The notes under the pieces: generated by a model
Told to the model about the DNA's origin: nothing
Seen by the model: only the letters and a program-made list of their open reading frames with translations
Database searches by the model: none
Program-made: the position numbers and the translations under genes
Part shown: positions 1-49,132 of the stretch, one piece after another
How the letters are laid out: every line of letters starts with the position of its first letter
Position numbering within the stretch: the stretch's first letter is position 1
Assembly: GCA_011523565.1 (NCBI GenBank)
Contig: WTGL01000027.1
Location: 2,932 to 52,063, forward strand
DNA length: 49,132 nucleotides
From: Acidobacteriota bacterium
GTDB taxonomy: Bacteria; Acidobacteriota; Thermoanaerobaculia; Multivoradales; Multivoraceae
Direction of reading: 5' to 3'

Positions 1-570
1 ACTGCGCGCGACCAGACCCGCGGCCTCCAGGTCGGGCATCTTCAGGCGCCGGCCGAGGTCCTGAACCAGCGCCTGCCATCCATCCGGCGCGAAGCCGATA
101 CCGAACCGCGCGATCACCTCCGGCGGCACCTTCCGCCGGCGCAGGTAGTCCTGCGGCACGGCCTCGGTGCGCAGTTTGCCGCGAAAGAAGGCGTAGGCGG
201 CATCGAGGGCGGCCTGGATGCGCTCGGACCGGTCCGCCCGTCCGTCTTCGCCGGGAGCCGGCGCCGCCCGCGGCAACGGGATCCCGTAGCGGTTGGCCAG
301 ATGCTCGACCGCGGTGGCGAAGTCGTCTCCGGTCAGCTCCATGTGCAGACCGAGGGCGTCGCCGCCGGCGCCGCAGCCGAAGCAGTAGTAGAGCTTCCGC
401 TCGGGGTCGAGCGAGAGGGACGGCGTCTTCTCCTTGTGGAAGGGACAGAGCGCGACGAAGCGCTGGCCCCGGCGCTCGACCTTCGTGTGCTCACTGGCGA
501 TGTCGACGATGTCGACCGCCTCGCGCACCGCGTCCAGCGCCTCGTCGGTAAGCCTCGAACGCCGTGGCAC
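1..570 (-). CDS. dnaG: DNA primase, N-terminal part (runs off the window edge)
   Basis: Not in the ORF track. Manual translation from GTG at 570 gives MPRRSRLTDEALDAVREAVDIVDIASEH...ALCPFHKEKTPS...YYCFGCGAGGD, the CHC2 zinc finger of DnaG. An in-frame TGA lies just upstream. Confidence 0.95.
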   Translation of the reverse strand, partial: MPRRSRLTDEALDAVREAVDIVDIASEHTKVERRGQRFVALCPFHKEKTPSLSLDPERKLYYCFGCGAGGDALGLHMELTGDDFATAVEHLANRYGIPLPRAAPAPGEDGRADRSERIQAALDAAYAFFRGKLRTEAVPQDYLRRRKVPPEVIARFGIGFAPDGWQALVQDLGRRLKMPDLEAAGLVARS

Positions 571-611
571 GACCGCTCATCCTACAGCGGCGGGCGACGG
601 GACTGGCGGCC

Positions 612-3095
612 CTAGCGCAGCACGACTTCGGTCGCGCCGTCGCCGCCCGCGGACGGCGGCGCGGGATCGAAACCGGCGACGGCCGGATGTCCCCGCAGAT
701 GCTCACGGACGGCCCGGCGCAGGCGTCCGCTGCCGTGGCCGTGCACCACCCGCACGCGTTCGCGGCCCGAGGCCAGGGCCCGATCGAGGTAGACGTCCAG
801 GGAATCGAGCGCGGGTTCGACCATCTGACCGATCAGCATCAACTCCGACTCGACTGCCGGCGCGGAAGACGCCTGGACCCGCACCCTCGACGACGTGGCC
901 GGCTCCTCCGTCGCGACGGTCTGAAGCGCCGAGGCGGCCGTCCGCACCCGTTTGCCCCGCACCAGGACCGTCGCCCGATCGCCGTCGAGATTCTGGAGTA
1001 CTCCGACCCAACCGAGCGAACCGTGACGCACCTGAACGCCTGCCACCAGGGGACCCGGCCGCTCGGGCGGCGCGGCAGGTTCGGGGTCCTCCTCCACAGG
1101 GCCGGCAGAGGCGCGGTTCGCCGACGCGGAGGCATCGCGGTCGAGTTCCCGGTGCAGACGGCCGGCGGCCCGGGCGAAGGCACGCTTGCCCGGGCGGGGC
1201 TGCGCCGTCAACTCCGCAAGCGCTTCATCCAGGCGCCGCCGGTTCGCGCGGCGCAGGCCGTCCACCTCGCGCCCGATCGCCTGGCTCAGCCTCTTCCGGG
1301 CCGCCCGCATCGCTGCCTGGCGGACCTCCAGGCGACTGCGCTCCGCCTCGGTCTCGGCGGTCAACCGGTCCAACTCCGCCTCACGCGCGAGCAGACGTTC
1401 CCGGAGGCGCTCGTTGCGCTCCAGCACCCGTCTCAACTGCTGGTGCTCCGAGCCCAGAAAGTGCTCCGCGCGCTCCAGCCAGGCCGCCGGCAGGCCGAGC
1501 CGCCGGGCCAAGACCAGGGCGCGGCTGCCTCCAGGCGGCCCGATGGCCAGCCGGTAGGTCGGCAGGCCACTCTCCGGGTCGAAGCTCATCGCCGCGCACG
1601 AAGCCGCCTGGGACTCGAGGGCGGCGGCGGCAAGCTGGGTCAGGTGAGTCGTGAGGATCCCCAGCGAGGCGCTCTCGACCAGCCCTTCGAGCAAGGCGAT
1701 CCCGAGCGCTGCCCCCTCTTCGGGGTTCGTTCCGGCGCCAACCTCATCGAGCAGGACCAGCGTGCGCGGTCCGGCATGCCGCCACACGTCCCGCAGACGC
1801 AGCAGGCGGGCGCTGAACGTCGACTGTTCGTCCAGGACGCTCTGGTCGTCGCCCACCACCGCGACGAGGTGGTCGAAGATCGGAAACCGGCTGTCGCGCG
1901 CGGCCGGCACCGGCAGACCCGCCTGGGTCATCAGGCAAAGCAGCCCGACCGTCTTCAGCGCCACCGTCTTGCCCCCGGCATTGGGTCCGGTCAAGACCAT
2001 CGTCCGGTGATCGTCCAGCGCCAGGTCGAGCGGCACGACGTCACCGCGGTTACCGGCGGCGCCAAGGGTCTCCTGTCTCAGGTCGGCGAGCCGCGGATCG
2101 AGTAGCGGGTGGCGGGCGCCGCGGATTTCCAGCGCCGCGGCCGCAGCGTTCGGCTCCGCGGGTACTGTGCCGGCCAGCCCGGCGCCGACCACGGCGGCGA
2201 AGCGTGCGACCGCCTGCGCCGCGTCGACCGCGGCAAGGAAGTCGATCCTGGCAATGATCGCCGGGGTCAATGCCAGCACCTGTTGAACGAGCTCCGCAAC
2301 GATGCGGGCCCGCTCGATCTCCCTGTCGGCCGCGATCCGCTCCAGCTCGTCGTTGCCCTCCACAATCTCGGAAGGCTCGAAGTAGAAGCTGCGGCCCGAG
2401 GCCGAGCGACCTCTCACGAGGCCGGAGAGACGACCCCGGCTGCCGGAGGGCAGCAGCACGGAGAACCGGCCGCCGCGCAAGGGCGTCGAGTCGTCGGCCA
2501 ACTGGTGACCGTGGTCTCGGGCGTAGGCCTGAATACGCGTCTCGACCTGGGCCTGGGTCCGGCGGCCGTCCCGCACCAGCGCGCTGAGACGGGGCGACGC
2601 ATCGTCCCGAACCGCGCCGCTACGGTCCAGGCTGCGGCGCAGGCGCGCCGCCAGGGCGGCGCAACCGATCGACTCCCCGGATCCGGCGGCCTCCGCGGCG
2701 CCGGCCTCGAGGGCGCGGAGCGATTCGACGTCCGCCGCCAAGCGCGGCGTCTCTTCGTGGTCTCCGAGCCGTTCGAGGACCTCCTCGCAGGCTTCGATCA
2801 CGGCCGCCAGGCCGAGCAGAGCGGGGCCTCCCAGCCCGCGACCGTCGCTCCCCAACTGGCGCCGCAGCCCCAGGAGTTCCTGATCGAGCACCGGCACCAG
2901 GGCGCCCGCCTCCGCAAGCTCCCGGGCAATCTCGGCGTAGCGGACCCGGCGAAGCTCGATCTCAGAGGGGTCGGAGCCCGGAGAAACGGCCCGTACGACC
3001 CGCGCGCCCGCATCGGTCACCGCCAGGCCCGCCACCACGCGGAGCAGCGCCGGAAACTCCAGCGCCTCGGCCGTCGCGCTGTTGCAGCAACTCAA
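612..3095 (-). CDS. mutS2: Endonuclease MutS2 / Smr-domain protein
   Basis: Walker A TGPNAGGKT, QSTFSA, LLDEVGAGTNPEEG, TTH, and a C-terminal Smr domain (VVHGHGSGRLR...GGDGATEV). Exact start uncertain. Confidence 0.93.
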   Translation of the reverse strand: MSCCNSATAEALEFPALLRVVAGLAVTDAGARVVRAVSPGSDPSEIELRRVRYAEIARELAEAGALVPVLDQELLGLRRQLGSDGRGLGGPALLGLAAVIEACEEVLERLGDHEETPRLAADVESLRALEAGAAEAAGSGESIGCAALAARLRRSLDRSGAVRDDASPRLSALVRDGRRTQAQVETRIQAYARDHGHQLADDSTPLRGGRFSVLLPSGSRGRLSGLVRGRSASGRSFYFEPSEIVEGNDELERIAADREIERARIVAELVQQVLALTPAIIARIDFLAAVDAAQAVARFAAVVGAGLAGTVPAEPNAAAAALEIRGARHPLLDPRLADLRQETLGAAGNRGDVVPLDLALDDHRTMVLTGPNAGGKTVALKTVGLLCLMTQAGLPVPAARDSRFPIFDHLVAVVGDDQSVLDEQSTFSARLLRLRDVWRHAGPRTLVLLDEVGAGTNPEEGAALGIALLEGLVESASLGILTTHLTQLAAAALESQAASCAAMSFDPESGLPTYRLAIGPPGGSRALVLARRLGLPAAWLERAEHFLGSEHQQLRRVLERNERLRERLLAREAELDRLTAETEAERSRLEVRQAAMRAARKRLSQAIGREVDGLRRANRRRLDEALAELTAQPRPGKRAFARAAGRLHRELDRDASASANRASAGPVEEDPEPAAPPERPGPLVAGVQVRHGSLGWVGVLQNLDGDRATVLVRGKRVRTAASALQTVATEEPATSSRVRVQASSAPAVESELMLIGQMVEPALDSLDVYLDRALASGRERVRVVHGHGSGRLRRAVREHLRGHPAVAGFDPAPPSAGGDGATEVVLR

Positions 3096-3137
3096 AACCC
3101 CGCCCGGCAGTCGCTCCGCGCCGGTGCGCGGTGCGGA

Positions 3138-3347
3138 TCAGGCCAGACCGGCGCGGCGCTCCTCGGCCAGCTTGCGCAGCATCTTCTTGCGCGCCTGCAT
3201 CACCTTGCGCTTGCGCTTGACCGACGGCTTTTCGAAGTGCTGGCGCTTCTTGAGTTCCGTCAGAATGCCCTCTTTCTCGCACTTCCGCTTGAAGCGGCGA
3301 AGCGCATTCTCGAAGCTCTCGTCGTCGCGTACCTGCACAACCGGCAT
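3138..3347 (-). CDS. rpsU: 30S ribosomal protein S21
   Basis: [48 protein letters not shown]. Start placed at ATG 3347. Confidence 0.97.
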
Positions 3348-3509
3348 AGCCAGGAATCTCCTAGGTGAGTCAGGCCCGGCCCGAACTCGATTCAGCCGCG
3401 GGCGTCGACGCACGACACCCCGGGAACGGCGGATTGTGCACCAGCCGACCCTTCGCCGTCAAGGAGGGGACCGCGCCCAAGCCGTCTCCGGCACGCAGGG
3501 AACAGGCCG

Positions 3510-4301
3510 CTACTCTTCTTCGTCGTCGCCCTCGACCGCGTTGGGATCGGTGCGGTAGACCTTGCGATCGCTCTCGTTGAAGAACACGCCGACGGCAGCT
3601 CCGGCTCCGTGCTGCTCGGGGTCCTTGGGGTAGAACCAGGCGAACACGTTCTCGTCCGAGAAGGTCCGCACGTAGCTGTGGAAGACCTTTCCCAGAACGC
3701 CTTCGACCTCGGTCTCGGTCATTCCCCGCTTGACCTCGGCCAGCCGTTCGGCCGAGACGTAGCGGTCTTCCTGGTACTTGGCGAGCCTCGCCGCCAACTC
3801 GGGGTTGTTCGGGTCGTTTCTCTGAGCACCCACGAGGATGTCGATGGCCTTGCGGTAGTCACCGCCCTTGACCACGTACTCCTGGGCCAGGTACATCTGC
3901 TCGCCGGACATCATCGCGAAGGCCAGGCGCTGCTCTTCGTTCATCTCCCCGCCGAGTTCCCACCCGGCCTCGTTGATGTAGTTGACCAGCTTCTGCTGCA
4001 AGACCTCGCCGTCGCCGCCGACCTCTTCGTCCAGCGCCTCGACCTGGGCGGCAAGCGCCTCGCCATCTTCCCCTTCGCCGGGCGCCGCGGCCTGTGCGCG
4101 CAACTGCTCCAGCTCACCGCGCTTTGCGTTCAGGGCAGCCTGAGCTTCCTCCAGTTCGGCCCACGCCTCGGCCCTCGCCGTGGTCGTCCGCTCCTCCTCG
4201 GAAGGACCGCATGCGGTGAGGGAAGCAAGTAGAAGGTTGACGGCGATGCAGGCGGCAAAGCCCGCCCAATCCGGCCGCCTGAGCGGAGTGATTCTCGACA
4301 T
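3510..4301 (-). CDS. Putative lipoprotein with coiled coil, TPR-like segment and SmpA/BamE-like C-terminal motif
   Basis: Signal peptide with lipobox-like LLASLTA-C. C-terminal VKRGMTETEVEGVLGK...WFY resembles the SmpA/OmlA motif. Confidence 0.6.
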   Translation of the reverse strand: MSRITPLRRPDWAGFAACIAVNLLLASLTACGPSEEERTTTARAEAWAELEEAQAALNAKRGELEQLRAQAAAPGEGEDGEALAAQVEALDEEVGGDGEVLQQKLVNYINEAGWELGGEMNEEQRLAFAMMSGEQMYLAQEYVVKGGDYRKAIDILVGAQRNDPNNPELAARLAKYQEDRYVSAERLAEVKRGMTETEVEGVLGKVFHSYVRTFSDENVFAWFYPKDPEQHGAGAAVGVFFNESDRKVYRTDPNAVEGDDEEE

Positions 4302-4338
4302 CCTGGCGCCTCCTTGGCTCGCGACTTGCGTACCCGCC

Positions 4339-4410
4339 AGTATACCCCAAGGCGACCTGCCGCAGGGCGGCGCGGCCGGCGAATCACAGGCCGGTGGGTG
4401 GGGCTATACT
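4339..4410. promoter_or_regulatory. Divergent sigma70-type -10 hexamers (TATACT on each strand)
   Basis: AGTATA at 4339-4344 reads TATACT on the minus strand, upstream of the lipoprotein. TATACT at 4405-4410 lies upstream of the tRNA. Both stand out in a very GC-rich background. Confidence 0.55.
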
Positions 4411-4434
4411 GCGGGACTGCGCTTGGGGTCCGAG

Positions 4435-4507
4435 GGGTCCATAGCTCAGCGGTTAGAGCATCCGGCTCATAACCGGCAGGTCCCTGGTTCGAATCCAGGT
4501 GGACCCA
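4435..4507 (+). tRNA. tRNA with CAT anticodon, most likely tRNA-Ile2 (lysidine-modified); CCA not encoded
   Basis: Acceptor stem GGGTCCA/TGGACCC, D arm TAGCTCAGCGGTTAGAGC, anticodon loop CTCATAA, T loop GGTTCGAATCC. The paired G1-C72 argues against the initiator tRNA. Ile2 versus elongator Met is inferred from resemblance. Confidence 0.92.
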
Positions 4508-4534
4508 TACCGTGCAGCTCCGGAACGAATCTGA

Positions 4535-5275
4535 ATGGAAAGAGTCCTTGACACGATCGTAGAACTTCAGGAGGCAAGCGTAGAACTCACGCGCAGCCTC
4601 ACCCTGCTCGACGGGGTTCCCGAATCGATGCAGGAACTTCACGACCAGTACGAGAGCAGTCGTAGCGAGATCGAGGAGCTGGAAGAGGAACAGCGGCAGG
4701 CGGAGCTGGAGCGCCGGGCCGCCGAAGCGGAGACGGCGGCGGGAAAGGACAGCATCGATCGCTACCAGGAGCAGATTTCCCGCGTCACCACGCAGCGCGA
4801 GTACGGCGCTCTCCTGAGTGAGATCGACACGGTCCGCGCCCAGATGCGGGAAGCGGACGAAAGGGCGCTCCTGGCGCTCGAGCAACAGGATGTGGCGGCC
4901 GCGCGGCTCGAAGAACTCCGGGGAGCCTTCGAGGCCCTGGACCAGCAGTACCAGGAGGCCCTGGCCGCCTGGGAGGAACAGAAGCCCGCGATGCGGCAGC
5001 GGGTTCAGGTGCTCGAGGGCAGGATCGAGGTCTTTCGCGAGCGCCTGCCCCCCGCGGCGCTGAAGCAGTATCAACGTCTGTTCGAGCGCCATGGCGGAAC
5101 CCCGCTCGCCGTCATCCGCGTCATCGAAAGCGCCAGGGCCCCGATCCGGCACTGCTCGTTCTGCAACTACCGGATCCGCCCCCAGGTCGTGCTGCAGATC
5201 CAGACTCAGGGGGCCATGGTGCCGTGTGACTCCTGCCAGCGGATCCTCTACCTCGACGACGGAGAGTCCGACTGA
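4535..5275 (+). CDS. Coiled-coil protein with C-terminal C4 zinc ribbon (DUF164 / CT398-like)
   Basis: Long heptad-rich helix (REYGALLSEID) followed by HCSFCNY...PCDSCQRILY. Confidence 0.88.
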   Translation: MERVLDTIVELQEASVELTRSLTLLDGVPESMQELHDQYESSRSEIEELEEEQRQAELERRAAEAETAAGKDSIDRYQEQISRVTTQREYGALLSEIDTVRAQMREADERALLALEQQDVAAARLEELRGAFEALDQQYQEALAAWEEQKPAMRQRVQVLEGRIEVFRERLPPAALKQYQRLFERHGGTPLAVIRVIESARAPIRHCSFCNYRIRPQVVLQIQTQGAMVPCDSCQRILYLDDGESD

Positions 5276-5316
5276 GCAAGCCGCCGCGGAGCACCACGGC
5301 AGAACGCTACGCGGAA

Positions 5317-5994
5317 TTGACCGGGCGGGTGGCGGAGGCCTGCCGGCGCGCCGGCCGCGGCGAGCGTGACGTCAGCCTGGTCGGAGCCTGCAAGCGGCAA
5401 CCCCTGGAGCGCATCCTCGAAGCCGTCGACGCCGGCCTCCGGATCCTCGGTGAGAACCAGGTCCAGGAGGGCGAAGCGCATCGCGCGGCACTGAGCGAGG
5501 CCGGCTACGACGACGTGGAGTGGCGCCTGATCGGACCCCTGCAGACGAACAAGGCCCCGCGGGCCTGCCGCGTCTTCGACGTCTTCGAGGCGGTCGACCG
5601 GGTGAAGGTGGCGCGGCGGCTCGATCGGGTGCTCCGGGATCGGCAAGGCGGTGTTCGTGCCTGCCTCCTCGAGGTCAACATCGGGCGGGAGCCCAGCAAG
5701 CACGGCTTCCTGTCCGAGGACAAAGGCAAGATGCTCGGGCTCGCGGAACTCGACCACCTGCTGATCCGCGGCCTGATGGCGATTCCTCCGCGTCGGAGCG
5801 ACCCTGGGGATGCCCGGCGCGACTTCGCGGCCCTGCGGCGCCTGCGCGACGAACTGGGCCGCGACGGTCTGTTCGGCGAGCTCGAAGGATGGCTGTCGAT
5901 GGGGATGAGCGCGGACTTCGAGGCGGCGGTCCTCGAGGGCGCCACCCACGTACGGATCGGATCGGCCCTGTTCGGACCGCGTCTGCCGCGCTAG
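5317..5994 (+). CDS. yggS: PLP homeostasis protein, YggS family
   Basis: GENQVQE, IGPLQTNK, GLMAIP, LSMGMSADFEAAVLEGATHVRIGSALFG. Start uncertain. Confidence 0.93.
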   Translation: MTGRVAEACRRAGRGERDVSLVGACKRQPLERILEAVDAGLRILGENQVQEGEAHRAALSEAGYDDVEWRLIGPLQTNKAPRACRVFDVFEAVDRVKVARRLDRVLRDRQGGVRACLLEVNIGREPSKHGFLSEDKGKMLGLAELDHLLIRGLMAIPPRRSDPGDARRDFAALRRLRDELGRDGLFGELEGWLSMGMSADFEAAVLEGATHVRIGSALFGPRLPR

Positions 5995-6005
5995 CGCGGC
6001 GCGGG

Positions 6006-7796
6006 GTGCTAGCGTCTACGTCCTTGGACACCCTCTCCGACCTGCTGCTGCTCGTCGCGGAACGCTACGGCCATCGCGAGGGCCTGCTCTCCATCCGCCG
6101 CCACCGCCGGATGGAGTCGCTGTCCGCCGCGGACTTCACGGACAGCGTCCGCCGGACCGCCCTGGCGCTCGAGTCGCGCGGCGTGGCCAAGGGGGACCGC
6201 GTCGCACTGTTCGCGACGAACCGCCCGGAGTGGCACGTCGTCGACTTCGCGTGCCACCTGCTGGGCGCCGTGCCGGTGCCGATCTACCCGACGCTGACCG
6301 CGGCCCAGGTCGCCTACATCCTCCTCGACAGCGGCGCCGAGTGGGTCTTCTACGACGACAGGGCGAAGCGGGATCTGCTGGCCGGTCTCGCCCCCGACGG
6401 CCGGGGCGAAGGCGGGGCCGAGCGGCAGGGCCTGCGGCTGGTCGCAATGGACGCCGACGCGGCGGCCGAGGGCGGCACGACTCTCGACGCGCTGATCGCC
6501 GATCCGGCGCTGTCCGCGGACACGGACCTCGAAGCCTTCCGCGGCCGGGTGGAAAGAAGCGACACGGCCAGCATCATCTACACCTCGGGCACCACCGGCG
6601 ACCCGAAGGGCGTCGTGCTGTCGCACTGGAACTTCGTCTCGAACCTTCTCGCCTGCGAGAAACTCTTCGAGCTGGGCGAAGAGGACCAGGCCCTCTCCTT
6701 CCTGCCGCTTTCGCACGTCTTCGAGCGCACCGTCGACTATCTGTTCTTCTACCTCGGGGTGTCGATCCACTACTCCCCGGCGATCGAGCGCGTCGCCGGC
6801 CTGATGCCGGTCATTCGGCCGACCGTCCTGTGCTCGGTGCCCAGGCTCTACGAGAGCGCCTACGTGCGCATCCAGGGCACCTTCGCGAGCCAGCCGCGGC
6901 TCCGCCGCCGGCTGATCGACTGGGCGCTAGGGGTCGGCCGGCGGCGGGCCGAACGCGGCGGCGCCCGACTCCGGGGCCTGGTCGCCGACCGTCTGGTGTT
7001 CAGCAAGATCAAGGAACGCTTCGGTGGTCGGCTGCGGTTCGCCATCTCCGGCGGCGCCGCGATCGCCGACGAAGTCGCCGCGTTCTTCGACGCGATCGGC
7101 ATCCGCCTCTACCAGGGCTACGGCCTGACCGAAACCGCGCCGGTGCTGGCCGTCGAGTACCCCGGCGCCACGCGCCGCGGGTCGGTCGGCAAGGCGGCGC
7201 CCGGGATCGAACTCAGGATCGACGACGACGGCGAGATCCTGGCCCGCACGGAAGGCCTGATGCAGGGCTACTGGAAGAAACCCGACGCCACGGCGCAGGC
7301 GGTCGATACGGACGGGTGGTTCCACACCGGCGACATCGGCCGTCTCGACGACGACGGCTACCTCTACATCACCGACCGCAAGAAGGACCTGCTGGTGACC
7401 AGCGGCGGCAAGAACGTCGCGCCCCAGCCGATCGAGCAGATGCTGATCACGCATCCCGCGGTGGCGCAGGTGGTCGTGGTCGGCGACGGCTACCCGTACC
7501 TGAACGCTCTCGTGGTGCCGAACTACGCCGAGCCGCCCGCGCCGTTCTCCGGCATGGATCCCGCGGAGCTCCGCGAGGACCCGCGCCTCCAGGAGATCGT
7601 CCAGGGCCTGCTCGACCGGGCGAACGCACTCCTGCCGGCCCATGAACGGGTGCGCCGCTTCCGGTTGCTGGAGCGCGAGTTGACGATCGAGGAGGGCGAG
7701 ATCACGCCCACCCTGAAGGTGCGCCGGAAGATCGTCAGCGAGCGCTACCGCGACGTGATCGCCTCGATGTACCTCAAGAGCCAGCGAGTGGGCTGA
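6006..7796 (+). CDS. Long-chain fatty acid--CoA ligase (AMP-dependent synthetase)
   Basis: IIYTSGTTGDPKGV, QGYGLTET, WFHTGDIG, TPTLKVRR. Start trimmed to GTG 6006 to avoid overlapping yggS. Confidence 0.92.
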   Translation: MLASTSLDTLSDLLLLVAERYGHREGLLSIRRHRRMESLSAADFTDSVRRTALALESRGVAKGDRVALFATNRPEWHVVDFACHLLGAVPVPIYPTLTAAQVAYILLDSGAEWVFYDDRAKRDLLAGLAPDGRGEGGAERQGLRLVAMDADAAAEGGTTLDALIADPALSADTDLEAFRGRVERSDTASIIYTSGTTGDPKGVVLSHWNFVSNLLACEKLFELGEEDQALSFLPLSHVFERTVDYLFFYLGVSIHYSPAIERVAGLMPVIRPTVLCSVPRLYESAYVRIQGTFASQPRLRRRLIDWALGVGRRRAERGGARLRGLVADRLVFSKIKERFGGRLRFAISGGAAIADEVAAFFDAIGIRLYQGYGLTETAPVLAVEYPGATRRGSVGKAAPGIELRIDDDGEILARTEGLMQGYWKKPDATAQAVDTDGWFHTGDIGRLDDDGYLYITDRKKDLLVTSGGKNVAPQPIEQMLITHPAVAQVVVVGDGYPYLNALVVPNYAEPPAPFSGMDPAELREDPRLQEIVQGLLDRANALLPAHERVRRFRLLERELTIEEGEITPTLKVRRKIVSERYRDVIASMYLKSQRVG

Positions 7797-7826
7797 GCCG
7801 GTGTCCCCGGTGGACCGAGTGGCCCA

Positions 7827-8141
7827 CTAATTGACGCGGCCGGACTGGTCCGTCGGGTCGGGGGCCTCCTCGATCACGCCGTGGACTTCCTCGTAGCGCC
7901 GCAGGTTCGTGCCCAGGGCGCGGATGATCCGCTTGAGATGCCCGGGGCTGGTCACGATGCGGGCGCTGACGATGCCCTGAGGTGGAACCACGTTGATGAA
8001 GTCGAGGATGAACTCCTCGCGGGTATGGGTGATGCGCAGCAGGTTGGAGTACGCCCCCTTGAGTTCGGCGTCGCCGATCTTGACGTTGATCGACGAGGAC
8101 GAATCCAGGTCGCCCTGTTCTTCCTTGGGTCGCTCGCTCAT
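7827..8141 (-). CDS. DUF3467-like small protein
   Basis: GAYSNLLRITHTREEFILDF...ARIVTSPGHLKRIIRAL...YEEVHGVI is typical of this family. ATG 8141 overlaps the wzt stop. Confidence 0.8.
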   Translation of the reverse strand: MSERPKEEQGDLDSSSSINVKIGDAELKGAYSNLLRITHTREEFILDFINVVPPQGIVSARIVTSPGHLKRIIRALGTNLRRYEEVHGVIEEAPDPTDQSGRVN

Positions 8142-9523
8142 TCCATCCTCCGTGGGTCCCTGGGTACAAGCCAGTCGATCGCCGCTGGTGGCTTGGCGGC
8201 TCCGTCGGCGGAGCCGCCGCGGAGCGCCTCGACCTGCCACTCGTGGTCGGGCAGGTAGAGACCGATGCTTCTGAGCGCCGAACTCTCGGCCACAGTGAAC
8301 CTGAGCGCCCGGCGGCGGTAATCGTACGCTCTGCCGTCGCGCGCGTGAACCGCGAGATCGACCGTGTACTCGCCCGGGGCGAGCCGCAGTTCCGGGCAGA
8401 CCAGGCGTACCCGCACCGGACCGCGCAGCAGCCGCGGCTCGTAGCCGGCGAGATCGGTGTTCGTGCCCCAGCAGTCGACACCGCGGGGCGTCTTGACGCC
8501 GACCCCGAAGACGAAGTCGTCGAGGTCTTCCCGCGGCTCCACCTGGAGCTCGAACGCGACCGCCTCTCCGCAGTGCACGTGATAGCGCTCCTCGGACGAG
8601 TTCCCGGCCAGCAGGCGCGCGCCGACGATCCGCGCCTGGCCGGAGCCCCAGCGCAGGATCTCCTCCTCCGCGGCAGGCGCCGTCACGGCGGCCTCCTCCT
8701 CCTCTTCCGGCTGCGATTCCTGCTCCTGTTGGACGTCGAGCGCCCGGCGACGGTCGTGGGCCTCGCCCTCGCGCTTCGCCACGTCCTCGAGATAGGCGTC
8801 GATCACGCGCCGCGGCGCCCCGATCGACCGGGTACGCCCCTGATCCAGCCAGACCGCCCGGTCGCAGAGTTCCTCGACCAGGCCCATCGAGTGGCTGACG
8901 AAGAGCAGCGTGCCGCCCCCGGCAAGGTGCTCCTCGATCCGCGTGATACAGCGGTGGACGAACTCCTCGTCGCCGACCGCCAGCACTTCGTCGACCAGGA
9001 GAATCTCGGGGTCGGTATGGATGGCGACCGAGAAGCCGAGGCGGACGTACATGCCCGAGGAGTAGTTCTTGATCGGCTCTTCGATGAAGTCGGCAAGGCC
9101 CGCGAACTCGACGATGTCGTCGTAGCGCTCCTCGATCCGGCGCCGGCTCAGCCCGAGCAGCGCACCGTTGATGAAGATGTTCTCCCGACCCGAGATCTCG
9201 GGGTGGAAGCCCGCGCCCAGCTCGATCAGGGCGGCCACGCGGCCGTTCACCGCGAGTTCGCCGGCAGTGGGCCGCAACAGGCCGGCGACCAGCTTGATCA
9301 GCGTCGACTTGCCGGAACCGTTGCCGCCGATGACGCCGACGGCCTCGCCCGCGGCGACCTCGAAACTGACGTCTTCGAGAGCCTCGACCGCGTCGGCCGC
9401 GCCCAGTCCGCTGGTCAGGCTGCCTTCGAGCAGCGCGCTCTTCAGAGTCCGCAGGCGGTAGCCGCCGGCCTCGCGCCGGTAGCGTTTACCCACGCCGCGG
9501 AGGACGACTGCCGGCCCGGGCAA
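8138..9523 (-). CDS. wzt: Polysaccharide ABC exporter ATP-binding subunit with C-terminal Wzt_C domain
   Basis: GGNGSGKST, ELGAGFHPEISGRENI, YSSGMYVRLGFS, LLVDEVLAVGD, plus a C-terminal beta-rich extension (LAPGEYTVDLAVH). Confidence 0.9.
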   Translation of the reverse strand: MPGPAVVLRGVGKRYRREAGGYRLRTLKSALLEGSLTSGLGAADAVEALEDVSFEVAAGEAVGVIGGNGSGKSTLIKLVAGLLRPTAGELAVNGRVAALIELGAGFHPEISGRENIFINGALLGLSRRRIEERYDDIVEFAGLADFIEEPIKNYSSGMYVRLGFSVAIHTDPEILLVDEVLAVGDEEFVHRCITRIEEHLAGGGTLLFVSHSMGLVEELCDRAVWLDQGRTRSIGAPRRVIDAYLEDVAKREGEAHDRRRALDVQQEQESQPEEEEEAAVTAPAAEEEILRWGSGQARIVGARLLAGNSSEERYHVHCGEAVAFELQVEPREDLDDFVFGVGVKTPRGVDCWGTNTDLAGYEPRLLRGPVRVRLVCPELRLAPGEYTVDLAVHARDGRAYDYRRRALRFTVAESSALRSIGLYLPDHEWQVEALRGGSADGAAKPPAAIDWLVPRDPRRME

Positions 9524-9524
9524 C

Positions 9525-10322
9525 TCAGACCGCCTCGGCCAGGGTGTCGCTCAGGCGGGAGAACAGGCCGGCGCCCAAGGCCCACGACGCGGCGGCGATC
9601 GCCGCCATGACGAGCCAGTCCCCGGTCACCGGCAGGCGCCCGAAGAAGAGGAGATCCTGGATCGCGACCGTGAAGGACGTGAACGGGTTCAACTGCACCA
9701 CCTGGGCCAACCCGGGAGGGATGTCGCTCAGCGTGTAGATGATCGGCGCCATGAAGAAGGCCAGCACGAGGACGTTGCCGAGCAGGTCCCGAACGTCCTT
9801 GAAGTGGACGTTCACCGCGGACAGCGCGAAGACGAGGCCCGCCACCATGACCACCTCGATCAGCAGGACGACGGGCAACAGCACGAAGGTCCAGCCGGCG
9901 ATCGGATAGCCGAGCAGCCGGCTCAGGATCAGGGCCACGGCCACGATCGGAAGCGCGAGCAGGAAGTGAACGAGGTTCGCCACCACCGCCACCGCCGGCA
10001 GCACCTCGACCGGAAACACCGCCTTGCGGATCAGCGCGCTGTTGCCGGTCAGGGACGAGCAGCCCTCGAGCAGGGACGTGGACACCCAGATCCAGGGAAA
10101 GAGACCCGTCACCAGGAAGACGCCGTAAGGCTCCGCCGAGACCACGTCGCGAGGCAGGATCTGGCTGAACACGAACGAGTAGACGGCGAGCAGCAGCAGC
10201 GGGTTGATGAGGGACCACAGGAAGCCCAGCACGCTGCCCCGGTAGCGCGCGCGCAGTTCCCGCAACACCAGCGTCCAGACCAGGCCGCGGTAGCGAACCA
10301 GACATCGAGCCACTTCGATCAT
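9525..10322 (-). CDS. wzm: Polysaccharide ABC exporter permease
   Basis: RELRARYRGSVLGFLWSLINPL, LIRKAVFP, FFMAPIIY and multiple transmembrane helices. Confidence 0.9.
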   Translation of the reverse strand: MIEVARCLVRYRGLVWTLVLRELRARYRGSVLGFLWSLINPLLLLAVYSFVFSQILPRDVVSAEPYGVFLVTGLFPWIWVSTSLLEGCSSLTGNSALIRKAVFPVEVLPAVAVVANLVHFLLALPIVAVALILSRLLGYPIAGWTFVLLPVVLLIEVVMVAGLVFALSAVNVHFKDVRDLLGNVLVLAFFMAPIIYTLSDIPPGLAQVVQLNPFTSFTVAIQDLLFFGRLPVTGDWLVMAAIAAASWALGAGLFSRLSDTLAEAV

Positions 10323-10331
10323 CGCCCGAAG

Positions 10332-12509
10332 TCATCTTACGTCCGGCTCTTGGCGGCGCTCGACCTCGAGGTAGACCGGCGCCGGTCCGAGCGGAACGTC
10401 GCCGGAACCCGCTTCCAGCCCGTCGCGGTCCCATGCCCTGCGGACGCGGACGGGGGGCCAAAAGGAGCGGCCGCGGCGGTCGGTCGCCCAGAGCACCTGG
10501 ATCTCCCGACCGGGCCACAACGCCCGGTAGCCGCGCACTCCCGGAGGCAGCCTCAGGCGTTCGACGCCGGCGCCGGCAAGCACGTGCCGGAGCTGACGGA
10601 GGGCAAGGTAGGCCGGCCGCCGGCGCAGGCCGCCGCCCCGCGGATCGATCAGCCCGTAGCCGGCCGCCGCCAACTGCCACCAGAAGACACGCTCGGCGAG
10701 ACCGGTCCCCAGGGCCTCGAGGCAGTAGCGGACGAGGTAGCTGGCCTGGGTGTCCTCGTCGACGGCGACATCGCGGCCGGCGGGGGCGTGGGGCCCTTCC
10801 CGAAGCGGCCAGTTGAACTCGGTGACCCAGCTTCGATCCGACGCGCAGTCGGGCGCCCTGCGGGCCAGGGCGCGCAGCACCGCCAGCTTGCCGGCGAGGT
10901 CGAAACCGAGCTGGCGGTTCTCGGGCGCCCCCCGCCGGTCGACGTAGAGCTGACTCGCCAGGATGTCGAACCGGTGCTCCGGCAACCCCGAGTGCACGAG
11001 TCCGGCTGTCGCGTGCGGCTCGAAGTCGATGACCGCGGGCGCGAGAACGCACCCGTCCCGGTCCGCTGCCCCCACGGCTCTCGCGCCGGCAGCCAGGAGA
11101 TTCCAGTACTCGTCCGGCCGCCACACCCCCCACTTGCTCCGGTTGGGCGCCTGACCGATGAGGAAGGTCTGCCCGAACGGCAACAGAGTGGAGACAGCCT
11201 CCTCCACGCGCCGTCGCCAGAGTCCGCCGTCCCGCACGAGCGACCGGTCCTGGCTCAACTGGAACACGAGCTCGACCGGCCTCCTTTCCGCCCCGCCGAG
11301 GATCTCCGCCAGTTCCAGCAGGTCGCCGTGGAGATCCCGCCAGAGATGGAACCGCAGCAGCACGTTGTCGACCCCGAGATCGTCGATCGCCTCGACCAGG
11401 TCGCCAACCGGCGCCGAGTCCGGACCGACCGCCACGCCGAGGCCGCTGAACGGGATCCTCTCCACGAACCGATCCACCCGGCGCCGAACGCGCTTCGCCT
11501 CGAGAATCGATGCGAACAGCGGTCCGGCGGCACGAAGGAGCGGACGAGCATGATGGGCCGCGTCGCGCAGACGGACCCCGAGGCGCTGGCTACGGGTCGC
11601 GTGCTGGTGAGGCTGGTCGGTGAGCGGATCCCACACCGCCCGTTCCTGAGCCTTCGCGGCCGTGTCCGCGCCCGGGACGTGAGGGTGGGCGCGCCGGCGC
11701 GGCAGCAGCAGGTCGGCGAAGCGCCTCAGTCCCCGCCGGGCGCCGTGCTTGGACCGGATCCTGAGACGGAAACCGTGGTGGTAGAGGTCGAACCAGAGCT
11801 GCAGAAACCGGGGCAGTCCGCCGTCGCGGTAGCCGCGGAGGTACTCGGCGCGGTCCGCCTCGCGCACCACCGGCATCCTGCTGAGATCCCGCAGGCGCTG
11901 GCTCATGGACAGCCGTCTCCGGAACCGGACGCGGTTCAGATCCACCAGGTACAGCTCGGCATCCGTGGTCGGTCCCGACAGGAGCACGTTGCCGGAGGTC
12001 AGATCCCGGAACCAGACGCCGTGGCGGTGCAGTTGCGCGGCCAGGGCGCCGACCCGCCGCAGCAGGACCGATCCGTCGATTTCGGGGAAACGGGCCGCGC
12101 CTTGGCCGGAGTTCAGGGCCCTGAGCACGTAGCGCAACTCCAGGGCCTCCGGCACCCGCCGGCAGACGAACCAGGCGGGGTCCTCCACGGTCGTCGACTC
12201 CGCGTAGAACAGCGGCTCCGGCGTCGGGATGCCGAGACCCCGTAGCCGTCGCGCCGCATGAAAGCTCAGGCGCGCCCGACTGCCCCGCCGGCGGCGGCGA
12301 AGCCTCGCCCGCAGATCGTCGTGACGGAACTGCTTGACCACCACGGCGACATCGTCCCCGTCACGGCGCCGCCACGTTCCTTCATACAGGTAACTCCGGC
12401 CCCAGTGCAGACTGCGGCCGGCATTCGCCGGATCGAGAAGGCGGCGAAGAGCCGCTTCGAAGCCGGCATCCAGGTCGCCCGTGGCCACCGGGTCGACGGC
12501 GCCGGTCAC
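10332..12509 (-). CDS. Fusion of an LPS/Kdo-type kinase (InaA/WaaP-like) N-terminal domain and a glycoside-hydrolase-like TIM-barrel C-terminal domain
   Basis: Kinase motifs VVVKQF, FRDLTSGNVLL, YLVDLNR. C-terminal WVTEFNWP, QASYLVRY, ERVFWWQL, YGLID and RRRPAYLAL resemble clan GH-A barrels. Confidence 0.7.
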   Translation of the reverse strand: MTGAVDPVATGDLDAGFEAALRRLLDPANAGRSLHWGRSYLYEGTWRRRDGDDVAVVVKQFRHDDLRARLRRRRRGSRARLSFHAARRLRGLGIPTPEPLFYAESTTVEDPAWFVCRRVPEALELRYVLRALNSGQGAARFPEIDGSVLLRRVGALAAQLHRHGVWFRDLTSGNVLLSGPTTDAELYLVDLNRVRFRRRLSMSQRLRDLSRMPVVREADRAEYLRGYRDGGLPRFLQLWFDLYHHGFRLRIRSKHGARRGLRRFADLLLPRRRAHPHVPGADTAAKAQERAVWDPLTDQPHQHATRSQRLGVRLRDAAHHARPLLRAAGPLFASILEAKRVRRRVDRFVERIPFSGLGVAVGPDSAPVGDLVEAIDDLGVDNVLLRFHLWRDLHGDLLELAEILGGAERRPVELVFQLSQDRSLVRDGGLWRRRVEEAVSTLLPFGQTFLIGQAPNRSKWGVWRPDEYWNLLAAGARAVGAADRDGCVLAPAVIDFEPHATAGLVHSGLPEHRFDILASQLYVDRRGAPENRQLGFDLAGKLAVLRALARRAPDCASDRSWVTEFNWPLREGPHAPAGRDVAVDEDTQASYLVRYCLEALGTGLAERVFWWQLAAAGYGLIDPRGGGLRRRPAYLALRQLRHVLAGAGVERLRLPPGVRGYRALWPGREIQVLWATDRRGRSFWPPVRVRRAWDRDGLEAGSGDVPLGPAPVYLEVERRQEPDVR

Positions 12510-12553
12510 GCCGTCGAACTCGAACCGGACTTCCGGCCCGTCGGCCTCGGAGT

Positions 12554-13972
12554 TCAGGCCCGCTCCCCCGCCAGTTCGGCCACGACGAAGCGCTCGCGAT
12601 GCAACTCCGGGTCCGCCTGGACGATGATCGGCGCTTCGAAGGCCCCCTGCAGGCCGTCGAGCACCGCCGACTCGGAACCGCGCAGGCCCTCCAGGACCTC
12701 GGGGTGGACCCGCACCGCTACTTGACGGACTCCGCCCCGGGCCCGGGCCAGACAGGTCCGCCGCAACTCCAGGCAGATCGTGGCAACCGACTTGATGCGG
12801 CCCGCCCCCTGACAGTAGGGGCAGTCCGCGGTCAGTAACTGCTCCAGATTCGCGTGGCTGCGCCGGCGGGTCAACTGGACCAGGCCGAATTCCGAGATGT
12901 CGAGCACCCGGTGTCTGGCGCGATCCCTCTTCAACTCCGTCTCCAGGCGGACGAACACCCGCTCGCGGTGGTCCTCGCGCTCCATGTCGATCAGATCGAT
13001 CACCAGGATGCCGGAAAGATCGCGCAGCCGGATCTGGCGCACCGCCTCCACGACCGCCTCCAGGTTCGTCCTGAGAATCGTCTCTTCGAAGTCCGCCGAG
13101 CCCACGTCGCGGCCGGTGTTCACATCGATCGCGACCAGCGCCTCCGTCTGGTCGATCACGAGAAAGCCGCCGGACGGGAGCGGCGCGCGGTTCCGCAGCG
13201 CGGCTTCCACCTGGTCATCTATCCGGTAGCGCTCGAACAGACCTCTCCGGGTCCGCTCCACCCGGTCGAGGAGTTCCGGCTGCACCCGCTCGATGTACTC
13301 CGCGATCCGCCGGTAGGCGTCGGCTCCGTCGACCAGCAGCGCCCCGAAGTCGGCCGAGAAGAGGTCGCGGATCACACGGTGGTCCAACTCGTCCTCGCGG
13401 TGGAGCAGAGCGGGCGCGCGCACGGCCGCCGCCCGCTCCTCGAGCCGGCGCCAGACCGCCAGCAGCGCCGCGTAGTCCGCCCGGATCTGTTCCTCGGCCG
13501 CGCCGGTCGCCGCGGTGCGTACGATGCATCCCGGCGCGGGAGAGTCGTCGTCGCATGCGGCCGATGCCAGTTGCTTCAGGCGATCCCGTTCTCCGGCGTC
13601 GAGGATGCGCTTCGAGACGCCCACACGGTCCGCGGTCGGCGTCAGCACCAGGTAGCGGCCCGGCAGCGTGATCTCGGTGGTGATGCGCGCTCCTTTGCCC
13701 GCCAGCCCATCCTTGGTGACCTGGACGATCAGATCCTGGCCGCGGCGCGGCATCGTGTCCTCGCTCCAGAGGTAGCCGTCACGAGCGAGCCCCAGGTCGA
13801 CGAAAGCCGCTCTCATGCCGGGTAGTACGCGGCGCACCCGGCCCTTGTACAGGTTGCCGACCTGGCCGCGGCGGCCGCGGCGTTCGATCAGCAGTTCGGC
13901 CAACCGGCCGGACTCGACGACGGCGACCCGCGTCTGGAGCGGATCGCTCTCCACCAGAAGCTCTGTGTCCAT
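12554..13972 (-). CDS. rng: Rne/Rng family ribonuclease (RNase G-like)
   Basis: GNLYKGRVRRVLPGMRAAFVDLG, EALVAIDVNTG, QIRLRDLSGILVIDLIDM, CPYCQGAG. Start trimmed to ATG 13972. Confidence 0.92.
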   Translation of the reverse strand: MDTELLVESDPLQTRVAVVESGRLAELLIERRGRRGQVGNLYKGRVRRVLPGMRAAFVDLGLARDGYLWSEDTMPRRGQDLIVQVTKDGLAGKGARITTEITLPGRYLVLTPTADRVGVSKRILDAGERDRLKQLASAACDDDSPAPGCIVRTAATGAAEEQIRADYAALLAVWRRLEERAAAVRAPALLHREDELDHRVIRDLFSADFGALLVDGADAYRRIAEYIERVQPELLDRVERTRRGLFERYRIDDQVEAALRNRAPLPSGGFLVIDQTEALVAIDVNTGRDVGSADFEETILRTNLEAVVEAVRQIRLRDLSGILVIDLIDMEREDHRERVFVRLETELKRDRARHRVLDISEFGLVQLTRRRSHANLEQLLTADCPYCQGAGRIKSVATICLELRRTCLARARGGVRQVAVRVHPEVLEGLRGSESAVLDGLQGAFEAPIIVQADPELHRERFVVAELAGERA

Positions 13973-14015
13973 ACGACGTGGAAGACCGACTTGTCCGCGC
14001 GGGTGCCGGGGCGGA

Positions 14016-15125
14016 TCAGATGTTGACAAACCGCCGCAGGTCGAGGCCGATCATCAGCCCCGTGGCCGCGCAGCAGAAGAGCATGAAGGAGCCGCCGTAG
14101 CTCAGGAAGGGCAGCGGTATGCCGGTGATCGGCAGCAGTCCGACCACCATCGCCGTATTGTAGAGAACGTAGCCGGCGAGAAAGGCCAGCAGCCCGACCA
14201 CCAGCAGCAGACCGGCCGGATCCCGAGCCGCCAGCGCGATGCGGACGCCGTTTCCCAGGTAGAGGAGGAACAGCGCCATCACGAGGGTGACGCCGGCGAA
14301 TCCGTACTCCTCGGCCAGGACCGCGAACACGAAGTCCGTGTGCGGCGTCGGCAGGAAGCGCAGCTTCGACTGCGTCCCTTCGCCGTAGCCCTTGCCCAGG
14401 GCCTGGCCCGATCCGACCGCGATCCGGCTCTGACGCACCTGGTAGCCCGATCCCAGCGGATCCGCCTGGGGCTGGAAGTAGCTCAGGACACGCTCCTTCT
14501 GGTAGTCCTGCAGAGCGAACACCCACAGTCCGGCCACGAGCGCCAGAGCCGCCCCAACCGCGACGAGCGCTGAACGCAGACTGACGCCGGTGACCGCCGT
14601 CATCGCGGCGAGGGCGGGCACGAACATGAGGGCGCCGCCCAGGTCCGGCTGGCGGGCGATCAGGAGCACGGGAAGCGCGCAGATGGCTACCGTCACCCAC
14701 AGGCCGCCGCGCGGTGGAACCGGAGCCTGGGAATCCGCCAGGCGCCGCGCCAGCAGCAGCACCGTCGCGATCTTGCAGAAATCGGAAGGCTGACCGCCGA
14801 GACCGCCGATCCCGATCCAACTGCGGGCACCACCTGCCTCGTGGCCGAAGAACGTCACCGCCGCCAGCGCGAGGACGGCCACCACGTAGATCCAGATGGC
14901 GTACCGAAGCAGAACGGTGTAGTCGACGAGGGCCGCGATGAGCATCACCACGACACCCAGGGCGATCCACAGCGACTGGCGCGAGACATAGCCGGCCGTC
15001 AGTTCGGCGCTCGAGATCAGCACCAGACCCACCATCGACAGGGCCAGCGCCGAGCCGGCGAGCTGCCACGAGACGGTCCGCAGCCGCCGCACCTGGGACC
15101 AGGGATCAGGTCTGGGGAGAAGCAC
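14016..15125 (-). CDS. rodA: Rod shape-determining SEDS glycosyltransferase RodA
   Basis: GARSWI, QPSDFCK, QPDLG, GYQVRQSRIAVGSG, HTDFVFAVLAEE, PLPFLSYGGS. Follows mrdA. Confidence 0.95.
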   Translation of the reverse strand: MLLPRPDPWSQVRRLRTVSWQLAGSALALSMVGLVLISSAELTAGYVSRQSLWIALGVVVMLIAALVDYTVLLRYAIWIYVVAVLALAAVTFFGHEAGGARSWIGIGGLGGQPSDFCKIATVLLLARRLADSQAPVPPRGGLWVTVAICALPVLLIARQPDLGGALMFVPALAAMTAVTGVSLRSALVAVGAALALVAGLWVFALQDYQKERVLSYFQPQADPLGSGYQVRQSRIAVGSGQALGKGYGEGTQSKLRFLPTPHTDFVFAVLAEEYGFAGVTLVMALFLLYLGNGVRIALAARDPAGLLLVVGLLAFLAGYVLYNTAMVVGLLPITGIPLPFLSYGGSFMLFCCAATGLMIGLDLRRFVNI

Positions 15126-16905
15126 CGAAATAGCTCTCGTGCATCCGTCTGGCCAGGGGCGCCGCGACTTCAGAACCCCGGCCGCCGTGTTCGAGGAACA
15201 CGACGACGACCAGTTCGGGCGCAGCGACCGGAGCGTAGGACGTGAACCAGGCGTGGTCCGCGTGCTCGGACGGAAGGTCCTCGGATCGCGTCCAGGTCGC
15301 CTGCGCGATGACCTGGGCGGTGCCGGTCTTCCCCGCGACCGTCACCACCGGGTTCCTGGCGCTGCGGCCGGTGCCCGTCTCCACGACATTGGCCAGCGCG
15401 TCCGCGACGAAGGCCACGACCCCGGCATCGAGGCCGATCGGCTCCGGCCGCCGCGCTCCTCCCGCCAGCACGTAGGGGCGCACCAGGAAGCCTCCGTTCG
15501 CAACCGCCGCCGTCATCACCGCCACCTGGAGCGGTGTGGTCAGCAGCGGTCCCTGGCCGATCGCCACCGAAACCGTCTCGCCGGGATACCAGGGCAGCCC
15601 CCGGCTCGTGAGGCTCCACTCGGCATCGGGCACCAGTCCTTCGCGTTCGCTGGGGAACTCGATACCCGTCGGCTCCCCGAGCCCCAACCGGCGAGCGTGG
15701 CGGGCGATCGTCTCGATCCCCATCTTCATGCCCTGGCGATAGAAGTAGATGTCGCAGGAGTGTTGAAGGGCGCCGCGCAGATTCAGGCGACCGTGACCCC
15801 TCGATTGCCAGCAGCGCCAGCGGCGGTCGTAGATTCGTGTCGCGCCCCCGCACCAGATCCGTTCCTCCGGATGGATCAGGCCTTCCGCCAGACCCGCCAC
15901 CGCCATGACGATCTTGAACACCGACCCCGGCGGATAGGTGTTCTGGATGGCCCGGTTCTGAAGAGGTCGGTTCGGCGCGCCGACGATCCGCTCCCAATCC
16001 TCCTGGTTGAGCCGGCCGGCGAAGCCGTTCGGATCGAAGGAAGGCGAGGAGGCCATGGCCCGCACCGCGCCGTCCCTCGGGTCGAGTGCCACGATCGCGC
16101 CGACCTTGTCCCCCAGCAGGCTTTGCGCTTCCTGCTGCAACCGGAGGTCGACCGTCAAGTGGACGGACTCGCCGGGCACGGCGTCGAGCCGGTCGACGTC
16201 CTCCTCGGACACCAACCGACCCCGGCTGTCGACGACCACCGTGCGCTCGCCGGCCGTGCCGCGCAGTGTGCGGTCACGCAAGCGCTCCACGCCGCTGCGG
16301 CCGATCATGTCGGCGGCGGCCAGGGTGGGATCCCGATCCTGCTCAGCGGCCGTGGGTTCGCTGAGATATCCGAGAAGATGGGCGGTCTGGTCGCTGTGCC
16401 GGTAGAGGCGTCGCCTGGAAGCGGAGACCTCGAACTCAGGGTGCTCCAGGATCGAGACCTCGAAGCGTGCGACCTGGTTCAACTCCAGTTCCTCCGCCAG
16501 CAGAACGGGAACGTCCGAACCGACGCCGCGGTACCGCTCGAGCGAGCGCTCCAGGTCCTTCCTGTCGCTGCCGAGGATGTCGGCCGCGAACGCCAGGCTC
16601 TTCTCCAGATCGGCGCTTCGCCCGCGGACGATCAGCAGCCGGAAGGTGGGCGTGTTCTCAGCCAGGAGTTGACCGGTGTGGTCGTAGATCAACCCGCGAG
16701 GCGCGTCCAGCCGCAGGATCCGCAAGCGGTTGTTCTCAGCCAGGCGACCGTAGTGCTCCCCGCGAACGACCTGGTAGTACCAGTACGAACCCAGGATGAC
16801 GGCGAAAACGACCGCGAGGGACCCGACAAACCACTTCAGGCGGGTCGCCATCAGCAGCAGCACGCGATCCGCGCTGTGTTCGTGGCCATGGCTCTCCAGG
16901 TTCAC
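15106..16905 (-). CDS. mrdA: Penicillin-binding protein 2
   Basis: APRGLIYD, YPPGSVFK (SxxK), SCD (SxD), AGKTGTAQ. GTG 16905 has a GGAGG RBS. Confidence 0.94.
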   Translation of the reverse strand: MNLESHGHEHSADRVLLLMATRLKWFVGSLAVVFAVILGSYWYYQVVRGEHYGRLAENNRLRILRLDAPRGLIYDHTGQLLAENTPTFRLLIVRGRSADLEKSLAFAADILGSDRKDLERSLERYRGVGSDVPVLLAEELELNQVARFEVSILEHPEFEVSASRRRLYRHSDQTAHLLGYLSEPTAAEQDRDPTLAAADMIGRSGVERLRDRTLRGTAGERTVVVDSRGRLVSEEDVDRLDAVPGESVHLTVDLRLQQEAQSLLGDKVGAIVALDPRDGAVRAMASSPSFDPNGFAGRLNQEDWERIVGAPNRPLQNRAIQNTYPPGSVFKIVMAVAGLAEGLIHPEERIWCGGATRIYDRRWRCWQSRGHGRLNLRGALQHSCDIYFYRQGMKMGIETIARHARRLGLGEPTGIEFPSEREGLVPDAEWSLTSRGLPWYPGETVSVAIGQGPLLTTPLQVAVMTAAVANGGFLVRPYVLAGGARRPEPIGLDAGVVAFVADALANVVETGTGRSARNPVVTVAGKTGTAQVIAQATWTRSEDLPSEHADHAWFTSYAPVAAPELVVVVFLEHGGRGSEVAAPLARRMHESYFGASPQT

Positions 16906-16919
16906 CGCTGCCTCCGGGG

Positions 16920-17438
16920 CTACTTCGAACGAACTCGTCTCGCCGCCAGTGTACGCCGCCTGACGGCCCATTCTCGCAGTCGACCGGCCAGCCACAGGTA
17001 TGCCAGGCCCGCCGCGCTCGTCAGGAGAGCCCGTGAGAGGACGACGAGTACGTCCGGGTCGACGTCGGCAATGTCGAGAACGGTGAGCAGGCCGATCACC
17101 AGGACCTGATGAACCATTACGCCCACCGCGATCAGGAGTCCTGCCACCATGCGCTGGTTCGTCAGGATCCGCTGCGACGCTCGCGCGACCGCGTAGCCGA
17201 CGACACAGCAGGCCAGGCTGTGCAGACCGAAGAGCGAGGCCGTGAGGGTGTCCTGGACCAGGCCGGCCGCGAGACCGCCGGTCAGACCGTGAAGCGAGTT
17301 CCCCCTGAGGCTGGTGAGGATGACCAGCAGGACGAACAGCTCGACGACGTTCGCCGCCGCGGGCAGCACTTCACCAAGCAGGACCTCGACGAGAGCGACC
17401 GCCGCCAGAGCACCGGCGAACCTACCGGCCGACGCCAT
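16920..17438 (-). CDS. mreD: Rod shape-determining protein MreD
   Basis: Hydrophobic protein (GLAAGLVQDTL...FGLHSL) lying between mreC and mrdA. Confidence 0.85.
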   Translation of the reverse strand: MASAGRFAGALAAVALVEVLLGEVLPAAANVVELFVLLVILTSLRGNSLHGLTGGLAAGLVQDTLTASLFGLHSLACCVVGYAVARASQRILTNQRMVAGLLIAVGVMVHQVLVIGLLTVLDIADVDPDVLVVLSRALLTSAAGLAYLWLAGRLREWAVRRRTLAARRVRSK

Positions 17439-18261
17439 CGCCACCGTCCATGTACACCTCGGGCACCGGGTCGCGCCGCCAGATGTACGCATGGCTGAGC
17501 GAACCCAGATCGACGCTCGGGACCACCCTGATGGCGTGGAACAGGTCGCCGCCGGACTCGACCGAAGTGATCGTGCCGATCGGGATGCCGCGCGGAAAGA
17601 AACCGTCGATGCCGGCAGTGATCACCCGGTCTCCGCGTTGCACGTCGACCTGCAGCGGCAGGAACATGAGAGAAAGCGCGGCGGGATCGACGCCGCGGAC
17701 GATGCCCTGGCGACGCGTACGCTCGACCATGGCCCCAACCGAGGAATCGCGGTCGGTGACCAGCAACACCCGGGCATAGCCGGCGCCGGACGAAACGACG
17801 CGCCCCAGCAGACCCTCAGCCGTCGTCACGGGTCTGCGTGACCAGTCCTCCCGCCTGGCGCCCGCCGGCAGGCGCAGGATCGCGGTACGCCGATTGAGGG
17901 AGTGGTGATCGACGTAGACGACATCCGCCAGCAGCAGATCCGCATCCTCGGGCGGCTCGTAGCGCAGTTGTTTCGAGACCAGGTCGCTCTCCAGGCGGGC
18001 GCCCACGCTGGCCGCGTATGCCGCCTCGATCTCGCGCAGGCGCCCGCGCAGCTCCACGTTCTCGCGCTCGAGTTCGGCCCGGGCAGCCCGGCCCCGGCGA
18101 ACGCGGTCGACAGTCTCGCCAACGGCGGCGACGAACTGCTTGACCGGGCCCTCGACCCATAGCGCCAGATCCCCGGCTCTCTGCGGCTCCTGGACCGTGA
18201 GCAACGCCAGCAGAGCGACCACGACGCCACCGAACAGGATCGCGACCCGGCGCTCGCTCAT
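17422..18261 (-). CDS. mreC: Rod shape-determining protein MreC
   Basis: N-terminal TM helix, coiled coil (ELERENVELR), GLLGRV, GDRVITAGIDGFFPRGIPIG. Confidence 0.92.
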   Translation of the reverse strand: MSERRVAILFGGVVVALLALLTVQEPQRAGDLALWVEGPVKQFVAAVGETVDRVRRGRAARAELERENVELRGRLREIEAAYAASVGARLESDLVSKQLRYEPPEDADLLLADVVYVDHHSLNRRTAILRLPAGARREDWSRRPVTTAEGLLGRVVSSGAGYARVLLVTDRDSSVGAMVERTRRQGIVRGVDPAALSLMFLPLQVDVQRGDRVITAGIDGFFPRGIPIGTITSVESGGDLFHAIRVVPSVDLGSLSHAYIWRRDPVPEVYMDGGDGVGR

Positions 18262-18285
18262 CCAAGGAGACCCTAGCTCTCGTCC

Positions 18286-19302
18286 CTAGCGAACGGAGAC
18301 CCTTCGCAGCAGATCGATGTCCCGCAGTGCCCGGCCCGCGCCGAGAACGACGGACGCAAGCGGATCCTCGGCGGCGAAGACCGGCAGTCCCGTCTCCTCG
18401 CGCAGGCGCTGGTCCAGTGCAAGAAGCAGCGCACCGCCACCGGACAGCACGACGCCCTTGTCCATCACGTCCGCCGAGAGTTCCGGCGGCATCCGTTCGA
18501 GGGCCTGGAGCACCGAGTTGACGATCGCGGACACCGGCTCGGCCAGCGCTTCACGGATCTCGTCGTCGGAGATCTTCAGACTGCGCGGCACGCCCTTCAC
18601 GAGGTCCCGCCCCTTGATGTCCATGTGCATCGCCTTCTGGAGAGGAAACGCGGAACCGAGTTCTATCTTGATTTCCTCCGCCGTCCGCTCGCCGACCAGC
18701 AGATTGTGCTTGCGCTTGAGATGCTGGGCGATCGCGTCGTCCATCGCGTTTCCCGCCACCCGCAACGACCTGCTGTACACCGTACCGGCAAGCGAGATGA
18801 CGGCGACATCGGTCGTGCCGCCCCCAATGTCCACGATCATGTTGCCGGTCGGTTCGGTGATCGGCAGACCGGCGCCGATCGCGGCCATCATGGCCTGCTC
18901 GACCAGGAAGACCTCCGAGGCGCCGGCGCTCATGGCCGACTCCAGCACCGCGCGCTTCTCCACGGGAGTGATCTCGGACGGCACGCCGATCACGATCCGC
19001 GGGCGAGCAAAGCGCCGGCCGTGGTGTGCCTTCCGAATGAAGTACTTGAGCATCTGCTCGGTCATCTCGAAGTCGGCGATCACGCCGTCCTTCATCGGCC
19101 GCACCAGCACGAGGATCCCCGGCGTGCGGCCCAGCATCTGCTTGGCCTCGGCGCCGACCGCCTCGATCCGGTTGCTCTGGTTGTTCACGACCACGACCGA
19201 CGGCTCGCGCACGACGATGCCGTTCGCCTGGGTGAACACCAGGGTGTTCGCGGTCCCCAGGTCGATTGCCAGATCGCTGGAGAACCAATGCAGGAATCGC
19301 AT
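18286..19302 (-). CDS. mreB: Rod shape-determining protein MreB
   Basis: DLAIDLGTANTL, RPMKDGVIADF, IVDIGGGTTDVAVISL, GERTAEEIKI. Confidence 0.98.
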   Translation of the reverse strand: MRFLHWFSSDLAIDLGTANTLVFTQANGIVVREPSVVVVNNQSNRIEAVGAEAKQMLGRTPGILVLVRPMKDGVIADFEMTEQMLKYFIRKAHHGRRFARPRIVIGVPSEITPVEKRAVLESAMSAGASEVFLVEQAMMAAIGAGLPITEPTGNMIVDIGGGTTDVAVISLAGTVYSRSLRVAGNAMDDAIAQHLKRKHNLLVGERTAEEIKIELGSAFPLQKAMHMDIKGRDLVKGVPRSLKISDDEIREALAEPVSAIVNSVLQALERMPPELSADVMDKGVVLSGGGALLLALDQRLREETGLPVFAAEDPLASVVLGAGRALRDIDLLRRVSVR

Positions 19303-19364
19303 CGCGGCGAACCTTATCCTGTTACCATCGCGGCCGCCTGCGCTCGCGGCAGGGAGCCACCGCC

Positions 19365-21317
19365 ATGCTGAACGTCATCCGAAAGAACATCAAGAGCTTC
19401 TACCCGCTGGCGATCGGACTCGCCGGAGTGTTCGTGTTGCTGGTCTTCACCGACTTTCAGGCACTCGACGGCACACAGATCAACCAGGTCGCCGCCAAGG
19501 TCGGCCGGGAGGACATCACCTTCACTGAGTTCGAGCGCGCCTACCGCAACACCGAAAGCCGCTACCAGCAGATCTACGGCGACGCGTTCACGGCGGACCT
19601 CGCCGATCAACTGCAGTTGCCCGTGCAGGCGATCGAAGCTCTGATCAATGACCGCCTCCTCACCCGGGAGGCCGAGCGGCTGGGACTGACGGTCAGCGAC
19701 GACGAGCTGCAGGAGGAGATCCTCTCGATACCCGGCCTGAGGGACGCCGCCGGCAACTTCATCGGCGCCCGCCAGTACCAGGATGCCCTGCGCAGGGCCC
19801 GCTACACGGTGGACGAGTTCGAGGCCGAGCTGCGCACGTCCCTCCTGGTGGGCAAGTTGCAGGCGGCGCTGACCGAGGTCGCCCACGTCTCCGACGCCGA
19901 GGTCGAGCAGCGGGCCCGCGACGCCGCCGAGCGGGCGGCCATCCGCTACATCCAGGTTCCCGCCAGTCGCTACGGCGCGGAGGCGGAGCCTTCGGCCGAC
20001 GAGGCGGCCGCCTTCTTCGACGAGAACCGGGACGACTTCCGGCTGCCGGAGCGCAGACGGGTCGGCTACCTGCTGGTCGACACGAACACGGTCCGCGCCG
20101 AACTCGAAGTGACCGACGAAGAGGTTCGGCGGTACTACGAGGACAACGCAGCGCAGTTCGAAGTACCCGAACAGGTGAGGGCCAGCCACATCCTCCTGCT
20201 CGAGACCGCGAGTCGCAGCGGCGAACAGGCCCGCGCGGAGCTGAACGACCTGCGCAGGCGCATCGAGGCAGGCGCGGACTTCGCCGCGCTGGCCGCCGAG
20301 TACTCCGACGACGAGGCGAACAGGGAGAACGGCGGCGACCTCGGTTACTTCGGCCGCGGCGCGATGACACCCGCCTTCGAGGAAGCGGCCTTCGGCGCCG
20401 GCAGCGGCGAGCTGGTCGGTCCGATCGAGAATCAGCTCGGACCCCGCAACGGGCACCACCTGATCCTCGTTCACGATCGTCGTGAAGGTGGGCGGCAGAC
20501 ACTGGAGGAGGTGAGCAACCTGATCCGCGTCCAGCTCCTGGCCAGCAAGGCGGAGGAGGAGGGCCGCAGCCGCATCGACGCGCTCGCCGGGAGGCTCGCG
20601 GACCAGCCGTTCGAGGGCGAAACCGAAGCTCGTGAACTGGCCGCCGCCGAGGGCCTCAGTTTCGAGGTCACCGAGCCGTTCGCCGAGGATGACGCCGTTC
20701 CGGGCGTCGGCCGCAATTTCAACTTCTCCTCCGAGGCGTTCGGCCTGGAAAGCGGCGCGTGGTCGTCGCCGGTCCGGATCGCGGCCGGCTGGGCGCTCCT
20801 CTCGCTGTTGGAGGCCCTGCCGCCGCGCGACGCCGAGCTCGCGGAGGTAGAGACCGACGTACGCGACGTTCTGCGCCGTCAGAAGGAGGAGGAGCTGCTG
20901 ACCGCCGCGCTCACGGAGGCGAAGCAGCGGCTGGACGGGGGGCTGAGCCTGGACGACGCGGCGAACGAGTTCGACGCGACGGTGGAGGAGAGCGGCAGCT
21001 TCGGCCTGCGGCAGCCGGTCGGAGCCCTGGGCGCCGCGCCGGACCTCTCCCGGGAGGTCTTCACTCTCTCCGCCGGCCAGTTCGGCGGGCCGGTCGACAC
21101 GCCGTTCGGCGGCGTGCTGTTCGAGGTCACCGAACGGCAGTCCTTCGACCCGCTTCTGTTCGACCCGGAGACGACGCGGAACGAACTCCTGGCCGAACGC
21201 ACCCTGAGCATGCTGCAATCCGTGCTCGGGCGCCTGCGCGAAGAGCTCGGCGTCAGCTACACGAAGGACTTCATCGAGAACTTCGGTCTCGGAGAGACCG
21301 AGGCGGCAGGCACCTGA
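19365..21317 (+). CDS. ppiD: SurA N-terminal domain / parvulin peptidyl-prolyl isomerase (PpiD-like)
   Basis: N-terminal TM helix, SurA_N-like region, VRASHILL...DFAALAAEYSDD...GGDLGYF...FEEAAF. ATG 19365 has a GGGAG RBS. Confidence 0.85.
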   Translation: MLNVIRKNIKSFYPLAIGLAGVFVLLVFTDFQALDGTQINQVAAKVGREDITFTEFERAYRNTESRYQQIYGDAFTADLADQLQLPVQAIEALINDRLLTREAERLGLTVSDDELQEEILSIPGLRDAAGNFIGARQYQDALRRARYTVDEFEAELRTSLLVGKLQAALTEVAHVSDAEVEQRARDAAERAAIRYIQVPASRYGAEAEPSADEAAAFFDENRDDFRLPERRRVGYLLVDTNTVRAELEVTDEEVRRYYEDNAAQFEVPEQVRASHILLLETASRSGEQARAELNDLRRRIEAGADFAALAAEYSDDEANRENGGDLGYFGRGAMTPAFEEAAFGAGSGELVGPIENQLGPRNGHHLILVHDRREGGRQTLEEVSNLIRVQLLASKAEEEGRSRIDALAGRLADQPFEGETEARELAAAEGLSFEVTEPFAEDDAVPGVGRNFNFSSEAFGLESGAWSSPVRIAAGWALLSLLEALPPRDAELAEVETDVRDVLRRQKEEELLTAALTEAKQRLDGGLSLDDAANEFDATVEESGSFGLRQPVGALGAAPDLSREVFTLSAGQFGGPVDTPFGGVLFEVTERQSFDPLLFDPETTRNELLAERTLSMLQSVLGRLREELGVSYTKDFIENFGLGETEAAGT

Positions 21318-21342
21318 CCGCCGCACGGCGCGCGACTCCCGC

Positions 21343-21960
21343 TTGATCGGCTACCTGCGCGGGCGTCGTCAGGCCCTGGGGCCCGAACTCCTGGTTCTCG
21401 ACGTGGGCGGCGTCGGGTACTCCGTGCGCATCCCGCTCTCGACCTGGTTCGAGCTGGACAAGCTGGAGGCCGGCGCCGAGTTCGGTCTTCACATCCACAC
21501 CCACGTGCGCGCCGACGCGATCGAACTGTTCGGCTTCTGGACCGAGGCGGAGCGCACCCTGTTCGAACACTGCCTCGGCGTCAGCGGTGTCGGACCCCGA
21601 CTGGCCCAGGTCGTTCTCTCCGGCGGTTCGACCGCCGACCTCCTGACGGCCATCGCCGGCGGCAACGTCGCCGCCCTGACCCGGATCCCGGGGATCGGCC
21701 GCAAGACGGCCGAGCGAATGGTTTTGGAGTTGAAGGAAAAGGCGAAGATGCTGCTGGCCGAGTCCGGCGTCGAACCGCCGCCGGCCGAGGCGGAGCCGGA
21801 GCTGGAAGACGACCAGGAGCAGGTCATCAGCGCCCTGCTCAACCTCGGCTACCGCCCGAACGAGGCCCGGCGCGCGGTGTCCCGCGTCCTCGCCGAGCAC
21901 CCCGACGTCGAGTTCCAGGAGCTCCTCCGCCAGAGCCTGCGCCAGCTCTCCCGGCTCTGA
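21343..21960 (+). CDS. ruvA: Holliday junction branch migration protein RuvA
   Basis: MIGYLRG, DVGGVGY, LFGF, VSGVGPRLA, IPGIGRKTAERMVLELK, ALLNLGY. Confidence 0.96.
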   Translation: MIGYLRGRRQALGPELLVLDVGGVGYSVRIPLSTWFELDKLEAGAEFGLHIHTHVRADAIELFGFWTEAERTLFEHCLGVSGVGPRLAQVVLSGGSTADLLTAIAGGNVAALTRIPGIGRKTAERMVLELKEKAKMLLAESGVEPPPAEAEPELEDDQEQVISALLNLGYRPNEARRAVSRVLAEHPDVEFQELLRQSLRQLSRL

Positions 21961-21990
21961 ACGCCTCGGACACGCCGCACACACCGGACG

Positions 21991-22200
21991 CACCCGCCCG
22001 TCTTGGGTCCGGAGGGGTCAGCTCCCAGGGTGACGTTCGCGCTTGAGAGGAGATGTGAGGGGATGGCACTCACTCCGCTTCACTCGCTCCGGTTGGGCGT
22101 CGGTGATTGCAACGTCGTTGGCCGTCGCTCGTTCAGAGGCACCTGGGAGCTGACCCCTCCGGACCCGACCGGGCTAGACGTCGTTGCCCTGAGCTGAGGC
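21991..22200 (+). repeat. Hairpin repeat element, copy 1 (short inner end)
   Basis: Starts CACCCGCCCGTCTTGGG. Contains a perfect 25-bp internal inverted repeat GGGTCCGGAGGGGTCAGCTCCCAGG (22005-22029 / 22142-22166). Highly similar to 44001-44210. Confidence 0.95.
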
Positions 22201-22213
22201 CCTGTGCGCCGCG

Positions 22214-23083
22214 TCAGAACAGGGTGCCCCGGACTGGCAGGTCCAGGTGTTCGTACGCTCGCTTGGTGGCCACGCGGCCGCGGCGGGTGCGCTGGAGGAA
22301 TCCCTTCTGGACGAGGTACGGCTCGTAGAAGTCCTCGATGGTGCCCTCGTCTTCGCCGACCGACGCCGCGAGCGCCTTGAGGCCGGCCGGGCCGCCCCCG
22401 TACTGCTCGATCAGCAGTTTCATGATCCTGCGATCGATCTTGTCCAGGCCCTGCTCATCGACTTCCTGCTGAAGGAGAGCCTCGTTTGCGGTGTCGCGGT
22501 CGATCCGTCCGTCGGCTTCGATCTGCGCGTAGTCACGCACCCGGCGCAGCAGCCGGTTCGCAATCCTGGGCGTACCGCGGCTGCGCCGGGCGATCTCGTC
22601 GGCGCCACCCAGATCGACGGGCACTTCGAGCAGCTCGGCCGAGCGCTGGATGATCACGCTGAGCTGGAAGTCCTCGAGCGCCGGGTAGAGGATCTCCTCC
22701 ACCGTCGGACCGAGACGGTGGATCTCGTCGATGAAGAGAACATCCCCGGGTTCGAGGTTGGTCAGGATCGCAGCCAGGTCGCCCGCCCGCTCCAGGACCG
22801 GACCGGACGTGGACCGCAACGCCGAACCCATCTCCCGGGCGATGATGTGCGCCAAGGTCGTCTTCCCCAGCCCGGGGGGACCGAACAGCAGCACATGGTC
22901 CAGAGCTTCGCCCCGCCGGCGCGCCGCCTGCATGTAGATGTCGAGCAGCTCGACGATCTTCTCCTGCCCCAGGTACTCGCTCAGCCGCTGCGGCCGAAGC
23001 GACGGTTCGAGACGACGGTCCTCTGCGTCCCCGACGGCTGAGAGAACGCTCTCCTCACCGTCGGTGCCGCCCGTCCCGGCCAT
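22214..23083 (-). pseudogene. ruvB: Holliday junction helicase RuvB with an in-frame internal deletion (~54 aa); probably non-functional, or an assembly error
   Basis: [49 protein letters not shown] and EPYL are present. EDFQL is joined directly to SVIIQRSA, with no GATTR or RDRFG segment. Length is 289 aa. Confidence 0.85.
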
Positions 23084-23108
23084 GGCCGGATGCTATCGCG
23101 GCCCCTAG

Positions 23109-23348
23109 CATGACACCGCCGCGGGCGTTGCAGGTCGGTGCCTTGCCTCAGGGCAACGACGTCCAGCCCGGTCGGGTCCGGAGGGGTCAGCTCCCAGGTG
23201 CCTCTGAACGAGCGACGGCCGACGCCCCCCACGCAACGGACGACCAACCGGAGCGAGTGAAGCGGAGTGAGCGCCATCTCCTCACATCTCCTCTGACGCG
23301 CTCACGTCACCTGGGAGCTGACCCCTCCGGCCCCAAGACGGGCGGGTG
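23109..23348 (-). repeat. Hairpin repeat element, copy 2 (full length, inverted)
   Basis: Reverse complement of copy 3 over ~240 bp, including the inner extension ...GGCGGTGTCATG. Arms at 23174-23200 / 23308-23334 with one mismatch. Confidence 0.95.
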
Positions 23349-23439
23349 AGCGCAGCGCCGTGGCGCCGGCTGGCGTTGGCGTGTACGCTAATGCGCCTTT
23401 CGCGCCCTACCGACGACGTGACTCCACCTCCAACGCACC

Positions 23440-25983
23440 ATGAAGGTCCTCAAGTTCGGCGGCTCCTCCGTGGCCGACGCAGCCCGGCTGCAGTCGGCTG
23501 CCCGGATCGTGTGCGGGCAACTGGAGAACTCGGCTGCGGACGGGGCGGTGGTGGTGTCCGCCCTCGGAGGGGTCACCGACCGGCTGCTGGGGCTTGCCTC
23601 GGCCTGCCTCGAGGAGCGCGATCCGGCTGAGGCGGCTCGCGAGGTGGAGGCGCTTCGCGTCCATCACCTGGACATCGCGGCCGAGGTGGCGGCCGACGAC
23701 GAGCAGCCGACGGTCGCGGCCACGGTCGAGGCCCTGTGCGACGACCTTGCATCGACACTGAGCGAGTGCGCGCCGGACGGCGCTGGCGACGGCCGTTCGA
23801 ACGAGGCCCTGATCGACCGGATCGTCTGCCATGGGGAACTCCTGTCCACCCAGCTCCTGGCCGCCGCGCTGCGCGCCGAGGGCCTTCCAGCCGAGGCCTG
23901 CGACGCACGCCCCCTGGTCTCCACGGACCGTTCGTTCCAGGGGGCGACCGTCGATCTGGAACCGACTCTCCGGGCGATCGCCTCGCACTTCGCCGACCTC
24001 GGCGCCGGCGCCCCGCTGCAGGTGATCACCGGCTTCCTCGGCAGCAGTCCGGAGGGCGAGACGACGACCCTGGGGCGCAGCGGCTCCGACCTCACCGCCG
24101 CCCTCGTCGGCGCCGCGCTGGATGCCGAGCGGATCGAGATCTGGACCGACGTTCCGGGCGTGATGACGGCCGACCCGCGGCGCGTGGAGGACGCCCTGCC
24201 GATCCCGCGGCTGAGCTACGAGGAGATGCTCGAACTCTCCCACTTCGGCGCCAAGGTCGTCTATCCGCCGACCGTGACGCCGGCGCGTCGCCGTGGCATT
24301 CCGTTGCTGGTCCGAAGTACCCTCGATCCCGAGCATCCCGGCACCCTGATCGACGACGACGAACTCGTCCGGGAAAGGGCCCGCGGCACCGCGGTCACCG
24401 GCATCTCCTCGATCGACGACGTCCACCTGATGCTGCTGGTCGGCGACAACCTGGTCGGCACTCCGGGCGTTGCGGCCCGCCTCTTCGAGGCCCTCGCTGC
24501 GAGCGGAGCGAGCGCGATCCTGATCTCCCAGGCTTCGAGCGAGCACTCGATCTGCTTCGCGGTCGAACCCGGCGTTTCCGAGGCGGCGAGGAAGGCGGTG
24601 GACGCCGAGTTCCGGGCGGAGATCGCGGCCGGTTCGGTGCGACCCCTGAGGGTTGAGCGGGACCAGTCGATCGTTGCCGTGGTCGGCGACGGCATGCGGT
24701 ACCGGCCGGGTATCGCCGGACGCGTGTTCGGCATCCTGGGCCGGCGCGGGGTGAACGTGCGGGCAGTGGCCCAGGGCTCGTCCGAACGGAACATCTCCAT
24801 GGTCGTGGCCCGGGCCGACGAGGGGCGAGCGGTGCGCTGGATCCACCGGGAGTTCTTCCACGGCGCCGCCTCGGGGCGGCTCGCGGTCTATGTCCTCGGT
24901 GTCGGCGGCGTCGGCTCGGCGCTCCTGCGGCAGCTCGATGCCGAGCGCGAGTCCCTCGCCCGGCAGGGGATCGACCTGCAGTTGCGGGGCCTGGCCAGCT
25001 CTCGCTACATGCGCTTCGGAACCCGCCGCGGCAAGAGCCTGGACGCCGGCGCCGCGAGCGATCCCGACGGTTGGCGGTCCGAACTCGAGCGGAACGGCGA
25101 AGGAGCGGACCTGGACCGCCTGCTCGACCACCTCGCCGAAACGGCGGCCGGCGGCGGCCGCACGGTGCTCGTCGACGTGACCGCCAGCGGCTCCATGGCC
25201 GCCGTCTACCACGGCGCGCTGTCCGCCGGCGCCGCGGTCGCCAGCGCGAACAAGCTGCCCTTCGCGGGACCGCTCCAGGACTTTCGCGCCTTCCGGCCGA
25301 ACGGAGCGCAGAACGTCTTCCACGAGGCGACCGTCGGTGCGGGCTTGCCCGTGCTCCACACCGCCGACATGCTGCTCGGCGCGGGCGACCGCATCGACAC
25401 GGTATCCGGCGTGTTCTCGGGCACCCTCGCCTATCTGACCGGCAAGCTGGGCGCCGGCGCCGTCTGGAGCGAAGCGGTCCGCGAGGCCCACCGCCTGGGC
25501 TACACGGAACCGGATCCGCGAGACGATCTCGGCGGCCTGGACGTCGCTCGCAAGCTGCTCATCCTGGCGCGGATCTGCGGCTGCGAACTCGATCTGGACG
25601 ACATCGAGGTCGAGCCCATGCTCGACCGGCCCGACCTGGCCGATCTGCCGCTCGACGGCTGGTGGGAACGGCTGGCCGAAGCCGACGGCGACATGGCGGA
25701 CCGCTTCGCCGACGCCGCGTCGGCGGGGCTGGAACTTGCCTACCTGGCCGAACTCGACATGTCCGGCGAGACGGCCGCCGCCCACGTCGGACTGCGAGCC
25801 GTACCAGCCGACCACCCGGTCGCGGGCATGCCGGCTTCGGACAACATGTTCGTGTTCCGCAGCCAGCGCTACCGGGAACGCCCCCTGGTCGTCCAGGGCC
25901 CGGGCGCCGGCACCGACCTGACCGCCGGCGGTGTCTTCGCTGACATACTTCGGGCTTGGAACGAGAGGGGCTCCGCCCCGTGA
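23440..25983 (+). CDS. thrA: Bifunctional aspartate kinase / homoserine dehydrogenase
   Basis: [26 protein letters not shown] domains ([19 protein letters not shown]), [25 protein letters not shown]. Confidence 0.96.
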
Positions 25984-26026
25984 GCGCTCCCTCCTCCGGC
26001 GGCCCGCGGCAACCAGGGAGCCCGTC

Positions 26027-27112
26027 ATGAGTCCTTTTGGCCTGAACCCGAGTCGACCCCTGCGCGCGGCGGTTCTGGGCGCGACCGGCACGGTGGGCCA
26101 GCGGTTCGTCACGTTGCTCGCCGGACACCCGTGGTTCGAGATCGAGGCGCTGGCGGCTTCCGAGCGCTCGGCCGGGAAGAGCTATCGCGACGCCGCAACC
26201 TGGATCCAGACCCGGCCGATCGACGAGACGGTCGCGGCGATGCCCGTGCACACGATCGGCGAGCTGCTGGACCGCAACTTCGACCTCGTCTTCTCCGCCC
26301 TGGACTCCAGCGTGGCCCGCCAGGTCGAACCCGCCTTCGCCAGGCGCTGCCTGGTGGTGACGAACGCGAGCGCCCACCGCATGGACGAGGACGTCCCGCT
26401 GCTGGTGCCCGAGGTCAACCCGGATCACCTGGACCTGCTGGGGCCGCCGTCGGATGGCACCCTGCTCCCGGGCGGCATCGTCGCCAACCCCAACTGCTCG
26501 ACGATCGGCCTGGTGCTGGCGCTCAAGCCCCTGCACGACGCCTTCGGCATCGACCGCCTCTCGGTGGTCACCCTGCAGGCCGTCTCGGGCGCGGGACTGC
26601 CCGGAATCTCAAGCTACGAGATCATGGACAACGTGATTCCATGGATTGCCAGCGAGGAGGAGAAGCTCGAGATCGAGACCGGGAAGATCCTCGGTCGGGT
26701 CGACGGAGGCGCGATCGATCCGGCCCGGATCGTGGTTTCGGCCCAGTGCAACCGCGTCCCCGTCGTCGACGGCCACACGCTCTGCATCTCGGTGAGCCTG
26801 AAGAGCGAGCCCGAACCGGAGGAGGTGCGGGAGGCCTGGCGCAGCTTCCGCGGCGAGCCGCAGGAACTCGGCCTGCCTTCGGCGCCGGAACTGCCTACGG
26901 TCTACCTCGGCGACGACGAGCCGCCCCAAACCCGGATTCACCGCGACCTGGGGCAGGGCATGACGGTCCCGATCGGCCGGTTGCGCGAGTGCCCCGTGCT
27001 CGATTTCCGGTTCGTCGCCCTGTCGCACAACACGCTCCGGGGCGCCGCCGGCGGCGCGGTGCTGGCCGCGGAACTCGCGGTCGCCCGATGCGCCCGGCAA
27101 ACCGGCGGATGA
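26027..27112 (+). CDS. asd: Aspartate-semialdehyde dehydrogenase
   Basis: LGATGTVGQRF, VPLLVPEVNPDHL, NPNCST, QAVSGAG, HNTLRGAAGGAVL. ATG 26027 has a GGGAG RBS. Confidence 0.95.
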   Translation: MSPFGLNPSRPLRAAVLGATGTVGQRFVTLLAGHPWFEIEALAASERSAGKSYRDAATWIQTRPIDETVAAMPVHTIGELLDRNFDLVFSALDSSVARQVEPAFARRCLVVTNASAHRMDEDVPLLVPEVNPDHLDLLGPPSDGTLLPGGIVANPNCSTIGLVLALKPLHDAFGIDRLSVVTLQAVSGAGLPGISSYEIMDNVIPWIASEEEKLEIETGKILGRVDGGAIDPARIVVSAQCNRVPVVDGHTLCISVSLKSEPEPEEVREAWRSFRGEPQELGLPSAPELPTVYLGDDEPPQTRIHRDLGQGMTVPIGRLRECPVLDFRFVALSHNTLRGAAGGAVLAAELAVARCARQTGG

Positions 27113-28116
27113 GCCGCTCGGTGAGGGCGTTCGCCCCGGCGTCGGTTTCCAACATCGCCTGCGGCTTCGACATCCTGGGCTTCGCCCTGCAGTCGGAGGC
27201 CGGCGAACCTCCGGCCGGACCGGGTGACGTGGTCACTGCGGCCGAACGGATCGGCGACCGCCGTGCCGGACCCTGCGGACCGGTCAGGATCACGGCGATC
27301 TCCGGCGACGCCGGCCGGCTGCCGCGCCAGGTCGAGCGCAACACGGCAGCCGTGGCGGCCGCGGCGCTGCTTGAGGCGGAGGCTCCGGATAAGGCCGTCG
27401 ACCTGGAGATCGAGAAGCGCATGCCGCTCGAAAGCGGCCTCGGCTCGAGTGCCGCCAGCGCGGTGGCGGCAGTCGTCGCGGTCGATGCCCTGCTGGGGCT
27501 CGACCTGCCGCCGGCGACTCTGCTGCGCCACGCGCTGGCGGGAGAGATCCTCGCGAGCGGCGGCGCCCACGCCGACAACCTGGCCCCGGCGCTGTTCGGA
27601 GGTCTGGTCCTGGTCCGCTCGCTCGATCCGGAGCCGGATGTCGTCGAGTTGCCGGTGCCCGAGGGTCTCACCTGCGCCCTCGCGCGGCCCCACACCCACG
27701 TGAACACCCGGGAATCGCGGTCGACACTCGACCGCGATCTGCCGCTTCAGCGCGCGGTGACGCAGTGGGGCAACGCCGCGGCTCTGGTGGCGTCGCTTTA
27801 CCGCAACGACCTGGAACTCCTTTCCCGATCCCTGGTCGACGTGGTCGCCGAGCCCGTACGGGGGCCGAACGTACCCGGCTTCTACGACGCCAAGCAGGCG
27901 GCTACGGAATCCGGAGCTCTCGGCTGCAGCCTGTCGGGCAGCGGTCCCGCCGTGTTCGCCCTCTGCGACGGCACAGGCCGCGCCAGGGAGGTCGCAGCGG
28001 CGATGGCGGCCGCCCTGGAGCACGCTCTGGGAGTCGACTGCGACCGGCTCGTGTCGCCGCTCCCGGCCCCGGGCGCGCGCGTGATCGAAACCGGCGACGA
28101 CGCCGGCGGAGCCTGA
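27109..28116 (+). CDS. thrB: Homoserine kinase
   Basis: APASVSNIACGFDILGFAL, PLESGLGSSAAS, HADNLAP, LSGSGP. ATG 27109 overlaps the asd stop (ATGA). Confidence 0.95.
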   Translation: MSRSVRAFAPASVSNIACGFDILGFALQSEAGEPPAGPGDVVTAAERIGDRRAGPCGPVRITAISGDAGRLPRQVERNTAAVAAAALLEAEAPDKAVDLEIEKRMPLESGLGSSAASAVAAVVAVDALLGLDLPPATLLRHALAGEILASGGAHADNLAPALFGGLVLVRSLDPEPDVVELPVPEGLTCALARPHTHVNTRESRSTLDRDLPLQRAVTQWGNAAALVASLYRNDLELLSRSLVDVVAEPVRGPNVPGFYDAKQAATESGALGCSLSGSGPAVFALCDGTGRAREVAAAMAAALEHALGVDCDRLVSPLPAPGARVIETGDDAGGA

Positions 28117-28118
28117 CC

Positions 28119-29438
28119 TTGCGTTTCGTCAGCACCGGCGGCAAGACGCCGGCGGCGTCCCTGGGCCACGCCCTGCTCGAGGGTCCGGCTCCGGACGGCG
28201 GCCTGTACGTTCCGGAGCGCCTGGAGCCGCTGACGGCTGAACAGTTGGCCCTGCTGAAACTCATGCCCCTGACCGGCATCGCGAGCATCCTGGGCAGCCG
28301 GCTGTTCGGCTCGGAGGTCCCCGAGGAAGACCTCGCCTCGCTGGTCGAAGACGCCCTCGACTTCCCCATCCCCCTCTGCCCGATCGAGCCGGGCGTTTTC
28401 TGTCTGGAGCTCTTCCACGGACCGACGCTGGCGTTCAAGGACATCGCGGCACGGGTCATGGCCCGGCTCATGTCGCGCTTCGCCGATGCCGAGGGTCCGG
28501 ACACCACCGTGATCGTGGCCACCAGCGGGGACACTGGAAGCGCCGTGGCGCACGCCTTCAGCGGTGTTGCCGGGTTCAGGGTCTGCGTGCTCTACCCCCA
28601 GGGTCTGGTGACCGAGGCCCAGCGGCGCCTGTTCACCACCCTGGGCGGCAACGTGACCGCCGTGGCCGTCGCGGGAACCTTCGACGACTGCCAGCGCATG
28701 GCCCGTGCCGCGTTCGCCGACCGCGGACTGAGACGGCGGCGGCCTCTCGCTTCCGCCAACTCGATCAACGTCGGCCGCCTGCTGCCGCAGGTCTTCTACT
28801 ACTTCCACGCCTGGGCGCAGTTGCCGCCGGCGCCTGCTGGCCAGGCAGATGGCCCGCTCATCTTCTCCACGCCGAGCGGCAACTTCGGCAACCTGACCGC
28901 CGGCCTGCTCGCCAAGCGCATCGGCCTGCCCGTCTCCCGCTTCGTCGCGGCCACGAACGTGAACGATGTCGTCCCCGCGTACCTCGTTAGCGGCGAGTAC
29001 CTGGCGCGCGCCTCGGTAGCCACGATCTCGAACGCGATGGACGTCGGCGATCCCAGCAACTTCGCCCGCATCCGGCACCTGTACTCCGACCGGATCGACC
29101 CCCTCTCCGACCTCCGGAGCGACCTGGCGGGCCACTCCTTCGACGATCGGGCAACGCGAAGCGCGATGCGCCAGGTGCACGAGAACCGCGGCTACCTGCT
29201 GGACCCCCACACGGCGGTCGGCTACCTCGGCCTGAAGGACGAACTCGAGGCCCGGGGCGGCGGCACCGGCGTGGTGCTGGGGACGGCGCACCCGGCGAAG
29301 TTCGCCGACGTGATCCGCGATGCCGTCGGCATCACGCCGCCGCTACCGGCGGCGCTCGAGCGCTGCGCGAACCTCCCCGAACGGATCATCGAGATACCGG
29401 GCGAGGACGCGGCGCTGCGGGAGGTGCTACTGGCCTAG
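28119..29438 (+). CDS. thrC: Threonine synthase
   Basis: GPAPDGGLYVP, LELFHGPTLAFKD, ATSGDTGSA, SANSINVGRL, PSGNFGN, TAHPAKF. Start placed at TTG 28119. Confidence 0.95.
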   Translation: MRFVSTGGKTPAASLGHALLEGPAPDGGLYVPERLEPLTAEQLALLKLMPLTGIASILGSRLFGSEVPEEDLASLVEDALDFPIPLCPIEPGVFCLELFHGPTLAFKDIAARVMARLMSRFADAEGPDTTVIVATSGDTGSAVAHAFSGVAGFRVCVLYPQGLVTEAQRRLFTTLGGNVTAVAVAGTFDDCQRMARAAFADRGLRRRRPLASANSINVGRLLPQVFYYFHAWAQLPPAPAGQADGPLIFSTPSGNFGNLTAGLLAKRIGLPVSRFVAATNVNDVVPAYLVSGEYLARASVATISNAMDVGDPSNFARIRHLYSDRIDPLSDLRSDLAGHSFDDRATRSAMRQVHENRGYLLDPHTAVGYLGLKDELEARGGGTGVVLGTAHPAKFADVIRDAVGITPPLPAALERCANLPERIIEIPGEDAALREVLLA

Positions 29439-29488
29439 CAGCGTGCGCGGCAGGAGGATCGGCGTGCCCTGTGCTCTTCGGCGCACGC

Positions 29489-30514
29489 TCATAGGGCCGT
29501 GTAGACCAGCCCGTCCCGCTCTTCCGACCGCCTGTCTCCGGTTCGGCCCCAGTCGGCCGGTGTGACGAGCTGGCCGTGCACCTCGAGCCCGGGCGGCACC
29601 TGAACTCCCGGCGCCACGATCGTGCCGTGGACCAGGGCTCCTTCGCCGATCCGGGCGCCGGGCATCAGCAGACTCCGCTCCGCCAGCGAGCCGGCGCCCA
29701 GGCGGCAACCGTTCTCGACGACGCTGTGCTCAACGGCCGCGCCGCTGCCAACCTTGACGCCCGGGGCAATGAAGCGCCGGCGCCGCCGGCTGCCGCCGGC
29801 CGTGCGTCCCCAGTCGAGGGCGCCGTCCAGATAGCGGCGCGGGGTGCCGAGGTCGTGCCACCGGCGACGGCAGCCGAAGCCGACGATCCGGGAGCCCGCG
29901 CGCAGGAGAGGCTGGTAGAGGCCCTCGACGATGTCGTTCGAGGTCGCTGGAGACGGAACGGCGTCCAGGACACGGCGCGACAGGACGTGCAGCCCCTGGA
30001 AGGTGCGGCTCCGTCCGCGAACCGCACCGACGCGCAGGTCGCGGAGCCCCAGGACGAGCCCGCGGTGATCGACCTCCAACCCGCCGCCCAAACCCTCATC
30101 AGGAGCCCCGGGGCCAATCTGCAGGGTGACGTCGGCTCCGCTCCTGCGGTGCCGGCCAAGCAGCTCGCGAAGCGGCCAGCGGCAGAGCGAGTCGCCATTC
30201 ACCAGCACGATGTCGTCGCCCCCGGCCAGGAAGTCCCGGAGGTTGACCACCGCTCCCAGGGTCCCCAGCAGATCCCGCTCGAGGGCGAAGGTCAGGTCGA
30301 TTCCGCGTGCAACGGCTTCCGACATGAGTCCCTGCCGCACGGACTCCGAGAGGTGGTGCAGGTTGACCGCGGTTTCGCAGCCGGCGCGGTGGAGGATCTC
30401 GATCGTGCGCATCGCCACCGCCCGACCGGCAACCGGCAGCAGCGGTTTGGCCAGCGCGCCGGTCAGCGGCCGGAGCCGTTCGCCCCGTCCGGCGCAGAAC
30501 ACGAGCGCCCGCAC
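29489..30514 (-). CDS. NDP-sugar synthase / sugar-1-phosphate nucleotidyltransferase with C-terminal left-handed beta-helix
   Basis: RALVFCAGRGERLRPLT...KPLLPV, LGTLGA, NGD, WHDLGTPRRY, then hexapeptide-like repeats. Start placed at GTG 30514. Confidence 0.85.
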   Translation of the reverse strand: MRALVFCAGRGERLRPLTGALAKPLLPVAGRAVAMRTIEILHRAGCETAVNLHHLSESVRQGLMSEAVARGIDLTFALERDLLGTLGAVVNLRDFLAGGDDIVLVNGDSLCRWPLRELLGRHRRSGADVTLQIGPGAPDEGLGGGLEVDHRGLVLGLRDLRVGAVRGRSRTFQGLHVLSRRVLDAVPSPATSNDIVEGLYQPLLRAGSRIVGFGCRRRWHDLGTPRRYLDGALDWGRTAGGSRRRRRFIAPGVKVGSGAAVEHSVVENGCRLGAGSLAERSLLMPGARIGEGALVHGTIVAPGVQVPPGLEVHGQLVTPADWGRTGDRRSEERDGLVYTAL

Positions 30515-30531
30515 CCGCCGGCTCTCGCGCC

Positions 30532-31107
30532 TCACTGTGTGAAGACCATGTCCCGCGGCAGATCCCGCCGGCCCTCGCGGTAGGTCCGGTAGAGCGCCAG
30601 GTAGTCCTCCGGCACCGCCCGCCCGGCATCGAGCCCGCAGCGCCGGCAGACCTGCTCGATCCGGTCCGGCGGCAAGTCGCCGGCCAACTCCTCCACCTCC
30701 ACGAAGCCGCCCATGGGGGTGCGGTCGAGCGCGACCTCGCAACCGAGCAGCCGCCACGTCTCGCGGACCTTCTCGTACCGTGCGGCGACGGCGAATCCCA
30801 GGGACTGCAGCACGAGCCGGGCGGCCTCCGGGTCGTCGACCGCGACCTCATGTTCCAGCCGTTCCTTGACGCCGCCCTCAAAGCGTGGAGCCGACTTGAA
30901 GGTCAGCCGGCTGCCGGCGCCGTCGGTGCGCAGACGAAGCAGCTCGCCGCGGGACCGCAGCCTCCGGTTCACCGGCTGGTCGACTCGATCGAACACCAGG
31001 TTCCTTTCCAGCGAAGCCGGGCGGTGAAGATCGGCGCCCGCCGCGAGCAGCCGCTCCCGGACGGCGTCCAGGTCGCTCACGGGGATCTTGATCTCGCGCT
31101 CGTTCAA
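30532..31107 (-). CDS. CYTH-domain protein (class IV adenylate cyclase family)
   Basis: EREIK (ExExK), LLRLR, LTFK, RLEHE, YEKVRETW, VALD, FVEVE. Start placed at TTG 31107. Confidence 0.88.
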   Translation of the reverse strand: MNEREIKIPVSDLDAVRERLLAAGADLHRPASLERNLVFDRVDQPVNRRLRSRGELLRLRTDGAGSRLTFKSAPRFEGGVKERLEHEVAVDDPEAARLVLQSLGFAVAARYEKVRETWRLLGCEVALDRTPMGGFVEVEELAGDLPPDRIEQVCRRCGLDAGRAVPEDYLALYRTYREGRRDLPRDMVFTQ

Positions 31108-32507
31108 GCTCCCGGATCGACGGAACCCACCCGGTCGAGTACGCGAACGATCGTGCGAATGCCCTGGTAGAAGTTGACGAGGTCCATCTTCTCGTTCGGC
31201 GCGTGCAGCCGGTCGTCGGAGAGGCCGAATCCAATCAGCAGGACCGGCGCGGCCAGCACCTCCGACAGCGTCGAGACGATCGGAATCGAACCGCCTTCCC
31301 GAACCCGGACCGGAGCACGGCCCCAGGCCTCCTCCACGCCCACGAGAGCCGCATCGACGAGCGGCCCTTCGAGGTCGACGAGCACGGGCGGGGCTCCGTT
31401 CAGGTGATCCACCTCCACCTCGATGCCGGGGGGAGCCGACGCTCGCAGGTGCTCGGCGAGGGCCCTGAAGATCCGATCCGGTTCCTGGTCGGGAACGAGG
31501 CGCATGGAGACCTTGGCGCCAGCGCGGTTGGCGATCACCGTCTTGGCGCCCGGGCCCTGATAGCCGCCCCAGATCCCGTTGACATCGCACGTCGGCCGGG
31601 CCCAGACCCTCTCCAGGGTCGTGTAGCCGGCCTCGCCCCACAAGGCGGTGGCGCCGATCTCGTCGCCGTACTTCGTCTCGTCGAACGGCAGCGCGGCGAA
31701 TGCCGAGCGCTCGCCCGCGGCCAGTGGCCGCACGTCGTCGTAGAAGCCGGGGATCAGAATCCGGCCGTCCTCGGGGTCGCGCAGCCCGGCCAGCATCGTC
31801 GCCAGCGCGTTGAGCGGATTCGCCACCGCACCGCCGAACGTGCCGGAGTGGAGATCCCGGGCCGCTCCCCGGACCCGGACCTCGGTGTAGAGCAGCCCCT
31901 TCAGGCCGTAGAGAACGGACGGCTGGCCCGGTCCGTACATCGAGGTGTCCGAGACCAGCGCCAGGTCGCAGCCGAGCCGTTCGGCTGCCGGACTTCGGAC
32001 ATAGGCCTCGATCGACTCGCCGCCGCATTCCTCCTCGCCTTCGATCAGGAACTTCACGTTGACCGGCAGACTGCCGGTCTCCGCCATCAGGGCCTCGACC
32101 GCCTTGATGTGGGTGAAGGACTGGCCCTTGTCGTCCGTGGCGCCCCGGGCCACGATCCGTTCGCCGCGCTCGCCGGTCTCGATGGTCGGCTCGAACGGCT
32201 CGTGACGCCACTCGTTAAGGGGGTCCACCGGCTGCACGTCGTAGTGGCCGTAGAACAGAACGGTGGGACGGCCGGGAGCGCCAAGCCACTCGCCGTAGAC
32301 CAGCGGATGGCCCGCGGTCTCGACGATCTCCGTGTCCAGGCCGGCGGCCTTCAGCCGTTCCTCGACGAATCCGGCGCAGCGCCGCACCTCTCCGGTGTAA
32401 GCGGGGTCCGTCGAGATGGACGGGATCCGGAGGTACTCCTTCAACTGCTCGAGGCTGGCCCCGGTTTCCCGGTCCACCCTCTCCAGAACGGCGTCGATGC
32501 TCACCAT
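31104..32507 (-). CDS. M20 family dipeptidase
   Basis: LRIPSIS, YGHYDVQP, ARGATDDKG, EGEEECG, DLHSG, GGSIP, HAPNE. Confidence 0.92.
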   Translation of the reverse strand: MVSIDAVLERVDRETGASLEQLKEYLRIPSISTDPAYTGEVRRCAGFVEERLKAAGLDTEIVETAGHPLVYGEWLGAPGRPTVLFYGHYDVQPVDPLNEWRHEPFEPTIETGERGERIVARGATDDKGQSFTHIKAVEALMAETGSLPVNVKFLIEGEEECGGESIEAYVRSPAAERLGCDLALVSDTSMYGPGQPSVLYGLKGLLYTEVRVRGAARDLHSGTFGGAVANPLNALATMLAGLRDPEDGRILIPGFYDDVRPLAAGERSAFAALPFDETKYGDEIGATALWGEAGYTTLERVWARPTCDVNGIWGGYQGPGAKTVIANRAGAKVSMRLVPDQEPDRIFRALAEHLRASAPPGIEVEVDHLNGAPPVLVDLEGPLVDAALVGVEEAWGRAPVRVREGGSIPIVSTLSEVLAAPVLLIGFGLSDDRLHAPNEKMDLVNFYQGIRTIVRVLDRVGSVDPGA

Positions 32508-32525
32508 GGCCCTATCCCGTTCCGG

Positions 32526-33185
32526 TCACTCGTCGTCGAAGCTGCGGCCCGTCTTCTCCCAGTCGGCCAGGAACCGGTTCAGACCGATGTCCGTCAACGG
32601 GTGACGGTAGAGCTGACTCAGCGTCTTGAACGGCAAGGTGATGACGTCGGCGCCCATCTCCGCCGACAACACCACGTGAACCGGATGGCGGGCGGAAGCC
32701 ACCAGGACCTCGGTCTCGAAGTCGTAGTGGGAGTAGATCGCGATCACCTGCCGGATCAGGTCCATGCCGTCCTGGGCGATGTCGTCCAGCCGGCCGACGA
32801 AGGGTGAGATGTAGGCGGCTCCCGCCTTGCCCGCCAACAGAGCCTGGGACGGCGAGAAGCAGAGGGTCACGTTGCAGCGGATGCCCTCGGCGGCCAGACG
32901 GCGCACCGCGGTGAGTCCCGGTGGGCCGAGCGGCACCTTGACCACCACGTTGTCGGCGAGGCCGGCCAGACGGCGGCCCTGCTCGAGCATTCCTTCGAGG
33001 TCGGTGGCGAGCACTTCGCCGCTCACCGGACCCGGCACGAGTTCCGCGACCTCGCGAACCGTCGGCAGGTACGGCTTGCCCTGCTTGGCGATCAGGCTCG
33101 GGTTGGTCGTCACGCCGTCGACCATGCCCCAGTCGAGGCCGGTCTCGATCTCTCCAATGTCCGCGGTGTCGAGAAAGAACTTCAT
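32526..33185 (-). CDS. fsa: Fructose-6-phosphate aldolase / short-type transaldolase
   Basis: [43 protein letters not shown]. Confidence 0.92.
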
Positions 33186-33268
33186 GCGTGAATCTCTCCT
33201 GAAGCGGCTTGCATGAGAAAATCCTGCTTCCTGTGTGTCAGCGCGGCGCGGACGCCGCGACTCGACTC

Positions 33269-35833
33269 CTAGTTGATCGGCTCCGTGTCTTCGGCGCCCT
33301 CGGCCCCGGCGGCGCCGTCCTCTTCGTCCTCCTCGCCGCGATCCGGAATCCGGGCCAGGGCGACGATGCGGTCGCCGTCGTCCAGGTCCATCACCTTGAC
33401 GCCCTGGGTGGCGCGGCCGATGAGGGACACGCTGCCCGCGGTAATGCGGATGATCTTCCCTTCCCGCGTGATCAGCATCAGACCCGTGTCGTCCGCCACC
33501 TCCCGGACCCCGACGACCGAGCCGGTCCGGCCCGAGACCTTGAGGTTGATGAGCCCGAGGCCGCCCCTCGACTGGCGGCGGTACTCGTCGAGCGCCGTCC
33601 GCTTGCCGAAGCCGTTCTCGCTGACAGTGAGCAGCGTCGTCTCCGGTGCCGCAGGCTCCTCAGCCGCCGGCGCCTGGGGGAGCAAGCACTCCATCGAGAC
33701 AACCCGGTCACCCCGCCGGAGCCTGATCCCTCGCACACCCCGCGCGACCCGACCCATGGGGCGCAGATCGCGGTCGCGAAAGCGAACCGAGTAACCCTGC
33801 CGCGTCGCCAGAACCAGGTCGCTGCCGTCATCGGTCACCTTGACCGTCAGCAGCCGGTCGCCTTCGGCGATCCTGAGCGCGATGATCCCGCTGGGGCGGG
33901 GGCGCGAGTAGTGCGACAGCGCCGTTCTCTTCACGACGCCGGCCTCGCTGGCGAAGGTCACGTAGCGATCTTCCGGGAACTCGCGCACGGACACGGTGGC
34001 GGCAACCGTTTCGCCGGCGTCGAGACGCAGCAGGTTGACGATCGCCTTGCCCCGCGCCGCCGGGCCCATCTGGGGAATCTGGTGCACCTTGAGCCAGTAG
34101 CAGTGGCCCCGGTCGGTGAACACGAGGACATAGCTGTGGGCCGAGGCGACGTAGAGCTGCTCCACGAAGTCGCCGTCCCGCGTCGCCATGCCGGTGCGGC
34201 CCTTGCCGCCGCGATGCTGGGAGCGGTACAGGCTGAGCGGGGAGCGCTTGACGTAGCCCAACCGCGTCACCGTGATCACCATGTCCTCGTCGGCGATCAT
34301 GTCCTCGATCGTGATGTCCGACGAGTAGGCCATGATCTCGGTGCGGCGCGGGTCGCTGTAGCGCCGTTCGATCGCGTCGAGTTCGCCCCGGATCTCGGCC
34401 AGCAGCAGCTCGTCCGACCCCAGGATGGCGCGCAGGCGGCCGATCTCGGCGAGCAGCTCGCCGTACTCCTCCTGGATCTTCTCGCGCTCGAGCCCCGTCA
34501 ACCGCTGCAGTCGCATGTCCAGGATCGCCTGCGCCTGGCGATCGGTCAGCGCGAAGTTCGAGCTCAGGCGCGTCCGCGCCTCCGGCGGGGTGTGGCTGGC
34601 CCGAATCGTGGCGATCACCTCGTCCAGATGGTCGAGAGCGATGAGCAGACCCTCGAGGATGTGCGCGCGCAGCTCGGCCCGCGCCAACTCGTGGCGGCAT
34701 CGCCGGATGACGACCGTGCGGCGGTGGTCCAGGAAGTGGCGCAGCAACTCGCGCAGGGTCAGCACCTGGGGCTGGCTGTCGACGATCGCCAGCATGTTCA
34801 TGCCGTAGCTGACCTGGAGCTTGCTCATCTTGTAGAGCGTGTTGAGGATGACTTCGGCGACCTCGCCCCGCTTCAGGTCGATCACGATGCGGATGCCGTC
34901 GCGATCGGACTCGTCGCGGAGATCGCGGATGCCCTCGAGCTTCTTCTCGCGTACCAGTTCGGCGATCCGTTCGATCAGCCGCGCCTTGTTCACCTGGTAG
35001 GGAATCTCGGAGACGATGATCGACTGGCGGTCCGAACCCCGGTCGACGATGTCGGCACGGGCCCGCACCTGAATCGAGCCGCGGCCGGTCTCGTAGGCGC
35101 TGCGAATGCCGTCGCGCCCGTGGATGAACCCTCCGGTCGGGAAGTCCGGACCGGGCAGGATCTCCATCAGTTCGTCCAGTGAGGCCTGGGGACGGTCGAT
35201 CAGCAGTTTGACCGCCGCGATCGCTTCGCCGAGGTTGTGGGGCGGGATGTTCGTCGCCATGCCGACCGCGATACCGGCGGAACCGTTCACCAGGAGGTTC
35301 GGGATGCGGGCCGGCAGGGGCGAGGGCTCCTGCTCCGAGCCGTCGTAGTTCGGCACCCAGTCGACCGTGTCCTTGTCGATGTCCTCGCGCAGCATCTCCT
35401 CGGCGATCCGGGTGAGGCGCACCTCCGTGTAGCGCATCGCGGCCGGGTTGTCGCCGTCGATCGAACCGAAGTTGCCCTGGCCGTCGACCAGGGGGTAGCG
35501 CATGGAGAAGTCCTGCGCGAGACGCACGACCGTGTCGTAGATCGGACCGTCGCCGTGGGGGTGGTACTTGCCCATCACGTCGCCGACGATCCGGGCCGAC
35601 TTCTTGTACGCGCGACCCGCCGTGTTGCCGGCCTCCCACATGCCGTAGAGAACGCGCCGGTGAACCGGTTTCAGACCGTCCCGCACATCGGGCAGGGCGC
35701 GGCCGATGATCACGCTCATCGCGTAGTCGAGATAGCTCCGGCGCATCTCGCGCTCGAGCTGGACGGGCACGGTCTGGCGGTCCGGGGCCGGCCGCTCCGG
35801 GGGCGGCGTGATGGGGGGTTCGTCCTTGCTCAC
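33269..35833 (-). CDS. gyrA: DNA gyrase subunit A
   Basis: [31 protein letters not shown], and the GyrA-box QHRGGKG. Confidence 0.98.
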
Positions 35834-35843
35834 GGCCGGCCGA

Positions 35844-38369
<2,526 letters not shown>

Positions 38370-38437
38370 TCAGTGCAATCTGTAAGTGCCTGAAAACAGG
38401 CGCTTTATGGCGTCGTGCGGCGAGCCGCTCCGGGCAG

Positions 38438-39550
38438 CTAGAGCCGCATCGGCATGATCACGCAGAGGTAGCGTGAATCGGCGCCTTCGACGGGGTGTGC
38501 GAGGCACTGGCTGTTCTCGTCCTTCAGCGCGAACTCGACCCGGTCCGTATCCACTGCGCCCAGGAAGTCGCGCACGTAGCCGGGGTTCAGACCGATCTCC
38601 AGATTCTCCGCCTCATAGTCGCATTCGAGCGTCTCTTCGGCCTCGCCAAGGTCCGGATTCGACGACGACACGAGCAGCGACCCTTCATCGAACTTCAGCC
38701 TCACCATCGGCGCGCGGTCGCCGGTCAACAGCGAAACCCGATGGACGACCCCCGACAGTTCCTGCCGGTCGAAGGACGCCTTCCTGTCGTTGTCCTTCGA
38801 GATGACCTTCTCGTAGTCCGGGAAGGTGCCTTCGAGGATGCGGCAGGTCAACTCGCGACGCCCGATCACGAAGGCGAGGTGATGCTCGCCGCGGCGAAAC
38901 GTGGCGCTCTCGTCACTGTCGAAGCGCATCAACTCCAGCAGCGCCTTGCGCGGAGCCAGCACGCCGTCCGCCTCGGCGACGCCCGGCATCTCCGCCTCGA
39001 TCAGGGCCAGACGATGGCCGTCCGTGGCCACCAATTCGACCGCGCCATCCTTGAGCTTGAGCAACGCGCCGTTCAACTGGAACCGCGACTCTTCGGCGGA
39101 AACCGCGAAGATGACCTTGCCGATCATCCGCTTGAGGTCGCCGAAGGGCGCCTCGAAGGTGGCCGAAGCCGACTCGGGATCGACCGAGGCCAGGGTCGGA
39201 AAGTCCTCGGCCGAGAGACCGTTGATGCGGAATCGCGACGAAGCGGCGGCGATGTGAAGCGAGTTCGACTCGCCCGTCGACAGCTCCACCGCACCGTCGT
39301 CGAGAGCGCGGACGATTTCCAGGAGCTTGCGGGCCTGAACGGCTGTGGCGCCCGGTTCACAGGACCCTTCCTCAGCCGCGCACGAGGACGTGAGCGAAAC
39401 GTCGAGGTCGGTGGCCGCCAGTTCCAGCCGGTCGTCGCGGACCCGCAACAGGAGATGGGAAAGGACCGGAATCGTGGACCTGCTCTCGACGATGCCGCGC
39501 ATCGCAGCGAGTTCGGTCAGCAGTTCTCTCCGTTCAACCCTGGTCTTCAT
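38438..39550 (-). CDS. dnaN: DNA polymerase III beta sliding clamp
   Basis: STIPVLSH, ATDLDV, VATDGHRLA, GTFPDY, C-terminal VIMPMRL. Confidence 0.97.
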   Translation of the reverse strand: MKTRVERRELLTELAAMRGIVESRSTIPVLSHLLLRVRDDRLELAATDLDVSLTSSCAAEEGSCEPGATAVQARKLLEIVRALDDGAVELSTGESNSLHIAAASSRFRINGLSAEDFPTLASVDPESASATFEAPFGDLKRMIGKVIFAVSAEESRFQLNGALLKLKDGAVELVATDGHRLALIEAEMPGVAEADGVLAPRKALLELMRFDSDESATFRRGEHHLAFVIGRRELTCRILEGTFPDYEKVISKDNDRKASFDRQELSGVVHRVSLLTGDRAPMVRLKFDEGSLLVSSSNPDLGEAEETLECDYEAENLEIGLNPGYVRDFLGAVDTDRVEFALKDENSQCLAHPVEGADSRYLCVIMPMRL

Positions 39551-39559
39551 CTACGCTCT

Positions 39560-39715
39560 CCTCAGGAAGTCAATATACACCATCCAAGTTGCCGTAGAAG
39601 GCACTGGGAACGGTTGTGTATGTGTCATATAAAGCATTGAAAATAAGCAGGTTATGTTTACGTGGTTCTGTCGGTAAGCGGCGGACTCGACAGTGGACTC
39701 GCTGTGCATTTCGGG
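39560..39715. promoter_or_regulatory. Candidate oriC segment (dnaA-dnaN intergenic region)
   Basis: A markedly AT-rich stretch for this window. Degenerate DnaA boxes at 39573-39581, 39615-39623 and 39669-39677, and an IHF-like site at 39630-39654. Confidence 0.65.
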
Positions 39716-39891
39716 ACCGTGCCGTGCTGGGCCCGGATCCGGCCCGGCCTGGGTCCGCAGAATGGCCGAAGCAGAAGCCCGCGAATCCGCCGCCGCCACG
39801 CAACTCGCTCCAGGGCGGATCCGCTGCGGTTCCGCAGGATGTTCGGTGCCGGCCGGTGCCGGGAACCGTCCCGCCGGGAGAGGGCGTCTCC

Positions 39892-41247
39892 TCAACCGAG
39901 TTGACGGGTGAAGCGTTCCAGTTGAGCGGCGAGGCGCTCGTCTTCGGCGCGGCGGCGCTCGATCTGCTCGACCGAGTACATCACCGTGGAGTGGTGCTTG
40001 CCGTTGAACAGCCTGCCGATTTCCGGGTAGGACATCTGGGTCAGCCGCTTGCAGAGGTACATCGCGATCTGTCGGGGATAGGTGATCTGCCGCGAGTTGC
40101 TCTTGCTCTTGATCTCGCGAACCTTGAGCCCGTAGTGATGGGCGACCAGCTTGACGATCTGCGCCGGGGACACCGGACGGTCCTGTTCCGGGAGGACATC
40201 GCGGAGGGCCTCCTTCGCGAAGTCCAGGTCGAGACGCGCGCCGGAGAGCGACGCGAAGGCGGTGACGCGGTTGAGCAGCCCTTCGAGCTCGCGCACGTTG
40301 GAGTGCACCTGGCGGGCGATGAACAGGGCGACGTCGGTATCGAGATCGAGGCTCTGCATTTGTCGGGCCTTGCGCTGGAGAATGGCCACCTTCGTCTCGA
40401 GGTCCGGGGCCTGGATGTCCGCAAGCAGACCGGAGCCGAAACGACTCCGGAGCCGCTCTTCCATGTCGGCCAGATCCCGCGGCTGCGCGTCGGACGTGAC
40501 GATGATCTGCTTCTGGCGCGTGTAGAGCACGTTGAAGGTGTGGAAGAACTCCTCCTGCGATCGCTCCTTCCTGGCCAGGAACTGAATGTCGTCGACCAGA
40601 AGGACATCGATCGTCCGGTAGCGCTCCCGAAAGGCGGGCATCCGCTCGAACCGGATCGACGTGATCAGATCGTTCACGAAGTCCTCGGCGGCCAGGTAGA
40701 CGACGCGCGTACCGGGCAGGGTGCGGCGGAGCCGGTTCCCGATCGCGTGCAGGAGGTGGGTCTTGCCCAGACCTACGCCGCCGTAGAGGAAGAGGGGGTT
40801 GTAGGCGATTCCGGGCTTCTCCGCCACCGCCTGGGACGCGGCGCAGGCGAACCGGTTCGAGTTGCCGATCACGAAGGAGTCGAAGCGGTATTGGGGATTG
40901 ATGGAACTCCCACTGGCCGCGTCGTCGTCGGCCGCCGGCGCTTTCGGGGGACGCGGCGCGGGCCGCGCGGTCTCCTTGATGGAGTCGCTGCTCTTGAACA
41001 GGACCTCGAAGGTAGGCCCCTTGAGATCGGCGATCGCCCAGTCGACGATCGGCCGGAAGCCCTCCTCCAGCGCCGCGACGAAGCGGGAGTTCGGTGCTTC
41101 GAGGACCAGCCGTTCGGCGTCCTCGGAAGCGACCCGTAGTGGGTGGAACCAGGTCCGGAACTCCTCCGGCGGCAGGTCCGCGCGCAACTGGCGGCGTAGA
41201 GTCGGCCAGACGGAACTAGGCATGTCCCGCACTCCGTTCAGCGCCAT
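39892..41247 (-). CDS. dnaA: Chromosomal replication initiator DnaA
   Basis: YNPLFLYGGVGLGKTHL, LLVDDIQF, QEEFFHTFN, RLRSRF, NVRELEG, HHSTVMYS. Alternative start ~41224. Confidence 0.98.
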   Translation of the reverse strand: MALNGVRDMPSSVWPTLRRQLRADLPPEEFRTWFHPLRVASEDAERLVLEAPNSRFVAALEEGFRPIVDWAIADLKGPTFEVLFKSSDSIKETARPAPRPPKAPAADDDAASGSSINPQYRFDSFVIGNSNRFACAASQAVAEKPGIAYNPLFLYGGVGLGKTHLLHAIGNRLRRTLPGTRVVYLAAEDFVNDLITSIRFERMPAFRERYRTIDVLLVDDIQFLARKERSQEEFFHTFNVLYTRQKQIIVTSDAQPRDLADMEERLRSRFGSGLLADIQAPDLETKVAILQRKARQMQSLDLDTDVALFIARQVHSNVRELEGLLNRVTAFASLSGARLDLDFAKEALRDVLPEQDRPVSPAQIVKLVAHHYGLKVREIKSKSNSRQITYPRQIAMYLCKRLTQMSYPEIGRLFNGKHHSTVMYSVEQIERRRAEDERLAAQLERFTRQLG

Positions 41248-41374
41248 AGGGCGCCAGCCCCGCTTCGTCCTTCCTGTTCTCCTTCCCGAGACGCACCGAT
41301 CCCCCCGACTCCAGACGCGCGCTCACCACCTCTGTCCTAGACGTTTGCTAGGGACAAGCCGCTCCGTAGAGCTA

Positions 41375-41406
41375 TGTTCCGCAGCTTTTCCGCACAGTGT
41401 GGAAAA
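41375..41406. promoter_or_regulatory. DnaA-box cluster upstream of dnaA
   Basis: TGTTCCGCA at 41375-41383, TTTTCCGCA at 41386-41394, and TGTGGAAAA at 41398-41406 (reverse complement TTTTCCACA, one mismatch to TTATCCACA). Confidence 0.65.
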
Positions 41407-41608
41407 ACTCGGGACGACCGGCGCCGAAACTGGCGGTTCTCGGCCAAGCAGGCGTCCAGTGGTTTCAGGCCGGGCGGTCTCCGTTGCGCGAGAAGGGCAG
41501 GATAGCAGCGGGCCCACGCGGGAACAAGAGGTTTCGGACCACTTTCTTCATCTTTTCTTGACGGTCGGGCGGTCGTCTGGCGGCCTCGGCCGGCCTAGGC
41601 TCTGACCC

Positions 41609-42709
41609 ATGTTGCAGTTAGTCCCTCCGGAGCGGCTCAGGGACGGGCTCCTGCACTGGTTTGACCGCTGGCGCCGCGACCTGCCGTGGCGTCGATCCGA
41701 GGATCCCTATGAGGTTCTGGTTGCGGAAGTCATGCTCCAGCAGACCCGCAGCGAGGTCGTGGCTTCGCGCTATCCGGGCTTCCTCGAGGGCTTCCCGACG
41801 CTCGATGCGATGGCCGAAGCCACGGTCGAGGAGGTGGAGGCAGCCTGGTCGGGCCTCGGCTACTACCGCCGGGCGCGGAACCTCCATCGTGCGGCCCGCA
41901 TCCTGGCCCGACGTGCCGAGCTTCCCGGGAGCGCCGCGGAATGGAGCCAGTTGCCCGGCGTGGGCCCCTACACGTCGGCGCTGCTCGCCAGCCGTCTGCA
42001 CGGTGAATGCGTGCCGGTGCTCGACGGCAACGTGGAGCGCGTGCTGAGCCGGTTCCTGGCTTCCCCGTTGCCGCCCAGGCGGGCCGAGACCCGGCGGATC
42101 CTGCTAGCGACCGCGGCGAGGCTCCTGGACCCGGAACGTCCCGGCGACTCGAATCAGGCCTTGATGGAGGTGGGATCGCTCGTCTGCCGGCACAGGCGCC
42201 CGGACTGCGGCGCCTGTCCGCTTTCTCCTGGATGTGCGGCCTTCAGCACCGCCGGACTGGATCCCCGGGACTATCCCGGCAGAGCTCGGGGTCGAGCTCG
42301 GGAGACCGTTCACTGCTTCACGGCCGTGGTCAGGAGGGATGGCGGCCTGCTGCTGCACCGCCGTCCCGGTGACGCGGAGTGGCTGGCCGGCCGCTGGCAC
42401 CTGCCGACGGTCGAACTGGAGAGGGGGGACGAGTCCGCGAGCGAGTCGGCGGCGCTGCTCGGCGAGGCGTTCGGGGGCGACTGGGAATGCGAGGATGGCG
42501 CCGTCGTTCGTCACGCGGTGACCTACCGGGACTTCTTCGTTCGGGTGGCTGTCGCCCGGTGGCGGCCTGACCCGGGGTTCGAGGTACCTTGCCCGCGGTC
42601 GGCCGCGGGTGAACTCGGGTGGTTCGCTCCGGAGGAGATCGACGAGCTGCCGACCTCGTCGCTGCTCCGCAAGTCGCTGGCTTCCATCCCAATACACTCC
42701 GGGCCATGA
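41609..42709 (+). CDS. mutY: A/G-specific adenine glycosylase
   Basis: RDLPWR, EVMLQQT, WSGLGYYRRARNL, LPGVGPYT, DGNVERV, 4Fe-4S motif C-x6-C-x2-C-x5-C, NUDIX-like tail. Confidence 0.95.
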   Translation: MLQLVPPERLRDGLLHWFDRWRRDLPWRRSEDPYEVLVAEVMLQQTRSEVVASRYPGFLEGFPTLDAMAEATVEEVEAAWSGLGYYRRARNLHRAARILARRAELPGSAAEWSQLPGVGPYTSALLASRLHGECVPVLDGNVERVLSRFLASPLPPRRAETRRILLATAARLLDPERPGDSNQALMEVGSLVCRHRRPDCGACPLSPGCAAFSTAGLDPRDYPGRARGRARETVHCFTAVVRRDGGLLLHRRPGDAEWLAGRWHLPTVELERGDESASESAALLGEAFGGDWECEDGAVVRHAVTYRDFFVRVAVARWRPDPGFEVPCPRSAAGELGWFAPEEIDELPTSSLLRKSLASIPIHSGP

Positions 42710-43908
42710 CGACGGTCACCGAGCGACGGCAGCCGATTCCCTTCATCGACCTGGCCGCTCAGTCGAGGCGGCTGCGGCCGGAGATCGATCGGCGGATCGC
42801 GGCCGTCCTCGACCATGGCCGCTACGTCATGGGACCCGAGGTCGAGGAGCTGGAGGCTGAGCTCGGCAGGCTCGGCGGGGCGACGGCGGTGGCCGTATCG
42901 AGCGGTTCGGACGCCCTGCTGATCGCGCTGCTTGCACTGGGCGTCGGCCAGACCGAAGGGCGGCGGGACGCGGTGTTCGTTCCGTCCTTCACGTTCACGG
43001 CGACGGCGGAAGTCGTCCTGCTTGCAGGCGCCGTCCCAGTGTTCGTCGACGTCCGGGAGGATGACTTCCTGCTCGACATGGGTTCCCTCGAGCGAGAGTT
43101 CGAGACGCTGGAGCGGGCCGGCGGCGCCGTCCCCCGGGCAGTCATCAGCGTCGACCTGTTCGGCCAGCCGATGCCCCGGCAGCCGCTGGCCGACTGGGCG
43201 GCTTCGAGGGGGCTGGAGGTTGTCTCGGATGCCGCGCAGAGCTTCGGGGCCCGTCGCGGCGGGCGGCCCGTGGGGTCGCTGGCCGCCGTGACGACGACCA
43301 GCTTCTACCCCGCCAAGCCGCTCGGCGCCTATGGCGACGCCGGGGCGATCTTCTGCACGGAACCGGCCGCCGCCGAGGTCGTGCGTTCGATGCGCGAGCA
43401 CGGCCAGAGCGCCGACCGCTACGACATCGTGCGGCTGGGGATGAACGGCAGGCTGGACACCCTGCAGGCCGCCGTTCTGCTGGCGAAACTGACGATCTTC
43501 GAGCAGGAACTGGCCGCCCGCCGCGCGGTCGCCGCCGGCTACACCAGGAGGCTGAGCGCGACGTCCGCGCCGATGGGCACGCCCTGGCGCGTCGCCGTGC
43601 CGGTGTGCGAACCCGACGTGGATTCGAGTTGGGCCCAGTACACGCTGCGGGTCGACGACGCGGACGGAAGGCCGTCCGCGGAGACACGGAACGCCCTGCG
43701 CGCCCACCTGGCACGGGCCGGCATTCCGACCGCGGTCCACTACCCGCTGCCGATGCACCTGCAGCCAGCCTACGAACCGCATGGCCGTGGTCCGGGATCG
43801 CTGCCGGTCAGCGAGAGCCTGGCCGACCGGGCCGTCAGTCTGCCCATGCACCCCTACCTCGACGAGTCGACGCTCGACCGCATCTGCGAGCGCATCGCGA
43901 CCGCTTAG
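42706..43908 (+). CDS. DegT/DnrJ/EryC1/StrS family sugar aminotransferase
   Basis: IPFIDL, SSGSDAL, FTFTATAE, DAAQSFGA, SFYPAKPLGAYGDAG, NGRLDTLQAA. ATG 42706 overlaps the mutY stop. Confidence 0.93.
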   Translation: MTTVTERRQPIPFIDLAAQSRRLRPEIDRRIAAVLDHGRYVMGPEVEELEAELGRLGGATAVAVSSGSDALLIALLALGVGQTEGRRDAVFVPSFTFTATAEVVLLAGAVPVFVDVREDDFLLDMGSLEREFETLERAGGAVPRAVISVDLFGQPMPRQPLADWAASRGLEVVSDAAQSFGARRGGRPVGSLAAVTTTSFYPAKPLGAYGDAGAIFCTEPAAAEVVRSMREHGQSADRYDIVRLGMNGRLDTLQAAVLLAKLTIFEQELAARRAVAAGYTRRLSATSAPMGTPWRVAVPVCEPDVDSSWAQYTLRVDDADGRPSAETRNALRAHLARAGIPTAVHYPLPMHLQPAYEPHGRGPGSLPVSESLADRAVSLPMHPYLDESTLDRICERIATA

Positions 43909-44010
43909 CGTCGAGCTGCACCCGCGGGGGCGTCGGACGCACCCGCGGGGACGTCGGCTGCACCCGCCTGGCGTCGGACGCACCCGCCTGGCGTCGGACG
44001 CACCCGCCCG
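43908..44010 (+). repeat. Five tandem 20-22 bp units, consensus GCGTCGGACGCACCCGC(C/G)NG
   Basis: Units at 43908-43929, 43930-43950, 43951-43970, 43971-43990 and 43991-44010. The last unit overlaps the outer end of repeat copy 3. Confidence 0.93.
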
Positions 44011-44241
44011 TCTTGGGTCCGGAGGGGTCAGCTCCCAGGGTGACGTGAGCGCTTGAGAGGAGATGTGAGGGGATGGCGCTCACTCCGCTTCACTCGCTCC
44101 GGCTTGGCGTCGGTGAGTGCAACGTCGCCGGGCGTCGCTCGTTCAGAGGCACCTGGGAGCTGACCCCTCCGGACCCGACTGGGCTGGACGTCGGTGCCGC
44201 GAGGCGAGGCACCGACCTGCAACGCGCGCGGCGGTGTCATG
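44001..44241 (+). repeat. Hairpin repeat element, copy 3 (full length)
   Basis: Perfect 25-bp arms at 44015-44039 / 44152-44176 with the same 112-nt spacer as copy 1. The inner extension to GGCGGTGTCATG is shared with copy 2. Confidence 0.95.
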
Positions 44242-44295
44242 TTTGGCGGCTTGGCAAGACCAGGTCCGGGGGAGGGCGCTAGCCTCGGATTTGGC

Positions 44296-45606
44296 ATGGC
44301 TGCTTCCCGTTCGCACGGACTCGACAGCGGCGATCGGCTGCCGTATGTCAGAACGTCGGTTCCGGGGCCGCGTGCGCGGAGGGCGGCCAGGCGGCTCGAA
44401 GGAGCTGAGGCGCCGGGGATCAACACCCTGGTCGCCGGAAGCACCGCGATGCTGTGGGAGGCGGCGCTCGGCAGCAACGTGCTGGATATCGACGGGAATC
44501 GCTATCTCGACCTGACGGCTGGATTCGGGGTTGCCGCAGTGGGCCATCGGCATCCCGCTGTGGTCTCGGCGGTCAAGCGGCAGGCGGACCGCCTTCTTCA
44601 CGGGTTGGGTGACGTGTTTGCGCATCCTTACCGTCTGGAATTGAGCGAGCGTCTGGGTCGCCTGGCGCCGCTCCGCGAGCCGCAGGTCTACTTTGCCGCC
44701 TCTGGAGCCGACGCGGTGGAGATCGCGCTCAAGACAGGGCGCCTCTACAGCGGCCGTCCTGGAATCCTCGCGTTCACGCCGGCCTACCACGGCACCACGT
44801 TGGGGGCCCTCCAGGGCACTTCGAGGCCGGCTTTTCGAAGCCCCTTCATCGAGCCACTCGAGCATCTGGTTCACCGTTTGCCCTACGGCGCGGCAGCTGA
44901 AGAGGTGCAGCAACTCCTGGAACAGCAGCCGGAGATCGGAACCTGCCTGGTCGAACCCGTGATCGGCCGCGAGGCCACCCGATGGCCTCCTCCGGGCTGG
45001 TTGGCCGCATTGGCCGCGGCATGCCGTGAGCACAAGGTGGTTCTGGCAGTCGACGAGATCTTCACCGCGTTCGGCCGCTGCGGGGAGTGGTTCGTCAGCG
45101 CGGAGGCGGGTATCGAGCCCGATCTCATCTGCTGCGGCAAGGCCCTGGGCGGCGGTCTTCCGATCGCCGCCGTGATCGGTGAGAAGGACGTCCTGGCCGC
45201 TTGGCAAACGGAGGGCGAGGCTCGCCACACGGCGACATTCGTCGCGCACCCACTCGCCTGCGCGGCGGCTCTCGCGACACTCGATGTGATCGAGAGTGAG
45301 GGGCTGGTGCAGCGGGCCCAGGAGATGGGCAGACGTTTGGGCCACCGCCTGGAACCACTCAAGCAGCACCCCGTCATCGTCGATGTCCGAGGAAAAGCCC
45401 TCTTGTGGGGCGTGGAACTCGATACACCGAAACGCGCGCCCGGTCTCTGTCGGCAACTCCTGGAGCGTGGCGTGATCGCCCTGAGCGGGGGTGCAACCGG
45501 CACCGTGGTGCAGATCGCGCCACCGCTGGTGGTCACCGAGCGCCAACTCGACTACGCGGCAGATTCTCTGGTCGAGGCTGCTCTTGGCATGTGTTCCGAC
45601 TCCTAG
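44296..45606 (+). CDS. Class III PLP-dependent aminotransferase (GABA/ornithine aminotransferase-like)
   Basis: DIDGNRYLDLTAGFGV, SGADAVEIALK, YHGTT, EPVIG, DEIFTAFGRCG, GKALGGGLPI. An alternative in-frame ATG lies at 44239. Confidence 0.9.
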   Translation: MAASRSHGLDSGDRLPYVRTSVPGPRARRAARRLEGAEAPGINTLVAGSTAMLWEAALGSNVLDIDGNRYLDLTAGFGVAAVGHRHPAVVSAVKRQADRLLHGLGDVFAHPYRLELSERLGRLAPLREPQVYFAASGADAVEIALKTGRLYSGRPGILAFTPAYHGTTLGALQGTSRPAFRSPFIEPLEHLVHRLPYGAAAEEVQQLLEQQPEIGTCLVEPVIGREATRWPPPGWLAALAAACREHKVVLAVDEIFTAFGRCGEWFVSAEAGIEPDLICCGKALGGGLPIAAVIGEKDVLAAWQTEGEARHTATFVAHPLACAAALATLDVIESEGLVQRAQEMGRRLGHRLEPLKQHPVIVDVRGKALLWGVELDTPKRAPGLCRQLLERGVIALSGGATGTVVQIAPPLVVTERQLDYAADSLVEAALGMCSDS

Positions 45607-45689
45607 CGCTCGCCTACCAGAGAGCGTCCGTTCAAACCCCTCGTCCAGCCCACCGCCCTCCAGCCCGGCCGGGGTCTGTGGGGAGGCTT

Positions 45690-45886
45690 GGCAACGACCG
45701 CCAGCCCAGTCGGGGCCGGAGGGGTCAGCTCCCAGGTGCCTCTGAACGAGCGACGCCTGACGACATTGCGGTCACCGACGCCCAACCGAAGCGAGTGAAG
45801 CGGAGTGAGCGCCATCCCCTCCCATCTCCTCTCAAGCGCTCACGTCACCTGGGAGCTGACCCCTCCGGCCCCAAGACGGGCGGGTG
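45690..45886 (-). repeat. Hairpin repeat element, copy 4 (short inner end, inverted)
   Basis: Perfect 27-bp arms at 45712-45738 / 45846-45872. Ends CCCAAGACGGGCGGGTG. Confidence 0.95.
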
Positions 45887-45931
45887 CCGCGCAACTTCCT
45901 GCCCACAGGCCGCGGACGGGCGGGTGACCAG

Positions 45932-46519
45932 TCAGAGAGAACGGCGGCCGGCCAGGGACCGCGCCAGGGTGACCTGGTCGGCGTAGTCGATGTCGCCGCC
46001 GACGGGGAGGCCGAAGGCGAGGCGGGTGACGCGGACGCCGCGGCGGGCGAGGAGGTTGGCCAGGTAGAGGGCCGTGGCTTCGCCTTCGACGTTCGGGTTC
46101 ATCGCCAGGATCGCTTCTTCGATGCCGTCGAGGCGGTCCAGGAGGGAGGCGACCGTGAGTTCGTCGGGTCCGACGCCTCGCTGGGGCGAGAGGGAGCCCA
46201 GGAGTGCGTGGTAGAGGCCGTGGAACTCACCGGTGCGCTCAATCGGTTCGATGTTGAACGGCTCCTCGACGACGCAGAGCTTGGTTCGGTCGCGCTGCGG
46301 GTCGTCGCAGATCGAGCAGGGGTCCACCGCGGTGATCTGGTGACAGGTCGAGCAGTGGATCATGCGGTCCTTGACGTCGATGACCGCCTGGGCGAGCGCT
46401 TCGGCCCGGCTCCGGTCGGCGCGGAGCAGGTGGTGCGCCAGTCGCCGGGCGGTCTTCGGGCCGATGCCCGGCAGGCGCGAGAGCTCCTCGACCAGGCTGG
46501 AGAGCGGATCGGCCGGCAT
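45932..46519 (-). CDS. recR: Recombination mediator RecR
   Basis: LPGIGPKTARRLA, CSTC...CSIC zinc finger, NPNVEGEATA, GLPVGGDIDYAD. Confidence 0.97.
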   Translation of the reverse strand: MPADPLSSLVEELSRLPGIGPKTARRLAHHLLRADRSRAEALAQAVIDVKDRMIHCSTCHQITAVDPCSICDDPQRDRTKLCVVEEPFNIEPIERTGEFHGLYHALLGSLSPQRGVGPDELTVASLLDRLDGIEEAILAMNPNVEGEATALYLANLLARRGVRVTRLAFGLPVGGDIDYADQVTLARSLAGRRSL

Positions 46520-46812
46520 CAGGTCAGGCCGGGAATCCCCGCGGCCATGCCGCCGAGACGTTGGCCCACGTACTCGTTCACCTTGCGTCCGGCTTCGTTC
46601 ACGGCGGCCTGCACCAGGTCCTGGACCATGCCCGGATCCTCAGGGTCGAGGACTTCCGGATCGATGTGGACGCCCAGGACCTCCTTTTCACCGTTCATGC
46701 GCACCTCGACCATGCCGCCGCCGACGCTGGCGGTGAACTCGGCTGCCGCCAGATCGCGCTGCATCTGCTGCTGCATTTCCTGGGCTTGCCGCATCAGCTT
46801 CTGGATGTTCAT
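46519..46812 (-). CDS. ybaB: YbaB/EbfC nucleoid-associated protein
   Basis: MNIQKLMRQAQEMQ...GGGMVEV...DPEDPGMVQDLVQAAVNEA, lying between dnaX and recR. Confidence 0.95.
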   Translation of the reverse strand: MNIQKLMRQAQEMQQQMQRDLAAAEFTASVGGGMVEVRMNGEKEVLGVHIDPEVLDPEDPGMVQDLVQAAVNEAGRKVNEYVGQRLGGMAAGIPGLT

Positions 46813-46847
46813 CGTGGACGTTCCTCGTCGGGGTTGAACTGGGAGGG

Positions 46848-48545
46848 TCAGTGGGTCCGCGGTCTTACGTCGACCACGCGGCCGCCGAAGATATCGAGCA
46901 CCGCCCGCACGGTCGGGTTCTCCTCGGCGGTCCGGCGCGCCTCCGGGCTTGGCTGGGGGCTGCTGCGGCCCTCGGATCGCCGGGGTGGGCTGCCCGGCGG
47001 CGTTTCCCGCGCCGGCCTTGGAGGGTGGGTCCGTGCGGCGCGACCGGCCGGGGAGGAGGCGTCTTCCCGCGCCCCGGGCGCGGCGGCGGTCATCTTCCAG
47101 TTGGCGTCGGGGCCCAGCACCGAGCGGGCCGCGTCCTTCAGTTGGGCCGCCTTCGAGGCGTCGCGAAGCGCCTCCTCGAGGGCCGGAACCGCGGTGACGA
47201 CGAGGGTGTTGCCCTCGACCTTGAACCGGGCCTTGTGAAAGTCGAGCAGGCCGGCCAGGGAGGGATGGTTGGAAGCCAGGTGACGCTTGATCTCGTCGCC
47301 GGCGCCTGCAGCGCCTGCTGGGCCGTCGGCGCTGGACGCACCCGGCGGACCCTGCTCCGGGGCGCCGGGTGGAGCGGCCGAGTCCGTGGCGCCGGCAAGG
47401 GCGCCCGGCAGCGTGGCCCCGAGTTGCTCGATCCGCACGAGTCTCGGCAACTCGGCAGCGCGGAGCAGAGCGACCTCCAGCGCCAGACCGGGAGCGTCCG
47501 CACGCCGGACGACCGTTTCGCTGCTGAGCAGCAGATGCAGCAGGCGGAGCAGGTTCTCGTATCCTGCGTCTGCGGCCACCCGAGCCAGTTCGCTTGCGGC
47601 TTCGCCGGGAAGATCGACCTGTTCGGGGTCGAGACCCTGCGCCAGATGCAGGGCGCTGCGCAGGAAGCCGAGGAAGTGGGTGAACACCTGCCGCGGATCG
47701 CTGCCCCCGTCCTCGATCGAGCGGATCGTCCGCGACACGTGGGCTCCGTCGCCGCCCAGGATGGCCGCGAGAAGGGTGGAGAGCAGTTCCGTGTCGATTC
47801 CGCCGAGCAGCCGGCCGACATCCGCGTCCGCCAGCTTGCCGCCGCCGAACGTGGCGAGCTGGTCGAGGAGTGCCACCGCGTCGCGCACACTGCCCTCGGA
47901 GGCGCGGGCGATCAGGCGCAGGGTCGCCCGGCTGGCCTCGATCTCCTCCGCGTCGCAGATCCTGGTCAGGTGGGCCACCATCTCCCTGGCCGCTACCCGC
48001 CGGAAGTGGAACTCCTGGCAGCGGGAGAGGACAGTCGCGGGCACCATCTCGATCTCGGTCGTCGCGAAGACGAAGGTGAGATGGGCCGGCGGCTCCTCGA
48101 CGATCTTGAGGAGGGCGTCGAAGGCCTGCCGCGAAAGGCGGTGGATCTCGTCGAGGACCACCACCTTGTAGCGATCGCGCGCGGGGCCGTACTTCAGGCT
48201 CTCGGTGAGGTCGCGGACCTGTTCGACCTTGGAGTAGGTGGCGGCGTCGATTTCGAGAACGTCCAGGTCGCCCCCTTGTGTGATCTCGACGCAGACCGGG
48301 CATTCGTTGCACGGTTCGGCGGCCGGTGCGGCCGCGGAACCGTCGGCGCCGACACAGTTCAGCGCCTTGGCGAGCACGCGGGCCGCCGTCGTCTTGCCGA
48401 CGCCGCGGATGCCCGAGAAGAGGTAGGCCTGGGCGATCCGCCCTTCGCGCAGCGCGTTCCCGAGCGCGGTCACGATGGCCTCCTGGCCGACCAGTTCCGC
48501 GAATCTCTGGGGGCGCCACTTGCGCGCCAGCGCCTGGTACGTCAC
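46848..48545 (-). CDS. dnaX: DNA polymerase III subunit gamma/tau
   Basis: YQALARKWRPQRF, GIRGVGKTT, EIDAA, LDEIH, LLKIVEEPP, TVLSRCQ, GSVRDA. Confidence 0.97.
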   Translation of the reverse strand: MTYQALARKWRPQRFAELVGQEAIVTALGNALREGRIAQAYLFSGIRGVGKTTAARVLAKALNCVGADGSAAAPAAEPCNECPVCVEITQGGDLDVLEIDAATYSKVEQVRDLTESLKYGPARDRYKVVVLDEIHRLSRQAFDALLKIVEEPPAHLTFVFATTEIEMVPATVLSRCQEFHFRRVAAREMVAHLTRICDAEEIEASRATLRLIARASEGSVRDAVALLDQLATFGGGKLADADVGRLLGGIDTELLSTLLAAILGGDGAHVSRTIRSIEDGGSDPRQVFTHFLGFLRSALHLAQGLDPEQVDLPGEAASELARVAADAGYENLLRLLHLLLSSETVVRRADAPGLALEVALLRAAELPRLVRIEQLGATLPGALAGATDSAAPPGAPEQGPPGASSADGPAGAAGAGDEIKRHLASNHPSLAGLLDFHKARFKVEGNTLVVTAVPALEEALRDASKAAQLKDAARSVLGPDANWKMTAAAPGAREDASSPAGRAARTHPPRPARETPPGSPPRRSEGRSSPQPSPEARRTAEENPTVRAVLDIFGGRVVDVRPRTH

Positions 48546-48567
48546 GGTCGCCGCGGGCTGCTAGAGG

Positions 48568-48695
48568 GAGAGGTCAATGAAGGGTTCCGGCTGTACTGCG
48601 CCCTCGAAACGAACACCCTATCGCTGCTCCCTTCCGGGCCTGACGAGGTTCGGGGCCGCTCGAAACACAGGGCCCGAACCCTTCGGTGACCTCTC
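48568..48695 (-). ncRNA. ffs: Signal recognition particle RNA
   Basis: The minus strand contains the helix-8 motif GTCAGGCCCGGAAGGGAGCAGC, within a long stem closed by GAGAGGTCA/TGACCTCTC. It lies directly upstream of dnaX. Confidence 0.92.
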
Positions 48696-48829
48696 GATCC
48701 CGCGTCCGTGGGTAGGGACGGGGATCGGGCGGCATGGTAGCAGCCCGCGTCGCCTGGCCGACGGTCTCGATGCGGCGCGGGAACGGATGCTGCTACGGTT
48801 GCTCGCCGACTGGATGGAGGGGCTCCGAG

Positions 48830-49132
48830 GTGGACAATCGAACTGCCATGGGGTTGGCTCTCGAGGAGGCCCGGCTCGCGGCCGCGGCCGGAGAGGTTCC
48901 GGTGGGTGCCGTGGTCGTGCGCGGCGGAGAGGTGGTCGGTCGCGGGCACAACCGCAGGGAGTCCTGGGGCGACCCGATGGCCCATGCGGAGATGATCGCA
49001 CTGGCTCAGGCCGCCACCCGCCAGCAGGGCTGGCGACTGGAGGGCTGCGCCGTGTACGCGACGCTCGAGCCCTGCGCGATGTGCGCCGGGGCGATGGTCA
49101 ACGCGCGGGTCGACCGCCTCGTGTTCGGGGCC
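48830..49132 (+). CDS. tadA: tRNA adenosine(34) deaminase (partial, runs off the window edge)
   Basis: Not in the ORF track. Manual translation gives MDNRTAMGLALEEA...GEVPVGAVVV...AHAEM...TLEPCAMCAGAM...RLVFGA, with a GGAGG RBS. Confidence 0.95.
   Translation, partial: MDNRTAMGLALEEARLAAAAGEVPVGAVVVRGGEVVGRGHNRRESWGDPMAHAEMIALAQAATRQQGWRLEGCAVYATLEPCAMCAGAMVNARVDRLVFGA

Follow-up and report, generated by a model that had tools for sequence, protein, structure and literature searches.

In the genus analysed here, ruvB has switched its orientation relative to its operon partner ruvA at least three times, and most likely six to seven times in all. These switches are restricted to lineages in which repeats, or remnants of repeats, flank ruvB on both sides, and homologous recombination between the inverted arms of a dispersed hairpin repeat (REP) enclosing ruvB is the probable cause. 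A sequence-only reading of the window (the whole stretch of 49,132 nt that was analysed) had stated that ruvA and ruvB converge and that ruvB lies between inverted copies 1 and 2 of a repeat. Pfam gene identities with their strands (ruvA +, ruvB −) and a repeat search confirmed both statements (Table 1). That reading foresaw neither the recurrence of the ruvB flip in the genus nor a second flipping cassette.

Pfam assigned the ORFs from 17422 to 28116 to MreC, MreB, a PpiD-like protein, RuvA, RuvB, ThrA and a GHMP-kinase protein. The gene ruvA adjoins ppiD in 42/42 congeners, and thrA comes next after ruvB in every congener with a contig extending that far (39 species). A scan for sigma-70 promoters between 21800 and 23600 gave no sites. 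The group is one of sponge-associated bacteria.

Table 1. Features of the ruvB locus and of the second cassette (positions in the window)
Feature	Position	Strand	Evidence or remark
ruvA, left fixed flank	21343-21960	+	Pfam RuvA_N (6.8e-18), HHH_5, RuvA_C
REP copy 1, ruvA side, hairpin repeat of ~200 nt	21985-22200	+	repeat search; nhmmer 1.3e-58 (C299:24917-25119)
ruvB, flipped segment	22214-23083	-	Pfam RuvB_N (2e-56), AAA_lid_4, RuvB_C
ruvB leader, short, unique, GCGATAGCATCC-type conserved motif	23084-23103	-	directly 5' of the ruvB start
REP copy 2, thrA side, inner extension 23104-23140	23104-23359	-	repeat search; nhmmer 6e-54 (C299:26083-26280)
Longest exact inverted match, 56 nt	22120-22175 vs 23220-23165	.	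exact-match scan
thrA-type bifunctional aspartokinase/homoserine dehydrogenase gene, right fixed flank	23440-25983	+	Pfam AA_kinase, ACT, Homoserine_dh
DegT-family aminotransferase gene, upstream of copy 3	42619-43908		copy 3 downstream
REP copy 3, left arm of second cassette	43990-44246	+	repeat search, nhmmer
Class-III aminotransferase gene, between copies 3 and 4	44296-45606	+	Pfam Aminotran_3 (4.4e-89)
REP copy 4, right arm of second cassette	45690-45887	-	repeat search, nhmmer
recR	45932-46519	-	copy 4 ~45 nt downstream

The repeat family and its paired copies

REP is a structured intergenic repeat of the REP/ERIC-like kind, being multi-copy and non-coding and forming a hairpin that is kept by compensatory changes. 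Copy 1 begins about 25 nt 3' of the ruvA stop, and its predicted RNA fold (−118.9 kcal/mol, z = −4.2) was more stable than 200/200 shuffled sequences. The genome of the window gave 39 nhmmer hits to the family; considering this number together with the fold, the inverted repeats around ruvB are not due to chance. In 31 full copies the 43 consensus pairs comprised 1253 Watson-Crick, 21 G-U, 15 A-C and 44 other cells, and many pairs occurred as three to four pair types; a stem of about 30 bp is maintained by such changes, and the branched core is conserved. No strand bias was seen in the main stem, with similar numbers of G-U and A-C cells, and a search of Rfam at the gathering threshold and at E = 10 returned no family for REP.

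The inverted arms around ruvB align in three blocks: 21991-22029 with 23310-23348 (39 nt, 97% identity), 22029-22104 with 23236-23311 (76 nt, 89%) and 22116-22200 with 23140-23224 (85 nt, 94%). In G008 and G035 the inverted homology reaches about 330-350 nt. Closely spaced REP pairs had the identical (+,−) polarity in 12/12 cases from five other genomes and in 6/6 cases from the genome of the window, and the outer end of REP pointed toward the 3' end of a gene in 27 of the 36 scored copies. The two arms within one genome are homogenised, as expected from gene conversion: in G008, G035 and G015 the central loops of the left and right arms resemble each other and not their orthologues.

The second REP pair of the window (43990-45887) also delimits a segment that flips. 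Among the 33 congeners that could be scored, nine have the enclosed aminotransferase gene flipped, which requires three changes on the tree.

Orientation of ruvB across the genus

Orientation was surveyed in all 42 species of the genus. While the synteny ppiD-ruvA-ruvB-thrA is kept, ruvB is co-oriented with ruvA in 34 species and flipped in eight, and outgroup loci of the same order that hold both genes showed co-orientation in 7/7 cases. The ancestral arrangement is thus ruvA-ruvB-thrA on a single strand, and the earlier claim that the window derives from it by inversion of ruvB is supported. The tree of ppiD, ruvA and thrA required seven orientation changes, at least six of which are forced by branches with SH-aLRT ≥ 95, and the ruvB tree required six changes, at least three of them forced. 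Opposite orientations were found even in the sister species G008 and G035, which are sisters on both trees. Two contigs of G008 carry ruvB (C30, C167) and were considered as alternative orientations, but both are unflipped.

All eight flipped species carry REP, or an internally deleted remnant of it, on both sides of ruvB, and none of the 13 species without any trace of REP is flipped. G002 had the appearance of a repeat-free relative with convergent ruvA and ruvB, a case that would speak against inversion through the repeats; when its spacers were read, internally deleted repeat remnants were found on both sides of ruvB. When flips were set against the full repeat pairs that exist today, an independent-pairs test showed no signal (median p = 1), since the repeats decay after flipping. 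In 42/42 species, including the 13 repeat-free ones, ruvB occupies one and the same site, between ppiD-ruvA and thrA. A REP-ruvB-REP unit moving as a composite transposon or MITE was therefore rejected; because this rests on the ruvB locus being ancestral, the rejection applies to ruvB and does not extend to a restriction-modification pair or other cargo.

Repeat misassembly is an unlikely or impossible source of the flip in several other assemblies: flipped G049 is a single contig of 4.9 Mb, and one or both repeats are deleted in flipped G033, G005 and G002. For the window itself the question deserves a closer look. Its MAG was built from short reads and consists of 327 contigs, and the assembled ruvB lacks 162 nt (54 codons) in frame between 22664 and 22663: the RuvB_N match covers only positions 1-128 of 159, and alignment to the 1029-nt ruvB of relatives leaves a gap of 162 nt. 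A contig from run X1 has 159 extra letters at the deletion point, and the deletion is not seen in the contig of the run with 96% of the sampled words of the window, which means that the MAG is not free of errors here. If the true order were ruvA-ruvB-thrA, the assembler would have paired the arms wrongly within the 56-nt exact match, and such a mis-join would mimic a chimeric copy 2. We nevertheless regard this as very unlikely. Reads of at least 100 nt span the 56 nt, and ruvB is flipped as well in G033 and G035, the nearest relatives; G033 has lost its left repeat, so that a mis-join at repeats cannot account for its orientation. In all, seven species other than that of the window are flipped, one of them with a single-contig genome, and an artefact would in any case concern this window alone and not the genus-wide phenomenon. 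Logan contigs (k=31) of public runs stop in the repeat stems, and none bridges a repeat. Joints between opposite strands at 23109/23152, 22157/23103 and 22038/23303 were considered as flip junctions and rejected; they stem from other repeat copies or from a related species whose ruvB leader is shorter.

Breakpoints and routes of inversion

The ruvB leader (about 20 nt) and a short 3' tail move as one with the gene. The outer flanks of the repeats remain next to ruvA and thrA, and the outer indel markers keep to their own side. Spacers were read in 21 genomes (G000 and 20 others, repeat-free ones included), and in every one the leader precedes the ruvB start; it lies on the ruvA side when ruvB is unflipped and on the thrA side when it is flipped. 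As the unique sequences adjoining ruvB travel with it, the breakpoints lie inside the repeats, in agreement with the sequence-only reading. The variants listed there for the outer ends were also found, with GGGTCC and CCCAGGGTGAC in copies 1 and 3 and GGGGCC and CCCAGGTGAC in copies 2 and 4, and so was the inner extension at the 5' end of the gene: 23104-23140 matches 44210-44246, each upstream of the enclosed gene.

A chimeric copy 2 had been proposed from its mismatched arms (T-type inner, G-type outer), copy 1 being T/T and copy 4 G/G. This argument is weak. In relatives the outer arms are T in both copies of G008 and of G035 and G in G033, and the inner arms are mixed; the T/G state sorts by neither side nor orientation in the closest relatives and is thus no crossover marker. 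The chimera itself is supported by comparison with G008, the closest unflipped species. Copy 2 resembles the thrA-side copy of G008 from the outer end inward, up to and including the central loop, its inner extension resembles the ruvA-side copy, and the change from one to the other falls across the 56-nt exact tract; copy 1 was uninformative in this respect. The 56-nt tract is the likeliest crossover interval, and it is also the sole site at which an assembler could have mis-joined the arms. Among the four-way alignments (G008/G035, G008/G000, G007/G015 and others), copy 2 of the window was the only place with usable signal. For G008/G035, five same-side, two swapped and six by-genome sites stood against 55 uninformative ones, the small number of informative sites being due to homogenisation of the arms, and the many apparent same-side sites in G007/G015 were traced to misaligned, non-homologous outer flanks. 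A variable crossover point is expected between independent events of homologous recombination. The earlier interpretation is thus upheld for the inversion and for breakpoints within the repeats, but not for the T/G marker.

In the mechanism that we favour, the ruvB cassette is bounded by two inverted copies of the REP hairpin (~200 nt), and recombination between these arms would invert the enclosed gene. The outer repeat ends would remain with ruvA and thrA, while the inner ends would trade places. The enzymatic route is presumably RecA-type recombination. The flips may be near-neutral, since a hairpin of about 200 nt already parts ruvB from ruvA and the gene keeps its own leader in both orientations.

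A programmed site-specific inversion, in which a dedicated recombinase would operate a phase-variable switch and each population would contain the two orientations side by side, would fit several of the observations: the separate switches (at least three, most likely six to seven) at one segment of 1 kb, the flipping of another cassette bounded by copies of this repeat family, the uniform (+,−) polarity of all close pairs (12/12 and 6/6), and arms that are structured and conserved in sequence. No recombinase gene is present at the locus, where the neighbours are ppiD, ruvA, thrA and the GHMP-kinase gene and Pfam found none among the ORFs from 17422 to 28116. Known invertase sites are far shorter than the inverted homology of 200-350 nt seen here, and the arms are homogenised along their length, as homology-based recombination would do. 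The polarity follows more plainly from the outer end facing the 3' end of a gene (27/36), and between copies in direct orientation the cargo would be lost by deletion. We therefore hold a programmed switch to be highly improbable.

The same arms also delimit replacement of ruvB alleles between species. An observation new in the present analysis is that species have swapped ruvB alleles and that the swapped stretch ends at the repeats. G000 shares 90.5-93.2% ruvB identity with 17 species but 77-82% identity in ppiD, ruvA and thrA; compared with species whose flanks reach 85-90%, its ruvB is only 87-88% identical. An AU test on the ruvB data rejected the flank-tree clade (p = 0.0008), and the step in identity is located at the edges of ruvB. 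A gene free of repeats was also exchanged between species (degT of G014, 90% identical versus about 77% in its kin), so the role of the repeats in ruvB exchange rests only on the position of the endpoints. Since each arm is the inverted copy of the other, integration of incoming DNA could go either way round, and some switches may therefore be trans replacements instead of cis inversions.

It is conceivable, though somewhat unlikely, that the flips arose in trans throughout, with REP-ruvB-REP from a co-resident species replacing the resident allele in either orientation without intramolecular inversion. The conflict between the ruvB tree and the flank tree and the coincidence of the identity step with the ruvB edges would agree with this. 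The flank sisters G002 and G053, of which the first is flipped and the second is not, differ in their ruvB allele (AU p = 0.0005, for a pair chosen post hoc), and in flipped G015, G005 and G002 the allele branches elsewhere than in the allele clade (12 species) to which their flank relatives belong. On the other hand, G008/G035 and G040/G049 each combine opposite orientations with the same allele lineage, the latter two being close on the ruvB tree within one clade of five with a support of 100; these pairs point to cis inversion. Compared in pieces of 60 nt, the repeat arms of G000 and G015 share only 66-87% identity, against about 93% for ruvB, and were thus not obviously co-transferred.

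Significance and comparison with known systems

If the preferred reading of recombination between inverted arms is right, a small structured intergenic repeat can split the conserved operon ruvAB, allow a single housekeeping gene to be turned around freely and mark where allele exchange between species ends. The genus offers a natural series for following this, with 42 species, at least three and most likely six to seven switches, and various stages of repeat decay. Annotators of MAGs should take convergent ruvA and ruvB as real biology in this genus, while orientation and internal "deletions" in any single short-read MAG call for confirmation at the read level. A wider and rather doubtful generalization would be that REP pairs act as portable recombination arms, by which single genes become reversible cassettes that flip in living populations and are swapped between co-resident symbionts. 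If so, the cargo, in either orientation, would include ruvB, the aminotransferase gene and a restriction-modification unit, among others. For ruvB this would place Holliday-junction processing under a heritable on/off or dosage switch, and with it the very recombination by which the gene is flipped; should both orientations coexist in populations, ruvB would be a rare recombination gene under recombinational switching.

A literature search found nothing on the REP repeat, on ruvB flipping or on 'Candidatus Multivorans'. The mechanism is an ordinary one that takes an unusually repeatable form here. Segments of the Hin/Gin type and invertible promoters are likewise bounded by inverted repeats and occur in two orientations, but their sites are short, a dedicated recombinase acts on them and the switching takes place within a clone. 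In the minimal mobile elements of Neisseria, too, homologous recombination after DNA transfer between lineages replaces a segment whose flanks are conserved. In that system the genes that take each other's place differ, and the flanking genes provide the homology, whereas here alleles of the same gene are exchanged with endpoints at inverted repeat arms, so that orientation can change. Plastid genomes undergo flip-flop recombination between inverted repeats of 10-25 kb, and both isomers occur in one cell. The likeness to our system consists in a unique segment between inverted arms that is found in both orientations, with arms kept alike by gene conversion, but the REP arms measure only 0.2-0.35 kb and are about 88-94% alike, and the two orientations are known here from different species. 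Inversions of bacterial chromosomes by homologous recombination between dispersed inverted repeats are familiar from copies of IS elements and rrn operons.

Repeats of the REP/BIME, ERIC, Correia and MITE types, treated in PMC2817692 and PMC3184786, are non-coding, multi-copy, intergenic and hairpin-forming. The present repeat is likewise an intergenic hairpin, often located just 3' of genes, but differs from them in its combination of about 200 nt, a compensatory stem of about 30 bp, a conserved branched core and no match in Rfam, and no partner transposase was identified. A parallel in behaviour is offered by the TRIP1 repeats of E. coli, for which PMC10888264 lists 137 of 156 events between TRIP1a and TRIP1c and inverted segments of up to 1.3 Mb. 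In both systems inverted intergenic copies serve as recombination substrates, and one pair is used recurrently in different strains (PMC10888264). In contrast to TRIP1, the segment inverted here is a single housekeeping gene of 1 kb that is parted from its operon partner, and a second single-gene cassette is affected as well.

Orientation of ruvB in the window and across the genus

Pfam assignments place ruvA and ruvB on opposite strands of the window, and therefore the two genes are convergent. A dispersed ~200-nt hairpin repeat (REP) is present in four copies, and direct reading recovered all repeat sequence variants listed in the sequence-only reading as stated. The longest stretch over which copies 1 and 2 are exactly identical in inverted orientation spans 56 nt (22120-22175 versus 23220-23165). 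Immediately upstream of copy 3, positions 43905-44005 hold 4-5 tandem units of ~20 nt of the REP outer-flank motif (GCACCCGC... type); in G040 and G049 the thrA side shows comparable duplications of the outer motif.

Genes and REP copies at the two cassettes of the window
Feature	Position	Strand	Basis or remark
PpiD/SurA-like chaperone	19266-21317	+	Pfam
RuvA	21343-21960	+	Pfam
RuvB	22214-23083	-	Pfam
Bifunctional aspartokinase/homoserine dehydrogenase	23440-25983	+	Pfam
REP copy 1	about 21985-22200	+	inverted partner of copy 2, brackets ruvB
REP copy 2	about 23104-23359	-	inverted partner of copy 1, brackets ruvB
REP copy 3	43990-44246	+	one side of class-III aminotransferase gene
REP copy 4	45690-45887	-	other side of class-III aminotransferase gene

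The locus was fetched from all 42 species of the genus, and ruvA was present in 42/42. The order ppiD-ruvA-ruvB was intact in every species (42/42), with thrA next in all 39 whose contig was long enough. ruvB had the same orientation as ruvA in 34/42 species and was flipped in 8/42, namely in the window's own genome (G000) and in the congeners G002, G005, G015, G032, G033, G035 and G049. Outgroups from the same taxonomic order gave 11 loci; seven contained both genes, co-oriented in 7/7, and in the remaining 4 of 11 no ruvA was found within the 1.5-kb flanks. Since 34 congeners and all seven outgroup loci agree, co-orientation is the ancestral state, which bears out the earlier proposal that ruvB was inverted within an ancestral ruvA-ruvB-thrA arrangement. 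On a maximum likelihood tree of the three flank proteins PpiD, RuvA and ThrA (IQ-TREE quick search, LG+G4, SH-aLRT support only), seven orientation changes are needed, at least six of them forced by branches with support of at least 95. In the window's four-species clade G000, G033 and G035 are flipped, and G008, the sister of G035, is unflipped.

Several loci showed further peculiarities. In G045 and G048 recR and ruvA lie on the same strand, unlike in other species, and in G048 they are 76 kb apart versus about 22-25 kb elsewhere, which points to larger rearrangements in the region. Extra DNA of 0.9-1.5 kb lies inside the REP-bounded ruvB cassette of G004 (L033, 5223-6538), G014 (L034, 5105-6654) and G046; in G004 it is located between the left repeat and ruvB, has a lower G+C content and contains a tRNA-like stretch and a small ORF. 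At the G038 and G012 loci (L050, L072) ruvB and thrA or ruvA look frameshifted, for which sequencing errors are likelier than pseudogenes because several consecutive genes are affected.

Copies 3 and 4 enclose the aminotransferase gene, which has a DegT-family gene and recR as its neighbours. Loci anchored on recR were obtained from 40 congeners, and 33 species could be scored. The gene was flipped in 9/33 (G012, G016, G038, G040, G043, G047, G050, G051, G052), corresponding to three changes on the tree, and was absent from G035 and G049, where one REP copy is left. Its DNA identity to the closest relatives is 84-86%, well under the 92-94% of its flanks.

The repeat family and the breakpoints of the flips

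BLAST gave 38 REP matches and nhmmer 39 hits in G000 (3.7 Mb, 327 contigs), and five congeners have 15-32 matches per genome. Copy 1 is predicted to fold into a long rod of -118.9 kcal/mol, which beats 200/200 shuffles. In an alignment of 31 full copies, all from G000, the consensus structure comprises 43 pairs (1253 Watson-Crick, 21 G-U, 15 A-C and 44 other cells), with three or four pair types at many of them. This dominance of Watson-Crick pairs together with the multiple pair types per position shows that the hairpin itself is conserved; short motifs at the ends and in the core are also conserved. From G-U versus A-C counts no strand bias was detectable in the stem in these 31 copies, and Rfam gave no match to the REP at the gathering score or at E = 10. 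Of the 36 copies that could be scored with a crude GC3-based gene caller (3/39 could not be scored), 27 have their outer end toward a gene 3′ end, often 15-45 nt past the stop. Exact matches to a 25-nt arm were found in sponge-type Acidobacteria MAG records, including 'Candidatus Multivorans sp.' and a 'Holophagales bacterium', and the runs containing window sequence are labelled as sponge metagenomes.

Close REP pairs in G000 have (+,-) polarity in 6/6 cases, with the inner ends toward the cargo, and so do 12/12 pairs less than 3 kb apart in five further genomes, several pairs being orthologous, so that the independent loci are fewer. Their cargo includes a TPR protein, an adenylosuccinate-lyase-like gene, a zinc dehydrogenase, a TIM-barrel protein and a PstI-type restriction-modification pair. 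The polarity may be explained without a mobile unit, by REP placement after gene 3′ ends and instability of direct pairs. Three arrangements in G000 stood out. A 6.2-kb (+,-) pair on contig C91 (21618-28261, L127) surrounds a PstI/BsuBI-type restriction endonuclease, an Eco57I-type methylase and other ORFs. On C187 (9053-9538, L128) two facing copies with 94 nt between them form an 'empty' pair, a palindrome of ~480 nt. On C61 (41525-46162, L129) a REP is apparently split, with model positions 3-92 and 83-199 on the same strand 4.4 kb apart and CsgG-like and endonuclease/exonuclease/phosphatase-family ORFs in between.

Full REPs flank ruvB on both sides in 16 species, 4 of them flipped, and flips are seen in 0 of the 13 species lacking any REP trace, in counts that are not phylogenetically independent; a paired test of flips against present-day full REP pairs gave no signal. 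In the remaining species the spacers contain internally deleted remnants, the outer motif being fused to the inner end, as expected for loss of a long hairpin by slippage. Remnants lie on both sides of ruvB in G002, on one side in G005, G033 and G049, and also in several unflipped species. All flipped genomes thus have or had a REP pair, as each contains full copies or remnants. A flip in a REP-free relative was named in the sequence-only reading as evidence against repeat-mediated inversion; G002, the apparent case, is the one with remnants on both sides.

A leader of ~20 nt just 5′ of the ruvB start was present in 21/21 spacer pairs read (G000 and 20 others), REP-free species included, where it makes up nearly the entire ruvA-ruvB spacer. 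In unflipped genomes the leader is found on the ruvA side and in flipped ones on the thrA side, and a few bases 3′ of the stop switch sides as its mirror. Outer markers keep their side, e.g., a 3-nt indel that marks the thrA-side copy in G008 and G035. Because leader and tail switch while outer markers stay, the exchange points are inside the REPs, in agreement with the suggestion that copies 1 and 2 bound the flipped segment.

For the window the crossover can be narrowed down. Copy 2 agrees with the thrA-side copy of unflipped G008 over its outer part, central loop included, and with the G008 ruvA-side copy in its inner extension. The crossover therefore falls at about 23125-23220, a range that includes the 56-nt exact tract. 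Copy 2 had been proposed to be a chimera on the basis of T/G arm variants; the comparison with G008 upholds the chimera, but the T/G variants follow neither side nor orientation in relatives. Copy 1 is uninformative, its central loop being closer to copies 3 and 4. In G008, G035 and G015 the two arms within a genome are more alike than orthologous arms, and therefore gene conversion has acted; the few informative sites it leaves make crossovers in other events unmappable.

Allele exchange and the assembled ruvB

The ruvB DNA tree is in conflict with the flank tree. It unites the window's clade, G010 and 17 species of the other deep clade in a clade of 22 with support of 100. G000 ruvB is 90.5-93.2% identical to that of these 17 species, whose ppiD, ruvA and thrA reach 77-82%, and only 87-88% identical to ruvB of species with 85-90% identical flanks. 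AU tests on the ruvB data rejected the flank-tree clade (p = 0.0008) and the sisterhood of G002 and G053 (p = 0.0005; pair picked post hoc from the tree). Sliding identity of G000 versus G015 or G032 starts at about 80%, climbs to 85-98% at one edge of ruvB and drops again at the other. Tree conflict, identities, AU test and edge steps together show replacement of ruvB alleles between species, with endpoints that lie at or within the REPs. Since each arm is an inverted copy of the other, a replacing allele could end up in either orientation. With the ruvB tree, six orientation changes are still required, at least three of them forced, and G008/G035 and G040/G049 have a common allele lineage with opposite orientation, a pattern that favours in-place inversion in these cases. 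The degT gene of G014 (L092), which is not REP-enclosed, is 90% identical to that of G000 versus ~77% in clade kin; interspecies exchange is therefore not confined to REP-flanked genes.

A mis-join at the 56-nt exact tract would imitate the flip as well as the chimeric copy 2, and the four public runs compared consist of k=31 contigs that end in the REP stems. A real flip in the window is likely in view of its two nearest flipped relatives, and we consider an assembly artefact there improbable. The flips across the genus are not assembly errors, since G049 is a single 4.9-Mb contig and G033, G005 and G002 are without one or both REPs.

At 289 codons the assembled window ruvB is shorter than in all relatives, where it has 343 (1029 nt). 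Aligned to them, it has a clean in-frame gap of 162 nt (54 codons) between 22664 and 22663, present as sequence in all 41 congeners; microhomology at the junction is limited to 3 nt plus scattered positions. The Pfam RuvB_N profile is matched only up to position 128 of 159; the missing part presumably comprises sensor 1 and the arginine finger, judging from RuvB structure. No second ruvB was found in the G000 genome. The best-matching public run, X1 (96% of the window's sampled words), has a 1211-nt contig of depth 1013 with 159 extra letters exactly at the gap, and judging by its summed depth there, any other form accounts for about 1% or less. Because this contig carries the missing letters, the deletion is either an artefact or a rare variant and no evidence of a dead ruvB.

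Proposed mechanism and known systems

The flips are best explained by homologous recombination between the inverted REP arms, mostly in cis and in some cases by allele replacement in trans. Flips are probably tolerated because the 200-nt hairpin already insulates ruvB from ruvA and the gene keeps its own leader; a sigma-70 consensus scan found no ruvB promoter. We infer RecA dependence, neutrality of the flips and expression of ruvB. Pfam found no recombinase gene among the ORFs of the locus, and a programmed inversion switch at ruvB is unsupported and improbable.

Literature searches returned no report of the REP or of ruvB flipping. The novelty lies in the case itself, one housekeeping gene that has changed orientation at least three times within a genus, six or seven times being most likely, together with a structured REP without earlier description, a parallel second cassette and REP-bounded allele exchange at ruvB. 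Inversion between repeats as a mechanism is well known, with flip-flop in plastids and inversions between copies of IS elements or rrn as precedents. A close precedent is the recurrent rearrangement between TRIP1 intergenic repeats in E. coli (PMC10888264).

Follow-up and report, generated by a model that had tools for sequence, protein, structure and literature searches.

Documented repeat-mediated inversions mostly involve either large segments bounded by IS copies or rRNA operons, or small promoter switches that have dedicated invertases. With inverted IS copies, rRNA operons and the inverted repeats of plastids (flip-flop), crossover takes place inside the repeat, the arms are homogenised and both isomers are viable. 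Among small dispersed repeats, the Correia MITEs of Neisseria have target duplications and known promoters. In the part of PMC10969869 that treats them, inversion and RNase III processing are reported for Correia repeat-enclosed elements, and ERIC is described there as non-coding and imperfectly palindromic, present in tens to hundreds of copies, intergenic, often at gene 3′ ends and without a linked transposase; the passages of that paper on ‘inversion’, ‘composite’ and ‘ERIC’ mention no pairs that flip a gene.

In the window (the whole 49,132-nt stretch analysed here, held by the metagenome-assembled genome, MAG, G000) a repeat search and nhmmer recovered four copies of one element, which we call EL, and as the first-pass annotation of this DNA had described, they form two inverted pairs, one around ruvB (cassette 1) and one around an aminotransferase gene (cassette 2). 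The features are as follows.

21343..21960, plus strand: ruvA, left flank of cassette 1 (Pfam RuvA_N, HHH_5, RuvA_C)
21991..22184, plus strand: EL copy A, core (nhmmer 1-192), conserved ends ~21979-22198; 31 nt past the ruvA stop
22214..23083, minus strand: ruvB, inverted relative to ruvA and thrA (orientation comparison); 289-aa frame in G000
23104..23348, minus strand: EL copy B, core 23156-23348 plus inner extension 23104-23155 (repeat search, nhmmer)
23440..25983, plus strand: thrA (aspartokinase-homoserine dehydrogenase), right flank of cassette 1 (Pfam AA_kinase, ACT_9, Homoserine_dh)
42619..43908, plus strand: DegT-family aminotransferase gene (degT), left flank of cassette 2 (Pfam DegT_DnrJ_EryC1)
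43918..44008, no strand: tandem array of a 20-nt unit (4.4 copies) that leads into EL copy C at its 5′ end (repeat analysis)
44001..44246, plus strand: EL copy C, core 44001-44193 plus inner extension to 44246 (repeat search, nhmmer)
44296..45606, plus strand: gene of a class-III aminotransferase, enclosed in cassette 2 and here in the same direction as degT (Pfam Aminotran_3)
45694..45886, minus strand: EL copy D, 46 nt past the recR stop and in sense with recR (repeat search, nhmmer)
45932..46519, minus strand: recR, right flank of cassette 2 (Pfam RecR_HhH, Toprim_4, RecR_C)

Both pairs read ‘+ then -’, with the CACCCGCC ends facing outward as the annotation had stated. Its further claim of a long copy upstream and a short copy downstream of the enclosed gene holds for an inner extension of ~50 nt, which copies B and C have in common and A and D lack, but not for the core, which is complete in all four. 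Mutual identity of the four copies is 88-93%, the B/C match that covers the extension (23104-23224 / 44126-44246) spans 121 nt at 92%, and the extension of copy B stops 20 nt ahead of the ruvB start. The window holds no solitary copy, again in agreement with the annotation; a fifth copy on the same contig lies 3.6 kb past the window end (C299:55700-55890).

EL is a non-coding repeat of ~195 nt, ERIC- or MITE-like in kind and dispersed through the genomes of this one genus. Its core in the iterated nhmmer model is 192 nt long (positions 1-192), or ~219 nt with the conserved ends, and a longer variant of ~270 nt has two additional hairpins. In G000 the iterated search counted 41 copies, of which 31 are full length; ten of the 41 lie in five close pairs, and solitary copies also exist. 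Five complete relatives have ~24-87 strong copies per genome. BLAST matches were obtained in 21 of 24 genomes of the same genus (Candidatus Multivorans / Thermoanaerobaculia in NCBI titles, sponge symbionts) and in 0 of 16 genomes from other genera of the order, and a pattern scan over genomes of all species gave at least 115 stretches; among the 80 matches listed, 77 came from acidobacterial sponge-type MAGs and three were single hits elsewhere. A search of titles and abstracts gave no publication that treats the repeats of the genus, and 0 occurrences of ‘Candidatus Multivorans’ among the papers listed. Rfam 15 at gathering scores gave no family match over the EL copies, and four copies searched up to E = 1 gave none either.

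The predicted pairing of EL comprises 40 base pairs, 27 of which show compensatory changes; paired cells amount to 96.1%, against 79.5% in shuffles and 40-53% with the partners slid, and on every measure the observed value was reached by 0 of 500 shuffles. The fold is a single long rod whose outer helix and asymmetric core are conserved. Its 24-bp inner helix is copy-specific in sequence yet almost perfectly Watson-Crick paired, with G-T or A-C mismatches hardly ever seen, and conserved single-stranded motifs adjoin variable, covarying stems. The outer helix joins both ends of the element, which, as MITEs do, has terminal inverted repeats and is small, non-coding and multi-copy. That EL encodes a peptide was rejected because copy-to-copy indels shift and break the reading frame. 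The copies are intergenic, and the 5′ end usually follows directly on the stop of a gene read in the same direction; in our own gene calls, made with a crude GC3-based caller, their 5′ sides adjoin 94 gene tails and 31 gene heads. Scans of both window cassettes for sigma-70 promoters and intrinsic terminators placed no site inside any EL, and EL orientation showed no clear pattern of replichore bias. Occupancy varies among relatives, since about a dozen sites filled in a relative are empty or scar-only in G000 (divergence in the pairwise alignments of filled and empty sites is too high to fix exact ends), and at ruvB the 41 species compared variously have both copies, only one, collapsed ones or none.

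The EL cassettes resemble the flip-flop cases in their inverted repeats, crossover within the repeat, homogenised arms and two viable orientations, and differ from them in that a single gene of 1-1.5 kb lies between arms of 200-250 nt from a non-coding repeat with 40-100 copies, at the same two loci in many species. Like invertons (Hin/Gin, Fim, Piv-type), they are segments bounded by inverted repeats and found in two orientations; unlike these, they have no adjacent invertase and enclose a whole housekeeping gene instead of a promoter or a variable gene part, and typical inverton repeats are ~10 times shorter than EL arms. With REP/REPIN, EL shares its nature as a hairpin-forming dispersed repeat with covarying arms and no target duplication, and a RAYT-like gene exists in the genus, but that gene has no EL in the six loci fetched and was not found in several EL-rich genomes, and a REP has about one-fifth of the length of EL. 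Compared with ERIC/IRU and similar large palindromic repeats as the ERIC passages above present them, EL is likewise non-coding, multi-copy, intergenic, near gene 3′ ends and without a linked transposase, a likeness drawn by properties and not by sequence; it differs in length (195-270 nt vs 127 nt), in phylum, in its copy-specific yet perfectly paired 24-bp helix and in its outward pairs around genes. Correia repeats are also structured, MITE-like and near genes, but EL has no target duplication and no sigma-70-like promoter match, and according to the part of the source that covers them it is the Correia element itself that inverts, whereas here it is the gene between two elements.

The annotation had taken the shared geometry of the two cassettes as non-random and proposed counting copies across the genome against chance; the count (41 copies in G000) and the test put the excess of pairs far above random placement. 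In the five complete genomes, EL copies <3.5 kb apart make 17 ‘+-’ pairs (5′ ends outward), 0 ‘-+’ pairs (inward) and 5 tandem pairs, compared with 6, 6 and 11, respectively, at 3.5-10 kb. Random placement predicts 2.1 ‘+-’ pairs at <3.5 kb with a maximum of 8 in 2000 trials, and 0 of 5000 shuffles of orientation reached 17. G000 itself has five ‘+-’ pairs and no ‘-+’ pair. The pairing is not due to chance, the outward arrangement is strongly enriched genus-wide, and the same strict polarity is found where the two arms come from different EL subfamilies.

RuvB is a motor of Holliday-junction processing, and its gene normally follows ruvA. Both window cassettes occur in both orientations among species with the breakpoints inside ELs, which supports the inversion that the annotation had suspected. 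Between G006 and G015, for example, collinear alignments extend through the two ELs, and EL-ruvB-EL in its entirety aligns in reverse. Eight of 41 species have ruvB inverted relative to ruvA and thrA, with at least seven changes on a flank-based tree, at least five of them forced by well-supported branches (the orientation trees were built from 1.8 kb of flanking DNA by quick search); assemblies of ≤10 contigs give three changes among 23. The aminotransferase is oppositely oriented in 9 of 30 species (three changes), and over the two loci together an intact gene has been turned around at least eight times within the genus. The inversions are confined to loci that have or had ELs: 13 of the 14 ruvB loci without an EL hit are direct, and the single inverted one (G002) has an EL scar. 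A segment flanked by near-identical inverted repeats can be placed the wrong way round by short-read assemblers; inverted states are also found in assemblies of 1, 4 and 7 contigs (G055, G015 and G023, respectively). Because the G000 cassette has an assembly defect, its orientation rests on the sister genome G019, which is unambiguous because one arm there is collapsed. A run search found 19 runs, all as Logan k-mer contigs; in four of them contigs end inside ELs, and their ‘opposite strand’ joints are explained by the homologous copy C and a more abundant relative. A scan of metagenome contigs with RuvB gave 80 loci, all ≤57% identical and none from the same species.

Flipping and arm identity go together. 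In the ruvB and aminotransferase cassettes, which flip, the arms are 0.83-0.99 identical, and in the apbE, 413-aa and PstI-type R-M cassettes, which have one orientation in the 2-6 species compared, they are 0.72-0.83 identical. In G001 (0.99 vs 0.86) and G010 (0.96 vs 0.88) the arms of one genome match each other better than they match their orthologues, and in G015 both arms match one G007 arm at 0.98; this homogenisation spans the whole length, extension included. Frequent exchange may itself have produced the high identity instead of depending on it. Collapsed arms are found in the inverted G002, G005, G019 and G055. As to the origin of the pairs, duplicative inversion was rejected for cassettes whose arms, 0.72-0.75 identical, belong to different subfamilies.

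The flipped genes are intact. In 36 of 42 genomes, among them seven of the eight inverted ones, the best match to RuvB reaches full length (343 aa) without a stop; the eighth is G000, where a 159-bp gap of the MAG splits the match. Its 289-aa frame lacks 159 bp (53 codons) that are present in a contig of the likely source run, and RuvB in relatives has 343 aa with RuvB_N, AAA_lid_4 and RuvB_C. Other shorter matches occur in G011, G012, G013, G018 and G045, and that of G041 is partial with a stop. Where a species has no EL at these loci, ruvB is still flanked by ruvA and thrA, and the aminotransferase by degT and recR; the apbE (after nqrF) and tatBC cassettes likewise stand in native or conserved neighbourhoods. 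Six cassette families have the same flanks in all species compared, except for one changed flank in G024, and each family is found at one locus only. Some cargos are accessory, namely an MqsA-like antitoxin pair, an alcohol dehydrogenase and a PstI-type R-M system. Cargo G+C is 0-6 points below that of the flanks, slightly lower in most families, a deficit too weak to serve as evidence of a foreign origin.

Profile searches with PF00589, PF00239, PF01548 and PF01797 gave no match on the whole contig of the window, which extends what the annotation had seen in the window itself, and the search it proposed for a RAYT, recombinase or IS partner linked no enzyme to EL. Across G000, Y1/RAYT, serine-recombinase and IS110 profiles gave no match, and tyrosine recombinase gave eight, all on contigs other than that of the window. 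A single IS110 lies inside a ruvB cassette (G014 only), and one of ten IS110 loci holds EL, as a partial copy. Of 31 genomes from the genus, 18 have a single-copy RAYT-like gene. A different tandem repeat flanks it, and EL is present in 0 of 6 fetched loci; the gene was not found in the EL-rich G006, G007, G019 and G024, nor in G000. Two EL copies are split, one (C61) by a 4.4-kb insert with three ORFs proposed by the gene caller and the other (L134) by an ordinary IS3 with its own ends; the idea of a parent element inside the split copies was rejected, and no IS bearing EL ends was found among the fetched loci.

These observations are best read as homologous recombination between inverted ELs with largely neutral outcome, and we consider this reading probable. 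Breakpoints lie in the repeats, only highly similar arms flip and the arms are homogenised (G001, G010, G015), as expected of homologous inversion mediated by inverted repeats; the pathway itself and the neutrality of the flips we infer. Two ELs of the same subfamily in inverted positions around a gene would serve as arms for general (RecA-type) homologous recombination, a crossover within them would reverse the enclosed gene, gene conversion would keep the arms alike, and deletion across the hairpin would collapse one arm and freeze the current orientation. Since ruvB and the aminotransferase are intact and in their native neighbourhood either way, the flips look near-neutral and not like an on/off device. 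Homologous recombination acts equally on inward-facing pairs, hence it does not predict the strict outward polarity, and because arms of different subfamilies have the same polarity, something else builds or preserves the pairs. That this is a built device, in which an activity that recognises the DNA hairpin once folded would set up or maintain pairs of fixed polarity around single genes and flip these genes reversibly in populations, seems doubtful; if true, a recombinase acting at a distance would re-orient housekeeping and accessory genes of sponge symbionts genus-wide, ruvB included.

A programmed switch is similarly unlikely. A distant recombinase would recognise the unpaired motifs or the folded EL and flip genes reversibly within populations to change their expression, which at ruvB would toggle recombination and repair capacity. 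The scatter of ruvB orientation on the tree is like that of random labels (7 changes; shuffled mean 7.4), and flipping is therefore fast relative to speciation; the pair polarity hints at a directional site, the single-stranded motifs beside covarying stems resemble folded recombination sites, and the genome does have tyrosine recombinases. However, no invertase stands beside any cassette and no recombinase is linked to EL, cassettes of equal geometry with dissimilar arms keep their orientation in the 2-6 species compared, and full-length homogenisation, extension included, is typical of homologous exchange. Moreover, the genes are intact where arm decay has locked the inverted state, so inverted does not mean off.

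The annotation had offered as another possibility a non-autonomous composite unit, in which two outward ELs serve as ends, moved in trans, that capture a gene. We regard this as very unlikely, and for both window cassettes it is not supported, as ruvB and the aminotransferase have the same neighbours in species without the element. Composite transposons do have identical ends that face outward, some cargos are accessory, cargo G+C is slightly low in most families, EL presence varies between species at many sites, and in G024 synteny breaks at the aminotransferase cassette's outer end. Against these stand the native or conserved neighbourhoods of ruvB, the aminotransferase, apbE and tatBC, the single locus of every cassette family, arms from different subfamilies in several cassettes and the lack of a transposase linked to EL. 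Nor was a copy-specific target duplication found over 116 copies, for which the best flank-to-flank 8-mer match was 5.91, compared with 5.96 (sd 0.07) when flanks were paired between copies.

It is scarcely credible that an abundant repeat merely lies beside genes by chance and that the inversions are short-read assembly artefacts: the preference of EL for DNA past stop codons would make outward-facing pairs between convergent genes likely, and the G000 cassette does have its 159-bp defect, but the pair excess is ~8-fold over random with orientation shuffles never matching it, inverted states occur in the assemblies of 1, 4 and 7 contigs and at loci where a collapsed arm removes the repeat ambiguity, and inversions are limited to loci with present or past ELs.

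In this genus a non-coding repeat of ~200 nt brackets single genes with strict polarity, and at two loci intact genes have been flipped repeatedly. Arms homogenised while active and scarred on decay form a natural series for repeat-driven change of gene order and strand, which bears on how much orientation matters for ruvB and on the upkeep of perfect palindromic repeats. It also carries a warning that gene orientation between such repeats is unreliable in short-read MAGs, the gap in the G000 ruvB being an example. In the window, copy C has a single-strand DNA fold with z = -6.1, and the unit of the tandem array that runs into it looks, from its letters, like the 5′ end of EL fused to the 3′ end.

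The hairpin element (EL) was delimited by iterating an nhmmer profile over the whole source MAG (G000; 3.72 Mb, 327 contigs, 68% G+C, 88.7% complete), in which the window is G000:C299:2932-52063. The search converged at 41 matches, which is the genome-wide count that the first-pass annotation had called for; 31 of these are full length and nearly all copies are intergenic. The core is 192 nt long, with ~12 more conserved bases on either side, and the window holds four core copies.

EL core copies in the window (nhmmer)
21991-22184, + strand, copy A
23156-23348, - strand, copy B
44001-44193, + strand, copy C
45694-45886, - strand, copy D

A repeat search and the sequences of the window agreed with the first-pass annotation on the placement of these copies, around ruvB (A and B) and a class-III aminotransferase (C and D), and on their geometry: each pair runs + then -, with the CACCCGCC ends outward, and the copy upstream of the enclosed gene (B for ruvB, C for the aminotransferase) is longer by an extra ~50 nt on its inner side that A and D lack.

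The earlier suggestion of gene inversion is supported on an evolutionary scale, as both window genes occur in two orientations among species. The locus order ruvA-[EL]-ruvB-[EL]-thrA was found in 41 species, with ruvB direct in 33 and inverted in 8 (G000, G002, G005, G015, G019, G023, G048 and G055), and when G006 was compared with G015 (about 90% identical) the flanks were collinear through both ELs and the whole EL-ruvB-EL block was reversed. Similarly, G016 is collinear with the window across 36 kb, except exactly ruvB and the aminotransferase. Two EL arms were present at 15 ruvB loci (4 inverted), one arm at 12 (3 inverted) and no EL match at 14, the single inverted case among the last being G002, which carries an EL scar; the absent arm is a collapsed remnant in G005, G019 and G055. 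When mapped on a tree built from the adjoining ruvA and thrA DNA (orientation trees were quick searches of 1.8 kb of DNA), ruvB orientation required 7 changes, with at least 5 forced by well-supported branches, and was scattered like shuffled labels; 3 changes were counted among the 23 genomes with assemblies of ≤10 contigs. The aminotransferase was co-directional with degT at 21 of 30 loci and opposite at 9, and its orientation required 3 changes over all 29 genomes on the tree and also 3 among 17 high-contiguity assemblies.

The best RuvB match was full length and stop-free in 36 of 42 genomes, including 7 of the 8 with the inverted gene; matches were shorter in G011, G012, G013, G018 and G045, and that of G041 was partial with one stop. 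The G000 match is split in two by a 159-bp gap in the MAG, where the AAA+ core lacks 53 codons found in relatives (window 22661-22663). These 159 bp are present in a 1211-nt contig (depth about 1000) of X1, the sequencing run that best matches the window, and the gap most likely reflects defective assembly or a minor variant rather than a pseudogene. The G000 cassette orientation, read from a short-read MAG, is supported by the sister genome G019, which is inverted with one arm collapsed. Because locked inversions leave the genes intact and neither gene has left its native position, the ruvB and aminotransferase flips look near-neutral rather than on/off; the same native positions speak against the gene-capture unit that had been proposed as an alternative.

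Arm identity was 0.83-0.99 in flipping cassettes and 0.72-0.83 in those of apbE, a 413-aa gene and an R-M system, which had a single orientation in the 2-6 species compared. The ruvB arms of G001 are 0.99 alike, against ≤0.86 to any orthologue, those of G010 are 0.96 alike, against ≤0.88, and both G015 arms match one G007 arm at 0.98. As judged from sequence, this pattern bears the signature of inverted repeats that undergo homologous exchange and gene conversion. We infer that the genes would be inverted through homologous exchange between inverted ELs, with gene conversion of the arms. Deletion across the hairpin of an arm, seen as scars, then removes that arm and fixes the orientation.

Paired ELs extend the observation in the window genus-wide, and close pairs are strongly polarized.

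EL pairs by gap ('+-', 5′ ends outward; '-+', 5′ ends inward; tandem, same direction)
Five complete genomes, gap <3.5 kb: '+-' 17, '-+' 0, tandem 5
Five complete genomes, gap 3.5-10 kb: '+-' 6, '-+' 6, tandem 11
Loci of other genomes, gap <3.5 kb (11 loci of the five complete genomes removed; some untitled loci may still be duplicates): '+-' 14, '-+' 2, tandem 5
G000, close pairs: '+-' 5, '-+' 0, tandem not counted

Random placement and orientation predicted 2.1 '+-', 2.2 '-+' and 4.3 tandem pairs below 3.5 kb, with a maximum of 8 '+-' in 2000 trials, and none of 5000 orientation shuffles with positions fixed attained the observed 17, so that the geometry is non-random as first proposed. Four of the five tandem junctions lie in two G014 tandem runs, three of them in one four-copy array. 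Enclosed genes comprise ruvB, the class-III aminotransferase, ApbE after nqrF, TatB-TatC, a Zn alcohol dehydrogenase, a PstI-type R-M system with a RAMA protein, PTPS plus DUF1330, an MqsA-like antitoxin pair and a 413-aa protein without a Pfam match, and some pairs enclose none (gaps of 25-100 bp).

Duplicative inversion was excluded as the general origin of pairs, because some arms belong to different subfamilies. The polarity is not predicted by homologous recombination either, by which 5′-inward pairs should form and flip equally. A contribution may come from siting. Among 149 distinct ELs from relatives' loci, annotated with a crude in-house gene caller, the 5′ side met a stop codon in 94, a start in 31 and nothing within 400 bp in 24, and the 3′ side met 39 stops, 39 starts and nothing in 71; thus the usual place of an EL is right after a gene of the same direction, and outward-facing pairs are likely between convergent genes. 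This siting explains neither the ruvB and apbE cassettes, whose right-hand arms face a gene start, nor the roughly 8-fold pair excess. Direct pairs may be under-represented, because they would delete their cargo. The closest known kinds are repeats of the ERIC or MITE type and homologous inversions mediated by repeats, to which EL pairs add the polarity.

The search for a RAYT, recombinase or IS sharing the EL ends, which the first-pass annotation had advised, tied no mobilising enzyme to the EL, and no target duplication specific to an EL copy was found. In G000, Y1, IS110 and serine recombinases gave no match, and the 8 tyrosine recombinase matches are all on EL-free contigs. A RAYT-like Y1 gene occurs in 18 of 31 genomes, once or twice each, with a flanking repeat that differs from the EL; IS110 occurs in 16 of 31, with a partial EL at 1 of 10 IS110 loci. 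In six genomes (L196-L201) the RAYT-like gene is single-copy, shows HUH and Y motifs by eye in translation and is flanked by arrays of a non-EL repeat of roughly 100 nt, apparently a REP/RAYT system of its own within the genus. An IS110-family gene lies within the G014 ruvB cassette (L055 4969-6078), 80 nt from an arm, and an IS3-family element splits an EL in L134 (4093-5324); both are ordinary insertion sequences.

EL copies fold into a single long rod, for which RNAalifold gave 40 pairs, 27 with compensatory changes. In this alignment 96.1% of cells were paired, against 79.5% when shuffled and 40-53% with partners slid 1-3 columns, and 202 double-change cells were observed against 55 expected; 0 of 500 shuffles attained the observed value for any measure. 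One copy as single-stranded DNA gave -72.6 kcal/mol (z = -6.1). In the 24-pair inner helix (alignment A1, columns 31-58 with 165-192), differences between copies are nearly all Watson-Crick to Watson-Crick, wobble or A-C cells are rare, and 22 pairs have no one-sided (wobble) change in any sequence. RNA helices do not usually vary in this way. The pattern suggests active upkeep of a perfect DNA palindrome, a hint that pairing is maintained at the DNA level. A coding role was ruled out, because indels between copies break any conserved reading frame, and Rfam held no described family matching the EL; its matches in the window, a tRNA gene (4435-4507) and a small SRP RNA gene (48581-48679), are unrelated to ELs. 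At least three sequence subfamilies exist. In a longer variant, an insertion of about 75 nt near model position 44 adds two covarying hairpins.

Longer EL variant in G000
C20:2180-2450
C43:7838-8100
C250:11990-12236
C306:738-1010

The thrA-side arm of the G007 ruvB cassette (L063) is also of this longer form.

By BLAST, 21 of 24 same-genus genomes had the EL and none of 16 genomes from 15 other genera in the order did. Scanning one genome per species for the motif gave at least 115 stretches. Among the 80 matches listed with titles, 77 were MAGs titled Candidatus Multivorans, Thermoanaerobaculia, Holophagales, Acidobacteria/Acidobacteriota or Vicinamibacteraceae, and 3 were single matches in unrelated organisms; the sequencing runs containing the window are sponge metagenomes. 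A covariance model gave 96, 50, 47, 39 and 60 matches in the five complete genomes, or 87, 30, 35, 24 and 37 ELs after weak and opposite-strand echoes below 66 bits were removed. Many sites occupied in relatives are empty or carry only a scar in G000, hence copies are gained and lost.

One G000 copy (C61:41528-46162) is interrupted by a 4.4-kb insert that carries three ORFs of lower GC3 (279, 354 and 162 aa); its two parts cover model positions 1-95 and 75-192, and the EL is intact at the matching site of a relative (L188). Four ELs lie head to tail with 9-12-nt spacers in G014 (L078 2506-3319), the only such array seen. In G024, synteny with the window stops exactly at the outer EL end of the aminotransferase cassette (L250 about 9040; G024:C1 about 1107040), with a thiG region in place of recR/dnaX beyond it, which suggests that ELs mark larger rearrangements too. 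A 20-nt tandem array of 4.4 copies (window 43918-44008) adjoins copy C on the 5′ side; the array unit resembles the EL 5′ end fused straight to the 3′ end, as though fully collapsed ELs had multiplied, and a comparable array lies beside the aminotransferase cassette in G024 (L050 5039-5245).
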